Of a DNA stretch of 64,000 nucleotides, positions 1 through 64,000 are shown in pieces (positions within the stretch are counted from its first letter, which is position 1; each line of letters starts with the position of its first letter). The notes under the pieces are model-generated. The model did not search any database. It was not told the origin of the DNA and saw only the letters and a program-made list of their open reading frames with translations. The DNA is from Euglena gracilis (taxonomy: Eukaryota). The translations under genes were made by a program, and so were the position numbers. The stretch spans positions 36,875,703 through 36,939,702 of the forward strand of contig CP154954.1 of NCBI GenBank assembly GCA_039621445.1. Direction: 5' to 3'.

Positions 1-938
1 GGTTCAGGACAGAACCGGCGTCCCCCCCACGGGTTTTCCGGACGCCGGACAGAACCGGCGTCCGCCACCCCTTTTGCAGTATATACAAACGGGCGCCTGT
101 CTTGAAACCGTTCGACCTTTTGTGAAATCTCTTATTTGCCTCATCATCCTTCTTTAAAGCTGTGAAGTGTGCAATGTTCGGTGGCACTGTGTGTGGATCT
201 CCGACATCCACCCAGCTTTGGGTGGATGTGCGAGGGCTGTCGCGGCGCTATGTAGTTGTTCAGTTTCCGTTGTGATCCTGGTTGTGATTGTGCCCTGGTG
301 ATTTTTGTCTTTTGTCTGTCACGTTTCTGTCGTTAACCCTATTTCAGCTCTTGTTGAGCTCTGGGGCACCAGTCCCCACACATTCTTTTGTGCCTTCAAT
401 TGTGGGTTCACTAGGGTGGTGGCATTCGTGAAAAGTGGTCAGAAAGAAAAGTAAAAAGATCGTGAAACTTCATGAAATTTCAGGGGCCGGAAATTTCAGT
501 CACGACCCTGGGATTCACAGATCCTTTTGTGGCTTCAATCAGTTACCAGCTGCCTACATCCCACGGGCGCCTGTCTTGAAAACCGTTTCATACAAACGGG
601 CGCTTGGTCTTGCAAAGCCGCCCAGAACGCCGCCCGCCACTGCGGGCCGCCGGCCTGTACGGCCTGCCTCCTCAATATGCTCCCATCCCACGTGGAAAGT
701 GGAATGTGCCAATAGTTAGAAGCCAGCACCTTTCTTCCAGCTGGGAGTCATGGTGGTGGAAACGCAAATTGGTGCCAAATGTTTTTTTGGTATTTATCAT
801 GTTTCCAGCTAGCCTGGCACTTCCCGTTTTTAAGACATGGATCGGAGAAAGCAGTTCTTTGCTTGATGGTGAAGCAAGAAAAAACATATTGGCAGGAAAT
901 CTGTTGTTTGGGCGACATCCTGTCATGGAAGCTCCACT

Positions 939-1226
939 CAGGGGTTTTTTTTTTAGTCTTGGCCCCCCTCCCCCCCCCCAGGGGGGGGTAGGGTGGGTGG
1001 GTCCCTTGGACCCCTCCCCCCCCGGGGGGGGGGGGGGGGTGGGTGTAAGGGCTGGTGGGTATATATTTTTCGGTGCTGAAGGCACCAAAAAATATGAAAA
1101 GGTGCTATTTTCAGCATTTTTGGACATTTTCGGGCAAAAGTGGGTGGGTCCCCTGGTGGGGGGGGACACCCCAGGGGGGGTGGATGCCGACCCCCTCCCC
1201 CCACCCCCGGTCTTAAAAAATCCCTG
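939..1226. mobile_element. hAT-like MITE family A, older copy
   Basis: Similar TIR and body, degenerate TSD gctccact/gtttcagt. Confidence 0.8.
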
Positions 1227-1899
1227 GTTTCAGTGACAAATTTTCTTTTTGTTGCAAATTTTCTGCCATTTTGCCACTTTCTGCCCACTTGAACGTTTTT
1301 GTGAAAATCAGGGGGGGGGTGATCATGATGATGATGATGGCGACGACAAATATTATTATTATTATTATTATTATTATTGTTATTGTTATTGTTATTATCA
1401 TTATTGTTATTCTCAAAAAACGAGGAATTTTTTGTTGAACCCCGGAAAGGTTTGGAGCAGGCTTCTTTAAGTGAACGTCCTTTTTTGGCCCCCCAAAAGC
1501 CCCCCCCCCCCCCCGGACCTCCTCTTCCTTCCCTTTTTGGGGGTGGGTGCTGGGCACCCCCCTCCCTCTTAAAAAAAGAACTCTTCCCTTCTTTCCGGCT
1601 TTATCCCAAAGTGCCTTGCATTCACCTCCCCCCCCCGTCTCACAGTTCCGTGGCTGCTGGTGGTGGCTGGTCCCCCTCCTCACCGCCATCGGCGCCGCCA
1701 GCTGGACACGCAGGGCGGCGCTGTGAAAATGGTCAGTTCGGGGGTGGCCAGGCGATTTCCCTTTGGGAATGCACCCACACAAACTGGGCGATGAGGATTT
1801 TCTCACAAAAGAAATCCCCCCCCAATCCTGGTTGGTGAACATGTGGTGACCCCAAACGTATTTCTCAGTGCAAAGTGGCAAATCTTCTCTGCGGTGGGG

Positions 1900-3250
1900 G
1901 GTCGGCACGCCGTGGCGAGGTTTCCGGCTAGGGGGGGGGGAGGGGGGTTTTTGGCGTTTTTTGGCGTGGCGAGAGTGGCAAACGGTAGACTGGGGGGGGG
2001 GGTCCTGGGTGGTCGGCCGACTAGTCGGCCGACCACCCAATTGGTCGGCCGACTAGGCCTGGTCGGCAGCTAGTCGGCGAGACAGGGGGGGGGGGGTCCT
2101 GGGTGGTCGGCCGACTAGTCGGCCGACCACCCACTCTAATGTAGTTACGGGCCAGTCTCGCCGACTTTTAAGCCCCCCCCTGAGAAAAAACTTTTGTCCA
2201 AATCAACCCAAAACCAGTCAAAACCCACCCAAATGGCTCCAGAACCCCCCAGTCGGGGGTGAATATGCAAAAAACTGGGGGCAAAATGTCCATTTTGGGC
2301 CACTTTTGGTAAAAGAACACTTCTCCTCGTTGGATTTTCAATATATAAGTCAAAATTTGCACAAAAAGGACTTAGCCCCGGAGTATGTTGCCAACATAGA
2401 AGGGATTTTGTTATTTGAGGGGGGGGGTGGGGGGGGGCGGAGCCCCCCACGCCTATGCCAAAGTGAGCCACAAAAACGACTTAGCCCCGGAGTATGTTGC
2501 CAACATGGAAGGGATTTTGTTATTTGAGGGGGGGGGTGCGGGGGGGGCGGAGCCCCCCCCGCCTATGCCAAAGTGAGCCACAAAAACGACTTAGCCCCGG
2601 AGTATGTTGCCAACATAGAAGGGATTTTGTTATTGGAGGGGGGGGTGCGGTGGGGGGGCACCCCCGCCTATGCCAAAGTGAGCCACAAAAACGACTTAGC
2701 CCCCGAGTATGTTGCCAACATAGAAGGGATTTTGTTATCTGGGCTCGGGTGGGGGTGGAGGGGGGAGTTTTCAGCCTGTCGTGATGCAGAATGCTTGCAT
2801 TTCTAAAGGATTTTCATGTAATCCCTGTTTCGTCATTGGTTTTTTACCCCTCCGGACCCCATCAAGGGCCCACTGACCCCCCACCGACCAAAAATTTCCA
2901 TCTGAGGGTGTTCCTGTTGGTGTAAGGCACTTATTTGGCCCCATCCGGACCATTTCCGGGTGGTTTGGACCCGCCACAGACCATTTTTATGCCCACCGAC
3001 TAGCCACCGACTAGTTTGCATACAATTTTCTTCATAAAAAGTCGGCGAGACTGGCCCGTAACTACATTAGAGTGGGTGGTCGGCCGACTAGTCCGCCGAC
3101 CACCCAGGCCCCCCCCCCCCCTGTCTCGCCGACTAGCTGCCGACCAGGCCTAGTCGGCCGACCAATTGGGTGGTCGGCCGACTAGTCGGCCGACCACCCA
3201 GGACCCCCCCCCCCCCAGTCTACCGCCTAGGACCCGTGGCGAGGGGGTCC
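1900..3250. mobile_element. Long-TIR element with GTCGGCCGAC palindromes and an internal tandem repeat of about 110 bp (2360-2740)
   Basis: 1985-2170 is the reverse complement of 3036-3225; about 3.5 internal tandem units. Confidence 0.75.
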
Positions 3251-3481
3251 CGGATGGGGGGGGGAGGGGTGCACGGGGGTTTGCCAAGAAAATTTTCTTT
3301 GGCGGGCCTGACATTGCGTGGCGAGGGGGTCTGAAAAGGGGGGGGAGGGGGGGGGTAAAATGGCGTGGCGAGGGGGTTGGTGAGGGGGGGGGGGAGGGGT
3401 GTGCCGACCCCCCGGTGTTTGTCCTCCCTGACAGGTAGTTGCAGATCCCTAACAGACCCATTTTGGGGTTTTGGCCAGAAG

Positions 3482-3647
3482 CAGGGGTTTCTTTTTAATC
3501 TTGGACCCCCGGGGAGGGGGTAGGTGGCCCCCAGGGGAATATTTTTGAAAAGGTGCTATTTTCAGCATTTTTGCGATTTTTAGCCATTTTTGGGGAAAAG
3601 TGAGTGGGTCCCCTGGGACCTCCCCGGTCTTTTAAAAAAAACCCCTG
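3482..3647. mobile_element. hAT-like MITE family A
   Basis: TIR CAGGGGTTT/AAACCCCTG, perfect 8-bp TSD gccagaag. Confidence 0.9.
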
Positions 3648-4130
3648 GCCAGAAGTGTCCACCGAGGAATGGCGCGCCCCTGCCGCAGATCTCGCCCATC
3701 GACAGCAGCCTGGCCAACACGTTGGCGTGGGCAGCGGTGGCCAGCACCTACGGCTGGCTGTGGGTGACTACCTCCGCCCACGGCTGCTGGGTGCCGCGCC
3801 GCTGCCCATGCTCCGCGGTTGGGGGGCTTTTGCCCTGGGTGTATGGTCTTGAAAACCGTTTTTTTGGGAACGGTTTCTGCTAAAACCGGTTAATGTCAGT
3901 CGATTTTCAAGACAGGTGTCGGGTGAGATTTAAACACATATGGACTTTTCGTGAACTCTGATACGAAAACTGTGTCCAGAACGCCGGTTCGGGCGTGAAG
4001 CCGTGTTCCAGAACGCCGGTTCGGGCGGCAGCCCGAACCAGCGTTCTGGACACTACACAAAAATCGTCCATGTCACCCGGACACACCGTGTGTCCGGGTT
4101 ATGGGCGCCGAATGGATGGACGATTTTTGT

Positions 4131-5159
4131 CTATATCCGTTGACTAAGAGGCCCAAGACACACACTGTGTCTCGTGGAACTTAGCCACGCAATGTCTACC
4201 CCGTATTTTTTTGCGATTTTTTGTCAAATTTTCAGTTCACGAGGACACACACTGTGTCTCGTGGACTGCCAGTCCACGAGACACAGTGTGTGTCCCAGTC
4301 CACGGGGACACACACTGTGTCTCGTGGACTGCCAGTCCACGAGACACAGTGTGTGTCCTCGTGAACTGAAAAAATCAAGAATTCCCACTGGTCCGACCAA
4401 CAAGTGCCCCCCAATAACTTGGCCTTTCGGCAACTTTTGGCTTAGAGCATAAAGGTTTCTCGTGGACAAGTTTTACCACATTCCACTACCTGTCCTTGCA
4501 GTTTTTTCTTTCGGAAAATGAAGAAGACCGCAAACAGTGTGGACCGCATGCTCCCCCGACCCCCGAAACCAGATGAATTTGTTGCTACACTGGAAAAGTA
4601 TTTGGTCGATTTGCAGAAGGGCCCTGCTGTTGACCCAATACACGGTACGTTGTTGGCCAACGTGTTGGAAGAGAAGCCAAAAGGGACCGCAAAGGCTGAG
4701 CGTGTAGCTGTTACACGCCTGTTGGAGTTCCAGCAGGTGTGTAAACATCTGAACGCTCAGTATGAGGACCTGGATGGCTTTTTTTCCGCATGGGCTGGTT
4801 GGGTCATTGACCCCAGATATTTGTTTGATGAGGCTACCCTCATCAATCAAGCTCAGCAACAACGCCGCGCCAACTGTCTCTCAGCTGTTACAGCTCACGG
4901 TTGTCCGGTGACCATCTTTCCACTGCCCTGCTGCATTGCATTAGATGTAGAACACCTCGCATTTCTGGCAAACACCTTTTATTTTTCAGTCCACGAGACA
5001 CAGTGTGTGTCCCAGTCCACGGGGACACACACTGTGTCTCGTGGACTGCCAGTCCACGAGACACAGTGTGTGTCCCAGTCCACGGGGACACACACTGTGT
5101 CTCGTGGACTCAGTCCACGAGACACAGTGTGTGTCTTGGGCCTCAGTCCACGGATATAG
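4131..5159 (+). mobile_element. TIR element with subterminal hairpin arrays and an internal orphan ORF (4518 to about 4975)
   Basis: About 45-bp TIR ctatatccgt...gacacacactgtgtctcgtgga, about 62-bp self-complementary repeats on each side, protein-like ORF. Confidence 0.7.
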
Positions 5160-7551
5160 TTGTTGAAACCGTGGATTAGGGGCTCTGGCTTCACGCCCGA
5201 ACCGGCGTTCAAGGAATGCAGGCCAATTTCGGCCTAAATACCCCCCCCCCCCTAATTGACCGTGGGACCTCTCCAGGGGACCCCCCTTTTGGTCAATTAG
5301 GGGGCAGGGTTCGATATAAGGACAGGTGGGGGGGTGGTCCGACCCCCCCCCCCTGCGGGCCAGGAGGGGGGGGGGGGGGGGGGACACCCCCCCCCCACCT
5401 AAACAGGTGCGCGGTCAGGGTGGCCGAATTTTCGGCCCGGCGCGAAGCGCCAGGCCGAAAATTTTTGACCCCCCAAAACGACCAAAAGTGCCATTTTGGG
5501 CACTTTTTGGGCAAAAATGTGCCAAAAATGCAAAAAATTTTCGGCGCGAAGCGCCGGAGGAAAAAATTGACCCTTTTTGGGGGGGGTCAATTTTTTGCCC
5601 CCGAGGGTCGGTCCGGACCCCCCTTGCAGGTGGGGGGTGGTCCGGACCCCCCCCTGCGGGCCAGGAGGGGGGGGGGTGGGGGGGACACCCCCCCACCTAA
5701 ACCATGTACGCCCTCCTTATATCGAACCCTGTTAGGGGGGGGGTTCAATTAGGGGGGGGTTGGTCAATTAGAAGGGGGGTACCGTCAATTAGGGGGTGCT
5801 TCAGCACGGAATCCCCCCGGGCAGTCAATTAGGGGGGGGGTGAAAAAATTTTCCCCGGGGCGTTTGGTCAATTAGGGGAGGCATGTCGATCGGCCGATTG
5901 AAGTTTTCACTGGTCTGGTGCCATATCACCCATCGATCGAAAGCTCTTCTCAAGGGCTTTTGGTAGATGGCCACAGGATTCAGCCATTATGCACACAGCG
6001 CTTATTTTCAGCGATCGTTCATTCCAAAATTTGACATCTTAATTTGTGAAATCCCACACCTCAGGTGCCATACAGCATATCAATTGAAAGCTCTCGCCAA
6101 GACCTTTCATTTGGTACCCTCAGAACTCAGCTACACTGCAGAGCACTCTGAAAATGGCGATCGCAATTGCCGACCCTGTTTGCAAAGTCGAATTTCCTAT
6201 GTTTCACCAGCAATGTTGCCCATCGATCGAAAGATCTTCTCAGGGGCTTTCAGCAGATGGCCTTAGATTCCAGCCGTGCTGCATGGTGTTCTACTTCAAA
6301 AATTCCCCAAATTTGGCCAAATGGAAATTGTTGCACAAAGTACCCCAATACCCCCCAAAAACTGCTGGCCAAATACCCCCCAAAAACTCAACCTGTCCAG
6401 GTTTTGGCCTGGAGCCCTCAAAAAAGTTTGCCCAAAGGTCTCTAGTACAAAAAAGAGGTGTCGGACGCCGGTTCTGTCCAAAGCCCGGCGTTCCAAACGC
6501 CGGGCTTTGGACAGAACCGGCGTCCCCACCCTTCGGCCAAAGGACACTCCCGGGACCAATCTCCGACCACTGATCTGCAATGTCACACCACTTTGCACTT
6601 CACCAAATTCCGGCGATCGCGAGGGTATTTCTGGCTGTGTCAATCGTCCAGGTATAAAATCACCCCTCGATCGAAAGCTCTTTTCATCAGACGACTGGCG
6701 ATCACCACCAAATTCAGCCACGTCGCCTGGAGCTCTTATTTTCTGTCAGTGGGGAATCCTAATTTCACAACTCTGGTGCCCCCCCAAGGCCCTCAGGTCG
6801 TTGATTTGAAGAGGAAAAACGTTTCTGTAAGGTTTATTAAGCATCTTAAACCAAAAATCGCTAAAAATTGCGACAAATTTCGACTCAGATTCTGGCCGAT
6901 CCGACGATCGCGAGCGTATCTCGGGCTGCGTGCAACGTTACGGTACCAAGTTACCCCTCGATCGAAAGCTCTTTTCAACAGACGACCAGCGGTGCTCATT
7001 AGATCTTTCCACGCTGCACGGTACTCTATTTCCAAATCTGGGCCAATTTTCACCAAATTTGGATATCCACCCCAGTGGTCCCCAGATGGCAAAATTCATT
7101 GTCCTTGATGGTCGAAACACTCATATCACCACCTTAGGGCCACTTTTGGGCACTTTTGGTGCTTTTAGGAATGAAAATTGGACGCCGGGCTTTGGACAAA
7201 GCCGGCGTTCCTAACGCCGGGCTTTAGGACAGAACCGGCGTCCGGAAGCCCCTGGGGGGGGGGGACGCCGGTTCTGTCCTGAGCCCGGCGTCTCAAACGC
7301 CGGCTTAAATTTTTTTGCACTGCGCCCCAAAAATACTTGCACTTTGTTCCAAAAAAATTTGCACTTTGCCATTTAAACCGGCGTTTGAGACGCCGGGTTC
7401 AGGACAGAACCGGCGTCCCCCCCCCCCCACGGGTTTTCCGGACGCCGGTTCTGTACTAAAACCCGGCGTTAGGAACGCCGGTTTTGTCCAAAACCCGGCG
7501 TCCGGTTTTCATTCCTAAAAATGTCACCAAAAGTGCCCAAAAGTGACCCTA

Positions 7552-8037
7552 CAGTCCCTCGGCGTAAATTTTCCCCCCCCTAGGGAGGGGTTTTTGGGCT
7601 CTTGACCAGGGGGGGGGGAAATTTTCGGCCGTTTCGGGCACTTTGTCCCGTCCCTTCTATTCTTTGAAGCCATGAAGCCGACCGGCATTCGGAATTCATT
7701 TGCCGTATGTTGTGGGGTTGTTATGGTATATTCCCGAACACCTCTGTTCAGGGCGGTGGGTCTTATTGATAGATACATGCCGGGGATGGTTCAATGGACA
7801 AAAAACCCAAAAGATGCCAAGTCCTCGACCCAGGGGCCATGCAAGTGGTGAAGCTGTGCTGCCCTTGCATGTACACAAAAAAGTCCCAACCCACCTGCCT
7901 TAGCTGTTCCTCTGGGGCTGAAGGGGGGGGGGGAAAGTTTTCGCCTGTTTCGGAGCCTTTTGCAAAACCAGGAAAATTCCCAAATTTCAGGGGGGGGGAA
8001 ATTTTCGGGGGGGGGGACAATTTACGGCTAGGGACTG
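7552..8037. mobile_element. Tc1/mariner-like MITE
   Basis: TIR CAGTCCCT...CGTAAATT/AATTTACG...AGGGACTG, flanked by TA on both sides. Confidence 0.85.
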
Positions 8038-8592
8038 TAAGGTGCTGGTATGACTGTTTCAACCATCAAGGACAATGAATTTTGCCATCTGGGGACCAGT
8101 GGGGTGGATATCCAAATTTGGTGAAAATTGGCCCAGATTTGGAAATAGAGTACCGTGCGGCGTGGAAAGATCTGATGAGCACCGCTGGTCGTCTGTTGAA
8201 AAGAGCTTTCGATCGAGGGGTAACTTGGCACCCTAACGTTGCACACAGCCCGAGATACGCTCGCGATCGTCGGACCAGCCAGAATCTGAGTCGAAATTTG
8301 TGGTTATTTTCAGTGATTTTTGGTTTAAGATGCTGAATAAACCTTACAGAAACGTTTTTTCTCTTCGAATCGACCACCTGAGGGGTCCTGGGGGGTACCA
8401 GAGTTATGAAATTAGGATTTCCCAGTGACAGAAAATAAGAGCTCCTGGCGGCGTGGCTGAATTTGGTGGTGATCGCCAGTCGTCTGATGAAAAGAGCTTT
8501 CAATTGAGGGGTGAGTTTGTACCAGGACGATCGACACAGCCAGAAATACCCTCGCGATCGCTGGAATTTGGTGAAATGCAAAGTGGTGTGAC

Positions 8593-9033
8593 CAGGCTTT
8601 TGCTTAAGGACCCCCGGGGGGGGGGGGTACTGGCTAGCCAATCGGCTAGACACTGGAAAAAGTGGACTAGCTAGACCCCCCCTCCCCCCCGGGGGGGGGG
8701 GGTCCGGGGGTCCCCCGGACTGGAAAAAAAAATTTTCCTCCGGCGCACAGCGCCGGAGGAAAAATGAGGTTTTTAATAGGTTTTTGGCTGATTTTGTTCC
8801 AAAAATTTCAAAAAATGGCTAAAAACGGGCATTTTTGGCCATTTTTGGGGGTCCCAAAAAAAATTTTCGGCGCTTCGCGCCGGTCACTGGAAAAATTTTT
8901 TCCACTAGCTAGCCCTGCTAGCAGACCCCCCCCGGGGGGGTCTGCTAGAAAACCCACTAGCCAAATTTGGACTAGCTGCAGTCCAGCCCCCCCCCCCCCG
9001 GGGGGGTACTGCAATCCCTTAAGCAAATGCCTG
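8593..9033. mobile_element. hAT-like MITE family B nested in a foldback arm
   Basis: TIR CAGGCTTTTGCTTAAGG/CCTTAAGCAAATGCCTG, perfect TSD ggtgtgac. The empty site is visible in the opposite arm near 6582. Confidence 0.92.
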
Positions 9034-9823
9034 GGTGTGACTTTGCAGATAAGTGGTCGGGGATTGGTCCTGGGAGTGTCCTTTGACCGAAGGGTGGGGA
9101 CGCCGGTTCTGTCCTGAACCCGGCGTCTCTAAAACGCCGCTTTAAACAAGGGGTGGCGGACGCCGGTTCTGTCCAAAACCCGGCGCCGGTTCCGTCCAGA
9201 ACGCCGGGTTTTGGACAGAACCGGCGTCCGCCACCCCTTTTTTGATACTTTTGTCCCAAAAAAAAGCCTTACACTATAGGTACACTCCGGTTGAAGTTTA
9301 AAAAGGCAATTGTGCAAAACACCCAATCCAAGGGCAAAAAAATTCGGAACGAATGCTTTTGGAATGTGCAACCATTTTTGAGGAAAAGTGCGAACAAATT
9401 GGTGGTATGTGCAAACATTTTTGAGATTAAGTGCAAGAAAATTGACCGGAAGTGTAAAAGCATGCGGAGCGAAGTGCAAAAAAATTCGGTTGTTTGGTGT
9501 AAAAAATATTTTCTTAAAAAGGTATGTTTTTTAAAAAAACAAAAACAAACCGTCAACCTTGGCACTCGGCCGACTACCCACCACCCACTCCCCCTCCCAG
9601 TCGACTGTCTGGCACCCGTGCCGACCCCTCCCCCCTGTCCCTCCAATATGAAACACCCCCTCGGGAGCCAAAATCCTGAGGACGTTGCAGCTATGCCATG
9701 GTGTGGGGAATCGGTCTCAGCCAAAGCCCCCCCCCCCCCCCGCCGGCAAGGGGGTGCATGGGTGCATGTGGGGGGGGGGAGGTGATGGGGGGGGGGGGAA
9801 TGGACAACTGCAATGGTCTGGTC

Positions 9824-9962
9824 CAAATCCTTTGCTTTGCCCCGTCACTGTATTCCGCCAAACAGTTAAAGACGATACCACACCGTAAATTTCAACAAGG
9901 TTTCGCAAATCTGCTTCATGATAAGACAATGGAAGGTTCCGAATGAAGACGTTCTTGTTCAT
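9824..9962 (-). CDS. RRM RNA-binding protein, probable first coding exon (MNKNVFIRNLPLSYHEADLRNLVEIYGVVSSLTVWRNTVTGQSKGFG)
   Basis: RNP2 (VFIRNL) and the start of RNP1 (KGFG). Polypyrimidine plus CAG acceptor 7 nt before the ATG. Downstream exon not found. Confidence 0.8.
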
Positions 9963-11339
9963 AACCGCTCTGCAAAGGAAAATGCAAGAATAGTTTTTTG
10001 TGTATTTTTGGGGGGTTTACACGTGCGATTTTGTTGATTGAACAAACAACGGTACTTGCCAGCGCACGACGGACCCACCCTTTCAATTATCGCACAACGC
10101 CCTTTGAACGGCCAGAATCCTCTCCCTTGGGGTCCGTTTCGGCCATTTTGGGTGGTTTTTGTGGTTTCCATGACCCCCTCCCAAGGGGGGTCACTTAGTG
10201 GGGGGGGGGTCGGAAAACAAAAACTTGATATCACCCCCACCTTTTGGGGGGAGGGAATTTTTGTGTGAAATTCGTGACCTACACCATTTCCCCATCAGGT
10301 CAAAAATTTCGGAAAATTCTTCAAAAAAGAACTCTTTTATGACCATTTTAGCTTACGGAAAATATTATGCATGTTCCAGCCGGACCCCGGAGGACCACTT
10401 AGGGGGGGGGGGGTTCGCAAAAAAGGCGAAGTGTTCGCAATTACAACTCCTGACCCTGACCCTGTTCCTCCCAACAACCCTATACAGTCAATGGAAGAGG
10501 AAAAGAAGACGTCGTGCGATAACCGAAAGGGGGGGTCCGTCGTGCGATAACAGACAAGTACCCAAACGACATCTTTGGCCGACACCTTTGGCCCCAGCAG
10601 CAACACCCGGGCAGATCCCTTATGGGGACAAACTGTCAGTGGGCTTTGTCTTTCTTCCTCCCTGCCTTGCCACCTTCCCAAAACCATCGCCAAAAGGGAA
10701 TTTCTTAAGGACCCCCCGGGGGGGGGGTCCAGCCTCCGACTGGCAAAAAGGCTGCTGGCAGCCAGCAGCTCAAATCCAGCCAAGCAGCCCAAATTCGGGC
10801 TGGGAGCCCCCCCCCCCCCCCCAGGGGTCGAGTGAAATAAAGTCAGGTCCAGCCCGGCCGGAGGCCGGGCCAGCCGGCCACAGGCTGGCCAGCCAACTGG
10901 GCTGCCCAGCTCACTTATCCCTGCATTTTTCCCCTCACCACAGCCCCTCCATCACAGCCCCAGCCTTGATCTAGCTCCACCCATCAAAATGTCGAAGATG
11001 GCAAAAATGTGTTAGAAAAATTTGTTTTCCTCGACCAGCCCTCCAGCACCGGACCCCCTCCCCCCCACCCCCCCCGGCGGGGGGGGCAGCCATACCCTCC
11101 CCCCCAAAATAAGCCCCCCCCCCCTGGGCCGATCAAGGAAAAATCCAAAAATAAGACCCCTCCTCATAAAAAAAGACCCCTTGATCCCCCTTGCCGTGGA
11201 CGGTGAAAGTTTTCCCTGAAAATGAGCAAAAAACCCCAATTTCATGCACATGAAATTTCCAAAGTTTTCAGATTTTTGAAGTGGGGGGGTCGTTCTGCCC
11301 TGGGGGGGAGGAGGGGGAGGGAGGGTGGTCCCGGACCGT

Positions 11340-12301
11340 CCGTCGCAGGTGATTTTTTTCCCGGTCAGCAAGCGCCGGCAACCACCGTGCAGCCGCTGCA
11401 AGTGGTGGTCCTGTGCCAGTGCATCCAGCCACACCGGGGGGGGGGGAGCGGGCTCCCACGCGAGCGCCCGCGCGGGGGACGAGAATATTGCTTTAAAGAA
11501 CATGGCAGCAATGGAACACAAGAAGGTCACGAAGAACCAACCGGTATGTGAAGCCGCAGGATGGTTATTCAGCCCTCTGTCCTTCCATCCGTGGTCAGGC
11601 CTGGGCCCATTGGGGTCTGGTCTCCTTGGCCGTCTGGTGAAGCAAGCCCTTGGTGACAAGCAAGGATGGGCAAGGCAGCACATGGCCGCAGACATTTGGC
11701 AACGTATATCCGCAACCTTGATGGCCTTTGTGGCGGAACAGCTCTCTGCCGCAGCTACAACCAGAGGGCAAGAGGAGTTACCTCCAACAGCCACGCCGCA
11801 AGAGATGCCGTCGAGAACCAGGAGCATACAAGGAGCCACCGCAGTGGCGGCGGTGGACACGGAAGGATGGCAAAGAGTGCGTCACGCCGAGGATGGGACC
11901 CTAGTCGGCCCCATCCGCATCCAGTGCACCCGCCCGAGGTGAGACCCCTCGGAAGAGGACATGGTAGCACCATCTCCAACGCAAAAAAGAAAAAAATAGA
12001 AAAGGGCCCACACCCCTCTGGGTAAGGCCAGCGAGAATCGAAGTGAAACCGCCCAAGTGACAGGCGGGTGCAACGGCTCGCGGTGACCCGTCCCGACGGC
12101 AAAGAACAGCACGCCGACACGGGCGACACGCTCGCACGGGCGACGCGCGGGCACGACACGCGCGAGACACGTGCGAGCCGTGCCGAGCCGTGCCGAGCCG
12201 TGCCGAGCCGTGCCGAGCCGTGCCGAGCCGTGCCGAGCCGTGCCGAGCCGTGCCGAGCCGTGCCGAGCCGTGCCGAGCCGTGCCGAGCCGTGCCGAGCCG
12301 T
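11340..12301 (+). mobile_element. 3' end of a CRE-like RLE non-LTR retrotransposon with a 10-mer repeat tail
   Basis: Translation ...AMEHKKVTKNQPVCEAAGWLFSPLSFHPWSGLGP...WQRISATLM resembles the C-terminal restriction-like endonuclease region. UTR and (GCCGAGCCGT)n follow. Confidence 0.65.
12173..12301. repeat. (GCCGAGCCGT) x about 13
   Basis: Perfect 10-bp tandem array. Confidence 0.95.
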
Positions 12302-12835
12302 GGGGAGGCCAGCATTTTGAACCCATGGATCTGGATGGGTGGCAGCAAGAAGAAGAGCAAGGTGATGGGACAAATGTGGGTCCCATTCGCATTCAATGCT
12401 CCCGACCGCAGCAAGAGGAGCCCGGCAGGAGGTAGCCCCTCCAGCTCAGACACACACACACACACACACACACACACAAGGGAAAAAAAGACAAAAGGGC
12501 CCACGCCCCTCAGGGCAAGGCCAGCGAGAATCGAAGTGAAACCAAACAGTGACAGGCGGGTGCAACGGCTCGCGGTGACCCGTCCCGACGGCAAAGAACA
12601 GCACGCCGACACGGGCGACGCGCTCGCACGGGCGACGCGCGGGCACGACACGCGCGAGACACGTGCGAGCCGTGCCGAGCCGTGCCGAGCCGTGCCGAGC
12701 CGTGCCGAGCCGTGCCGAGCCGTGCCGAGCCGTGCCGAGCCGTGCCGAGCCGTGCCGAGCCGTGCCGAGCCGTGCCGAGCCGTGCCGAGCCGTGCCGAGC
12801 CATGCCGAGCCGTGCCGAGCCGTGCCGAGCCGTGC
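12302..12835 (+). mobile_element. Second, more 5'-truncated copy of the same retroelement family
   Basis: Peptide DGTNVGPIRIQC versus DGTLVGPIRIQC in copy 1, near-identical UTR, same 10-mer array. Confidence 0.65.
12664..12835. repeat. (GCCGAGCCGT) x about 17
   Basis: 10-bp tandem array with one variant unit. Confidence 0.95.
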
Positions 12836-13535
12836 ATTTTGATTGATTTGTCTGCAGCCATCCAGCGGGGCTCGGAGAGCACCCACTGGTGGTGGAAAAT
12901 GCCCGACGGCATTGCAACCAGGTGGAAACCCGGAAAGTGCAGACAGATGGCCCTCCATGTCAGGCGAAGGGGTGGGGCTTCTCACCCTTCGGCCTGAGCA
13001 CATGGGGGGGCATGGGGACCTCTGCCAAGGCTGTGCTGTTTGAGGTCACCAAAAGGGCTACCGCAGACCTGCGAGGATGGCCAAAGACACGGGCCCTGCA
13101 AGAGATGCGGGAGGGCCTATCGGTGACACTCATGCGCCACGTGGCGCGACAGCTGGCAGCCAAGGACCGCGTGGAGGATGCCCTCCAACCATGGTAAGTC
13201 CCAGCCTCCACCGCAGACAACACCCAAGGCAAGCAAAGCCAAGACCAAAGCAACCCGAAGCGCGGAGGTTCACCAGGGAAACACCCCCACCCCCCACCAA
13301 AAGGCGGCCACCACAAAAAAAAAACCAGACCAAAAAAAAAAAAGACCCCGGTCGCCAAAAAAAAAAACCCGCCTACACGCCAGGCCAAAGGCATCCGCCA
13401 AAAGGCGAAGGAGGGGAGTGGAGCCGGCAAAAGCAGCACACACAAAGGGTAGCCCGCCCGCCCTGGACTCCATAAAGCGAGACGGAGAGAGCACGCGCGA
13501 CCCCACAAGCCGGCTATAGCCCCTAAAAAAAAAAA
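12836..13535 (+). mobile_element. 3' end of a different RLE non-LTR element with an A-rich tail
   Basis: GWGFSPFGLSTWGGMG...MREGLSVTLMRHVARQL, stop at 13197, A run at 13525-13535. Confidence 0.6.
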
Positions 13536-13879
13536 GGAGGCGGAAAAAAAATTGATTGATTCATTCGTGTGGCTACAAATGTCTAGTTCATTTTGATGAA
13601 GAGAACTGGCAAGAAAACGCTTGGTGCCTCATCTTCATCTCCTTTTTCCACCCACTGAAGCCGAAGCCGCTGTAGAGCGTAGAGCGTGCATACGCGCAGC
13701 AGCTCACCCCCCCCCCCCCGGCCGGCCGAAGGCCGGTCCTGACCGACCCTCCCCATATAATACCCCCCCCCCCATATAAGACCCCCCTGGGATTTTGGCT
13801 CCTGAGGGGGGGTCTTATATGGGGGGGGCATGGTAGGCTGACAACGACACCCGCCCTGGTGCGTTTTTATTCCACATTT

Positions 13880-14110
13880 GGACAGCAAGGACCTGTGGCA
13901 ATTGACGTCACTATTTGGCACACCCAAGCAATCCTCTTGGCCGTGCCAACCAACTTCAATCAGGGCAAGGGAAGGCTGACAAACACCGGAGAATTGATGC
14001 CGCTTGCACAAGACGCGGTTGGCGCCTCACTGCCTTTGTGCTTGATTGCTTCGGGGGGGGCTGGGCACAGAGGGCATCCCATGGACAAATTGTCGAACGT
14101 TGTTCAAGAC
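13880..14110 (+). mobile_element. Degenerate RLE endonuclease fragment
   Basis: GPVAIDVTIWH, then a frameshift, then PSNPLG...KADKHRRIDAACTRRGWRLTAFVLDCFGG. Confidence 0.55.
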
Positions 14111-16224
14111 ATGCGTGCGGGCCCTGCAAAATAGGTGTTAGACAAATCGATTGCACTAACAGTTTTTAGCAGGGGCGCGCCGGGCAGCCTGGCGTCTTCA
14201 GCACCTCGACACCGACCGGCACCTGCTAAAACCGTCAATGACAGTCAATTATTGTACCATGCCCCCCCCCCCCCGAGCTATTCCCGTCGCCCTGGGTCCC
14301 TTTACGGTCCAATGGAGGTAGGCACAGGGGGGGTACATGAACGGTGCACGCCGGTTACCATCCCCCCCATTATGTACCCCCCCCCATCATGTACCCCCTG
14401 GGGGGGAGGTACATAATGGGGGGGGATGGTAGCTCACTGTCATAACACCTTTTCTAAAGAATTTCCCAAAAAATGCTCAAAAATCGGTGTTTTTGGGACG
14501 TTATCAAAAAGTGATATTAGGCAAATGGGCTGAAAATTGACCATTTATTGCAACCATCCAAAAAGTTGCCAAAAATGACCCCTTTTGTGCTGTTCGGTCG
14601 GGTCTGGGAATGGGACCTGGGTACCCCCCCCCATTGTGTACCTCCCCCCCATTATGTACCTCCCCCCCAATTTCGGCCTTCCGGGGGGAGGTGCGGGGGG
14701 GGATGGTATATTTATCGCACTCTCACTCAAACTCACCCAAGCCCTGAAATCAGACCCGGAGCTTGAGATCATAACAGCTCCAAGATGTGGTGCGCGTGGA
14801 CGCGGGGGGCAGCTTGACTCGTGGTTGCTGCTCTTTGCATGTTCACAAAAGCGGCACTGTATGGCTCCTTACCTGCACGAGCAACACCGTTCATCTCTTT
14901 GGCTGCCTTGATTCCATTGGCAGGTTGAACGTCCATCCCATTGCAGTGAGAAACACTGTCCGCCGCTTTGTGGGCAAGTTTGCCATCATGTGTGAGGCAG
15001 CGAGCTGCATAACTACACACGCAACAATGTGGAGTGTCGACAGAAGGAGATTGCGAGACCATAGCGCAGGGATTGCATTCCTTCGTGCAACATGCAGAAG
15101 GTGATGTCTGAGGGCCTACAAGTGGACCTACAAAACACCTTCAATGCAATTGATTGGCAAGCTGTGCTTCATGTGCAAAAAATGGACCAAAATCATCTTG
15201 TGAGGTAAAATTGTGGGTGTTTTTCTTGGCATATTTGGAATTTGCAGGAGGGAAAACAAATGCACTTCTTGCAGTTTTTTTTGTGTGTTTCAATTTTGGA
15301 AAGTTTTGTGTTTGTGTTTTGTTTTTTTTTGCGCTTTTGCGCTTGCGCTTTGTAATGCCTTGCCGAAGTAACCGAAGTAGACGTTGGAATGTATCATCGT
15401 TGTGCGGCATGTGTGCTTGGAGGCAAAAGTTTTGGGGGGTCGGCACACCCCTCCCCCCCCCTCACCGACCCCCTCGCCACGCCATTTTACCCCCCCTCCC
15501 CCCCCCTTTTCAGACCCCCTCGCCACGCCATGTCAGGGGGTCCCAATCGGATGATTGTCCCCAGTTGTCTGGTCGAAAATTTAAATCATCTGTTGGTCAG
15601 ATTTGGTAATTCAGCAGCCATGTTGCCAAAAACTTTTTCCAAGCCTTTTCAACAGATGACCATCCACTTTTCCACCACCACTTTTCAACAGAATTCACCG
15701 CCCTGTATAAATGCACGTGAGATGTGTTGCACAAAAACACCAATTTCATGCAAATTGGCCATTGTGCGAAGAAACAAACTGTAATACAACGGAATGGTAT
15801 GGTAAACTGAACGGCATCCACACCCTTGGGCTCTATGCTGAAAATCACCAGGCCAATCAAAGCTTGCAAACCCCCCCAAAAAGCCCCCCAAAACACCTTC
15901 TTTGCGTTTTTTTTTAATTCAAAAAAGCAAAAAAAAAACGCCAAAGGGTTCAAAGGAAAATCTTTTTTGAATAACAATTTTGTCAGGATTATATCCAACC
16001 CACCATCACATCTTTGGGATGTCTTTTGGCCATTTTTGAAAAAGTTCGTTTTTGGTGTGAAATTGTCCAGTTTTTTTTCCATGAATTTTTGGGTGTCTTT
16101 TCCATAGAAAAAGGTGCATGATAGAGAGCTATTCCCAGCTTGGGGGAGCTTGGGCTTGGAATCTTGGGGGAGAGCTCGGGGAGGGGATGCCACCCTGTAA
16201 TTCTCTGACGCAGATCCTTGCAAA

Positions 16225-16306
16225 ATGTCCACAAGCAAAGATATCCCCCAAACCGTCAAGGCTCTGCTGGCAGAATTTTCAAAGCACCTCGAACAGCATC
16301 ATCACA
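16225..16306 (+). CDS. Multi-EF-hand Ca2+-binding protein, exon 1 (MSTSKDIPQTVKALLAEFSKHLEQHHH)
   Basis: Acceptor gacgcag ends at 16213, AAAATG start, donor A|gtatgt in phase 1. The peptide matches the later repeat VRRILLQLKKHLEQNNE. Confidence 0.75.
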
Positions 16307-19059
16307 GTATGTTGGTGTTTCTATTTCCTCTCCATGCCCCCTCCCTGAGCTATTCCCTCCCGTGAGCTATTCCGGTGGTGGAACACTTTTTTGGAGGGAA
16401 ATATGGAAAAATTGGCCCAAGCCGAGACAATGGAGATTGGGCATTTTATGTCCGAAAATGGCCATCTTTGGTCATTTTTTTTGGGCCTCAAAAAAGTAGT
16501 GGGGGGGAGGGGGTGGTTGAAGGGGGGCAAGCGGCCATGCGGGGGGTCCCGGACCCTCCCCCCTCCCGAGTGGCACGCCTAGCCCCCAATGACCACCCTC
16601 ACCCCCAAAGCGTCCCCCCCCAAAGTGGCCAAAAGCTTTGGCAAATTTTGGTTTACGCCCTCAAAGTGGGCGTTTTCCTTCGGCACTTTTGGCGCCGAAG
16701 GCCAAAATTTGATCTCGCCCTCCTCAGAGTGGCCATTTTGGGGTCCCATGGTGCCTGGAGGGCCATTTTAAGGGGGGGGGTGAGGGTATTGTGGAGAACT
16801 CATCATTTCTCATGGAAAACATATTTGCAGCAAATGGCTAACCCCCCCCTAATGGAAGCACGGCTGCGCGGGTGCACTTGGAGGGGGTGTGTTTTTATTT
16901 GGACCCTGCGCTTGTAATGGCCCCGTGCTTCTTTTGGGGGTTTTATTGAGTTGAGGCGTGTGGGCAGCTTTTGAGGGGAACCAAGGTCCCCCCTGCTGTC
17001 CCCCGAGTTGTTCCCATTGGCAATACGCCCCCCAGGGATGGGAATGCCAGGCATAGTTGGCGTTTTTAAAAAAAAAAACAACACAATGTGCTTTTTTGAA
17101 AAAAGTATCCAAAAACATCAAAAAACAAAAGGGAAATTTCATTGAAAAAACTCGTTATGAAACACCCAAACCATACTTCAAATCCCACTATGTTCAAAAA
17201 CTTCCAAAAAATGGCCAAAAAACATCCAAAGTGCAAAAAATTTGCAATTTTATAATTTTTATTATGTTTTTGTGGAAGGAAGTTTTTGGCAGAAAAAATG
17301 ACTCCTCGTGGACGTTTTTTGTGCTTTTTAAAAAATGGTTAAAAATAAAAAACAACAACAAAAAGCAGTGTCCAAAAAAAATCAAGTTGCCAACTATGAT
17401 GCCAGGGAGACAAAACAATTTGAATGGGAAAATATTTTTCCCGCAAATTCTGGACAAAATTTTGTTCAGGATTTTCCCACCATTTCAGGAGCTATTAGCG
17501 TTTTTCCTGGCAAATTTAAGAAAATCTAATTTCGTCCATTGAACGCCCAAGAGTTATCTGGTGCTTCGATTCTTGGAATGCATTTTTGTTCCAAAACAAC
17601 TGTTGGACCGCCGTTGGTCAATACACAATAAAAAGCCCGTTTTTTCAGTTTTTGCAATTTGAAATTTGGGATATAATCAATTTTTGACTGCTGGATTTGG
17701 GGAAACCTTAGGATTTTTAATGACGACCCCGAGGACCCCCGACCCCCCAGGACAAGGGGTGGTCGGCACCCCCCCCCCCCCCCCCCCCCTCACCGACCCC
17801 CTCGCCACGCCATTTTACCCCCCCTCCCCCCCCTTTTCAGACCCCCTCGCCACGCCATGTCAACCGCGCCAAAGAAAATTTTCTTGGATAACCCCCACGC
17901 ACCCCTCCCACCCCCCATCCGGGACCCCCTCGCCACGCCAAAACCCCCCTCCCTCCCCCCCCCCAGCCGGCTCGCCACGGCGTGCCGACCCCCCTTGGCC
18001 CCGAGGGAAAACTGACCATGAGTGAAAATTCTGTCTGGAAAAATATTGGACGAATCCTTAAAATGCCGGAAAAAATTCTGGACGCCCGCTGAGAACAGGC
18101 GGGGAAAAATTCTGGACGAAAAAAAATCTCTCGAACCATTTATCAGGGGAAGGCATTGGAATTCATATTAAAAATGGGGGACAGGACTCAATGCGGGAAA
18201 AAAAGCCAAAAGTCCCGCATGGGATGATGCCATTTTTAAGAACTCTGGGGGTGGTCCCAGGGGCCCCCGGTGGCGGGTGCAAAGGCGCCCGGAAATCAAC
18301 GGCAAATGAGTCCTGGGGGTCTTGGGTCTTTGGGCCGGGGTCTTGAAAAAGGAGCTTGGGGACAACTTTCAATCACAATGTTGTAGGGAGCTATCAATTT
18401 AGCTATCAATTTGGGAGAGGGTGTTGGCCAACCATACACAAATGACACATTTGACCATGGTGCAAAATATCGGTGGTGATTTTTCAAAATTGCCGCAGTC
18501 GTCCAAAATTGCCCCTTTCCGGCCATTTTTTTTTTGCCATTTTTGGACCGTTCAAAAAAAAATCTCCCACCCCAGCTGCCAGCCATTCTCAATTAGGAGG
18601 TCAAAAATTTTCGTTTGGCTATTTTCTCCATTAGGTGGGGGGGTCAATTGGAGGTGGTGCACTTCGCCCCAATTTTTTGTTGATTTTTGCTGCCCGATGG
18701 GAGGGAAATTGATTACCATGCCCCCCCCCCCCCTTACTGTTCCCGTCCCGCCCCGCTCGGCGCCCCCACCCAGGGGAGGGGCAGGGACCTCCCCCAGTCG
18801 GGTCCATTGTGATTTGGTGGGGAATTTGATGGTTTTGTATTTTTGATTTTTGGAGGCTTTGGAAATGTACAATTCTTTGCAATTTTTGCTTTTGCAATTT
18901 TTTGGATTCCAAGCGTTTGCTCATTATCCAAGTGTTATTTACCTTGTTTTTCTATTACAGTGGCTCACTGTTCAATTGACTTTCTGAATAATCCAATTTC
19001 TGGCCAATTATCCCAATCCTGGCAACCTCAAAAAACAGCTGATTAATTCCCCTTCCCAG

Positions 19060-19152
19060 TACCCCCGAAGAGCCAGCGCACAAGAAGGCAACAGAGTTGA
19101 AAATGCAGGCCCCATTGTGCCAAATGAGCTCAACTCGATGAAAACAAATGGG
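19060..19152 (+). pseudogene. Frameshifted paralogous exon of the EF-hand gene (pseudo-exon or assembly error)
   Basis: cccttcccag acceptor. TPEEPAHKKATELKMQAPLCQM, then a frameshift, then QLDENKW aligns with the exon 1 and exon 5 helix. No GT at the expected end. Confidence 0.5.
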
Positions 19153-22100
19153 CAAAGAAAGTTTGATCTAGCCTGTGGGGCCAATATCTTGGGTTTTTGG
19201 GGACAGGTTTTGATAATACCCCCCCAAATTCCACCCGCCCCCCCCCTCGGGGTCCGACTTTGGTGACTGGGTTAATACCCCCCCCCCCCCGGGGGTAGTT
19301 CCTGTGTTTGGCAGACCCTAGGGTCGCCAAAGGTCGCCATGGTCGCCAATCGTGGGCAGGTCGGTGTCAAAAAATTCCGTCCACGTCAAATTAACGCAAC
19401 ATACACACAAAAGGTAATGCACACACAAGGGATTTTTTTTTTAGGGCCCTGGAACAGTTGCCTACGCCGCTACAATGCAAAAAAGACTGAGTAGGAAATA
19501 CCCATAGCGACCTTTGGCGACCGTGGGCAGACCCTAGGGTCTGCCCACACCCCCCCCCCCCCAGGCCAGATCCGGGAGGCCCCCCCCGCCCCCCGGATTT
19601 CGGGGCCGAAGGCCCGGATTTTGACCTGAAAATGTAAGTAAAAATCACAATCTGCAAATTACAGAAAAAAATCGATTTTTCTGGGTCTAAATAAATTTCA
19701 GAAGAAAGTTCAAAAAATGAAGTTTCAAAAGGTTTTGGCGCTATTTTGGATCCTATGGGATGCTATTACCCCCCCCCCCCCAAATAATACCCCCCCCCTT
19801 GGGCCGGGATTTGGGGCAAAAAAATAATACCGGGGGGGGGGCTTACAAAGGCCAAGTGCCATATTGCCAAACATTGCAGGCGGTGCAATATCTCACCAAA
19901 ATGCCCCCTTACGCGACAATGCACAACACCCCCTGGGAGGCCTCTGAAGCAAATTACATGCCTTGAAAAAAGAACCAGGTAAAATACCCCCCCCCCCCCC
20001 CCCCAGGATCAGCCCCCCCCCCCCCCCCCCAACAAGGCCCCCCCGCCGATTGGGGGAAGGCCGGTGACCTGATGAAATCACAATTCCAAACAGAAAATCA
20101 ATTTTGGCTGATCAATGGTTCAAAAAATTTCAAGGTTGGGCTAATTTGGGGACCCCCTACCGGGGGGCAATGCAAAGGGGGGCCCAATGCCCCCAAAACA
20201 TGAATTTTCCCCCCCCCCCCCCCCCCAAGCAAACCCCCACCGTCAACCCCCCCCCGGACCCCCAAAATAACCACCCCCCCCCCAAAAAACAAAGACCTAA
20301 AAAAAACCCCCCCAAAACCCCCCAACAAATTCCCAAAAAAAAAAAAAAACCCCCCCCCACCCCCCCCCCCCTTGACCCCCCCGTGTCCCCCCCCGTGACC
20401 CCCCCGTGACCCGAACCACCCCCGGAGGAGTGATCCATATTGGGCGGAGAGGACATTTTTGGTGGGTTTTGGTTTTTCACCTCCAAAATTTGACTTCAAA
20501 AATGCAGCTGGATTTGAGCTTTTATGCCTGTTGTTGGGGGACCCACTGGGTCCATTTGCCAGCCCACCAGACCCCGAACAAGGAAATAAGATTCGCATAA
20601 AATTGTGAGAAAGAGATCACATGAACATTTTTTTTTCCGGCCCAGATGGCCGTTTTGTACACTTTTCCCACTGGCTGACTTAGCCGTTTTCGGGGGGTGG
20701 GGGTCAAAAAATCAATGTTTTCGAAATTTCTCGAAAATGATGCAAAATCAAAGGAAATTTCCGGAGACCTGATTTGAAGCCCTTGGAATACCCTATCTAC
20801 TGGGATTTTGGTTTCCCTGCAACTCCCCGCCTAGCCCGAGATACGTTTACGAGAGCGAGAACGAGAGGTTTTTTTTTACGAGAGCGTTTTTCGGCCAATT
20901 TGGACATTTTGTACATTTTTCCACTGTCCGACTTAGCCGTTTTCCGCCAAAAAAGTCGGTAAAAAGCGAAATAAATCGAATTTTTTTTTGCCCGAAACGG
21001 TTTTTTTGGCCTCCCGCACCCGGACAAACTGCTTTTGAGCCGAAAATGACCTTTTTTCGACCCGCCAGCGCCCCGTTTTGGGCCGCCAACCCATTGACTT
21101 TGGGGTCAAAAAGTCGGAAAAAATTCGAAAATTTTTTTTGCGAAACGATTTTTTTTTGGGCTCCCGGACCCGGAAAAACTGCTTTTGAGCCGAAAATGAG
21201 TGTTTTTCGACCCGCCAGCACCCGGGTTTGGGATGCCAGCTCATTGACTTTGGGCCAAAGCCGGGTCAAAAAAGTCGGGAAAAATCGAAAAAAATTTTCC
21301 CGGAACGATGTTTTTTGGCCTCCCGGACCCGAAAAAACTGTTCTTGGGCCGAAAATGAGCGTTTTTTTTTTTGACCCGCCAGCGCCCCCGCTTTTGGGCC
21401 TGAAACCAATGGACTTAGGGTCATTTTCGGGTCAAAAAGTCGAAAAAAAATCGAAAAACTTTTTTTGCCCGAAACGATGTTTTTTTTTTTGGCCTCCCGG
21501 ACCCAGAAAAGGTGTTTTTTTTGAGCCAAAAAAGAGCGTTTTTCCACCCCCCGGCGCCCCGTTTCGGGCACAAAACCCTTGCATTTCAGTCAAAAGAGCT
21601 CCTTGTAGTGGGCCGGTTTAAATGGGGGGTCAATGAAGGGGTGGGTGCGCGCTCATTAAGAGCTCAGCACTACTCAGAACCTGGTCCGACCCCTCCCCTA
21701 GATGTTGGGGGGGGTCCGCACCCCAGGGTTCGATATAAGAAGGGCGTACATGGTTTAGGTGGGGGGGTCCCCCCCACCCCCCCCCCTCCTGACCCGCAGG
21801 GGGGGTCCGGACCACCCCCCCCCCCACCTGCAAGGGGCGTCCGGACCGACCCTGGGGGGTACCCTCACCCCCCCCTATTTGGCTAATGGCCGGGCTCCTT
21901 CAGACCCCCAATTAGCCAATTAGGGGGGGGGACAATTAGGGGGGGGGGGGGGCTCGAGGACCCCGACCCCATAATTTTTGACGTGTGCAAAATTGGTCGA
22001 TTTTTTGTGCATTTTTGGATTGGTTATGACTTCTTCTTATCCAGCAATTTTTAACATTTTCGAAACGGACGTTTTTGGAGGTTTTCTGAGCCCTTGCCGA

Positions 22101-22544
22101 AATTGGCCAAAGTTGGCCAAGGGAACGTCCATTGGCCAATTGGGCTAACCCCCCCCCCTAATTGGCTAATGGACCTCCCTTAAGGACCCCCCAATTAGCC
22201 AATTGGGGGGGGGGGGGGCAATTAGGGGGGGGGGTGAGGGTACCCGGGCCCGGGACCCCCCCCAAAAAGGGTCAATTTTTTCCTCCGGCGCTTTGCGCCG
22301 AAAATTTTTTGCATTTTTGGCCAATTTTTGCCCAAAAAATGTCCAAAATGGCACTTTTGGTCGATTTGGGGGTCAAGAATTTTCGGCCCGGCGCTTTGCG
22401 CTGGGCCGAAAATCGGTCACCCTGACCGCGCCACTGTTTAGCTGGGGGGGTGTCCCCCCCCCCCCCCCCCTCCTCGCCCGCAGGGGGGGGGGTCCGGACC
22501 CCCCCCCCCCTCCTCTCCTTATATCGAACCCTGCCCCCCGCCCC

Positions 22545-22900
22545 CCTCCTTGACAGGTGCCAAAAATAACGGAAAGTTTTCTTCCGGGGCTGTGCGCCGG
22601 AAAATGAGCACAAACACCCCTTTTGCTGACTTTTGGCTATATTGCCCTTTTTTTTTGATGTGTTGGTGTTTTCCCCCAAAAACATGTTCAAAAAATTTCA
22701 AATAATGAGCAATTTTGGATCGATTTTTGAAGAAAAATCAGGGATTTTTGACCGATTTCGACCCGATTTCCGGCCCTTTGCCCGTCCATGAAATCGAAAA
22801 ATTTTCGGCCCCCCCTCAGTTTCGAGGCAGGAGGGGGGGTCCGACCCACCCGCCCCCCTCCGTGTCGGGAGGGGGGTTCCGACCCCTCAAGGCTTCCCAT
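22545..22900. repeat. Dispersed repeat with a direct copy near 61810-62125
   Basis: Shared ggtgccaaaaata...gaaatcgaaaaattttcggcc. Confidence 0.8.
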
Positions 22901-23769
22901 TCATCCCTGCTCACCCCCCAATTGGCTACTTGTCCAGGGAAATCCAGGGAAGCGGAGATTTTGCGGGGGTCAAATTTGCTTTCGGCGCCTTCGGCGTCGA
23001 AGGCAAATGGCCACTTTCCTTGAGGAGGCAAATTTGGCAGAACGCTTTGGTCACTTCGGGGGGACACTGAGAGGGGTGAAGCATTTCCACTGGGTATGAT
23101 CTGATTTACATCAGCTGTGTTGCTCTGAAGAGCCATGGGGTTGCAGTGGTATGTTCAGAGAGTGATTTGTTGGATTTAGAAAGCATTTGCAAAAAATCAC
23201 AAAATTTTTTACTGCCAAGTACCAAAGTCTCTGCAACAGAATCCCAAAAATTTGACAGCAGTCTCAAAAATTTTGGCGAAAGGTCCCAGGCGTTTTGGCA
23301 AAGGAGCCCAAAATTATGGCAAAGGTGGTCAACAATTTTAGCGGGACGTTCCAAAATTGTGAGTGTTAGGTGTAAATGAGCGTCGAGGCGAGGAAATGAA
23401 AGTCGTCAGAGCACATTTTTGCTTCATGTGGGGCTAACGTCTTGGGTAAGGAGTGCCAATATTCATGGCACTTGGGGTCAATATTTTGTGTACCAGGGGC
23501 CTGGGATTTGGGACTTGGGGCCAAATTTCAAGGACGAGGTGCCGACATTTCCAGGAATGGCTGTAAATGAAGCTCTGGAACGTCCTGCCTTTTCCCCTGA
23601 TTCCACAGCCATTTTGGGAACAGGAATAATTTGGGGGAGCACGGACCGATTCATCAGTTGAACGCGATGAACTGCAGTCGGTTTGAACCAAAGTTCAAGA
23701 ACAGGAAGAATGCCTCCGAATTGACACCATTTTGTACAGTCATTTTTACCAGTCTGGTGCTATTCACAG

Positions 23770-23876
23770 ATTTACAAACTGCATTCTTGGGAGTGGATAC
23801 CAACCGGAACGGGTGGATCTGCCGGGATGAGTTTGGTGCTATTTTCAAAGCTCTCAATTTCCCCATTGCGCAAGAG
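23770..23876 (+). CDS. EF-hand protein exon 2 (LQTAFLGVDTNRNGWICRDEFGAIFKALNFPIAQE)
   Basis: cag| and |gtgggc boundaries, EF loop DTNRNGWICRDE, 107 nt, phase 1 to 0. Confidence 0.9.
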
Positions 23877-24049
23877 GTGGGCTGCATTTGCTTTTGTTTG
23901 TGTTCATGTCTGCCATTTTCGCCCCCTTCAAGTGCATTATTTATTATCATGCATTATTTTGGGTTTCAGGGGCAGACAATTTAGCAACCCCAATGGATTT
24001 TAGAATCCATTTTGTAATTTCTGTTCTTTTTTTCCATTTGAAACCATGT

Positions 24050-24368
24050 AACCCCCCCCCCCCCAATAAGTGCGCAGTGCCCTAATAAGTGCGCAACTAT
24101 CTCAGGTTGAAAAGCACACACAATTCTCAAAACTGTCTTTTTCAGACCCAATATTTCTATCGTCCAAGCCCAAATTTGACACATTTGACACATAATCACT
24201 TGACACATAACTTGAAATCACAAAACAGGGAGAAAAATGAAAAAGAGTGGGGGTAACGTTTTTGGCTTTGCCCTAAAACGTGCGCAATGCCCTAATAAGT
24301 GCGCACCCCTTGGGGTCCGAAACTACGTCCTTAAAATGCGCGCACCCGTGCACTTATAGGGGGGGTTT
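24050..24368. mobile_element. TA-flanked MITE with TAAGTGCGCA motifs; relatives near 32780-33070 and 40790-41170
   Basis: acccccc...ataagtgc/gcacttat...gggggtt ends and dispersed copies. Confidence 0.65.
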
Positions 24369-26374
24369 ATGCGCAAAAGAGGTTGCCCCCAAATCACCCC
24401 CCCCTCCAAATAGTGAACCCCACTCAAAAATTATATAATTCCTCTGAGGCTGGAGGTTGTATATATGGCACAAACCCGGGTGAGGGTAGGGGTACATTCT
24501 CAATGAGAGAGAAGGGTTTGGGTGGGAGTTGCTGCTACCTACCCAGGGCCTCCCCTTTCCCCGGCGTTTGGCTTAGCTCTAAACAGCTTACTCTAAAAAG
24601 ATAAGAAAGATAAGAAAAGAAAGATAAGATAAGAGCTCAGCGACCGCCCCCCCCCCCATATGACCGCCCCCCCCCCTCAAAAAAGACAGAAGCTCTTTTG
24701 ACCCAGCCCAAAAAAAAATCGCCAAAAGTGGCCTTTTTTTTCCAAAAAAAAATGGCCATAATTTCCCGCTTTTTGTCCAATGGGGCTTAGCCTAGCACAA
24801 ACAGCCATACCCATTCGAAAAATCTCCCACCCAGGCTTCTTTACCAACCCCAGAGGGTGCCTTATGCTATGGGGTGCCTGCCCATAGCAGGCACCCCCCA
24901 CGAGGGGTTTCGCCCCCCGTTGCCTGCCAACTCAGCCATTTTCCCCTTGAAAATGGCTACTTTCGGGCCCCCAGCACCTTAGAGTGGGGGGATGCGTTGA
25001 GTGGGGGGTGGTGTGAGTGGGGGGATGCGTTGTTGAGGGGTGGCAGGGGGGAACACAACATGGACCCTCAAAAGGCGACGCAGAAAAATGCAAACAAATG
25101 CAAAAAAAAGCACACAAAACAATCAAAAAAAACTCAAGTTTGCATGTAAAAATCCTTTAGGAGCTCCCCCAGGATGTGCATTTTCTGCTGGAGAGGATTT
25201 GGAAAGGTTTTTGGCTCCGCCGGCCTGGAAAAAATAATTTTGACATAAAAAATCAGTATTCTGTTGCAAAAAATGCAAAAAATAACAAAAAATGCACAGA
25301 TTTTTGGTCTCGGGGGAAAATCTGGGCCAAAAGAATTTCTCACAATAAAAAATTTTCCACCAAAAACCAAAAATCTCCAGAAAAAAAGCACAAACAAAGA
25401 CAAAAAAATGTAAAGAAACGCAAATTTTGCCAAAATCAGAAACACAAAAAAACCTGCAAAAAATGCATTTGTGTTCCGCCCCTGTGTGTCGGGGTGGGGG
25501 GCTGGGGGGTTGGGGTACGTAGGGTCATGTGGGGTGCTGTGGGGGGCTCCACTTTACACCACCTCGTTTTGGGGCGTAATATCTCAGGCTGAGGCGGGGA
25601 GTTGCCGGGAAATCGAAACATCATTTGATTGGGCGTTTTAAGGGCTTCAATCCAGGTCTCCAAACATTTTCCTTGATTTTGCTGCATTTTCGAGACATTT
25701 GGCATTTCGCGAAATTTTGGCCCCAAAAAACGGCCAAAATTGGCCGAGAACGTGGCCGTTTCTTTGGCCAGAAGGGGAGAAAAAAGTGAACCGACGGGCA
25801 TATTAAGCTTTCCTTAAAATTTATTTTAGGTCGCCTGACATGTATGTCTTTACATTCCACAATTTCTGAGAAATTTGGGGAAATCGACTTTTTTACCCAA
25901 AAGCCAAAACGGCAGGGCCAGAAGCCTGCAGCGCTTTTTTGGGTTAGGCGGAAAGTTGAATCAAATTTGGCATGGCGAAACTTTTCATTTTTGCTGTTTT
26001 TTTTGGCTTTCGTGGTTTTTATTTAATGGAAAAAATGCGAGTTATTGTCCAAAATATACACCATGTTGATTGATGTGTAGTGTTCCAGAATGAAGAAAAA
26101 AAAAAACTCCCCAGAGGAGAAAGCCTAAAAATGTGCATCCTGGGGGAACTCCTGAAGCAATTTACATGCAAATTGTGTTTTTTGTGTTTTTGTGTTGTTT
26201 ACATGTGTTTTTTTGAGGGTCCTGTTGCGTCTTTCCCCCCTGGGGGTGGGTCCAAACCTCCTCCCAAATCCATGGGGGGATGGTCTTGATCAGGGATCAA
26301 GACCAAGGCCGGGGTGGAGACCCGCCTCTGGTTTTTAGAACAGTGGAGGATTTACAAGGGAACAGAAAAGTTGA

Positions 26375-26530
26375 CTCTAACTCCAACCCTGACCCCAAAC
26401 ACTGACCCTGACCCTGACCCTAACATTCACCCCAGCCCTGATTTTGACCTTAGCCCTGACTCTTACCCTAACATTGATCCTAACCATTACCCTACCCCTG
26501 ATCCTGACCTGACCCTAAATTTGACCCTAA
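26375..26530. repeat. Degenerate CCCTAA/CCCTGA hexamer tract; similar tracts at 60545-60615 and 60720-60745
   Basis: Telomere-like hexamers at interstitial positions. Confidence 0.7.
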
Positions 26531-27829
26531 GTGCTAATTTTTGGTGACTGAATTCCTCCTGGCAGGGGAGGGGCCCCGCCCCCCTGCACCCCCCGCCAAA
26601 GAACAAAATCCCTTTGTGTGTGCAAGGCCCCTCATCCACGGGGTAAACACTGTGAATAAACTTGTAAAGCTAACTTAGCCAGCTGACAGCTTCCTAGCAG
26701 GGGGAGGCTGCCCCCCCAATTGTTTAAGACAATAAAAATTCATAGGCAGGGAGGCTAGCCGCCCCCCCCCTTTTTTTTTTTTTTTGTTTCCAATAACAAA
26801 ATGCCTTTATGTGTGCACAGCTGTGCTGGGCCCAAACAATTTGGGCGAAAGTTCACCGTTGTGAGGCAGTTTGCAGGCTCATCTGTGGAACCTGTTGCGA
26901 CCTCTCCTCGGAAACCTTCATTCTTGCTCACGGTCTGCAGCGCCCCGTCCATTAGAGGTGAGCCGTCTGCGGCATGCCCCTGTGTGCGCCCGCAGTTGAA
27001 CCCATGAGCAGCGGCGACACACTGCAGGGGTTGGATCACGCGAACGTGTGCAGGACTGGTGTCTGACCCACTCCTTTGTGTGGGGACCCCCAGTCATCAG
27101 TACTTGTTAAGGCCAGCCGGATGGAAGAAAGCGCAACCCCGGGAGAAAAGGGAACCCACTCCATTTGTGAAGAGCCATAGTGTGAGCCTCTGAGCCTACC
27201 GCCATGACTGAGTCACCACCACCTGAACCAGAGCCTGAGCATCAGTCCACACTGCAGGACATCGAGGAGATCCGTCATAGGAAGTGTGCACATATATGCA
27301 TATTTGCGCTATCGTGCGCCTGAGGCGGATGTCCCCCGTGCGCAGGTAGGCATTATTGTGCCATGCGATGTGCACACGTTGTTCCGGGCTGGTGGTGTTT
27401 TCAAACACCACAAGGTCACGGACTGCGGACGGTCTGGGGGTTCCTTTGGCAAAAGTCTGAAGTGCCGCACAGGCCGTCTAAGACGTTTGCCACTTCCCAC
27501 AGGCCCTGGGAAACGAAAGAATTATTTAAAGTCAGGCCAGGTTTTTCGGGTGGTGACCAGGGTCATGTGCACCGCCCCTCCCAACAACCCTTGATGTCTT
27601 TACCTTAAAGCAACTTTTGGGTGCGAGCAACATGAACGGCTTTTTTTGACTGATTCTCCAATTTTTCTTTCGTTATTTTGACTCCAAAATGACAAAAAAA
27701 GAAAGGTGGGGTTGCAAAGACTGGCAAATCCACTCTGCGGGGAGGGGAAGTGTAACAAGACGCCTCAAAGCATGCAATGCAAAAAATACAAAAAAATGCA
27801 AAATTGTTTGAAGAGCTCTCCTGGGTTGT

Positions 27830-28603
27830 ACCTCCCCCCCCCCAAGCCCAACGAACACCCTTGCCCAACGAACAGGGGGTGTTCGGACCGTCTAGACTGT
27901 CACCATATACTTTTTTTTGTGTTGGACAAGGAAATACTCATTTTTTTGCTGTTGTGAGGATGCCAGAGATTCTGATTCAGGTCACGGTATTGATTCCAGT
28001 CAGGTTTCCGGATTTGTGGGGGGGGTCGACCCCACCACCCCCTGCAAGACCCCCCCATCACACCTCCCAAACTTCAACATTTTCTCAAAATTTTGATTTT
28101 GCGAGTTTTTTTGAAACAAAAAATGCCATTGAAAGTCCAAAAAAATTTAAAAAAAAACGTCAGCAAAATTTGATTGTGCAAAAATTTGGTCCACTTTTTT
28201 TTGACCTTCGTTTTTTTTGACCCCCCCAAAAAACTACTAATTTTTAACCCTGATTTTTTGAGACTTTTTGTGAAAAAAAATGGTTTCCCATCAAAAAATC
28301 ATGTGTTTTGGGTTCGTTTTTTCAAAAAAAGATTCAAAAAATTTTCTGGCTAACATCCCCATTTTCCCGAAGTCGGTGAAAATGCTGTGGTGGGTTGGTG
28401 GTCGACCCCCCCCACCTCCCGGGTGGGGGGTCGACCCCCCACCAGGCCTTCCCATTCTGCCCTGGCATGCACTGATTATGCACGTTTCAAGGCTACACTG
28501 AAAAGGTGACAGAATTAGTGAACACCCATGTCCAACGAACGCCCCCCGTTCGGACCGTCTAGGTTGTCACTTTAGTGTTCGTTGGGCTTGGGGGGGGGGA
28601 GGT
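27830..28603. mobile_element. TA-flanked MITE with a nested insertion
   Basis: TIR cctcccc...aagcccaacgaacac/gtgttcgttgggctt...ggagg, TA flanks. Confidence 0.7.
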
Positions 28604-30501
28604 ACGTTTTTTTGGAGAGATTTTTTGGAGAGATAAAATTTTTCACCCTCTGGACTCTGGAGAAACATTCCATTCACTGTGTATTATTTTTTTTCCGCAT
28701 TTCCCCCCAAAAACAAAATGAAACTGCCTTGCAATTCATGTTTAAAAAGTTCTAAGCAGTCAAAGCAAACCAGCAAGATACCCCATCTTCGCATGGGCAA
28801 GCCAATGCCTCACGCAGGAATAAAAAAAATCGAAAAATCATTGTGTCATTACAATTTCTGGCAAATCATTTTGACATGAAAAGGTTATCCTCCCTTTCAG
28901 CATGGTGTAGGTGGGCTTGAATCAAGACCCTCAGGGGCAGGCTTCTGCTTAAGGGTTCGCAATATCCCCCCGGGGGTAGTGCACGAGAAAAACGGACGAG
29001 AAGCATATTTGGATTGGGGGCAGAAATGTGTCCACAGGGCAGACTTCTACGGAATCAAGGTAAACGACAACAAAATCCTGCGGCAGTGCAGTGCATTGTT
29101 TTGTATCGCAGCGAAGTGGCAGTGGCGTTACAATGCTTTGGGTTTGAGAACAAAGAGGAACGTCGGTGCAGTGGTGGTGTGTATTTTGAGGCTCTCAGGT
29201 ACTGATGTGCCTCAACTCCTACGTGTGGACCCCCCAGGGGTCCACAGGGGTTTAATGCAATCAACAGGGATTTTGCCCAACCTAGTTTTAAGATGAGGCC
29301 TGGGATTATTACTGAGGGACCCCGCACAGCAATCAAGTTTGGTGGTAAGCAAGGACAGGGTTGGAGTCTCTGAGCTTCTCTTTGCAGTAAGAGCGAAGCT
29401 CACCCAGGAGGAAAGGTGTCTGATCCCCTTCCCCCCTTGGTTGGAAATGAAAACCGCATTGTCACCATGACCCCAGCCCCGTTCCGAGGATTTCTTTCCT
29501 GTCGCAAGCGACTCCATCCCAACTTTCTGAATCACCTCTGTTTGACCCCCAACTCCCCGCCAGGCCCAATTTATTCAGCCAACAAGGGGTCCAAACTGGG
29601 TAGGATTAGCCACCCCCCCCCAGTTTCGACCCCTGGCCCCCCCCAGGAGGTGGTTGGATGGGTGGGTGGGTGCGGACACCCCTCCCCTAAAAATATCTCT
29701 GATTTTATGATGTCCTCTGATAAAATATGGAAACAAAAGGTATGATTGTGACATGAAGGTTTGATTGCATTGTGTTTTGGGAACCTGTGGTATTTTGCTT
29801 TCATGTTTAACGTTGGAGAAATATGACAGTGTTTTTGGCATTGTCTAAAGAAAATTCAAGGTGCATTCCACAGATTGTCACAGGTGTCTTCACCCTCGGC
29901 TGGTCCTTGAACCAAATTTTCCAAGTCTTCATGATTCTCGAGGTAGGTGGGGGTTTGACATCCACCCCCCTCCCCGTGTCGGGAGGGGGCAGCCCTCCCC
30001 TCAGGGCCTCCCATGTATTCCTGCCCAACCCCAGCCAGCAGCCCTCATCCAGCCTCTGAGCTGGCTCCCTCATCCCAGGGTTTGTTTGAGAAGGGCAAGC
30101 TTTCTTCTCGACAGAAGTACATTTATCTTCTTATTAGGAATTAATGTGGGGATGGGGGACATGCCGGTTTTGGCTAAACCTGTTCCTAAAAAATCCCATC
30201 CGAAACCATTGAAACCATTGAAATTGAGAACCCCCAAACCACGCTGGATTACTCTGGATGTCTTTCTGGTCCTTTACCCATGTCCTGTCAGTGGGACCCC
30301 CTAGGGGTGTATCTGCAGCACAAATAAAAAAGCATAAAATATGTAGGGGGACCTCCTTAAATCATGTAGGTAGAACACCCTGGATATCATTTCTGCACAC
30401 CCTCGCCATGGTTTTCCAATACTGGCATATCTGGGCTCAAACCACAAACCACGTTTTTTTTTAAAGCATTTTCTATTGGCAATTCCACCCTTATTTTGCA
30501 G

Positions 30502-30635
30502 GAGGTGGATTTGCTCGTCGACGCTTTTGATTACAATAAAGATGGAAAAGTTTCTTATTTGGAGTTCTGCAATGCCATCACCAATGGTCCTTGGACACCT
30601 CTGAATGTGCAGGAGCGCAAAGTTGAAAGCCTGAG
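30502..30635 (+). CDS. EF-hand protein exon 3 (EVDLLVDAFDYNKDGKVSYLEFCNAITNGPW...)
   Basis: ttgcag| and |gtcatt boundaries, canonical EF loop DYNKDGKVSYLE, 134 nt, phase 0 to 2. Confidence 0.9.
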
Positions 30636-33114
30636 GTCATTGTGCTCCCTCCCTTGCAGGTTAATGGGCAGGTTTGGGCACAATGAGGATCAGGCTTCTT
30701 TGGGGCTGGGTGGGTCCAGGGCCGTGCTCCCATGGAGGGCGGGTTGGGCCGGAGGCTCGGGTATGGGTCGAAATTTTTTTCGCTTCACATCATACGTACA
30801 TTCATAAGTTCATGCCTGAGCTTATTTGGAAAAACCGCTTAGACAACCCGATTTTCAGGGGGGTACCCCGGGGGGGGGTCATGCGCCGGCTGCAGTGAGT
30901 GGAGGGACCCCTCACTCCACTCCCCTGGGGTCTTAGAAAGAATCCTGACGAGGATGGGTAAATGCCAAAGTGGATGGGTCAGGACAATCACAATCCCACA
31001 TGTTCCTGTGGCACAAGGCCTGCATTTTACCATGGTTTGGATTTGGGGTTGCGGTTGGCGCTGACTGAACTTCTTCAGGGTAATTGTCTTCACCAGGGCG
31101 CGCTAAGCCAAAAGGGAACCCACCCCTGGGGGAGGGGGAGCCAGACCCAGTTCCACCCCTTGTCCAGCCAGGTGGGGATTCGCCCCAATGTGTTTATTTG
31201 CACGCCCAATCCACCAGGGCAAATTTTGGAAAGGACAACATGAAAGACTACAGCAAATTTTTTCGGCTGCAGCAAATTCCGTGTGAGGTCAGTGGGGGGG
31301 CATTGCTTAACCCCCCCCACTTATAAACCCCCCGGGGTTAGTAGGATCCGGTTTGGTTGGTCGGCCGAAGGGGGGGGGGTTAGTAAGTGGGGGGTTTATA
31401 AGTCCCGGAATTGTTGGTGAAAATCCGAACCTCAAAAATGACCCCGAAACCCCCCAAAATGGCAATTTTTGGCAAAATTTGGTCAAAATGGCATTTTTGA
31501 TTATGGTCGATCTCAAAAAAGGGCCAAAAATCAGTTTTTGGGTGGTTTGAGGCAAAAAAAATCGTCCCCGGCGGCTTTCATTTTCCTTCCCCGAAGGGGG
31601 GGTTTATAAGTCCCGGTTTGGTTGGTCTGCCTGAGGGGGGGTTAGTAAGTGGGGGGGTTAGTAAGTGGGGGGGGGTTAGTAAGTGGGGGGGTTTAGTGTG
31701 TCCCAGCCGAGGGTCATTTGCGATTTTTGAACAATTGCCCATGTCGTTTTCCATTTCCAAAAAACCAGGCAGAAATTTTTTTGAAAACCAGTCAGTCATT
31801 TTTTGCCCTCTCTCCTTTTGACTCCTGCCCCACCCCATCCTGCTCATGACCAGGCTTCAATTTGTCGTAAATCAGCCCACCGGCCCAGCCAGACCCCCCC
31901 TCCTCCCCCTCCTCCTCTTGGTCCCTTTTCGTTCCGGCAGGAGCGATTTTCGGCCTAAGTCTCCTCCAGCACAAATTTCCTTACCCAAAGAAATGGTTTT
32001 GGCTGGGGTCCCGGATTTTGGATCATTTTGGGACCCCCAAAAAATGCAAAGAAAAAAGAGCAAAGCCCAATTGTGGCGCCAGGTGGCAGGCTGGGGAGCC
32101 GGGGGCGATTTCCCCCTCCCCCAAAATAGGCCCACAAGTCCATTTTGCCATTACTTCTGGCCGCCTTTCAAGAAAAATTCAGCACAAAGCGCCAAAAAAT
32201 TTTTTTCAGCTGGACCGACAAACCCAGACCCAGTTGGGACCCCCCGGGTATGCTCAGTCTGGACCATACCATTGATTTAGGCGTGTCTGACCCCACTCCC
32301 TGGGGGTGACCGATTCTTTCGAGTGACTGACTGGTTTTTGGCTCCAGACCCTCCTGGGGGTGGGGTAGGCCAGAATTGGCCAGGATTGGCCAAAAGTGGT
32401 CACTCATCGCCGAAGGCGCCGGAAAATTTTTGGGGGTTTTGTTCAAAATACATTGATTTTGAGCCATTTTGGCCGAGTGGCCAAAGTGACCCTTGGGGGG
32501 GGGGGTGGGAAGTGGGTGACTGGTTTTTGAAAGTGACTGGCTTGATTTTTTGACAGTGGAATTCTTCATCGTTTACTGAAGGCTTTAATTTAAGGCCCCA
32601 ATTCAACCCAAAGTACCCCCAGTGACATGATTTTTAAAGTTTCAAAGCATGTTACTGGGGGTACTTTGGGTTTATTTGGGGTTTCACCAGCAACTCCCGA
32701 TTATATAGGGGCCTGAAAACATTTTGGGGTTTATAAACCAAAATTATTTGGTTTATAAACACACAACAAAAAGTTGCGAGCACACCCTCAAATAAATCGG
32801 TGCGCACTTATTAGGCAAAGCACTCTTTTTCAATTTTTCCCTTCTTGTGATGTCAAGTAAATGACCCGAGTGATTATGTGTCAAACTTGGGCTTGGACAA
32901 TGGAAATATTTCTGTTCAGTTCTGAGAATTGTGTGTGCTTTCCGACCTGAGATGTGACAGTGATTTCTTCTTTGGGAGTGCGCACTTTTTAAGGAGGTAG
33001 TTTCGGACCCTTGGGGTGCTGTTGGCTGTTGTTAGAGCTTGTTAGGGCACTGCGCACTTGTCAGGGGGGGGGGGTGGTTGAAAGCCCACCGATGGTTCAT
33101 CCAGGAAAAATAAG

Positions 33115-34158
33115 AATTTTTTGGGTTGGTATAACAAGTTTTGAACAGAAATCTCCACTTTGTAAAAAGTGAACATTTGGGGGGGGGGTAGGAGGTGCAC
33201 AACGAAGAATTGGTATAAAATCAGTGTTTCACCACAGTTGTTTGTAAACACCAACCAGAAATTTTTTTTCTGGTGGTGTTTACAAACGTCGTTGGTCTTC
33301 AACTGTTCAACTGTGGTGAAACACCAATTTTATACCAATTCTTCGTTGTGCACCTCCTATTCATTCACGGCCCCATCCCTGGGGGTGTTGAAATTTGCTT
33401 GGAATTTGTTTGAGTTGAAATTGAAATTTGCTACACAAATTTCATCGTTTTGACACGTCCATCAAGGGCAGGTTTTATCATATGCAGTTGCCCAATCAAA
33501 AAAACTCTTCAAAAAAACTAATCTAAAAAAATTCAAACACAAAGCACAAAAAACGTGACACTGTTTTGGAGGCAACACATCTCCCCTTGGCAGGGAAGGT
33601 CAGGACGCTTCCCTGATCCCAGTCCTGGCTCCAGACTTTTTTGGGTGGGTATGACAAGTTGTGAACAGAAATATCCACTTTGGAAAAAGGGGGGGGGGGG
33701 GAGGAGGTGCACAACGAAGAATTGGTATAAAATCAGTTTCACCACAGTTGAACAGTTGAAGACCAACGAAACACCAACCAGAAAATTTTTTTTTGGTGGT
33801 GTTTACAAACGTCGTTGGTCTTCAACTGTTCAACTGTGGTGAAACACCAATTTTATACCAATTCTTCGTTGTGCACCTCCTATTCATTCACGGCCCCATC
33901 CCTGGGGGTGTTGAAATTTGCTTGGAATTTGTTTGAGTTGAAATTGAAATTTGCTACACAAATTTCATCGTTTTGACACGTCCATCAAGGGCAGGTTTTA
34001 TCATATGCAGTTGCCCAATCAAAAAAACTCTTCAAAAAAACTAATCTAAAAAAATTCAAACACAAAGCACAAAAAACGTGACACTGTTTTGGAGGCAACA
34101 CATCTCCCCTTGGCAGGGAAGGTCAGGACGCTTCCCTGATCCCAGTCCTGGCTCCAGA
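33115..34158. repeat. Tandem duplication of about 520 bp, each unit with an internal hairpin
   Basis: 33283-33635 is essentially identical to 33803-34158. Inverted repeat aggaggtgcacaacgaagaattggtataaaat. Confidence 0.9.
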
Positions 34159-35619
34159 CCATACCATTGCTTACCTACCCCAGGGGGGGGGGAGGGGGTC
34201 ACTGAAAGAGGCACACAGCTCAAGAACCAAACATTTGGGCCAAATTTGGGATGATAGATGATCCCTGGGGCTTTGTTTTGTCCCTGATCATTTCTTTTGG
34301 CTCTTTTTTTTCAGACCCTTCAAAGCTGGGGAGGAAAAGGGAAGGGGGAAAGTGAAATATCTTTTGGTAGGATGTTCCCACAGGCTTATTTTTTAAGTTG
34401 CTGGACATTTCCATTTTATTTATTTGTTCATTTTCCAGATATTTTGAAAACAAGACTTCTTGACACCAAAAATGGCCCGCAATGGTCCCCAAAATCGTCC
34501 AAACTGAGTTTTACAATGGCCATCCCTCGGGCCACGCTTGTGTTTAGTGCAACCGGAAAAATGGCTGTTGGCTGAACCGTGGCAAAATTTTCGTTGCGTG
34601 CCGAGTGTGCCGTGGCAATTTCGAAAGTACGCCGCAACCACGGCGCTGTCACATTTTTTAACATTCAGCATTCGACAAGAAAAACTCTGGTAAGAACTTC
34701 TGTGCCACGTCCACCGTGACTGAAAAGAGTTGCTGTACCCCGACCTCTGTGAAATATCTTTTTGCGCTGTGGCAAGCGCTGCGGTGCACTCACTGCAAGT
34801 ATGCTGCGACATTTGCAGAGGGATTTTTCTTCTGTTGCAAGGATTTCAATTTAAGTTTGTCATTGGCGAATTTTCCTTTTATTTTAAAGGAGCCCAGTGA
34901 TCTCATCCCATTCCCTTACACACCTTACCCTTTCCCTTTGTAAATAAATTTAACCTGAACCCCACCTTCACTCATTAGGCTGATATGGGTGGGGAAGTTA
35001 ATTTCTGAGGGGTTCAAATGGGGGGGGCATTATCAGGTTGGGGTCAATCACCTCAAAATAGGGCATCAGTCCATCGTGCGAGCGGCTCAGGGAGCTTGTC
35101 ACTGACTGTTGTTGTGGTTCAAAATCAAGACCAGAGGCAATTGCAGAAAGCTTGGTGGAAGAAATACGGGGGGTTTTGCTATTGAGAGGATGACATCGCT
35201 GTTTGACCCCCCCCCCCCCGCCCAGAAGCAACGTCCATTGCTTGATCTTCTTGAAAAGTGTGTAAGCAGTACCAAGACTATCGAACGCACACCACCGAAA
35301 TTTTTGGCAACCAATTTTCCTTTCAAATTTCCCCCAATCGCCCCCCGGGGTTGGGTTGTCCAAACATATCATCCGGGGGATATCAGTTGCGGGTTGCCCT
35401 TTCCAACTTCTGGCCTGGACATGTGGGCAATGGTTCTCAAGGATGTTCGAGATTAAAGTGGGAACGAGGCCAAAGTTGACAGGACAAATATATTTTGGTG
35501 AAATATGATTTTGGGGAATTCAGTTACAAATGTGATCATCCGAGGCCAGCGTTGGGTGAGATCTGTTCAGAGTGTACTGGGACTTCACATTTTGCTGCGA
35601 TTCATTTTGTTTCTTTCAG

Positions 35620-35657
35620 GCCGAAGGAGCAACGCACCCCAAGGAAAGTCTCTTGGC
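35620..35657 (+). CDS. EF-hand protein exon 4, linker PKEQRTPRKVSW; 3' boundary non-canonical and approximate
   Basis: Strong tttctttcag acceptor, phase 2 matches exon 3, followed by a 9-bp inverted repeat with 37015-37023. Confidence 0.55.
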
Positions 35658-37028
35658 TGCCAAACTGGCTGTTGATGATGGCGCGTGCAAATGTTCCTCA
35701 GTTGTTTTTCCCCAGCATTTTTCATTGATGATGAATTGAGCAACTCTCCCTCCACAGTGTGTTCGGCAGGTGCTCAATTAGTTGACTGATTTTTCCAACC
35801 AGGGAGATGGTCATTATGCATCCTGTATGGGCGGTTTTGTGCGAACATGGTTGCAAAAATTTGGTTGGCCCTTGAAAAAATTGAGGCTTTTTTCAGATCA
35901 TTACCACGCACCTCCGTTGCATTGCCGCCCGTATTTCTTTTCTTTGGAGGGATGCTCTCTTTGCATTGGATGTTGTCATGACAGCAGAGAAAACATCTTT
36001 TTTCGCAACACATTTTTTTTTATGCCGAAACCCTACCTCTGGTGGTCAGGGCTCTGCGGGAATCCCCGCAACCCTATTGTGGTGGGCGGCCATCCTGGTG
36101 GGTGGGGGGGACCCCCCACTATGCCTTCCCGTATTTCCGGCGCCAGGTCAAATTTTAGGTCAAATTTTCCTTTCAGTGCCAACGGTTCCGAAGGAATTTT
36201 TTTTTGCGCTGGTGCTGTGGTGGGGGGGGTCAACCCCCCACCTCCCGGGTGGAGGGGTGGAGGGGGTCGACCACCCCCTCACACCAGGCCTTCCCGTACA
36301 GCCCTGCAGGTGAGCATGGTGGAGGATGCAGATTTGCCTGCATTTTTGGGGGGTTTTGCTGTATATTGCTTGTTTTTTTTTTGGGGATTTTTTTATTATT
36401 ATTAACGACCACCCTGTTTCTCGGCAGGCTTCCCGACTGATAAAACTCCTCCAAAGAAGATGCTCTGCAGTTGATATTCGGGGAAAAATTAATTCAACGA
36501 AATTTTGATCGTCCCCAATACAACATGTTTTCCCATCCATTTTTGAGTTATCCGACTAATGACTTTGCAATTGGGGAGTTCCGAGACACCTGCACATTTC
36601 GCGTGTAGAGATGTGGGGTATTCTTCAGCTTTCTGTTGAATTGCCGTTTGTTAGAGCGGCCCTCACCTGGCTAGTTTTTCAAAAGCCACAAACGAGGAAG
36701 AAAGATCTCTCCACAACAATTTCCAGTCGATGTCCAAGGTCATTGGGAGGGAGGGGTTTAAAAAAACCCTAATAAATAAAATTTTATACACCATGCCACC
36801 CCCACCCCAAAGGGTTCCCAAAAATGCAAGCCCAAGGCCAAACAGACCGGTGCCAATAACTAAAACTGCAAAGTGCAGTCAACTTTAAGTCCCCACTTTT
36901 GGTTGCGCTCTTTCGTACAGAAGAGTTCCAAGCACTTTCTTGCCAGACTTTACACATTGCATTTGGGATTCCCCCAGCCATCCTCCTTCTGAAGTGGCAC
37001 ACCAATGCTTGCTGGCCAGTTTGACTGC

Positions 37029-37112
37029 CAACGAATGTGATTGACCCTGTGACAGCTTCAGTGAGGAGAATCCTCTTGCAGCTGAAGAAGCACCTTGAAC
37101 AGAACAATGAAA
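37029..37112 (+). CDS. EF-hand protein exon 5 (PTNVIDPVTASVRRILLQLKKHLEQNNE); 5' boundary non-canonical and approximate
   Basis: Homologous to exon 1, donor A|gtatgc in phase 1. An in-frame TGA at 37022 limits upstream extension. Confidence 0.7.
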
Positions 37113-37259
37113 GTATGCATTTGAGCGAGATCGTTGCCAGATTTTTTTTCTGGATGCAAAATTGCCCAGTATTTTTTGATGTGCATTTGTTGGTTTGACA
37201 TCTTAAGGTTCTGACCTGCCACCCAAGACTGTGACCTGCCTCTCAACGACCTCTTTCAG

Positions 37260-37366
37260 ATCTCAAGGGCGCTTTCCTGGCTTTGGATTCGAATCGTAGA
37301 GGCTGGTTGTCCAAGGCAGAGTTTGCGGCAGCTTTCAAAGACTTCCACTTCTCTATCACGCAGCAG
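37260..37366 (+). CDS. EF-hand protein exon 6 (LKGAFLALDSNRRGWLSKAEFAAAFKDFHFSITQQ)
   Basis: ctttcag| and |gtagcg boundaries, 107 nt, paralog of exon 2. Confidence 0.9.
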
Positions 37367-40300
37367 GTAGCGTAATTTGCATCTGCTGTTAGGGTGATTA
37401 TATAGGCGGAGGGCATTTTCATTAGGATTGAGGAAGGTTTGGTTTATCAGCTCAAAGCCCTGTATTCACTCATCCCTGGTGTGACCCCCACATGGGGGTT
37501 TTTGAGAGTGGGTGAGCGTGCAGTTGAAGGCCGGGTGGGAAGGGTTTCAAGGGTATTTGGCCAACTTTGGAGGTATTTGGGTTGTGCTCAACGAGGGGGT
37601 TGGGCTTTTCTTTTCAACTTGGAAGACCCCCCCCCCCCCCGAGGTCGAGGTCTGGGTATGGGAGGAGCCGAAATTTATGGTGTGAAGCAGTTTTCTATGC
37701 AGAAAAATGTCAAAAATATATCTCTGAAGTGCAAACGTTATACTCCACTCAACTTCAGGAAAGACCTCAGAAAATTTTTTTGATGTGAAATACAGCAGTA
37801 AATTTGTCGAAATTTGTTGAATAGCTGTCCATTTTGGGGAGCCAGCACCTCCTGCGACAAATCCTGAGTTGATACCCCCCCCAATTTCTGGCTCGGATTT
37901 TGAAGCGGAAGAATAGTACCCAGGGGGTATTATTTGGGGGGGGGTTAGTGAAAACAGCTCTCTATCAGGGTTTCGAGGCATGCATGTGTCTGTGCATGTG
38001 CGTGTGCATATGTTTGGGTGTGATATTATCCCCGATCCTGCACTGGGTGCTAGGTTTAGGGTTAGGATTGTGTGGCCAGAGAAGGGGCCTAACTCCCGTG
38101 ACCCATTCTCTTCTTAGCCTGGTCGGCAGGGGAAAAGAAAGATAAAGGCTTCCCAACAGTCGCCCGCACAAGGTCACCAGCCCCCAACTACGTCCAGCCC
38201 GAGTTGCCCGTTTTATTGGGCTCATGTAACAGGATCTCTCTGCCAGAAGGGCCCCAGCAAATGTGGAATCCTGAATTTTGGTTGCCTAAGCCTCTAAGAG
38301 GTTCTGTGGAGGCTGGTTTCCTGGGAGCCTCCGCGGCACACATCTCTTCAAGGTTTGCAGCAGAACTGGGGCTGCTGTAGCAGCCCTGATTTTGGCCCAG
38401 CCTAGCCGCAGCCCCCCCCCCCCCCCCGGGTGCTACTAGCTAGCTAGTTTGCAGCTAGCCAGTCCCCCGGGAACTGGATCGTCTGGATCATTTTGACCTG
38501 GCGACCATTTCAAGGGGTGACCCAACTGGATTGGCCAAGACAAAATTTTTGCGAGTGGATTGGTTTTGAGCATACCCTCAAAATATGTTATTGGTAATTT
38601 TATGGCATTTTTTTTGGACAATTGGATTGCACAATACAAATTTCCATGCACCCCCCATGTAAGGCCAGGTTTTTTGCGGTGATGAGCTTTACCTGCCTGA
38701 TGGTGCAATGAGCTGGCATTAACCCTGCAGACCGGCAGCACGGCCCGTCCAGGCCTGAATGCCACAGTGGCCTGGCCTGGCCCAGCCCGGCCCGACGGCG
38801 CAGCGTCCTGGCCCGGTGGCCCGGCCCGGGAAATCAAAATAACTTTAGATAGGGTTTCAATATTTTCTCCCCAGCAAGCATCTGGTCTGCAAGGGACGGG
38901 ATTTTTTTTCCCCATTGAGGACCGCCCTCAATGGCCACCCTTGGACTTAAGGGCCGGCCGGCCAAGGTCCGAACTGGGGCTTGAGCACGGTCGAAAATTG
39001 AAAAGTCGAGAAAAACACATTTTTTTTGTCGTTTTGGGTATGTCAATGGTCCAAGGCTCCCGATGTCGACCCACTTTCGCCAAAATAGGCCATTATTTGG
39101 CCCTTTTTTCTTGTGTATTTTGCGTTGAATGTGCTGGGACAGCAGAGTTTTTTTCTCTATTTCCTAAGGACCACCTGAGCAAATGTAGCTAAATTGCCTA
39201 AAATGGCCTAAAATGGTCCAAATGGCCTAAAATGCTTTAAAAATCCAAAATGGGCAAATTTTCGGCCTTGACCACATGTGCTTGGTCCCTGTGATTTCCT
39301 TTAACCCATTTCCATTTTGGGGTATTTTGATTTTTTTTGACCCCAAAGGACCAAACACGGCAATCTCAAAGCAGCCCAGTTCAGCATTCAGAGCAGGACA
39401 GCCATCATAATCCAGGGAAGCCGCTGGGAAAATGAAAATACCACAAGGTAGGGCGTTCCAAGGATTTCATTTGTGGTTGGTGGGTGGGGGGTCGCCCACC
39501 CACAATGCAGGCCTCCTGTGTTTCTAGAGGCGCCCATTTTTTAGGTCAGCATTTACTTCGGAGCCGAAGAGCCAATTTTTTTCTTGCACAGTGCTGTGGT
39601 GGGTGTGGGGGGGTCGAACCCCCCACCTCCCGGGTCGGGGGGGTCGATCCTCCCACCAGGAATTTTCGTGCAGCCCTGCATGGGGCTCCAGACCGACCTC
39701 GGGGAGGACACCCATGCCCCGCCAAAATATCAAAGATTTCCTTCCGGTGCCGCAAAATTTTGGCATTTTTGACAAATTTTGTCATCAATGCCCAAAATGC
39801 CATTGTTACTGATCATGGGAGTTGAATTTTTTTTGGACCAGCCTTTCGCACCTGGCTGAAAATCGATCACCCGAACCGCACCGTTGTTTAGAAGGATTGG
39901 GTGTCTGGCGATGCCGGCATCAAGAGCATGGTTGATCAGAGAGGGTTGGTGGGATGACCTCCCCTGCCTGGTGAGGGGTGCGGTCTGGCCTCACGCCACC
40001 TGGTATTTAGTGAAGGTTTTTTTTTGGTGTTCGGGTATCGAAGGAGTTTTTCTTTGTGCAGTTCCATCTTGGGTTGGGGGGTCGACCCCTCCTGCGTTTC
40101 ATTAAGTGATTGCCCTGGTCCAGCCACCCCTTGTTGGCCCTCAAGTGTGCGTCCCATACTGGATGGTGATCTTGATTTTTTTGGGTTTTTTTTTGGAATT
40201 TGTCTGCAACATTTTTTTTTTAAAAATTTGCTCTGTACCTCTAAATTTCCCAAAAAATATATCAGTGCTTATTTTGGATTTTTTTTATATCACTATTACC

Positions 40301-42527
40301 CATGATTGACAAGAAACTGCTTGCTTGTATGTTTAATTTCTCATGGTGCCAAGATGATGCGTACAATGATAGGTGCAGGGCCCCCAGGGGCTGGGAGCTG
40401 GACCTGGCCCCCAGCCCCAAAAGCCAAACCCCAGATTAAGCATTCTTCAGCCAAGGTGAAAAAACAAAAACCACCCGAAAAATGCCATTTTTTTGGCCAT
40501 GTTTGACCCCTTTTTCAAACGTTTTGGCGTTTTGTGCCGAATTTTTTTTCGGCCCAGCCCGGCTTCGCTGGGGTGGCTTGAACTTTATTTCAGCAGACCC
40601 TCCCCCCCCCCACAAGAGGGCTGCACTTTGCAGCCTGGCTGGGAGGAGCTGGCTGGAAAAAAGGTATTGGCTGGCTGGACCACCCTGCAGGAGCTGGGTC
40701 CCCTCCGGCTCAAGAAAACCCTGATTGGGTGCCACCACCCCAGGTGAAAATGCAGGCATTCACTGATTTTTTTTGGCATTCAGCCCTGTTGAACCTCCCC
40801 TTAATAAGTGCGCAGCACCATAATTATGTGCAGTGCCCTAACACGTTCGCACCCCCACAAGGGCCCGAAACTACCTCCCTAAAAACTGCACCCCCAAGGA
40901 GAAATCAAGTCACATCTCAGGTCGGAAAGCACACACAATTCTCAGAAATGTCCTTCTCAGGCAATTATTTCTATCATCCGAGCCCAAATTTGGCACATAA
41001 TCACTTGACTCATTGATTGACTTCACAAGAAGGGGAAAAACTGAAAAAGATTGGTGGAAAATTAGCTGTTTTGTGCTTTGCCCAAGTAAGTGCACAGTGC
41101 CCCAATAAGTGTGCACCCCTTGGGGTCCGAAAACTTCATCCTCAAAATGTGCGCACTACTTTTTAGGGGGGTATATCCCAGGGGGTGACATGTGGCCGTG
41201 TAAATATTCTCTTTCCCGAACTGCACCTGTTTTCGGCCAAATATTCCGAGTTTTCCCTCCCTTTTTGGTCGATCTTCAGTCGGATCCACTGAACAGGGGG
41301 GGGGGGTTGATGTTTGGCAGGAAACCAAAGAGGGGCTTGTATTTGGCGGGTGTTATTTTTGGGTGGTTCTGATTGGGGGGGTTCATCAAACCCTAGTTTA
41401 GGCCATTTGAGCAAGGCCAGAAATTCAGCCAAAATAGCATGGTTCCCCCGATCATACGTTGATGGATTGACACGATGGTAGAATGTGGGATAATATTATT
41501 TTGGGAGAGCAGGGAGGGTATTTAGGGAGTTATTTTTTTGTAAGGTCTACCGTACCAAGGTGAATAGGACACAAAGACTCTTCAAGCATTCGTTAGTGTG
41601 CAAAGTGCACACCCCCTCAACAAAGGCCAGCCTCTTGAAAACCTTGAACCGCATTTTACACATGCGTGTTGTGCGAGCAACACAGAAAATTGCAGATTGT
41701 TTTGTCCATGCCAAGAATTAGGTCTGTCCTCCTCCACCGTCAGTGATCCACCCAACTGGGCAGGGCTGTACGGGAATCTGCACAACCCTACAGGTGGTGG
41801 GGAGGGGTCGACCAACCCCCCCCCCCCTCTAGAAGGTGAATGACAATGAAAAAGGTACCATGCTTAATTTGAGTCTTTCCCCACCTCCACAAGGCCGACA
41901 TTTTTTAAGGAGTTTCACCCGTCGTCCCCCCGGGTGGGTGTTATGGGCAGGCAGGGAAGGGCATTTTTGACCCAGGTCGAGTTTTAGGGTGGGCAGTGCT
42001 ATAGCACATTCCCTGGTGCCAAAGACGCCGGGGCCCCAAAAATGGGGAAAGTTGGCTTGGTCGGCAGGCAACGGGTCCAAAGCCGGGGGGGGGGGTTGCC
42101 AACATGGGCAGGCACCCCTTGTTTGCGGTTTTTGTCTTTTTGTGTCTTTTTCTGCGTTGCATTCTGCGAGGGCCCCCGTCTTGTCTCCTGTCCGATGCAG
42201 TGATGGGCTTTGAATTGCTTGTGCCGAAGGGGGGGCCAAAGTGCTTTTCCCAAGCTGTTTAGGAACCCAAGTGCTCAATTATTTTGCATGTTTCAACTTC
42301 AACCTCTTTGTTTTTCCTTGTGGTTTTTTGAAATTTCCTCTTTTTCCTGGTGTGCATCGCACTTTGCAGGCCTTTGGTTAGACTTGCAAACATCTTTTGA
42401 ATCCCCCTCCCCATCGTGCAAAGCGCTGCAGTTGATTGCCAGCTCCTGAGAGACAAGGCACTTTTTTTGCAAGGGTATTTCTTTTTAATGTGAAACCAGA
42501 GATACCTCTCATTTGCCTCATCTGCAG

Positions 42528-42661
42528 GAGCTTGATTTGCTTATTGATGCGTTCGACAGCAATAAGGATGGCAAAGTGTCGTACCTGGAATTCTGCAACA
42601 CAATGGTGAATGGCCCCTGGGCTACGATGCAGTTTAAAGAGCCACCAATCACAGATCCAAA
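42528..42661 (+). CDS. EF-hand protein exon 7 (ELDLLIDAFDSNKDGKVSYLEFCNTMVNGPW...)
   Basis: ctgcag| and |gtacga boundaries, 134 nt, paralog of exon 3. Confidence 0.9.
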
Positions 42662-43096
42662 GTACGACGTGTTTTGCTGTTGCTGCTGCTGTTGCTGCTG
42701 AGGTGGGAATAATATTCCCCATCAGAATAGCCGAATTAGCTGAGTCTGTTTTTGATATCCCCAGTGTTTCATCAGAATAGCCGAAGCAGCTGAGTCTGTT
42801 TTTGATATCCCACTGTTCTCACAACTCTCTATTCAAACCGCTGTTTGGCATGTGAAGCAACACAAATCCAAATTCTCTGGCTGGGTAGGTGGGGGGACCC
42901 CTGGGGGCTCGAACAGAAGCCTTGACCCATCGCATTCAGCAGGGAGGAGGGAATATGCACCATGCAGTTTTTGCACTTTCTTTGCGTTTTCTTTGTGTTT
43001 TTTTTACAGAGGAAATTTCACTGAAGTGAAATGAAATGCATGGCACGGAGAGATGCATTTTTTGTCGTTATTTTTTTTGTTTTATTCACTCCACAG

Positions 43097-43165
43097 GATC
43101 CCTACAGTGCACAAAGTTCCTGACAATGAAGTGAGGTTGAATCTGCTCTTGCAGTCACTCCACAG
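43097..43165 (+). CDS. EF-hand protein exon 8 (IPTVHKVPDNEVRLNLLLQSLHR)
   Basis: ccacag| and |gtcagc boundaries, phase 2 to 2, resembles VLNRLHQDLRR in exon 13. Confidence 0.75.
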
Positions 43166-43260
43166 GTCAGCAGTGCCCGTCCATCGAAGTTGGGATATTC
43201 CCAACTTCGGACCCCCTGGGCAGGTGGGTCTGCCGGTGGGTCCCCCCCCCCCCGGGGGGT

Positions 43261-43871
43261 CAGGGCAGAACGGGAATCGGCCAAACAGCCAGGGTGGTGG
43301 GTGGGGGGGTGGTCGACCACCCTCCCCACCACCTCTTCCTGTATTTCCGGGAGCACCAATTTTTTGGACCCAAAATTTTTTCCCGGCGCCGAAAGAAAAA
43401 AAACCGAAGCCGAAGGCGCCGGGAGTTTTTTTTTTTTACCATTTTGGGACCCGTATGGGAGGTCCCCCCCAAAAACCCCTAAACCCCCATTTTTTCACAC
43501 CTTCCAAAATTTCAACATTTTTCTCAAAAAACTTTTTTAGAGGTTTTTGAAGCAAAAAAAATGTTATTGAATATCCAAAATTTTCCAAGAGAAAAAATGT
43601 CAGTAAAATTTGCGTGTGCCAAAATTTGGTCCATTTTTTTGACCTTCGTTTTTTTCAGCCCCTCCTAAAAACCACCAATTTTTAAACCTGAAAATTTGAG
43701 ATTTTTTTTGTGAAAGAAATGTGGTTTTCCATCAAAAAATCATGCTTTTTGAGTTCATTTTTCAAAAAATTTCCCCAGCCAACATCCCCGTTTTCCCAAA
43801 GTTGGTGAAAATGCTGTGGTGGGTGGGGGGGGTCGACCCCCCCCCCCACCAGGCTTTCCCATTCTGCCCTG
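43261..43871. mobile_element. MITE with CAGGGC ends; relatives near 28000-28463 and 36047-36306
   Basis: TIR CAGGGCAGAACGGGAA/TTCCCATTCTGCCCTG; TSD not conserved. Confidence 0.75.
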
Positions 43872-44924
43872 CTGGGGATGCTCCCCCTAACTAACTAAAG
43901 TGGAGTATGTGCCTGGCACCTGGTGGCCGGCGTCGTAAACAAGGTAAGTCCCGCCAGGCTCCGGCCACCTCCACGTACACAGACAAAACGGGCCAGAGGT
44001 GAAAAACAGCGCCAGGCCAGAAGAAGGGATAAAATGCGCCAAACAAAAAGCCACAGTGCACGCAGGGTACCCCCAAGGGTCTTGTGGGTCCCCCGCCAGA
44101 GGCAGGGTTTGGACTTTTTTGGCTTTTTTTTTCGGCACAAAGTGCCAGTAAATTTTTTGACCCAAAAATTGACCCCTCAACAATTGGGTCCCCAGTTTGA
44201 TTGCCAAAACGAGCAGAACCAGGTGGAAATGGTGGAAGTGGGAAAATGGCCGGAAACGGGCTGCCCAGCTCAAACTTTGGCAATGAACATATTTCTTTTG
44301 GCGTCTTGCCGATGTTTGGGCCTTTTTGCAGTTTCTGGTTTCTGGACCCAGTTCCACCCCAGGGAATTTTAGCCAGGGAATCACATATGGGAGGCAAGCA
44401 CCTCTGATGATGCTGGGCGATGCTGGGCGATGCAGGGCGATGCTGGGCGATGCTGGGCGATGCTGGATTTTTGGAGACCAGAGGTGGGGTTCCGATGCTG
44501 GGTGATGCTGGGCGATGCAGGGCGATGCTGGGCGATGCTGGGCGATGCTGGCATTTTTTTTGTATATTTTGGAGAATTGAACCATTTTTGGGATAATTTT
44601 CCCAAAATCACCAAAAAGGCGCAAAATGGCTAAAAATGCCATAAAATCTGCTCAAAAAGGCCCCAATTAGCCCAATGTTTGCCAAATCAGTGATAAATAG
44701 CCCCAAATTAGCAAAAATTGACCCATAATGGCCAAAATGGGTGTCAAACTGGAGCTTTGTGGGTCATTTTTCACAATCTTTTGTGGACATTGTTGGCATT
44801 TTTGGGCAATTTTTGGTTATTTTGGTTGTTCTTTGGGGGCTTTTTGTGGTCAATTTTGGGCTTTTTGTGGCCATTTTTGGAGTTTTTGTGGTTAATTTGG
44901 CTTGGTCAGGAGCCAACGGATGAA

Positions 44925-45420
44925 TACTGGACAGATGCTGGACAAGATGCAGATGCTGGACAAGATGAACTGGATGCAGGCACTGGACAAGATGCAGATG
45001 CTGGACAAGATGAACTGGATGCAGGCACTGGACAACATGCAGATTCTGGACAAGATGCCGATGCTGGACAAGATGAACTGGATGGCAGGCACTGGACAAG
45101 ATGCAGATGCTGGACAAGATGCCGATGCTGGAAAAGATGCAGATGCTGGACAAGATGCAGATACTGGACAAGATGCAGATACTGGACAAGATGAATTGGA
45201 TGCAGACACTGGACAACATGCAGATGGTGGACAAGATGCAGTTGCTAGGCAAGAAGCAGATGCTGGACAAGATGCAGATGCTAGACAAGATGCGGATACT
45301 GGACAAGATGCAGATGGACAAGATGCAGATGCTGGACAACATGCAAATGCTGTACAAGATGCAGACACTGCACAAGATGCAGATGCTGGACAAGATGCAA
45401 TGAGACAAGACGCAGTGGAT
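44925..45420. repeat. 18-bp minisatellite (GATGCTGGACAAGATGCA)n
   Basis: Degenerate tandem array. Confidence 0.9.
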
Positions 45421-45564
45421 GCACGCTGTTGCTGTTGCAAGGGTGCCACCCTCCACCCTCCGGCACAACAACTGTTTTGGATTTTGTTTGTCTGACCGGC
45501 AAGAGACTTGCAACTTGCACTCGATGTTGCCATCTCACAGGCCTGCAACACATCCTGTGCTGGC

Positions 45565-46010
45565 AAAAAGCAGCAAAAGTGGTCAAAAAGTGGTCAAAAA
45601 GCAGGCACAAGTGGGGTAAAAGTGGTCAGAAAGTAGCAAAAGTGGTAAAAAGGTGGGCAAAAGTGGTCAAAACGCAGCAAAAGTGGGCAAAAAAGTGAAA
45701 GTGATCAAAAAGCAGCAACAGTGGCCAAAAGTGGGCAAAAAGCAGGGTCGAAAAGCAACAAAAGTTGTCAAAAGTGGTCAAAAAGCAGGCGAAGGGGCCA
45801 AAAGTGGTCAAAAAGCAGCAAAAGTGATCAAAAAGCTGCAAAGGTGGTTGGATATGGGCAAAAGTGGGCAAAAAGCAACAAAAGTGGTCAAGAAGCAGTC
45901 AAAATTGGTCAAAAGGCAGCAAATGTGGGCAAAAGTGGTCAAAAAGCAGTCAAAAAAGTGGTCAAGTGGTCAAAAAGCAACCAAAGATGGCCAAAAGTAG
46001 CCAAAAGTGG
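45565..46010. repeat. Degenerate 10/20-bp tandem repeat (AAAAGTGGTC/AAAAGCAGC)
   Basis: Tandem array inside the hAT-like element. Confidence 0.85.
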
Positions 46011-46200
46011 GCCAGAGCGGCAAAAACAGCAGGCATTATAGGTACACCTTCAAGGGCTCCAAAGGCGATGCTGGGCGATGCTAGGCGATGCTGAGCGATG
46101 CTGGGCGATGCTGGGCGATGCTGGGCGATGCTGGGCCCAAGGGCATAGCTGACCAGAGGTGCTTGATGGGAGGGAACGGCTGGCTGGCTACTTTTCCGTC

Positions 46201-46230
46201 ATTTGTGTTCCAACGTATTGGGACATTGAA
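46201..46230 (+). CDS. EF-hand protein micro-exon 9 (FVFQRIGTLK); no AG at the expected 5' boundary
   Basis: Consensus donor AA|gtaagt in phase 2. Aligns without gaps to FTSSRFGTNK in exon 13. Confidence 0.6.
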
Positions 46231-46759
46231 GTAAGTGAGAGTTGGTTTTGCACGGTGGGGGTCAGACCCCCCGGGGTTCCAGACCCTCTCCGTCCTGCTT
46301 TAGATTCGGGAGGGGGGGTCCCTGGAACCCAGAAAGTTTTTCTCTGGGGCAAACATAATTTTCTATTTTTTGCCTTCTTTCAAGGGTGCTAAATATACCT
46401 TTTCGCCTTTTTTTTCCAGCCCAAAAAGATTTTTTTTTTGGCAATTTGTTTTGTACAGGAGGAGGGGTAGGGAAGTCCCGAACCCCCTCCTCCCCATTGG
46501 GGTGGGGTGGCTTTTTTGAAGTGTTAAAATCCAGGCAAAAAACAGCTCAGTATTTCGGAAAGGATGATTAAAGTTGGATGTTTTCATTTTGACTAGACAA
46601 AAGCCTTTTTGCGGGAATGTCCCAAATGTACGTCCAAGAAGCATAATGAACAGAAGTTTGCTGAAGGGCCCACATTTTGGGACATACCCAAAGATGCCCA
46701 AGCAGGGTGTCTCTTAAGCCAAGTTTGCATTTTCTGTTTCTTTTTCTAAAAATTGGCAG

Positions 46760-46793
46760 GGATACACTGCCTCAGGATGAAAGACAGACAGGA
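46760..46793 (+). CDS. EF-hand protein micro-exon 10 (DTLPQDERQTG)
   Basis: ggcag| and |gtttgt boundaries, phase 2 to 0 bridges its neighbours, supplies the DxxxxG half-loop. Confidence 0.5.
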
Positions 46794-48020
46794 GTTTGTT
46801 TTTTGTGTTGGAATTCGCTGTAGAATCTTTTTTGGCACTGGTCCAAATCATTGGTATCCGACATTTTCATTCTGGTACCTTGTGCCTGGGTCATGTGATG
46901 CAATCCTTCCTGACTTCCCAGCACAACACATCCGTACGGGGGGGGGGGGGCAGGGTTGGTTCCCAGGGTGACCCAGGGAATATTGGTCAGCAAAGATCCA
47001 TCTAATTGACCCGATTAGGATTTCAGCGCAAAATCCACGGCTCAATCCATCCATCCAGTCTCAACTCTCTTCCCTTTGCTAGGTTTTCAAATGAATCAAC
47101 TGTTGTCTCCACTGGTTGGGTTTCCTCAGGGCTTTGGAGCAGCGATTCCAAACAGTGCAGGAGGCGTTCATTCACCTCGATAAGAATCGTTCTGGCCTCA
47201 TCAGCGCCCAGGAGCTGATTGGCATTCATGGAGGAAATCACTTCCATGATGCCATGATTTGTTTTGTTCGATTTGTTTTGAGTCAAGTTTAGCTTTGAAG
47301 CATTGAGAATTCATTACGGCTGGGAAAAAGGACGGAAACGTCCTTAAGCAATGGCATTGTTTGGCAAGGTAATTAAATTAATGAAAAATTTGGTAAGACC
47401 TCCCAAATATTCAAGGGATTTTGCCCAATTTTAACCTCCTGCCCAAAGTGTTAAGTGTACGGCAGTTTTGCGGGGGAGGGGGGTCAGACCACCCCCTCCC
47501 CAGAGGGGTCCAGACCCCCCCGCTCCTGCCGCACTCCTGTGAAGGGAATCAAACACGGCAGAAACCCACAAATTTCCTCCAGACAGAACATATATTTGGA
47601 CAAAATGACTGGCACAGCAAAATCAAAGCGAGTTTTCAATTTCAATTGAAACATCCAAAATTCGATGAATTTAGAATTATGTAAAAATCCACATCTTGGG
47701 ATCTTTTTAAGTTTGAAAGTTTGCGCGCAACAAAGTGATTTTAATGGCATAATTCAAGCTCAGATAAAGCAATGTCATTTTCTCCCGCGCTATAAATCAG
47801 CCGACTCATTTATAAGAAAGTGGCTACAAGAGAACACATTGGTCAACATATGTAGTGCCCAGATTTTTTAAAAAAAATAAAATTTGATGGTGCAAAAATT
47901 TGGCACCCCGCCAAGTGATAGCGAGGGGGGGGGGGCATTGTTGAAGGGACTGCACTTCCAGAGCAGTTGGGGGCAGGTTTTTCTGCTGGGTGAAGAACAC
48001 CCAAGGCTACCACCCTACAG

Positions 48021-48155
48021 TTTCTCTTAAAAATCGTGGGATTAAAGTCAGATTTCCTCCATGTTATTGTTTTGCACAACAACAACGTTCGTGTCAACTG
48101 GGAAGACATTCAATTGTTAGTTGATTATTTTGACACGAACAAGGATGGGCTGATT
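48021..48155 (+). CDS. EF-hand protein exon 11 (FLLK...SDFLHV...WEDIQLLVDYFDTNKDGLI); 3' boundary non-GT
   Basis: ctacag acceptor, clear EF motif DYFDTNKDGLI, followed by TCC TGA with no GT. Confidence 0.75.
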
Positions 48156-49255
48156 TCCTGATTGGGCTGTTTTGTTACTTTCTGAGGATATCAATCTTTG
48201 GCAAATGGAGCACACACGGACTAGACACAAGCTGCACACGCACACGCTTGCATGCGCACGCGCGCGCACGCACACTTGCGCAAACTCACATCCATGTGCA
48301 TAAATGCATGTGGACGTGTGTGCACACGTGCGCATTTGAACGCAAACACACATTTAGGTGCCGGCAAAGACACTCACAACCATCAGCCAGCCACCCACCC
48401 ACCCACTCATTTGCTACCCCCCCCAGGGTTGTTCAGAAGCTCCGCAGACATGAGGGTGGTGGTAGGGGGGGGGTCACCCCCCCTCCAGGGGGGTAAGGTG
48501 GTGGGGGGGTCCCCCACCCCCCCTCCTCCTCTGCGAGAGCAAAAAAAAATTCCTCCGGCGCTTCGCACCGGGTGTGTACTTTAAGACCCTCTTGAGTCTC
48601 AACATGGAATTTTGGCAAAATGGCCCAAATTGGCCGAAAAATGGCCGTAACTTGGGATGGGCGGGGAGTTGCGTGGAAATCAAAATACTTTTAGACAGGG
48701 CATTTTAAGGGCTTCAATTTAGGTCTCGAACATTTCCTTTGTTCCCCACCGTTTTTGAGAAATTTCAGAAAAATCGACCTTTTGATCCCAAAAAACGACC
48801 GAAATTTTCGGTGACCGAAAGCTGGAGGTAGGAGGGGGGTCGGTCCCCCCCCCTCCGAGATTCCCACACAACTCTGCCCCTCCCCCCCGGCGCTTGGCCC
48901 CACTCCTTCTTGCATGCAAATTTGCCCCCTAAAGTTTGGCCTTCGGCCTTTTGCACATGGCCGCCAAAATTTTCAACGTGCAAACTTGGCCCCCATAAAA
49001 TTGGCCCAGTATTAAGTGAGCGGTGGTTTTGCAGGGGGGGCACCCCCTCCTCCCCCCCCAAACCAAGGGGGGTCTGGGAACCCAAAAAAAATTCCGGCGC
49101 GAATAGCTGGAAACGATGAAAATTTTGGTGTGCATTTTGACCGATTTTTCAAGAAGGTGCAGGAAAACGCGACTTTTGGGCCATTTTCAAGGCCGACAAA
49201 AATTTTCAAGGTAAAAATTTACAAAACTTTTTATGAAGGTAGCTTTTTGAATTCA

Positions 49256-49324
49256 AATTTTCAAGAATTTGTCAGGCTTGTTCATGGGCGGTCAAAGAGT
49301 CATCCAGGCATCAAACCAACGTCG
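49256..49324 (+). CDS. EF-hand protein exon 12 (NFQEFVRLVHGRSKSHPGIKPTS); 5' boundary approximate
   Basis: Completes the loop DTNKDGLINFQE and the exit helix. Donor |gtaccg in phase 0. Confidence 0.7.
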
Positions 49325-49921
49325 GTACCGGTTGGAAATCAAACACATTTCTTTGAGTATTCAGTGGATGGGCAATGTTCCAGCAATGCCAGAAATAATT
49401 TTCCCCGGGGTTGATTTTTTTTTTGCTGAGATTTCGAACTTCTTTTTTTTTTGCTCAATTTCGAATATTTTTCCAGGACCAATTTTTAAAGGTTTTCTAA
49501 GGTTCCTTTAGGCAATTTGTCCAATTTTTTTCAGTCTTTTTTAAAAAAATTTTGAAGGTTTTTTGAGGCGCCTTTTCAAAATAATGCCTGCTGGGGGAGG
49601 TACACATACAGCACCTCTTTCTGCAAAACACCATGTTATTGTCTTCCAACATAATCCCAGAAAATTTCTCTTGAAAATGATGGCCATTTGGGCCCCAGGC
49701 AAATTCTGACCTACTTTATGCTTTATCGTCAATTTGTGGTTTGCCAAAACTGACCCTTTTAAGCGACGCCTGACGCCAACTCTTGGGCTGTTTATGTCCG
49801 TTCAAAGGGCCATCGCCCAAAAGGTTGGAATTCACCAGATTTCAGGTAGGCTGAGCAACTGCATAATGCGGAGTCGTGTCTCATGAAACGTCACGGATAA
49901 TGTGAAAAAATGCTCCATAGG

Positions 49922-50262
49922 CATTGAATGTAACCCCCTCAAATAAGAGACCCCCCGGTGTGTTATTTGGGCACTAGGGGGGGTGTGTTATTTGGGGGGA
50001 TGTGTTATTTTTACATGGAAAACCAAAGGAAAACAGGGGTGTGTGTTATTTGGGCGCCCGAAATCGGCCCCCGGGGGGGGGGTGTTATTTGGGGGGGAGT
50101 TATTTGGGGGGGGGTGTAATTTGGGGGGGGCTTTCGATGTTCAGCAATGCAGGTGGGGAATTTTTGTTTCAAATGTGACAGCTCGGATTAGCAAGATTAC
50201 ATTTGAGAGAATAATGGATGGTATTCTACATAGCAGCATTCTAAATGTCCTCCTCATGCAAA
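49922..50262. repeat. Dispersed repeat with an inverted copy at 63655-64000
   Basis: Near-identical reverse complement. Confidence 0.85.
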
Positions 50263-53200
50263 AATTTCCGTCCCAGCGCTTTGTGCCGGGCCGAATATCA
50301 TCACCTGGGCCGCCACTGTTTCGGTTGGGGGGTGTCAAAAAATGGCCTGGTTCTTTGGTAAAAAGTATTTCTTTTTTACAAATCGCTTATTTTTGAACTT
50401 TTTTTTTGCAATTTTCCTTTCCCAGCTCGATTTCGTTCCATCCAGGGACCCCCAGCTCCATTTCGGCAAAACAAATCCAAGAAAATTTGTGCACTCATTC
50501 ATCATTCATCACTCATTCATCATTCACCATTCATCCAGCAAACAAACGAGCACAGTGCTGAAATTTCAATTCAGAAGCAAATTTGATTTTGACCCAGAGA
50601 TATAGTTCCCTCTTGCGAGGGCGTCGCTTAAGCTGGAAGGTCCCCTTTCCTGGTGGGCCCCCTGGTCAACATCCTGGGGGGGGACCTGTCCAGCTGGCCA
50701 AAAGACAGCTGGAACAGATTTTTTTTTGGAGGTGCAAAAATAGGCCAAGGAAAGGGCAAAAAAGGGACGCAACCAGGTTGGTCATCTCAAAAATCCGGCA
50801 AAACTTCTGCACGTTTGGTGCAGTTTTGTTGAGGTTTTTCCTGCAGTTTCGATTTCTTTGAATTGGGTTCGACGCAGTTTCTGCCAGGGATCCCAGCCGC
50901 TTTTGGGGAGGGAGGGAGGGCTCAGCCAGCAGCCTTTTTTTTCCAGGCAGCCCAAGTTTTCCATCTCTGGGCTGAACTCTTCCCAGTCACAAACCCATGT
51001 CTGTTGTTGCTTTTTTCCTCTCCTGCGATGGATCAAAGGACACCACAGCCCTGCAATGGGAAGAGTTTGTGCGGGGTATTCAAATGAACCGGTGGAACCC
51101 CCGTGGTGCTGGTGACAGCCGGGATACGCTTCTGCCCAAGCCATCTGTGGCCCCTGGTGCACGTGTGGAGGAACCTGGGCAGGGTGTGGCATTTGACACA
51201 TTTGCATAAAATCTTGAGTTTGACCACAACTGAAGGCCGCCGAAGGTTATAGAGGTCACCCAAAAAAATTATTTTCCCCCCAAATATAAGGCCTCCCCGC
51301 CAAATATAAAGCCCCCCCCCCCCTGAGGGTCTTGAAATCCCGTCCAAATACAAATCCGGGAGGGCTTTATATTTGGGAGGTTAGCATGCAATCCCCTGAC
51401 ACACTTCACCACCATTTTGAGCACAAAACCTCCAGTGCCTCTCGCACTTGAGCTTGCACATTTTCGCACATGTCGAAGAATTTGATTTTGGTGCCGTGGC
51501 AAATTGTCCATCAAATTGTCCTCCATGCCCCACTGATGTTTAAGACCCTGCGACATCCGCAAAACAACAAAAATGCATATGGACGGTGAACACACTCGTT
51601 CACACTGAAGAATGGAAATGGGGGGGGAGCCCTAAGCAGAAAGCAATGATAAGCAAATGTCATTTCCAGATGCTCACTTTGGAAAATGTGCAATTATTTA
51701 ACCCTCCCCTCTAATCGAAGCACGGGTGCGCTTATAGCGGACCGTCGACTCCGGTGGTGGTGCGCTTCATTTGGACCCTACCCGCGCGATTTTTGTTGAT
51801 TTCCTCTGGAAATCCCATCAAAATGGGGGGTGTGCTTGTGGTGGCGCTGCCTTTGGCGGCGTGGGCGCGCTTTTGTTTGGACCCTGCGCTTGTACGCCCC
51901 CGCGCTTCTATTAGGGGGGGGGGGTTTATCCAAAATGGAGCATTTCTGGTGGAAAAAAATTGTTGTATCCTTCTAAAAATTTTCAATGTTTTCCTGAATG
52001 GCAGGTCTTGGCCCACGCCAGTGGGGGGCATTATATTTTTTGGGCAAAACTAAACCAACCTCAGGGGGGATTTATATGTGGGGGGGGCTTTGTATTTGCG
52101 GTGGGTTTATATTTGGGGGTTTATGGCCCCATGAGCACGGTGGCTTGCAAGTCAGCTGACACCCAATGCACCTCATTTTCGGACAAAAATACTGGTGATG
52201 ATGCCCATTTTTAAACTCAGGTTTTCAGGAGGGAAAATTGAAAATGCAGTTTATTTGATGTGTCAGGGCTTTGATATGGTTTTTCACAGCTTCACCGATG
52301 TCCAAATTTGGGCCGAGATGGTCCTTTTGTTGTATTACATACCCAGCCTGTTTACGCAGTTGCACAAACGGTTGGTGTGGCAAATGCGCACACCGACCAC
52401 CAATTCTTCAAAAAAAAATCAAATTTCAGGGCGTCGTTTCAGGCTTAGTTTCACCTCACCAAATTGTCCCAGCAGCCCATGTTGATGAGGCAGCCATCTG
52501 AAGGCTGGGGGGAATTGATATCCGCATTTTTTTTTAAAAAAATACTGCAATTTCCGCAGTTTTCTGCAATTTTCCCACAATTTTTTTTTGCAATTTCCCC
52601 CCTTTCTGCAGTTTTTCCGCATGGATGATGGAAGGCGAAGTGGGTTTCGGCCATTTTTTGAACATTTCACAGGGGTACCCAGGCACTTTTTTTTTGTTAT
52701 TTTGTTGCAAATTTGCCAAAAAATTGCAAAATTTTACAAATTTTGACAAACGTGGGCAAATTTTTGGCCAGTTTTTAGGGTTTCCCCCAATTTCTGCTAC
52801 TTTGGACTTGAAGATTCCGAGTCCTGACCATTTCACCTTATACCAAAGTTTTCGGCAATTTTGCCAGCGTTTGATTTTTCACCAAATATTTCCAAATCGG
52901 CATGTTCTCAAAATTACAAAAAAACCTGTTTTTGGACTTTTTGTTTTTTTTTAAAAAAAGGTGAATAACAACCCAAATCTTACACCTATATTGCAAAATG
53001 ACCAATTTTTTCCAAGTCCCCTCCATCAGAAGTGTACAAATCCCCAAAACCGTAATGTCTACAATTTTTCGCAATTTATCTGCAATTCTTCCAATTGCCT
53101 CCAACCTCCATTCACCCCTGGCAAAGGTTCCAAACATGCCTGCTCAGGCACCCTAACCCAGGGTTCGATAAAAGGACTGCATACAGGGTTTGGGTGGGTG

Positions 53201-54898
53201 GGGTGTCCCCCCCCCCCCCCCCACCGGAGGGGGGGCTGGACCCCCCCACCTGTCAAGGGGGTGTGGACCGACCCCCGGGGAGACCCCCTCCAAAGAGGTC
53301 AAATTTTTCCTTTCGACGCAAAGCACCGGATTTTTTTTGCATTTTTGACTTTTTTTTTGCCTGAAAAGTGCCCAAATGGCACTTTTGGCTGTTTTTTGGG
53401 AAAAAGTTTCCGCCCGGTGCTTTGCGCTGGGCTGAAAATCAGTCACCCAGACCGCGCCACTGTTTAGGTGGGGGGCGTTCCCCCCCGGACTGGAGGAGGG
53501 TCCTGGGGCCCAACCTACCCACCCACTCTCGAAAACCCACCCGCCCACCCCCTGGGGGGTCACACAGGTGTTGTTAAGTGACTCAATTTATACCCAGGAC
53601 GCGGGGATGAAAGCAGGGAGATAGGGCAGGTTTCAAACTAAGGGCAGGTTGGGGTGGGTCGGATTGCAACATGGATCCAGTTTTTGCCCGGCCAAAGGCC
53701 GGGCCGGGAAAATTTTTCCAGCGTTTTTGGCTGGATTTTGGGTGGGTGGGTGGGTGGGTGATTGACTCCCGGGGGGGGGGGGGTTCAAAAAAAAGTGGGT
53801 GGGTGGGTTTGGGCCTGTGAAAATGTGCCTCCCCCCCATGGTCACTAAGTAAATCCATGGTCCCAGGGCACCACATCGCATCCTGATTGTGCAATTGGGT
53901 TTTTTGGGAGCCAAGCGTTGTCATTTTTAAAATATGTCAATTTGCGCAAATGCGAACATCGACAAATAATAATTCCTTAATTGCGAGATACACTTAAGGT
54001 CCAATTGCCTACCATTGAAGATAATTCTGCCAAAAAACGCCCAGGCAAAGTTGAGAATTGTTGGGCTGCACGTTTTTGGTTGTAATTTTTCTGCTTGGTC
54101 AAAACAACCAGGTCGAAACAGCGGGGCTGAAGAGGAGCATTCTGTTGTACCTCAGTTATCTGGTGCTGACAGACTGCTTAACTCTGGAACTGGATTTTTA
54201 ATTTTAATTAGATTTAATTGGAATGCGAGCTGATTTAAGGGGGGTGACGGTAAAGAGTTGATGAGCAGAACGATTGATATAATTTATCTGCCTACCCCCC
54301 CCCCCCCAAATGACATCCCCGGGGGGTTTGCCTTTGGTGCATTTTGGAATATTGGTATATTTTGGGTACATTTTTTCAACCTCAAAAATGAACATTTTTT
54401 GCATCATTTTTACACTTTATTCCACGTTGATATTGCCTCAAGTTTGGTGTAACAGTCATTTTTGCCAAAATATGCTGCTCGTGGAGGATATTTTTTTTTC
54501 AACTTTCTTCTTTGCTTTCTTTGGGGTGATGCAGGGGGGCGTATTGTTTTGAGCAGCTGAAGTCCTGGGCCAGGGGGGAGGGCATATTTTTGGGGTATAT
54601 AACTTGGGGGGTTTACATGTAAACTCCCCATTTGGGCGGTCTTGTACACTCGCCTAGAAGTTTGCTGGAGGTTAGCATAGTGCAAGGCTGAGTCAGGATT
54701 GTTTGTTTGTTGCTGATGATGAGGACGAAAGTGACGTTGAACAAGGAATCACAAAATGTGTGTCGAACACCTGAATAAATTTCTGGCCTCAGTTTCCCTC
54801 CACGCCATGTGCATGGCAGAAATCTATGTTGTGGAAATTGTCCACAATCTTGTTAATCAAACACATCTCTGCTTTGTATTGGTCTGTTTCCCCCAAAG

Positions 54899-55025
54899 TC
54901 AAATGCACATTCTGCAACCACTCCAAGTGTTTTGAACCGATTGCACCAGGACCTGCGAAGGTTCACATCATCCAGATTTGGCACAAATAAGGATGCTTTC
55001 TTGGCCCTGAACACTTCTCGTTCTG
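54899..55025 (+). CDS. EF-hand protein exon 13 (SNAHSATTPSVLNRLHQDLRRFTSSRFGTNKDAFLALNTSRS)
   Basis: ccccaaag| and G|gtgtgc boundaries. First half of the loop NTSRSG|AITKSE. Confidence 0.8.
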
Positions 55026-58000
55026 GTGTGCCTCTCGGCCCAACCAAAATGCATGGAAAGGTGTTGGAAGACCTCTTCCCCTCCTGGTGGGGATGTATCC
55101 AGCCTTCCGCCAGCCACCAGCCACTGGCCTCTGATAATGCAAACCCTTAGTCATTGCCCCCCCTGCTGGGGGTGGGGGTGAATGAGTGTGTTTATATATA
55201 TATGTATATATGCATATATATATGTATATATAGTGATTGACTGGATTTTGGCCCAAACTCCCACCTTCCCTGAGGTTCGGCAAGAAAGGCACCAAAGTGA
55301 CCAGGCGCCTAAGGCACGCTAAATAATTTTTGGTCCATTTTCTCCACATTTGTGGTCAATTCCTTTGGATTCCAGAGTGGAGACCCCCCCCCTCCCCCGG
55401 GGCCGGGGTGACTGACTGGTTTTCTGGAAAAAAGTGGCTGACTGGTTTAGGAAGAATGGAATCCAGGCTCAGCAAAAAAGATGCATGCCTCTGATCCAGT
55501 GGTGCAATACTTTTCCAGCTCAACTTGCTGGTTTTTTTAAAAAAAATAACTGAAACCTTCGGAAGATAAAAGGCAACAATAAGGCAGAAAGAAGACAAGC
55601 AAATCAGATTTTTTTTTGGCAAAGCTGACTCCCCAGATTCTTCTGAATCTTAAAATGTCAACGTTTTCCAACATCATTTTGGAGAATTGAGAGTGATGCT
55701 CACCGATCTACGTCCCATAATTTACAGCAAAATTGTTGACAAGTTTTGGCAAACAGGTCTGGCAGCTCCTCGGGGGATCTGCAGTGGCCATTCGCTTGTT
55801 CTATCTCATCCCCGCTCGTTCTAGCAAGTCTGGTTTTCAGAACAACTTGGGCTCATCATCATCAGCATCATCATCCTGGCACAGTTGTCTGAAAAATGAT
55901 TTAAACCTCCCAAATATTAACAACAGCTTGTTAAGTGTTGCTCACTTACGAGGCATAGTTTTAAAGCAGAATATTGTAGATTTGTCAGGCATTTTCAGGC
56001 ATTTTCTAACTTTTCAAAGGCATTTAAGGTATTTTTTTTTGCATTTTTTAAGGCATTTTCTGGGGATCGAATCGATGCCAATCAAAGTTAAAAAGTTGAA
56101 AATTTTATTTAGGTGGATTGATGATCCTGAGGTGGATAGACCAGCGATGCCAGAAATAATTTTTCCCCCTGAAGTTTGCCTGCTTTTGCCGAGATTTTGT
56201 GATTTCATCTTTCCTCTGCATCATGATGAATTTCTCAAGGCATTTAAATGCATTTTTGGCCAAAAAATGTAGGGCATATTTCAAGGCATTTTATTTAGAA
56301 TGCCAGAGTGACACTTAGGATTTTGGCCGGTTTGGGTGCATGTGCGAGTGAACTTACGACGTGCCCAAATGCTTCAATTTCCCATGTTCGAAACACTGTG
56401 CCGGACACCACCCTCGGACGTGTTACCCATGGCTACAGTGTCTCGGGGTTTGAACCTCGAGAAGTGCATCCAATGACACGGTTTTGTCACGTTACAGGGG
56501 TTGTCATGGCTCGTGTTTGAAACCTCGGCTGGCAAAAATGAAATCAGGAAATCACCCATCTCTCTCTTGGGGTTGAAGCGAATTTCTGCTGGTCGATATC
56601 GACCCCAGTGGTCGGCCCGACCAAGTGACGCCGACCTTGTCAGGGACCCCAGGATTGTCACCCCCAGGAACCTGCTCGGAGCCCTAGTTGCGAGCGAATA
56701 TCGTCTGCAACCACAAAAAAATCCATGGCTGATTTCCCGCAATGAGCCGATCGACACTAACAGTTGCAACATGGGAGGCTTGCTTTGGCGGCTGAGGGCC
56801 ATGCGTCCAACGCAGAAGAGGAGCTTTCAGTGGCCGGGCAAGACAAGTGCAAGACATGGGGTGTGCTGTGCAAGGTGCCGAGGTGACAGGTGTGGGAGGT
56901 TTCACTGCCGCAGGAGAATGGCTGGGGAGGGCCATTTCGGACATGGACATGGCAGTGGGGTCAGTGGTGTGCGACAGCGCTGGATGACGCCAGTCACCCT
57001 TTACGGCCCCAATTTTGGAACCCCTGGCAAAAAGCACAAAGCAAAGAGGCAGACACTGTCCCCAGTCACAGCACTGGGCAGCTGAGTCAAAATGAAAATA
57101 GCCTCGTTACACTGCTTTTATGCTGGGATGTCTGACTAATTTCAAGCACACATTCCTGAAATGTCGTCTCTCAATCAATCACTGCACAATACCATTTCAG
57201 GGCGAAGGGCAACCCACACCCAAACCCTTTGGCGTCAGTCGGCGTGTGTACCTGTTTGCGCGAGAAGATACGCGATCCCTGCCATATTACAGATCCTGGC
57301 ATGCACTGATGGACGCATCTGCGCGCGTTTGGGAAAACAGATGAAGACACCCCCAGCCGCAGCAGGATAAGCCGAGTGTGGGAAGCAGGGTAAGCCAAGG
57401 GAACCAAGAGTGTGGGACGTTTTCAGTGTGCAGCTCAATCAGGTTTAACACTCCTGTGTAACACGTTTTCAGAAATGCGAGCTTTCCCAGAGACCCCCCA
57501 ATCGTGTGCACATGTGCACGACCCCGGCCACCAAAGACCTCTCTTCGTGGCCAACGCCAATTTTTCAATGACGGCTTTGTCTGTTTGAAAGCACCTCAGC
57601 ACCATTTCAGTCATTAACCCCTCTGACAAATTTCAGTCATTAACCAATGTGTACATGAGTCCATGTGTCCTCCCCAACTGCCCTGTGGCACCTGATGGAT
57701 GCTCGCAGTTGCCGTAACCAGAAAAATACTCCTTTCTGCCGCGACCACCAAGGATTTTTTTTGCGACTGGCTGCATCCCGGCCGCATCCCATTGTTTGTT
57801 GTGCGCCACATATGCACCATGGCACGAGCGCTGTGTGTCGATGCACCAGCACACTGCAGTGATGCAAGGCCCCACAATGTCATCCGGGTTTTTTGAGGTT
57901 GGACCTGGAGGGGGGGCTGTTGTTAAACCACCAATTTGGTTGTTTCTCCAACCCAAAATTGATTCTAGGGAGCTTTTTTCAAATAATATTGATTCTCTCA

Positions 58001-58688
58001 GCGGGGAGAAAGGCTTCAGCATAAATTTTCATTTAAGTAACAGATATAAAAAAAATTTAAAATTTTCAATGATAGTTTCTCTTGCCGTCACAGTGTTTCT
58101 CTTTAAATTATTTCAGAAGGTTTTTTTTGAAAGTTTGTGTTATTTGTGTTTGGCAAAAGTGAAAAGTGAGAATAAACAGTTGCAAATATAATTTGCTTTT
58201 TCGAAAAAAATTGAATGCAAAAGTTAACTTCTCGAAGAATCAGTTCCCTCAATAACAATTTACCGAAATTTTTCTGCAATTTTGTCAATCTGTCAAAAGC
58301 ATGAATAATCATCCATGATTAAATACATTCATATTTTTCAGGTACCTGTTCCATCACCATTTCTTTCAACAGCGAAACAGAGAAGCAGGAATTGAAAATA
58401 ATTTTTGAGTTCATTTTTTTGAAAAAATGTCGATCATTTTGACGTTTTCGGCCATTTTGACGTTTTCATGACGTCCATCGTGACGGTTTCGGCCATTTTC
58501 GGCCGAAATCGGCTGCGCCGGCGCTCCCAAAACGAGCGCTCTGCCCCGGCTAGAGGTCGGCGATCCTTTACCTAACTGTTGCGAAGGGCGGCGGGCGGAT
58601 AGCCGCAATTTTGCCCGCGGTGGGCGTGCGTAAAACGCAGCCGTTATCGCCCGGGAAGTTTTGACGATGATTTCAAGGGTGTCCCATA

Positions 58689-58947
58689 CAGGGGTTTTTT
58701 TAGTCGTGGACCCCCGAGGGGGGGGGTAGGGTGGGTGGGTCCGGCCGAGCCCCCCCCCTTCGGGGGGACCCCCCGGAGGGGGGTGGGATATACTTTTCGG
58801 CGCCGCAGGCGCCGAAAAATGCTATTTTTAGCACTTTTCGCGATTTTTCGGCCATTTTTTGTGGGTCCCCCGCCCCCCCCCCCCCCCCCCCCCGGGGGGG
58901 GGTGGGGGGGTGGGGGGTCCCCCCCCCCGGTCTTAAAAAAACCCCTG
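58689..58947. mobile_element. hAT-like MITE family A
   Basis: Same TIR, perfect 8-bp TSD gtcccata. Confidence 0.9.
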
Positions 58948-59781
58948 GTCCCATAACAACCCAACAGGGCGTCGCTTAAGGACCCTCCCAGAGAGGAGTC
59001 CTCCAGGTCCTTCAGACCTGGAAATTTGGACTGGCTGAAAAAAAGCTGTTGGGTGCCCCCCCCCCCATGCAGACCCTCTGCCCATGTTGGAGGCCGTCGC
59101 TGAAACTTTGTCCAGGCGATGTCCACATGTGCGCAACCATTTTAGGCTATTTTCTATTTGCTTTTGTTTTGGGGGCTATTTTTGGCCATTTTTTGATTTT
59201 TTTTGGCAAATTTGGCTCACGTTGGGTTATTCTGAGCCACAGTCATTTTGGATCAATGTTGGCCTTTTTGGTAATTTTTGGTCACTGTTGGCCAAAAATT
59301 TTGGGGGGGCAATCAGCTGTCATTTTGGTCATTTAGGCCATTTTCCATCGCAGTGTCCTCCAGGTTTGCGGAAAATGACCGAAAATGGCCAGTCAAAACT
59401 GTCCTAAAAAGTTCTCAAAACTGGTCTATAATGGCACCAAAATGGGCAGAAATGGTCCCAAAATGACCCAAAATGGGTTGAAATGATTTGAACATTTCCA
59501 AATATGGTCCAATTTTTTTTGGAAAAGTCGCATATTTCCGCTTATTTTTCCGCATATTTAGCCCATATTCCAGCGTATTTTAGCGCATATTTGGGGGCCG
59601 TTTGCCGTTTTGTGCTTATCCCCCCCGGTTAAACCTGGTTGAATTTCTTTGGATGAAGGGGAAATTTGGGCGTTTTTTGAAAAATGTCAATCAGCGTCAT
59701 CTGATGGTTTTTGGATTTCATTTTTTTGTTGATCTTTGTTGATGGGTGTGGCTGGCTTTGCCAAATGCGCATGCCTATCAG

Positions 59782-59948
59782 GAGCGATAACAAAGAGCGA
59801 GTTTGGATTAGCATTAGCTAAAGCATCAGATGTGAAGCTCACTGAGGACAAAGTCAATCAGCTGTTTGAGGTCTATGACAGCAACAACGATGGGCTGGTG
59901 CAGTTCACTGAATTCGTCAAAGCCATGAACAAGGTGCAAGTACAGTAA
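59782..59948 (+). CDS. EF-hand protein last exon (GAITKSEFG...LFEVYDSNNDGLVQFTEFVKAMNKVQVQ*)
   Basis: atcag acceptor in phase 1, canonical loop DSNNDGLVQFTE, TAA stop. Confidence 0.9.
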
Positions 59949-62900
59949 TTGGTGCGACATTGTCAAGCAGCACCCAGTGTGCATGTTCATTGTATGGCAA
60001 TCATTTTGTTCGAAATATGCCGTTTCAAGGGATTTGACAATTTCCCGCCTTGTTTGATTTCCTTCACAGGTGGCAAGGGGTGGTCAAAGTTCCAGGCCAG
60101 GGGTTATTCATTTGAAAGGTTTTGTATTTGTTGTTTGTAAGGGATGTTAGTTCTTTTTATTTATTTATTTATTTTTTCTCCCTTGCCCTCCACTTCCATT
60201 CAATATTAAAGTTCATGATGTATTCCAAACCTCAGTATGGATTTCATGATGATGCTTCCAATAAATGAATGATGAGGTGTTCATGCAACCAGTGACACAA
60301 AGAACCTGCAGCCATCAAAAGAACACAGAACAGGAATTACAAAAGGAGGAGGATAAAAAGGTCGTGATAAAAAAAGCTGCTTTGATGCAAGAAAAAAATC
60401 GAAAGCGACAAAGTGCATATTGGTCCAGGCAAATATTTGGTCAAACAAGCCCAATACCCATTTCACATCAGAAATTGAATTTGGGTGGAAAGAATACAAA
60501 AAAAATTTAAAATAAAATATTTTCCGCGAGTGGGGTTTTTCTGGGGTTAATGTTGAAGAATAGGGTTAGGGTTAAATTTAGTGTCAGGGTTAGGGTTCGG
60601 AAATCGGGTTAGGGTTCAAGGAGAATGATGCAGTTTGGCCCAATTTTGGCCCAGTTTAGACCTTGATGTCGGCCTTTATCGAGACCCAAATTTCTGCCTG
60701 ATTTCGCCCGAACCTTTTCCCCAAACCCTAACCCTAACCCTAATCCAAATCCTCACTCTTGCCCAAATCCGAAATTCAACGGAAAGGTGCGCATTGGGGC
60801 GCAAAAATGCAAAAATGGAGTTGGTAACAAAGTTGGACCCCCACCCACCGGTTAAACTACTGCGTATCCTCTTTCCTAGCGCCACGTCAAGTTTTCTGAA
60901 ATTGTTTTTTTTAAAGAAACTCCCCCACCAATGACGAATATATGGTTCTATATTTGGCCAAATAAAGAGAAACCAATCGTCAGAAATTTCTTCCACCCCA
61001 AAGTCACTGTACAGCCATAAACCCGCCCGTCCCACCATAACCCCGCCCATCCGGCTATAACCAGGTTTTGCGTAGTGCTGAGCTCTGAACGTGTGCGATG
61101 GTGCCATGCTGCACTTGTTTGGGGCATGTGGTGGCCAGGGCGGCCCAACCCGGCAGCCCGTCGGCCTGGCCCGGCCCCGGACTTTTTTGACGTGAAAATG
61201 ACCCAGAACGCATGGGTTTTGGGTCGAAAATGGGGCCCCGGGGGGGTCGAAAAAAACTCATTTTTGCTTGAAAACAGTCTTTCCGGGTCTGGGAGGCCAA
61301 AAAAACATTGTTTTGGGTTTTTTTTCCCTGACTTTTTTGACCTAAAAATGGCCAAAAATGGCTGAAGTCAAAATAGGCCAAAATTGTACAAAATGGCCAA
61401 AATTGGCCAAAAAAATGGGCCGAAACTTGGGCTGGGCGAGAAGTTACGGGGAAATCAAAATACTGTTAGACAGGGCATTTTTAGGGCTCCAATTGGGTCT
61501 CCGGTCATTTCCTTTGATTCCACACCATTTTTTAAAAAAATCAGCAAAATCGATATTTTTTTTTGGCCCAGAAATCGGCCAGAAAGGGATGAGTTGGAAG
61601 CCTGCCGCGCTGTTCTGGTTGTCGATCAGCAAATGTTTCCCTGGAGGCCCTCTATCCCCCCCCCTGAACGCCGTTTTTTTTTTTGGCTGCCAACACGCCC
61701 GGCCTGCAGGGATGGAAGGGAAGCCCTTCGGTATTGAGGTAGTTGGTAGGGGGGTCCCGACCCCCCCCCCCCTCCTAGATGTTGGGAGGGGGGTCCGGAC
61801 CCCCTCCACCCTCCTTGATGGGTGCCAAAAATAGCAGAAAATTTTCTTCCGGCGCGCAGAATGAGCAAAAACGCCCCTTTTGCTGACTTTTGGACATATT
61901 GTCCATTTTTGGATGTGTTGGTGTTTTCCCCCCCAAAAAATGTTCAGAAATTTCAAAAAATGACATTTTTTGGATCAATTTTCAAAGAAAAATCAGGGAT
62001 TTTTTTGACCGATTTGGACCCCATTTCCGGCCCTTTGCCTGTCCATCATGAAATCGAAAAATTTTCGGCCTCCCCTCAGTTTCAAGGTAGGAGGGGGGGT
62101 CGGGTCTGCCCCCCCCCTCCGTGTTGAGAGGGCAGGTCCGACCACCCCCTGTGTTCTGGGTCATTTTCGGGTCAACAAATTCAAAAAAAGCAAAGAAAAA
62201 TTCGGGTCAAAAAAATTCTGGGCTGGGCGATCGGGCTGCAGGCTGGGCCGTGCCGGGCCGGGCCGGGCCGCCGGTACGCCAAGTTGCCAACTTCCAGAAA
62301 TAATGTACGTTTTCTCGAGATATGTTTTTTTTAAAAAAAAATCGATTTTTTTACCAATTTCTGAACCCCGGCGAAATGGCAGAGCCAAAAGAGGGGGGGC
62401 GCGGGCCAATCCTACCCAGTTTGGACCGCTTCGTGGGTGAGTAACTCGGGCCTGGCGGGGAGTTGTGGGTCAAATGGAGGTGATTCGGAAACTCGATATC
62501 CAGTGTCCTGCGACTGAAAAGAAAAAAACGGTTGTAAGCTTCGCTCTAACTCAAAAGAGACAAGAACTCAACGACCCCCACTATAACCAGGTTTTGTGTA
62601 GTGCTGAGCTCTTCACGTGTGCGATGGTTCCATGCTGCAGCAGGTGTTTGGGGCGTTTGGCAGTCGGGGCAGCCTGGCCCAGCCCGGCCCGGCCCGGCGA
62701 CCCAGCCTGGCAGCCCGGGGCTCGGCAGGACCGCCTGACTGGAGGTCGAAAACATTTATTTTCAGCGCCAAAACAGTTTTTCCTGGTCCAGGAGGCCATA
62801 ACACATGGTTTGGGGCATTTTTTTTTCAATGTTTCGAGGAACAATATGACCCCCTGGGGGCCACCTCGGGAAGCGGTGGATTATCACCATGACCCCGGCT

Positions 62901-64000
62901 CTGTTCCCAAAATCTTATTCTTCAGTCGCAAGAGACTGGATCCCGAGTTTCCAAATCACCTCTGTTTGATCCCCAACTCCTCACCAGGCCCGAGTTATTC
63001 ACCCGCGAATAAGTCCAAACTGGGTCCTCTTCCGACTATCCCATTTAGTTGAGGTCCAAAAATCGGTCAAAAATATCTCGAGAAAACGTACATTAATTCC
63101 GAAAGTGTCGGTCAGCAAATGTACCTCTGGAAGCCCTCTATCACCCCCCCCACCCCCGAACTCCGTTTTTTTTTTGGCTGCCAACACGCCTCCCAAAGGC
63201 GCAAAGCTGAATTTGAGTTTTCTGTGTGTGTTTTTGTGTGTGTTCAGGGTTCTGATAGAAGGAGGGAGGGTGTGTGGGGTTTAGGTTGAGGAATTTTGGA
63301 TTTTTTGGGGGGGAAGATTTTTCGGCCCGGCGCTTTGAGCCGGGCCAAAAATTGGCCACCCAGGCCACCACTGTTTAGGTGAGGGTGTATATGTTCTTTA
63401 TATCGAAACCTGCTGTGGTTTTGCATCACATTTTCGGGGGGTCCTATTGCCAAAAAGTTTGTAATGCAGGCCAGTGATGTTAGAGTGCAGCACATAAATG
63501 GTTTTCTTTTGCCTTGTTCAAACCATTGCTTGAAAACAGTTTTTTCGGATCTGGGAGGCCAAAAAAAAAACAACATTGCTTTGGGGATTTTTTCCCGACC
63601 TTTTTGACCTAAAAATGGCCAAAAAACGGCTGAAGTCAAAATAGGCCAAAATTTTTGCATGAGGAGGACATTTAGAATGCTCCTATGCAGCATACCATCC
63701 ATTATTCTCTCAAATGTAATCTTGCTAATCCGAGCTGTCACATTTGAAACAAAATATCCCCACCTGCATTGCTGAACATCGATAACCCCCCCCAAATTAC
63801 ACACCCCCAAATAACTCCCCCCCCCAAATTACACCCCCCCCCTCGGGGGCCGATTTCGGGCGCCCAAATAACACCCCCCCCTGTTTTCCTTTGGTTTTCC
63901 ATGTAAAAATAACACATCCCCCCAAATAACACCCCCCCCCCTAGTGCCCAAATAACACACCGGGGGGGGGGGTGTCTTATTTGGGGGGTTACATTCAATG

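Follow-up and report, generated by a model that had tools for sequence, protein, structure and literature searches.

The nonconventional introns of euglenids (Milanowski et al. 2014, 2016; Nomura et al. 2025) carry CAG(G) and (C)CTG at the ends of a paired body. Their consensus, CAG(G)/(C)CTG with Y|R at both junctions, is accompanied by a downstream exon with A at position 2 in 43/55 and C at position 3 in 30/55 (PMC4770533). The splicing code was formulated as N3-CDG...CH'G-N5-6|R, i.e., a strict 3-nt spacer at the 5' side and a spacer of 5 nt, with 6 tolerated, at the 3' side, where CAG/CTG and pairing are both required, and fully synthetic 50-bp inserts obeying this code were spliced out of an exon (PMC12501133). 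Direct repeats were present at the junctions of 84.4% of introns and were set aside in the same study. Repeats resembling target site duplications (TSDs) at the junctions and the release of the introns as circles with full-length ends have also been described (PMC11282704). In one strain of E. agilis, a newly acquired nonconventional intron showed direct repeats of eight nucleotides at its junctions, which its authors attributed to double-strand-break repair (PMC4770533). The transposon theory of these introns was posed as a question (PMC6221363), and their origins are still described as unclear (PMC12501133).

Among transposons, MITEs of the hAT superfamily (Ac/Ds, hobo, Hermes type) are non-coding and multi-copy, with 8-bp TSDs and short inverted ends that begin with CA(G). 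The hAT target preference is nTnnnnAn, and the duplication is 8 bp (PMC10368747, PMC2803484). The introners of Micromonas, Aureococcus and dinoflagellates follow the principle that TIR/TSD insertion geometry sets the splice boundaries and gives seamless removal; they use the spliceosome, with the TSD supplying part of their GT/AG-type sites (PMC11282704). In E. gracilis itself two Merlin families are known, both with 8-bp TSDs, and Merlin ends carry terminal 5'-GG on long inverted repeats (PMC8101967).

The elements of the present locus share with nonconventional introns the CAG(G)...(C)CTG ends of the paired body, the start of pairing at the terminal C and G, and the size range, and the 3 + 5 nucleotides flanking the intron body equal the 8-bp TSD of the elements. 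Unlike the nonconventional introns found beside them, they keep intact 8-bp direct repeats. With hAT MITEs they share the 8-bp TSD, the short inverted CA(G) ends, the non-coding nature and the multi-copy state; the target preference is only weakly visible in them, and their interiors are made of homopolymer and shared-module hairpins. They resemble introners in principle and differ in a putative removal by the non-spliceosomal, structure-measured euglenid route, and they share with Merlin the 8-bp TSD and a euglenid genome but start with CA.

Elements and Target Site Duplications

The window, i.e., the whole 64,000-nucleotide stretch of Euglena gracilis DNA that was analysed, contained six elements with perfect 8/8 TSDs and inverted ends matching from 10/10 up to 18/18. 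They are non-autonomous DNA transposons of the cut-and-paste kind, with TIRs directly abutted by TSDs. Four of them (E1 to E4) had been listed by the original prediction, and their positions, ends and perfect 8-bp TSDs were all verified in the sequence. A whole-window scan added two more, E5 and E7.

E1 (3482-3647) is a 166-bp MITE with the ends CAGGGG...CCCCTG and the TSD GCCAGAAG at 3474-3481 and 3648-3655. E4 (58689-58947), a 259-bp MITE, also has the ends CAGGGG...CCCCTG, and its TSD GTCCCATA lies at 58681-58688 and 58948-58955. Both were placed in family A together with an older copy (939-1226, no strand), the flanks of which, GCTCCACT and GTTTCAGT, match at 5/8 positions. E2 (8593-9033) is a 441-bp MITE of family B with the ends CAGGC...GCCTG, i.e., CAGGCTTTTGCTTAAGG / CCTTAAGCAAATGCCTG, and the TSD GGTGTGAC at 8585-8592 and 9034-9041. 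TSD length is unambiguous for E2 and E4.

Family D is represented by E5 (5305-5731), a 427-bp MITE with the end CAGGGTTCGATA paired at 12/12, the inverted repeat CAGGGTTCGATATAAGGA, and the TSD TTAGGGGG at 5297-5304 and 5732-5739. Its second copy, E5b (21724-22533, minus strand), is approximately 90% identical to E5, and its flanks match at 5/8. An insert of 373 bp (21865-22237) nested in E5b is bordered by the palindromic 8-mer GGGTACCC; it was not counted as an element, because with a palindromic flank a TSD and an extension of the repeat are indistinguishable. A diverged partial copy (53159-53486, minus strand, 77% identity over 359 columns) was found inside the nonconventional intron 51177-54919. 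E7 (17052-17398) is an AT-rich MITE of 347 bp with the ends CATAGTTGGC...GCCAACTATG, paired at 10/10, and the TSD ATGCCAGG at 17044-17051 and 17399-17406. E3 (44395-46165) has the ends CAAGCACCTCTG / CAGAGGTGCTTG, paired at 12/12, and the TSD ATGGGAGG. At 1771 bp it is not miniature, and its interior consists of tandem arrays of 10-mers and 18-mers. The other five elements measure 166-441 bp. G/C homopolymer hairpins and a common hairpin module, TTTTCGGCGC...GCGCCGAAAA, were found in the interiors of the elements, and the two ORFs overlapping E3 and E4 gave no Pfam match.

The elements had been assigned to three families, and this number had to be revised to five in the window, i.e., E1/E4/939-1226, E2, E3, E5/E5b/53159-53486 and E7, where families A and D have three copies each. 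In the DNA-like run X20, the word depth of the 594-base bin containing E4 was 191,819, compared with approximately 38-51 for single-copy contigs, which suggests a genome-wide copy number in the thousands. When metagenomes were scanned with the 16-base end of family D, 117 stretches were returned (80 retrieved as loci), each with one match and none with an inverted pair. We estimate that chance alone would yield at least as many in so large a collection; no euglenid copies were gained, and the loci were left out of the analysis.

Insertion Site of E2 and Chance Controls

Insertion of E2 is proven by a paralogous uninterrupted site. A long inverted repeat carries the element in its right arm, and the other arm of this repeat, the left one, reads through a single GGTGTGAC when reverse-complemented (6582-6589, minus strand). 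The left flank of E2 matches 6731-6582 and the right flank 6589-6486, with an overlap of exactly 8 bases, and the gap in the alignment of the filled and empty sites is 449 columns, i.e., 441 + 8, so that the boundaries are unambiguous. The empty site shows that these 8 bp were part of the target before insertion; their duplication is the hallmark of DNA integration at a staggered cut. Within the window, none of E1, E3, E4, E5 and E7 had a paralogous empty site.

Chance was excluded as the source of the TSD-flanked elements. Inverted repeats beginning with CA, seeded by 7 exact nt and allowed up to 3 mismatches in 14, formed 423 pairs. Their flanks were compared in register over 8 nt, and the numbers of pairs with 0 to 8 identical positions were 76, 105, 124, 67, 37, 6, 3, 0 and 5. 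In all, 418 pairs stand at 0-6/8, none at 7 and five at 8, and the five are E1, E5, E7, E3 and E4. E2 is absent from this set only because its seed contains one mismatch. First-order Markov copies of the window (30 simulations) gave a mean of 0.4 matches per window against 12 observed, of which six are the present elements and the remainder come from palindromic arrays. A control with displaced inverted repeats was discarded as uninformative, since it re-detected the same long inverted repeats.

EF-Hand Gene and Nonconventional Introns

An EF-hand protein gene was recognized on the plus strand at 47123-59976, with exons at 47123-47223, 48069-48158, 51057-51176, 54920-55024 and 59781-59976, located via EF-hand motifs. 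The last exon contains the stop codon, and an upstream exon ends at 43158. Pfam assigned EF-hand_7 to 59733-59945 (E = 1.4e-09). In the Pfam search of 36 window ORFs, four EF-hand pieces were matched, together with one sub-threshold pentapeptide-repeat match. The final coding exon, used as query in a protein search of longer proteins, gave no match, a GC3/coding scan gave no codon-bias signal, and Rfam had no match in the whole window. The stranded run X24 is consistent with plus-strand RNA for the gene.

RNA reads divided the introns of the gene into four without GT-AG and one with it. The joints of the nonconventional introns were present in two raw RNA runs (X21 and X24, taken by species label) and in a contig set, X1, that we guess to be RNA-like, and were absent in the DNA-like run X20. 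That the organism does use euglenid nonconventional introns, as had been presupposed, is shown by RNA within the window. In the first intron (43159-47122, plus strand), GT-AG is absent in all four registers, as the junction slides by 3. Its putative junction was placed from a 30-nt loose end at 47123 that maps to 43129-43158, with no spanning joint, and it does not fit 3 + 5. The second intron, I1 (47224-48068, plus strand), has ATT as N3 and TTATT as N5, and the next exon starts with G; its junction cannot slide, and a perfect 13-bp inverted repeat, CATGGAGGAAATC / GATTTCCTCCATG, extends from +4 to -6. Its joint was supported by 129 reads in X21, 33 reads in X24 and one contig in X1, with none in X20. 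The third intron (48159-51056, plus strand) is bordered by TG..AA with a junction that slides by 2, and its helix GGGCTGT / ACAGCCC has a spacing of 5 + 5, or of 3 + 7 once slid, which also does not fit 3 + 5. The fourth, I3 (51177-54919, plus strand), reads GGG-CAG...CTG-CAACC|A and is an exact fit to the published code, with a joint supported by 87 reads in X21, 31 reads in X24, one contig in X1 and none in X20. In two of the four, an inverted repeat lies exactly at +4 to -6. The conventional intron (55025-59780, plus strand) has GT..AG when the cut is moved by 1.

In this window the copies are insertions of the usual kind, in intergenic or intronic DNA, and not introns themselves. RNA read placement covered E3 and E4 of the six elements. 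E3 was found within the larger intron 43159-47122 and E4 within the GT-AG intron 55025-59780, which bears out the caveat of the original prediction that an exonic position was not proven for its four copies. Neither of these two lay between exons or was seen removed from RNA as a unit at its own boundaries, and RNA depth was very low; among 15 joints listed (335 further), none removes E4 alone, and the RNA depth at E4 was approximately 0.2-1. It had also been noted that the candidate introns of this DNA retain no in-register TSD. This held for the four nonconventional introns, the flanks of which match at 2-5/8 with approximately 2 expected by chance. In contrast to the multi-copy elements, I1 appears to be single-copy; most of it is covered by one DNA-like contig with a depth of 38, so that it does not belong to any high-copy family.

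Element Ends and the Splicing Code

The earlier argument that 3 nt before and 5 nt after the paired body add up to one TSD copy is arithmetically correct, and the code it relies on has an experimental basis (PMC12501133). E1, E2, E4 and E5 have the sequence part of the code, i.e., CAG/CTG and a purine at TSD position 6, while the ends of E3 (CAA/TTG) and E7 (CAT/ATG) do not fit CDG/CH'G. All elements (6/6) have a purine at TSD position 6; this position is the prospective start of the downstream exon, where the code demands a purine as first base. In predicted RNA folds of N3 + element + N5, the bases from +4 onward pair with those from -6 backward. This pairing was predicted in both orientations for E5, E2 and E4, on the plus strand for E1 and on the minus strand for E7.

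Origin of the Introns

We consider it probable, at roughly 0.6, that hAT-like MITEs with CAG...CTG ends and 8-bp TSDs reside in the nuclear genome and that their exonic insertions are seamlessly spliced and become nonconventional introns. An insertion would yield X1-8 [CAG...CTG] X1-8, and the two element ends would pair in the transcript. The nonconventional splicing machinery would then cut 3 nt upstream and 5 nt downstream of the helix. Because such a cut would remove the element together with X6-8 and X1-5, i.e., one TSD copy, the message would be restored exactly, whichever strand carries the element. Exonic insertions would then be near-neutral and could become nonconventional introns, and the intronic half of the TSD would decay afterwards. 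The elements are a plausible source of introns, and they may be active and intron-generating, as the original prediction proposed.

The hAT-like label refers to the 8-bp target duplication and the inverted ends starting with CA(G): the TSD is 8 bp in 6/6 elements, and the starts are CAG in four, CAA in one and CAT in one. No transposase domain was found by Pfam in 36 of the 167 window ORFs that reach 110 aa. hAT ends are short inverted repeats starting with (C/T)A(G/A), and CAG-type ends with an 8-bp TSD form the usual hAT picture. CAT, the start of E7 and of I1, falls outside this consensus and is the start of P-element ends. The hAT target preference is weakly visible, with T2 in 4/6 and A7 in 2/6 of the TSDs, i.e., 6/12 against 3 expected in six elements only. 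From these points and the two Merlin families of E. gracilis, one may argue that the elements belong to another superfamily with 8-bp TSDs, such as Merlin, P-like, Mutator-like or an undescribed group. We regard this as rather unlikely. Merlin ends carry terminal GG (PMC8101967), whereas all six elements start with CA at a boundary that is fixed by the empty site of E2, and the combination of CAG-type ends with an 8-bp TSD is typical of hAT (TSD and target: PMC10368747, PMC2803484).

The likeness of elements and introns may also be a coincidence of form, in which ordinary MITEs stand beside nonconventional introns that arise by break-repair filler DNA or by conversion of conventional introns. 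Transposons commonly have CA(G) ends and 8-bp TSDs, no exonic or self-spliced copy was seen among the joints listed, the nonconventional introns of this gene have lost any TSD and are apparently single-copy, and the introns at 43159-47122 and 48159-51056 do not fit 3 + 5. Break repair was the explanation proposed for the 8-nt repeat in E. agilis, and from the same report (PMC4770533) it can be reasoned that a preference for Y|R at the two junctions would be enough to increase the frequency of junction repeats. A coincidence would nevertheless have to account for three independent matches, i.e., the CAG(G)/(C)CTG triplets, the pairing from the exact element end, and 3 + 5 as the length of the TSD. 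Moreover, synthetic sequences with these features alone are spliced (PMC12501133), and the sole intron known as recently gained has the 8-nt repeat (PMC4770533). We judge coincidence unlikely for these reasons. The direction may further be reversed, with excised circular intron RNAs copied into DNA and seeding the "MITEs". The release of nonconventional introns as full-length circles (PMC11282704) would suit such a route, which we hold to be very improbable, since the 8-bp duplication is particular to each copy and made up of target sequence at its site, the 8 bp were already in the target at the E2 empty site, and a copied circle would bring along the 8 nt of its source.

Significance of the Elements

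Earlier literature already contains the proposed MITE origin of nonconventional introns, their TSD-like repeats, the rule of 3 + 5 spacers and an 8-nt repeat where an intron was newly gained. Our literature search turned up neither a description of Euglena MITE families with such ends, nor their placement in hAT, nor a reading of the 3 + 5 spacing as one TSD; the supplementary junction data of PMC12501133 and PMC4770533 may hold relevant numbers. With concrete families in the genome that are bounded by CAG...CTG and by exact duplications of 8 bp, the transposon hypothesis becomes directly testable.

Tentatively, and at somewhat less than even odds, the insertion of such MITEs into exons can be extended to the splicing pathway as a whole. 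The 3 + 5 rule would mirror 8-bp staggered integration at the RNA level, the pathway would exist to undo CAG...CTG MITE insertions exactly, most nonconventional introns, which make up approximately 70% of those in Euglena, would be former insertions, and families like the present ones would still supply introns. Then the Y|R of the junctions would be inherited from the duplicated target, the A2/C3 of the downstream exon would be target-derived and resemble the Hermes-type target nTnnnnA(C), and the excised circle would carry one reconstituted TSD between inverted ends.

If exonic insertions of these elements are indeed spliced out as proposed, Euglena would have a dedicated splicing pathway that renders transposon insertions in exons harmless, and this would explain the dominance of this intron class in Euglena genes.

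Elements with eight-base duplications

Six elements with perfect 8-bp target-site duplications (TSDs) were found in the window. Four had been noted before, and inspection of the sequence bore out their coordinates, ends and TSDs, i.e., E1 (3482-3647, CAGGGG...CCCCTG, TSD GCCAGAAG), E2 (8593-9033, CAGGC...GCCTG, GGTGTGAC), E3 (44395-46165, CAAGCACCTCTG...CAGAGGTGCTTG, ATGGGAGG), and E4 (58689-58947, CAGGGG...CCCCTG, GTCCCATA). A scan of the whole window for an 8-mer direct repeat directly adjoining a 12-nt inverted repeat added E5 (5305-5731, starting CAGGGTTCGATA, TSD TTAGGGGG) and E7 (17052-17398, starting CATAGTTGGC, TSD ATGCCAGG). The scan gave 12 matches vs. a mean of 0.4 in Markov-simulated windows; six were the elements, and the remainder were by-products of palindromic arrays. 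For every CA-starting inverted-repeat pair in the window (n = 423), the 8 bases outside both ends were also scored for identity. The pairs with 0 to 8 matches numbered 76, 105, 124, 67, 37, 6, 3, 0, and 5, i.e., a chance-like hump near 2 and an isolated spike at 8. E2 was missing from these pairs solely through a seed mismatch.

The strongest single evidence for a real insertion is the empty site of E2. A long inverted repeat (arms 6582-7136 and 8038-8592, 93% complementary) carries the element in its right arm. The opposite arm, reverse-complemented, runs uninterrupted across one single GGTGTGAC. The left flank of E2 maps to 6731-6582 and the right flank to 6589-6486, and these two matches share exactly 8 bases. 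The gap in the alignment measures 449, i.e., 441 + 8, and the adjoining bases allow no boundary shift. E2 is therefore a true insertion with 8 bp duplicated and ends of exactly CAGG...CCTG. Its insertion postdates the divergence of the two arms. The foldback is large (6463-9243), with complementarity extending past the insertion and more internal inverted repeats at 7163-7520.

When the elements were compared with the window by BLAST, five families were recognized instead of the three originally proposed. One comprises E1, E4, and an older copy at 939-1226 (flanks 5/8 matching). E5 has a minus-strand copy at 21724-22533 (approximately 90% identical, flanks 5/8 matching) and a partial copy at 53159-53486 (77% identical); E2, E3, and E7 stand separately. 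The "young" perfect-TSD copies are accompanied by these decayed ones. The minus-strand E5 copy carries a nested insert of 373 bp (21865-22237, ends TCACCCCCCCC...GGGGGGGGTGA). Its flanking 8-mer, GGGTACCC, is palindromic, so a TSD and an extension of the inverted repeat are indistinguishable there. The interiors of E1, E2, E4, and E5 have common modules, i.e., a TTTTCGGCGC-loop-GCGCCGAAAA hairpin, GCCATTTTTGG-like motifs, and G/C homopolymer hairpins adjoining the ends (e.g., 8727-8765, 8864-8885, 58796-58820, and 5430-5470), which suggests shared ancestry or modular exchange.

Other repeats were observed in the window. A long-inverted-repeat element at 1992-3214 has 178-nt arms (99% complementary) separated by 867 nt, with 3.5 copies of a 110-nt tandem repeat (2360-2738) between them. 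At 4229-4372 and 4987-5135, self-complementary 63-nt units (CAGTCCACGAG...) are repeated in tandem in two opposed blocks with approximately 640 nt between them; the whole (4229-5135) resembles an element whose inverted ends are long and composite. Near-perfect arrays of the 10-mer CGTGCCGAGC were found at 12170-12302 (13 copies) and 12662-12835 (17 copies), approximately 360 nt apart; both lie within the longest ORFs of the window, which have no Pfam family. Just upstream of E4, the sequence 58487-58656 falls in a bin (58080-58673) with a word depth of 3.6 million in the DNA-like contig set X20, vs. approximately 40-50 for single-copy contigs. Reads of the size-fractionated RNA run X24 cover it on both strands, those of the RNA-seq run X21 scarcely at all, and Rfam gave no match.

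Superfamily

The hAT picture is an 8-bp TSD with CA(G) as the terminal consensus. The TSDs and CA(G) ends found here agree with the hAT-like label originally given; no transposase domain was found in 36 ORFs of the window. The hAT target pattern is only weakly visible in the six elements (6/12 positions vs. 3 expected). From these sequence features, "hAT-like" is a reasonable label, which does not in itself demonstrate membership. Merlin elements of E. gracilis are described with 8-bp TSDs and GG ends (PMC8101967). The TSD length is common to both, whereas the GG ends are absent from the elements here.

Introns of the EF-hand gene

A plus-strand gene was indicated by EF-hand motifs in short ORFs (Pfam). 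RNA-like contigs (X1), DNA-like contigs (X20), and raw RNA-seq reads (X21 and X24) were mapped on 46200-64000. Among the joints listed, four had RNA support and were absent in X20, i.e., 47223>48069 (intron I1, 47224-48068; ends AT..TT, slide 0; 129 X21 and 33 X24 reads), 48158>51057 (I2, 48159-51056; TG..AA, slide 2; 90 and 28), 51176>54920 (I3, 51177-54919; GG..CC, slide 0; 87 and 31), and 55024>59781 (GT..AG with a shift of 1, slide 2; 96 and 45). The sequence of a loose end at 47123 matches 43129-43158, which points to a further intron, I0 (43159-47122), whose junction is inferred from these 30 letters. The joined exons form a single open EF-hand protein terminating in the last exon. Four of the five introns are non-GT-AG; nonconventional (NC) introns are thus present in this organism, and the objection that it might lack them fails.

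A further splice, at 59976, follows the stop codon, and the intron from 59977 begins GTGTGC. The next exon, seen as a loose end, is outside the window, so this 3' UTR intron extends beyond the window end. EF-hand-like ORF pieces on the plus strand upstream, at 23601-23984 (Pfam E = 3e-4) and 42489-42698 (E = 1.4e-6), may belong to this gene as earlier exons or represent a paralogue next to it. At 48119, A>G relative to the window was found in X1 and X20 contigs, 86/126 X21 reads, and 24/40 X24 reads. Because the DNA-like run also has it, RNA editing was ruled out in favour of a difference between strains or alleles.

E3 lies inside I0 and E4 inside the conventional intron 55025-59780, so neither is exonic, in keeping with the original caution that the copies were not shown to be so. 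Among the 15 joints listed, with 335 more beyond the list, none excises E4 alone, at an RNA depth of approximately 0.2-1. No copy was seen acting as an intron among the joints listed for 46200-64000.

Fit to the splicing code

The published code is 5'-N3-CDG...CH'G-N5-6|R, with pairing following the triplets (PMC12501133). The 5' spacer tolerates no change, and the 3' spacer has its optimum at 5. Fully synthetic 50-bp inserts bearing only the code features were spliced from an exon, and splicing was abolished once pairing was removed (PMC12501133). The CAG/CTG triplets are present in E1, E2, E4, and E5; E3 (CAA/TTG) and E7 (CAT/ATG) fall outside the triplet rule. When each element was folded with 3 nt before and 5 nt after it, pairing from +4 onward with -6 backward was predicted in both orientations for E2, E4, and E5, in the plus orientation for E1, and in the minus orientation for E7. 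At TSD position 6, where the downstream exon would begin, 6/6 elements have a purine; on the opposite strand this role falls to position 3, with a pyrimidine in 3/6. Taking the predicted folds, four of the six elements fit the published sequence and structure code.

It had been proposed that 3 nt before plus 5 nt after the inverted-repeat body equal one TSD copy, so that splicing restores the pre-insertion sequence in either orientation. The arithmetic is correct. Such cuts remove the element with TSD bases 6-8 and 1-5, so the message regains bases 1-8, and, the structure being symmetric, this holds on either strand.

Two of the four NC introns (I1 and I3) match the element layout precisely. 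I1 is ATT + CATGGAGGAAATC...GATTTCCTCCATG + TTATT, then G, and its +4 to -6 body is bounded by a perfect 13-bp inverted repeat; I3 is GGG + CAG...CTG + CAACC, then A. The I2 helix has 5 + 5 or 3 + 7 spacing, and the I0 helix has neither spacing. This proportion is in line with the 61.2% of NC introns reported to fit the code (PMC12501133). None of the four keeps an in-register TSD (2-5/8 matches vs. approximately 2 by chance), as originally cautioned. One DNA-like contig of depth 38 spans most of I1, so I1 is not currently in a high-copy family. In predicted duplexes, the exon ends around I1 (47214-47223/48069-48075), I2 (48149-48158/51057-51065), and I3 (51167-51171/54920-54924) pair mutually past an internal loop containing both cut sites. 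This pairing is not supplied by the TSD model, and it may be selected or chance.

Origin of nonconventional introns

A MITE-like origin of NC introns was proposed in 2014 (PMC3935182) and restated later (PMC6221363, PMC12621601, PMC12501133). A 2024 review describes inverted repeats at +4..+6 and -8..-6 and TSD-like junction repeats (PMC11282704). A gapC NC intron recently acquired by one E. agilis strain has eight-nucleotide direct repeats at its junctions, ascribed by the authors to break repair (PMC4770533). Genome-wide in E. agilis, junction direct repeats occur in 84.4% of introns and were set aside as "slidable" (PMC12501133). The NC consensus has Y|R at both junctions, with A at position 2 (43/55) and C at position 3 (30/55) of the downstream exon (PMC4770533). 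The Hermes-type target is nTnnnnAn (PMC10368747, PMC2803484), and Y|R with downstream A/C might be the expected remnant of its duplication. The literature searched gave no genomic Euglena MITE families with these ends, no placement of such MITEs in an 8-bp-TSD superfamily, and no statement equating 3 + 5 with one TSD; supplements of PMC12501133 and PMC4770533 may bear on these points.

In short, these are genuine transposons, present in multiple copies and with 8-bp TSDs, and their host genome uses NC introns. As a putative source of such introns they would form a coherent picture with the published experiments and one published recent gain. The composite explanation, i.e., real transposons, an NC-intron-using genome, and the elements as intron source, is given a probability of roughly 0.6. 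These families make the MITE-origin hypothesis for NC introns directly testable.

Follow-up and report, generated by a model that had tools for sequence, protein, structure and literature searches.

Where does the sequence between two short exons of a Euglena multi-EF-hand gene begin and end, and is it removed from the pre-mRNA as a conventional GT-AG intron or as one of the nonconventional introns known from euglenids? The question arises near the middle of the window analysed here, by which we mean the whole 64-kb stretch of Euglena gracilis DNA (64,000 nt), and all positions given below are positions in that window. Left unspliced, the reading frame meets a stop (ORF 35480-35728 terminates at TGA). 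An earlier note, made from the letters alone, had read a candidate non-GT-AG intron at 35658-37028 (1,371 nt) whose ends were thought to form a stem in the geometry of euglenid nonconventional introns.

Gene structure

The region is eukaryotic, with short exons lying between long, repeat-rich introns on the plus strand. The gene is that of a multi-EF-hand protein, and EF-hand pair modules recur along its exons. A single match to the Pfam EF-hand family PF00036 passed its threshold (26.1 bits, cut-off 25.4); the other EF-hand Pfam matches stayed under their cut-offs, as expected from single exons. The features of the gene are as follows.

30636-35619, plus strand: GT-AG intron, 4,984 nt, with a loose end before 35618
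35620-35647, plus strand: micro-exon …PKEQRTPRK, 28 nt, placed by reads and contigs
35648-37036, plus strand: nonconventional intron, 1,389 nt, ends GT..AT, placed by the RNA joint
35653-35670, plus strand: 5' arm of the terminal helix, from the repeat search, the pair table and the whole-intron minimum free energy (MFE) fold
36096-36313, no strand assigned: dispersed G-run/C-run repeat within the intron, holding all five non-self blastn matches of the region
37014-37031, plus strand: 3' arm of the terminal helix, from the same three sources as the 5' arm
37037-37112, plus strand: exon VIDPVTASVRRILLQLKKHLEQNNE, the helix preceding an EF-hand, placed by contig pieces and by its match to the relative P0001
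37070-37081, plus strand: conventional-looking acceptor (pyrimidine run and CAG) inside the exon 37037-37112, unused in the dominant mRNA
37113-37259, plus strand: GT-AG intron, 147 nt, with the joint 37112->37260 in 80 reads of run X12 and 47 reads of run X16
37367-42527, plus strand: GT-AG intron, 5,161 nt, with the joint 37362->42524 (cut +4) in 81 reads of X12 and 54 reads of X16
42662-43096, plus strand: GT-AG intron, 435 nt, between contig pieces 42524-42661 and 43097-43166
43166-47129, plus strand: GT-AG intron once its borders are slid along a CAGG repeat, with a loose end behind 43166

The end of the exon upstream of the first of these introns was placed at 30604-30633 from loose ends, and the exon following the last intron was located at 47131 in the same way. 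Once their borders are shifted along short repeats, the other five introns found for the gene are without exception GT-AG. At positions 35625, 37333, 42590, 42593, 42650 and 43157, a second base occurred in about 35-45% of the raw RNA reads, which suggests two expressed alleles or near-identical gene copies.

The intron borders in RNA

RNA data from four studies were aligned with positions 34300-44400: the contig sets X1 and X3, and the raw reads of the RNA-seq runs X12 and X16. The dominant junction was 35647|37037, by which 1,389 nt are removed in frame, and it was found in all four RNA runs.

X1, contig set, joint 35647->37037: 1 contig, depth 1233.6
X3, contig set, joint 35647->37037: 1 contig, depth 486.1
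X12, raw RNA-seq, joint 35647->37037: 18+17 reads, 31 starts
X16, raw RNA-seq, joint 35647->37037: 31 reads, 14 starts

One contig spans this junction together with three further joints of the gene (37112|37260, 37362|42524 and 42661|43097). In addition, 18 reads of X12 and 16 reads of X16 had loose ends at 35649 whose letters match those from 37039 onward. Raw-read depth over 35648-35984 was 0-0.16, compared with means of 2.1-5.3 in the preceding bin, which holds the 28-nt exon. These data show that cutting and rejoining of the pre-mRNA at 35647|37037 is essentially complete. The reads of X16 were confined to one strand, and this agrees with RNA from the plus strand, provided that the library was stranded in the common way. 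RNA mapping had been proposed in the earlier note as a check on its intron, and what it yielded is a spliced transcript with a non-GT-AG junction, at other coordinates than those it had predicted.

Could the joined form be an artefact, produced by template switching of the reverse transcriptase at a short repeat or read from a copy of the gene, allelic or paralogous, without the segment? The same junction appeared in RNA from all four studies and in assembled contigs, and its read support, after allowing for the 28-nt exon, is about that of the neighbouring GT-AG junctions. It is true that a 2-nt repeat (GT) sits at the junction, and that positions 35639-35649 and 37028-37038 form an imperfect repeat matching at 9 of 11 letters; yet the stop that the unspliced frame meets speaks against such an origin. 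The second variants in the exons, present at about 40% (e.g., 35625 and 37333), imply at least two alleles or copies, a point in favour of such an origin, but both exonic variants gave the joined form in the RNA data. Since no intron-retaining reads were seen, every expressed copy gives this form. We therefore regard an artefact as very improbable. An apparent T>A change at 37036 was also considered as possible editing, and it was rejected as the product of junction reads aligned straight through the border (…GGAAA versus …CGAAT).

The junction leaves the border of the intron free to slide by up to 2 nt. Three placements, referred to as A, B and C below, yield the identical mRNA, and the placement of the cut is therefore indistinguishable from mRNA.

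Placement A, 35648-37036, plus strand: ends GT..AT, with 5 and 5 unpaired nucleotides outside the helix on the 5' and 3' sides
Placement B, 35649-37037, plus strand: ends TC..TG, with 4 and 6 unpaired nucleotides
Placement C, 35650-37038, plus strand: ends CT..GT, with 3 and 7 unpaired nucleotides

None of the three has GT-AG or GC-AG borders or an AG at its 3' end, and the last 25 nt of the intron before 37036 are devoid of a pyrimidine tract. The view that the intron is not GT-AG was thus correct, and so was the accompanying remark that a TGA (37022-37024) lies in frame with the downstream ORF, with no AG from there to 37037.

The interval 35658-37028 itself was not borne out. It had been built on an exon ending in ...RKVSW and a next exon resuming at 37029 with PTN through a W-P-T-N junction, whereas in RNA the exon stops after ...RK at 35647 and the following one starts at 37037 with VIDP. 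Although 1,371 nt would also keep the frame, and the perfect 9-bp repeat core that guided this choice is real, a joint 35657->37029 was absent among the 15 best-supported of 30 joints. Raw depth of 0.04-0.16, against 2.1-5.3 in the preceding bin, moreover places 35650-35657 essentially outside the mRNA. The chance that this register is the one in use appears negligible; as the main form it is refuted, and a rare isoform is possible.

A conventional alternative would start at the same GT (35648) and use the pyrimidine run and CAG at 37081, removing 1,434 nt in frame. This form, which the earlier note had itself set against its proposal, is not the one seen in RNA: contigs and reads run continuously over 37037-37081 with the junction at 37037, and no joint 35647->37082 occurred among the 15 best-supported of 30 joints. 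Its use as the main form is refuted by these data, with a minor isoform possible.

The junction at the protein level

Across the junction the spliced protein has the sequence …PRK|VIDPVTASV…, and the length of the intron is 3 × 463. When one 44-aa exon was used as the query of a protein search, 2 of 3 candidate proteins were matched, one of which (P0001) is 77% identical over this exon. Aligned with P0001, the spliced product stays collinear through 216 residues, interrupted by a single 1-residue gap next to the junction. Exon 37037-37111 alone matched P0001 with 14 of 21 residues identical (E = 4e-07).

This comparison bears on both of the alternative introns. The form 35658-37028 would add six residues and leave the protein with a 7-residue excess over P0001. 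The GT-AG form 35648-37081 would delete 15 conserved residues, and with them the helix preceding the EF-hand, from an exon that agrees with P0001 at 14 of 21 aligned positions, and we give it hardly any probability at all. Both the RNA and the relative are in accordance with the junction 35647|37037.

In the second repeat unit of the gene, an uninterrupted …HKVPD… stands at the position of RK|VID in unit 1. As unit 2 is unbroken here, the intron position is not common to the paralogous units. Intron positions were seen to differ between the two EF-hand-pair modules, and the relatives P0001 and P0002 share the module order.

The terminal helix

The repeat search found an inverted repeat at 35653-35669 and 37015-37031 (17 nt, 88% complementary, with a perfect 9-bp core). 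That core had been noted before from the letters, and it was confirmed: CAAACTGGC at 35661-35669 is perfectly complementary to GCCAGTTTG at 37015-37023, two G-U pairs follow it (35670-37014 and 35671-37013), and a CTGCCAA direct repeat lies at 35657-35663 and 37025-37031. According to the pair table and the MFE fold, the stem seen there joins the real ends of the intron.

We then scored the pairing between the first and the last 30 nt of the intron, whose ends were set by the RNA and thus independently of the helix, and obtained a duplex energy of -25.3 kcal/mol. For three GT-AG introns of the same gene, the corresponding energies were -15.5, -9.3 and -2.7 kcal/mol. Values as low as that of the intron were reached by 12 of 5000 shuffles and by 69 of 5000 random pairs taken from the window at the same spacing; the latter, positional controls show that equally strong helices are no great rarity in a window so rich in repeats. 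The MFE fold of a 1,409-nt stretch (the intron with 10 nt on each side) retained the helix, with 24 end-to-end pairs. Together, these results show that the intron ends are able to form a helix of at least 17 base pairs. The local fold of 35640-35690 was unremarkable (z-score 0.53), and the structure that matters is long-range rather than this local one.

In the test of Gao et al. 2024, in which 10 nt, U7 and 10 nt are folded together, nonconventional introns are reported to range from -10 to -2 kcal/mol (PMC11170887). Placement 35648-37036 gave -7.0 kcal/mol, which is within that reported range, while three GT-AG introns of the gene gave 0.0, -1.2 and -1.7 kcal/mol. Relative to the base of the helix, the splice sites are situated 3-5 nt further out on the 5' side and 5-7 nt further out on the 3' side.

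Pairing register and splicing code

The three placements differ in how they fit the published features of nonconventional introns, among them a preference for pyrimidine|purine at each junction and for a purine opening the downstream exon. In A, B and C, respectively, the 5' junction reads A|G, G|T and T|C and the 3' junction T|G, G|T and T|G, so that the first base of the downstream exon is T in placement B and G in the other two. Placement A fits the border preferences best, with a purine starting the intron, a pyrimidine ending it and a purine starting the next exon, and in it the helix is two positions off the published register. That register was described by Milanowski et al. 2016, who reported +5,+6/-8,-7 as paired in all of 55 sequences, +7/-9 as mostly G/C (31 of 55) and +4/-6 as unpaired in just 1 of 55 (PMC4770533). 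The pairs +5/-7 and +6/-8 are matched by placement 35649-37037 only: in placement B, T53-A31 falls on +5/-7, T54-A30 on +6/-8 and G55-C29, a G-C pair, on +7/-9. In the same placement, however, +4/-6 is a C.C mismatch and all four purine/pyrimidine border preferences fail; the MFE fold here pairs 35652 with 37033 and leaves 37032 bulged. No single placement satisfies both the border preferences and the helix register.

A splicing code of the form 5'-N3CDG-/-CH'GN5-6|R has been defined genetically by Nomura et al. 2025 and, according to the same source, is carried by 61.2% of the nonconventional introns of E. agilis (PMC12501133). The present intron does not carry it, since positions +4..+6 read TCT, CTT or TTG in placements A, B and C. 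It is thus in the minority of nonconventional introns without the CAG/CTG (CDG/CH'G) motif. With only 61.2% of nonconventional introns carrying it, the code is not definitive of the whole class.

A CTG/CAG pair does exist within the helix (35665-35667 and 37017-37019), where it is truly paired and unused as a ruler. A motif-only scan for CDG...CH'G returned many chance combinations, none of them at the observed junction, and among these only 35662..37024/37025 has triplets that pair in the helix. The intron 35662-37024/37025 that would be predicted from this paired CTG/CAG was rejected: its removal would break the frame and leave a downstream exon starting with C or T, and the RNA did not show it. 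Similarly, the earlier note had put CAA/TTG at +4..+6/-8..-6, but this triplet sits mid-helix, and the positions that fit, provided that the borders are set at 35649/37037, lie at the base of the helix, 8-10 nt outward on either side. Its assignment to the euglenid nonconventional class was right, and its coordinates were wrong, the borders lying about 10 bases further out. A rule that works from sequence alone with '+4..+6/-8..-6' may thus misplace borders by about 10 nt where the helix is long. RNA evidence is needed, and for placing the border it is the triplet at the base of the helix that counts.

Class of the intron and its possible mode of removal

Taken as a whole, the evidence makes us confident that the multi-EF-hand gene on the plus strand contains here a nonconventional intron of the euglenid type, 1,389 nt long (35648-37036, or the same span moved by 1-2 nt). 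It resembles the nonconventional introns described from E. gracilis and E. agilis (Milanowski 2014/2016, Gao 2024, Nomura 2025) in several respects. Its borders are not GT/GC-AG, its terminal inverted repeats can pair and would juxtapose the junctions, a pyrimidine tract is missing, and the border can slide along a short direct repeat. GT-AG introns are present in the same gene, a mixture of conventional and nonconventional introns that has been described as common (PMC12501133), and the position is absent from the paralogous repeat unit. If the borders are 35649/37037, the published register is reproduced as well (+5/-7, +6/-8 and the G-C pair at +7/-9). Unlike 61.2% of the nonconventional introns of E. 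agilis, it has no CAG/CTG motif; it also differs in being mismatched at +4/-6 in that register and in leaving the CTG/CAG inside its helix unused as a ruler.

Because one placement begins with GT, the intron falls in the intermediate/nonconventional subtype (Canaday et al. 2001, as cited in PMC4770533), with which it shares one canonical border (5' GT, placement A) and a stable end-to-end structure. It differs from a plain member of that subtype in that the GT belongs to one of three equivalent placements, and Milanowski et al. 2016 argue that intermediate/nonconventional introns are not a distinct type (PMC4770533). Noncanonical introns of hemistasiid diplonemids are reported to be likewise without GT-AG and to have their ends joined by extensive pairing (PMC12621601), a likeness that weighs against the euglenid assignment.

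We infer that the removal of this intron is non-spliceosomal. In the mechanism that we envisage, the terminal helix would bring the two junctions together, and nonconventional machinery rather than the U2 spliceosome would cut within the few unpaired nucleotides at the foot of the helix and ligate the exons. Judging from the literature, the intron would probably be removed after the GT-AG introns and released as a circle: nonconventional introns are reported to be spliced out after conventional ones (PMC6221363) and to appear as full-length circles (Gumińska et al. 2021, cited in the review PMC11282704). In our data, a backward joint of a circular intron was not found among the 15 best-supported of 30 joints, and unique intron sequence had no reads.

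The main competing explanation is that the spliceosome itself uses the GT at 35648 with a 3' site other than AG (AT at 37035-37036), while the helix does no more than draw the odd acceptor near. Placement A does begin with GT, and the mechanism of nonconventional splicing is stated in the literature to be unknown, with the spliceosome possibly involved (PMC11282704, PMC11170887). However, the 5' end GTCTC fits the E. gracilis consensus GTGTG (PMC11170887) at 3 of 5 positions, and a GT at this end is ascribed by Milanowski et al. 2016 to the purine preference and not to kinship with conventional introns (PMC4770533). The 3' end offers neither an AG nor a pyrimidine tract. A pyrimidine-rich CAG acceptor lies 45 nt downstream, a strong conventional site that would keep the frame if joined to this GT and that is ignored. 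Spliceosomal removal is accordingly improbable in our estimation, and nonconventional removal remains our preferred reading.

The intron has no CDG/CH'G code, its paired CTG/CAG is ignored, and the cut is fixed a few nucleotides outside a long helix. From these observations one might speculate about a second mode of recognition, in which the machinery would use the end of the helix as its structural ruler in code-less introns, about 39% of Euglena nonconventional introns, instead of reading the triplet; we hold this to be unlikely rather than probable and offer it tentatively. The intron is spliced efficiently without CDG/CH'G beside an unused conventional acceptor, which makes it a handy test case for the code-less class. 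Nonconventional introns are reported to make up 71.8% of the introns in E. agilis, with a comparable share in E. gracilis (PMC12501133), and since they are the majority class in Euglena, a further example is in itself ordinary.

Repeats and other features of the window

A transposon origin has been proposed for nonconventional introns (PMC4770533, PMC11282704), and the present intron shares with MITE-derived introns, or introners (PMC11282704), the terminal inverted repeats and an imperfect direct repeat resembling a target-site duplication (TSD). The direct repeat in question, 35639-35649 against 37028-37038 (found by eye, with no chance estimate), spans the junctions. It overlaps the 3' arm of the helix by 4 nt, so there is no clean layout of TSD and terminal inverted repeat. 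Also unlike MITE-derived introns, the arms have no second copy in the 64-kb window, where they matched only each other (2 matches at up to 3 mismatches); at least 2 arm matches were also obtained in 7 of 100 shuffles. The only dispersed repeat in the intron is the interior G-run/C-run element, which is distinct from the arms. A transposon origin of the intron thus has no support within the window. An Rfam search of the whole window at the gathering threshold gave 0 matches, and no snRNA or SL RNA.

Copies of the G-run/C-run repeat, with palindromic GGGGGG..CCCCCC cores, were seen near 28383-28464, 39478-39680, 43821-43878 and 48459-48521, in several introns. RNA contigs make chimeric joints at these repeats, probably via copies elsewhere in the genome. 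Within the 4,984-nt upstream intron, 33166-34254 consists of roughly two tandem copies of a unit of about 523 bp, with ORFs repeating at 33414/33937 and 33462/33985. The intron 43166-47129 contains, at 44409-46136, closely packed tandem arrays whose periods are 10, 18-20, 45 and 87. The segment 12001-14000 differs from the rest of the window in its composition, with a GC content of 0.62 and an AT skew of +0.34.

Follow-up and report, generated by a model that had tools for sequence, protein, structure and literature searches.

Spliced RNA places a 2,898-nt nonconventional intron in the calcium-binding loop of a Euglena gracilis EF-hand gene

The window, that is, the whole stretch of 64,000 nucleotides that was analyzed, carries on its + strand a multi-exon gene spanning at least positions 23763-59945 (at least 36 kb), with four EF-hand pairs and colinear with the 432-amino-acid protein P0032. 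Five RNA-defined exons of this gene make up one open frame with two canonical EF-hand pairs, ending in TAA (Table 1), and the calcium-binding loop of the sixth of its eight EF-hands is split by an intron. The data mapped onto positions 46201-64000 were raw RNA-seq reads (X12, the sole raw RNA run mapped, approximately 5 in every 100 of its reads being used), contig sets X1 and X2, whose RNA nature is a guess, and DNA contigs (X11). Four prominent + strand joints were detected in the RNA mapping, and none of the four was present in the X11 DNA.

Table 1. Features of the 3' part of the EF-hand gene, with the previously proposed interval and the open frame at 49256.
Feature	Positions	Strand	Evidence and remarks
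Exon, first EF-hand of third pair, loop DKNRSGLISAQE	47123-47223	+	Joint 47223->48069; loose end before 47123
Nonconventional intron, 845 nt, AT..TT, not slidable	47224-48068	+	Joint 47223->48069, 129 X12 reads
Exon, helix E and loop positions 1-9 of second EF-hand (...DYFDTNKDGLIS)	48069-48158	+	RNA joints on both sides
Nonconventional intron in the loop, 2,898 nt	48159-51056	+	RNA joint 48158->51057
Previously proposed 1,100-nt interval	48156-49255	+	Not a splicing unit; first part of the 2,898-nt intron
5' helix strand GGGCTGT	48164-48170	+	7/7 Watson-Crick pairs with 51045-51051
Open frame NFQEFVRLV...	49256-49411	+	X12 depth 0; not an exon
3' helix strand ACAGCCC	51045-51051	+	Single copy in 48200-53000
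CTG and 5-nt spacer, then first G of exon (CTG-CAATG|G)	51051-51058	+	3' half of the code; at slide +2 only
Exon (WEEFVRGIQMNRWNPRGAG...), loop positions 10-12 and helix F	51057-51176	+	Joints on both sides; piece of X2 contig, 0 differences
Nonconventional intron, 3,743 nt, GG..CC	51177-54919	+	Joint 51176->54920, 87 X12 reads
Exon, start of fourth EF-hand pair	54920-55025	+	Joints; tblastn from P0032 and P0028
Conventional GT-AG intron, starting GTGTG	55026-59781	+	Joint 55024->59781, skipping 4756, cut +1, 96 X12 reads
Last coding exon, last EF-hand DSNNDGLVQFTE, TAA at 59946-59948	59782-59976	+	RNA joints; Pfam

Pfam domains were searched in each exon separately. The first exon of the third pair matched EF-hand_1 with E=2.9e-5, under the curated cut-off, and in exon 48069-48158 only profile positions 6-18 of 29 were matched, up to the very end of the exon, so that the score remained below the cut-off because the domain is truncated there. 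The strongest matches came from the last exon (59781-59945), both for EF-hand_7 (E=2.1e-9, 38.0 bits, cut-off 30) and for EF-hand_1 (35.6 bits, cut-off 25.4). On the 3' side of the stop codon, an X2 contig splices out a further GT-AG intron of 93 nt (59977-60069) that also starts with GTGTG. According to the available text of Gao et al. 2024 (PMC11170887), GTGTG is the consensus start of conventional introns in E. gracilis, and its occurrence in both conventional introns (55026-59781 and 59977-60069) therefore supports a euglenid host. Position 59976 was also found joined to sequence outside the window, in X1 and in 36 X12 reads (59976-60088 region).

The nonconventional introns flanking the split EF-hand were compared with the code 5'-N3CDG-/-CH'GN5-6|R, as given for such introns in the available text of Nomura et al. 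2025 (PMC12501133), and with the pairing of +4,5,6 with -8,-7,-6 noted earlier in the corresponding text of Guminska et al. 2018 (PMC6221363). Intron 51177-54919 matched the code in full, N3-CAG...CTG-N5|A (GGG CAG ... CTG CAACC|A), which is further indirect support for a euglenid host. Intron 47224-48068 carried a 13-bp terminal helix from +4:-6 (ATT-CATGGAGGAAATC ... GATTTCCTCCATG-TTATT|G; -16.5 kcal/mol in a 15-nt end test), with CAT/ATG replacing CDG/CH'G. Further upstream, joint 43158->47123 was known from the loose-end consensus only, could be slid by 3 nt and gave no clean match to the code; within the intron deduced from it (43159-47122), approximately 1.7 kb of tandem repeats were observed at 44409-46136 (periods of 10, 18, 20 and up to 87).

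A preliminary description, made from the DNA sequence, had drawn attention to the loop of the second EF-hand of the third pair, where DTNKDGLI (GAC ACG AAC AAG GAT GGG CTG ATT, 48132-48155) is followed by TCC TGA (48156-48161) with no GT anywhere in 48132-48161, and where NFQEFVRLV (AAT TTT CAA GAA TTT GTC AGG CTT GTT) can be read at 49256. All of these elements are present in the sequence. The 1,100-nt interval between them (48156-49255) was proposed as the intron, with its length fixed by the 12 residues of an EF-hand loop. The spliced RNA revealed a different structure. Joint 48158->51057, which skips 2898 nt, was covered by 90 X12 junction reads (46+44, both=2) with 55 start places, and was present as well in one X1 contig and one X2 contig, while no contig of DNA run X11 contained it. 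Beyond 48160, 10 X12 reads continued as GGAAGAGTTTGTGCGGG, which is the window sequence from 51059. In the mature RNA the junction thus reads ...ATT TCC followed by TGG GAA GAG TTT... (...TTTCC | TGGGAAGAG...), and the loop is completed across the joint as ...DGLIS|WEEFVRGI..., the spliced 12-residue loop being DTNKDGLISWEE.

The depth of X12 reads was consistent with this joint, since per strand it ranged from 0 to 0.38 in bins that were wholly intronic, compared with approximately 10-11 in bins bearing exons, and was 0 on both strands in bin 49171-49764. The RNA joint and the zero depth over 49171-49764 together indicate that the exon following ...DGLIS is 51057-51176, not the frame at 49256. 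It is therefore highly probable that a 2,898-nt nonconventional (non-GT-AG) intron lying in an EF-hand loop begins at the flagged spot, and that the frame at 49256 is an unexpressed look-alike arising by chance. The central observation of the preliminary description, a loop interrupted by a nonconventional intron that has no GT donor, was borne out by the RNA joint, the slidable ends and the helix. Of its intron borders, the 5' one fell 3-5 nt short (48159-48161) and the 3' one was misplaced by 1.8 kb. Three outcomes had been named there as telling against the proposal, namely use of a weak GC-AG alternative, raw reads restoring GT/AG and transcripts retaining the TGA; none of the three occurred, and the proposed exon was skipped altogether instead.

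The TGA at 48159, in frame and directly 3' of the exon, was shown never to be present in the message as a stop codon. Its position might have suggested that the gene copy is dead, or that the TGA is retained in the transcript and the protein stops at this point. We give this reading almost no weight, given that spliced reads dominate (90 junction reads; 0 to 0.38 in intron-only bins vs. approximately 10 in exon bins) and that the frame stays open to the TAA at 59946, matching full-length relatives to the last residue. In the X11 DNA contig covering 47340-48494, differences from the window were listed at positions 47410, 47459, 47820, 48119 and 48379, none of them at the 5' junction; near 51040-51060 no DNA difference was found among those listed, X11 being perhaps the source sample of the window itself. 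None of the listed X11 differences restores GT or AG at the ends of the intron. At position 48119, A>G was observed in 86 of 126 X12 reads and likewise in contigs of X1, X2 and X11; this synonymous change (Leu, TTA to TTG) is an allele or strain difference, not RNA editing.

Proteins related to the gene were searched for by several means. Word-index protein searches yielded 0 matches for the 40-aa exon 51057-51176 and 0 for the 55-aa last exon, while a HMMER scan of a representative protein library with the last exon as query yielded 2,759 matches at E<=0.001, most of them generic multi-EF-hand proteins of approximately 34% identity. Five of the 150 HMMER matches listed were examined, and two true relatives were recognized among them, P0032 (...INWEEFSRGIQMNKWNPRGAG) and P0028 (318 aa; ...VSWSEFCKGIQMNKWNPRGAG), which probably represent orthologues or paralogues belonging to other organisms or strains. 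Over the RNA-defined C-terminal 193 aa, identity reached 112/192 (58%) for P0032 and 121/192 (63%) for P0028, extending to their C-terminal ends, and the frame of the gene matched both through their last residue. The split site is spanned as ...DGLINWEEFSRGIQMNKWNPRGAG in P0032 and as ...DGLVSWSEFCKGIQMNKWNPRGAG in P0028, the 12-residue loop being unbroken in both and continuing as ...GIQMNKWNPRGAG.

When P0032 and P0028 were compared with the window by tblastn, colinear + strand matches were obtained from 23763 to 59945, including 51051-51125 (P0032 residues 301-325, 76%) and 51051-51158 (P0028, 58%) at the exon defined by the RNA, with no match at 49256 from either protein. Local alignment scores were likewise higher for the exon pair joined in the RNA than for the pair ending in the 49256 frame (219 vs. 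131 with P0032, 263 vs. 153 with P0028). The orthologue comparison that had been suggested as a check thus sides with the RNA and the 51057 exon, not with 49256. Comparison with the other EF-hands of the window was less uniform: the 13-residue stretch that follows loop position 8, set against four in-window EF-hands, did not separate the two exon models (identities for 51057 vs. 49256: 4/2, 3/2, 3/4 and 2/2), and only a longer tblastn alignment to the in-window EF-hand at 30499-30600 (E=2.4e-6) and the two relatives told them apart.

The model of a 1,100-nt nonconventional intron at 48156-49255 with an exon starting NFQEF... at 49256, whether as main or alternative isoform, has in its favor that frame and 12-residue loop length fit, that its ends pair at 10 of 10 positions (5 of them G-U) and that EFVR is common to the exon at 51057. 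No such joint was present among the 15 joints listed, the other 348 being weaker, so that on the joint table by itself a rare isoform may still occur; depth was 0 over 49171-49764, the region had neither a Pfam match nor a match from either relative, and past the loop the relatives go on GIQMNKWNP, not LVHGRSKSHP. Taking these observations together, we regard it as extremely unlikely, and the downstream exon proposed at 49256 was rejected. A weak conventional GC-AG intron at 48149-49242, giving DGFLNSNFQEF, can be written in frame with GC at 48149 and AG at 49241-49242; its joint was absent from the same 15, no RNA depth was recorded from 49243 on, its alignment scores to the relatives were the lowest obtained (113 and 135) and its loop is 2 residues too long, so that its probability is negligible.

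The apparent fit of the 49256 frame can be produced by chance. The likeness of this frame, which had no Pfam match, to the exon at 51057 was limited to EFVR, a motif with a chance of 0.011 in a random intron of the same composition (0.12 for the looser EF[VILMC][RK]), and no wider likeness was detected. The possibility that the frame is a degenerate duplicate of the exon at 51057 was considered and rejected on the basis of local alignment against shuffles (DNA p=0.16, protein p=0.12). In 48156-53000, 19 stretches fitted a loose, PROSITE-like pattern for completing the loop and then stayed open for 10 codons. The pairing of GGGCTGTTTT (48164-48173) with AAGGTAGCTT (49236-49245), on which the 1,100-nt interval had been based, does exist (10/10, 5 G-U) and is not above chance: in 48200-53000, four ten-mers pair 10/10 with the GGGCTGTTTT element, and 40 reach at least 9/10. 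Because of these many chance pairings and of the 19 loop-completing stretches, the 12-residue loop does not fix a length of 1100 nt; it is completed from 51057, with an intron of 2898 nt.

As TG is common to both ends of the 2,898-nt intron, the cut can be slid by 0 to +2 nt, and the intron occupies 48159-51056, 48160-51057 or 48161-51058, with ends TG..AA, GA..AT and AT..TG, respectively. The cut at 48159 is a phase-0 position. The downstream exon starts with T at slide 0 and with G at slides +1 and +2, and the mRNA fits all three cuts. The element picked in the preliminary description as 5' pairing partner at 48164 (GGGCTGT...) turned out to be the 5' strand of the actual terminal helix, the 3' strand of which, ACAGCCC, occurs once in the 4.8 kb of 48200-53000 (0.19 expected in shuffles). 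The helix is lengthened by two further 4-bp segments, giving a duplex energy of -18.2 kcal/mol, against -6.4 kcal/mol for the ends of 48156-49255. In a 10-nt+U7 pairing test the corresponding values were -8.2 and -0.4 kcal/mol. In the same text of Gao et al. 2024 (PMC11170887), most E. gracilis nonconventional introns lie between -10 and -2 in this test, a range that includes the present intron, and zero pairing energy is given for 35% of GT-AG introns and about 3-4% of nonconventional ones. Pairing energy by itself did not point to the 3' end, considering that the end used ranked sixth in the list of non-overlapping windows from 48300-53000, where many other windows reach duplex energies of -16 to -22 kcal/mol. 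An inverted-repeat scan of the intron returned only G-run/C-run and low-complexity pairs, nothing touching the junction.

The full code was not matched in any of the three slide positions (3/3), +4..+6 being TTG, TGG or GGG, and the helix register was +4:-8 (or +5:-7 and +6:-6 by sliding) rather than +4:-6, a displacement of 2 nt. The +4/-6 rule from which the 1,100-nt interval had been extrapolated is thus real, as it holds for introns 47224-48068 and 51177-54919, and fails at the loop intron itself in 3/3 positions. This displacement of the helix by 2 nt, with the 3' motif intact, is the only mildly unusual feature of the intron. As for its removal, the helix GGGCTGT(48164-70):ACAGCCC(51045-51) and the two 4-bp segments would juxtapose the intron ends, and the interval would then be excised by the euglenid nonconventional splicing machinery, as the literature on such introns leads us to expect. 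One might argue instead that the ordinary spliceosome removes the 2,898-nt interval at non-canonical dinucleotides (e.g. AT..TG), with the helix only aiding juxtaposition, seeing that the intron does not match the nonconventional code in its 5' half and that, according to Gao et al. 2024 (PMC11170887, available text), experimental verification is still needed. We consider this very unlikely: GT/GC-AG and AT-AC ends are absent at all 3 slide positions, the intron carries the 3' CTG-N5|G motif, and in the text just cited it is the nonconventional introns that typically show strong pairing of their ends.

Several repeats were observed in the introns and elsewhere in the window. A dispersed repeat lies at 48577-49170 within the loop intron (X11 depth 66,542), with in-window copies at 61389-61559 (83%), 20700-20845 (minus strand, 77%) and 25593-25741 (73%). 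A 355-nt inverted copy of 93% identity is shared by 49922-50267, also in the loop intron, and 63649-64000, at the window end. Palindromes of the type GGGGGGG..CCCCCCC recur in introns, at 48460-48530, 48830-48855, 49030-49060 and 58720-58930. In the conventional intron 55026-59781, segment 58081-58674 (core approximately 58487-58660) is an extremely abundant repeat, with an X11 word depth of approximately 3.6 million vs. approximately 40-50 for single-copy sequence, and it had no Rfam match. Over the whole window, a tRNA scan and an Rfam search at the gathering threshold yielded 0 matches each.

The intron is an ordinary member of the euglenid nonconventional kind, which is already known, very common and codominant in Euglena nuclear genes. 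Nonconventional introns account for 71.8% of introns in E. agilis in the available text of Nomura et al. 2025 (PMC12501133); with this class in the majority, one more is unsurprising. According to the same source, the signature is found in 61.2% of E. agilis nonconventional introns and missing from 38.8%, so that an off-code member is to be expected. As to its origin, the loop of the second EF-hand is uninterrupted in both pair one (at 30529) and pair two (at 42555), indicating that the loop intron is specific to pair three and suggesting that it may have been gained at a new position once the internal duplication had taken place. A more far-reaching interpretation, which we offer tentatively and hold to be rather improbable, is that this is a naturally efficient off-code case (GGG instead of CDG at +4..+6, helix +4:-8, intact 3' CTG-N5|G), perhaps gained after the duplication. 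If this pattern were a general one, introns could do without the 5' CDG triplet, and cuts could be measured from the 3' motif and any adjacent helix, which would help to account for the approximately 39% of nonconventional introns in Euglena that the code does not cover. In either case the locus offers a clean natural off-code example beside an exact-code intron and one keeping the +4:-6 pairing, a possible substrate for refining the code. It also calls for caution in euglenid genome annotation: as such introns have no fixed dinucleotide ends, reasoning from homology plus pairing can reach a plausible false exon, and with 19 stretches in 4.8 kb able to complete the loop, the choice could be made only from RNA reads or true relatives.

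Compared with known systems, the intron resembles U2-type GT/GC-AG introns in being removed precisely from the pre-mRNA, and differs from them in its ends (TG..AA, GA..AT or AT..TG) and in having no GTGTG 5' end, unlike the conventional introns of the same gene. With respect to U12-type AT-AC introns, one slide position starts with AT, yet it finishes with TG, not AC; the U12 5' consensus is probably absent from the intron, the computed test having covered dinucleotides only. P0032 and P0028 are proteins distinct from that of the window gene, whose 12-residue loop at the split site they share. Set against the published Euglena code, the intron lacks both C at +4 and CDG at +4..+6, and its helix is displaced by 2 nt at the 3' end, which places it among the 38.8% that the signature does not cover (PMC12501133, available text); if cut at slide +2, it would share with the code the 3' CTG, the 5-nt spacer and the purine-first exon. 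Like the nonconventional introns of Euglena in general, it lacks GT-AG, is slidable via a short direct repeat and has a terminal helix joining its ends, and its gene, as in those systems, carries conventional GTGTG...AG introns alongside.
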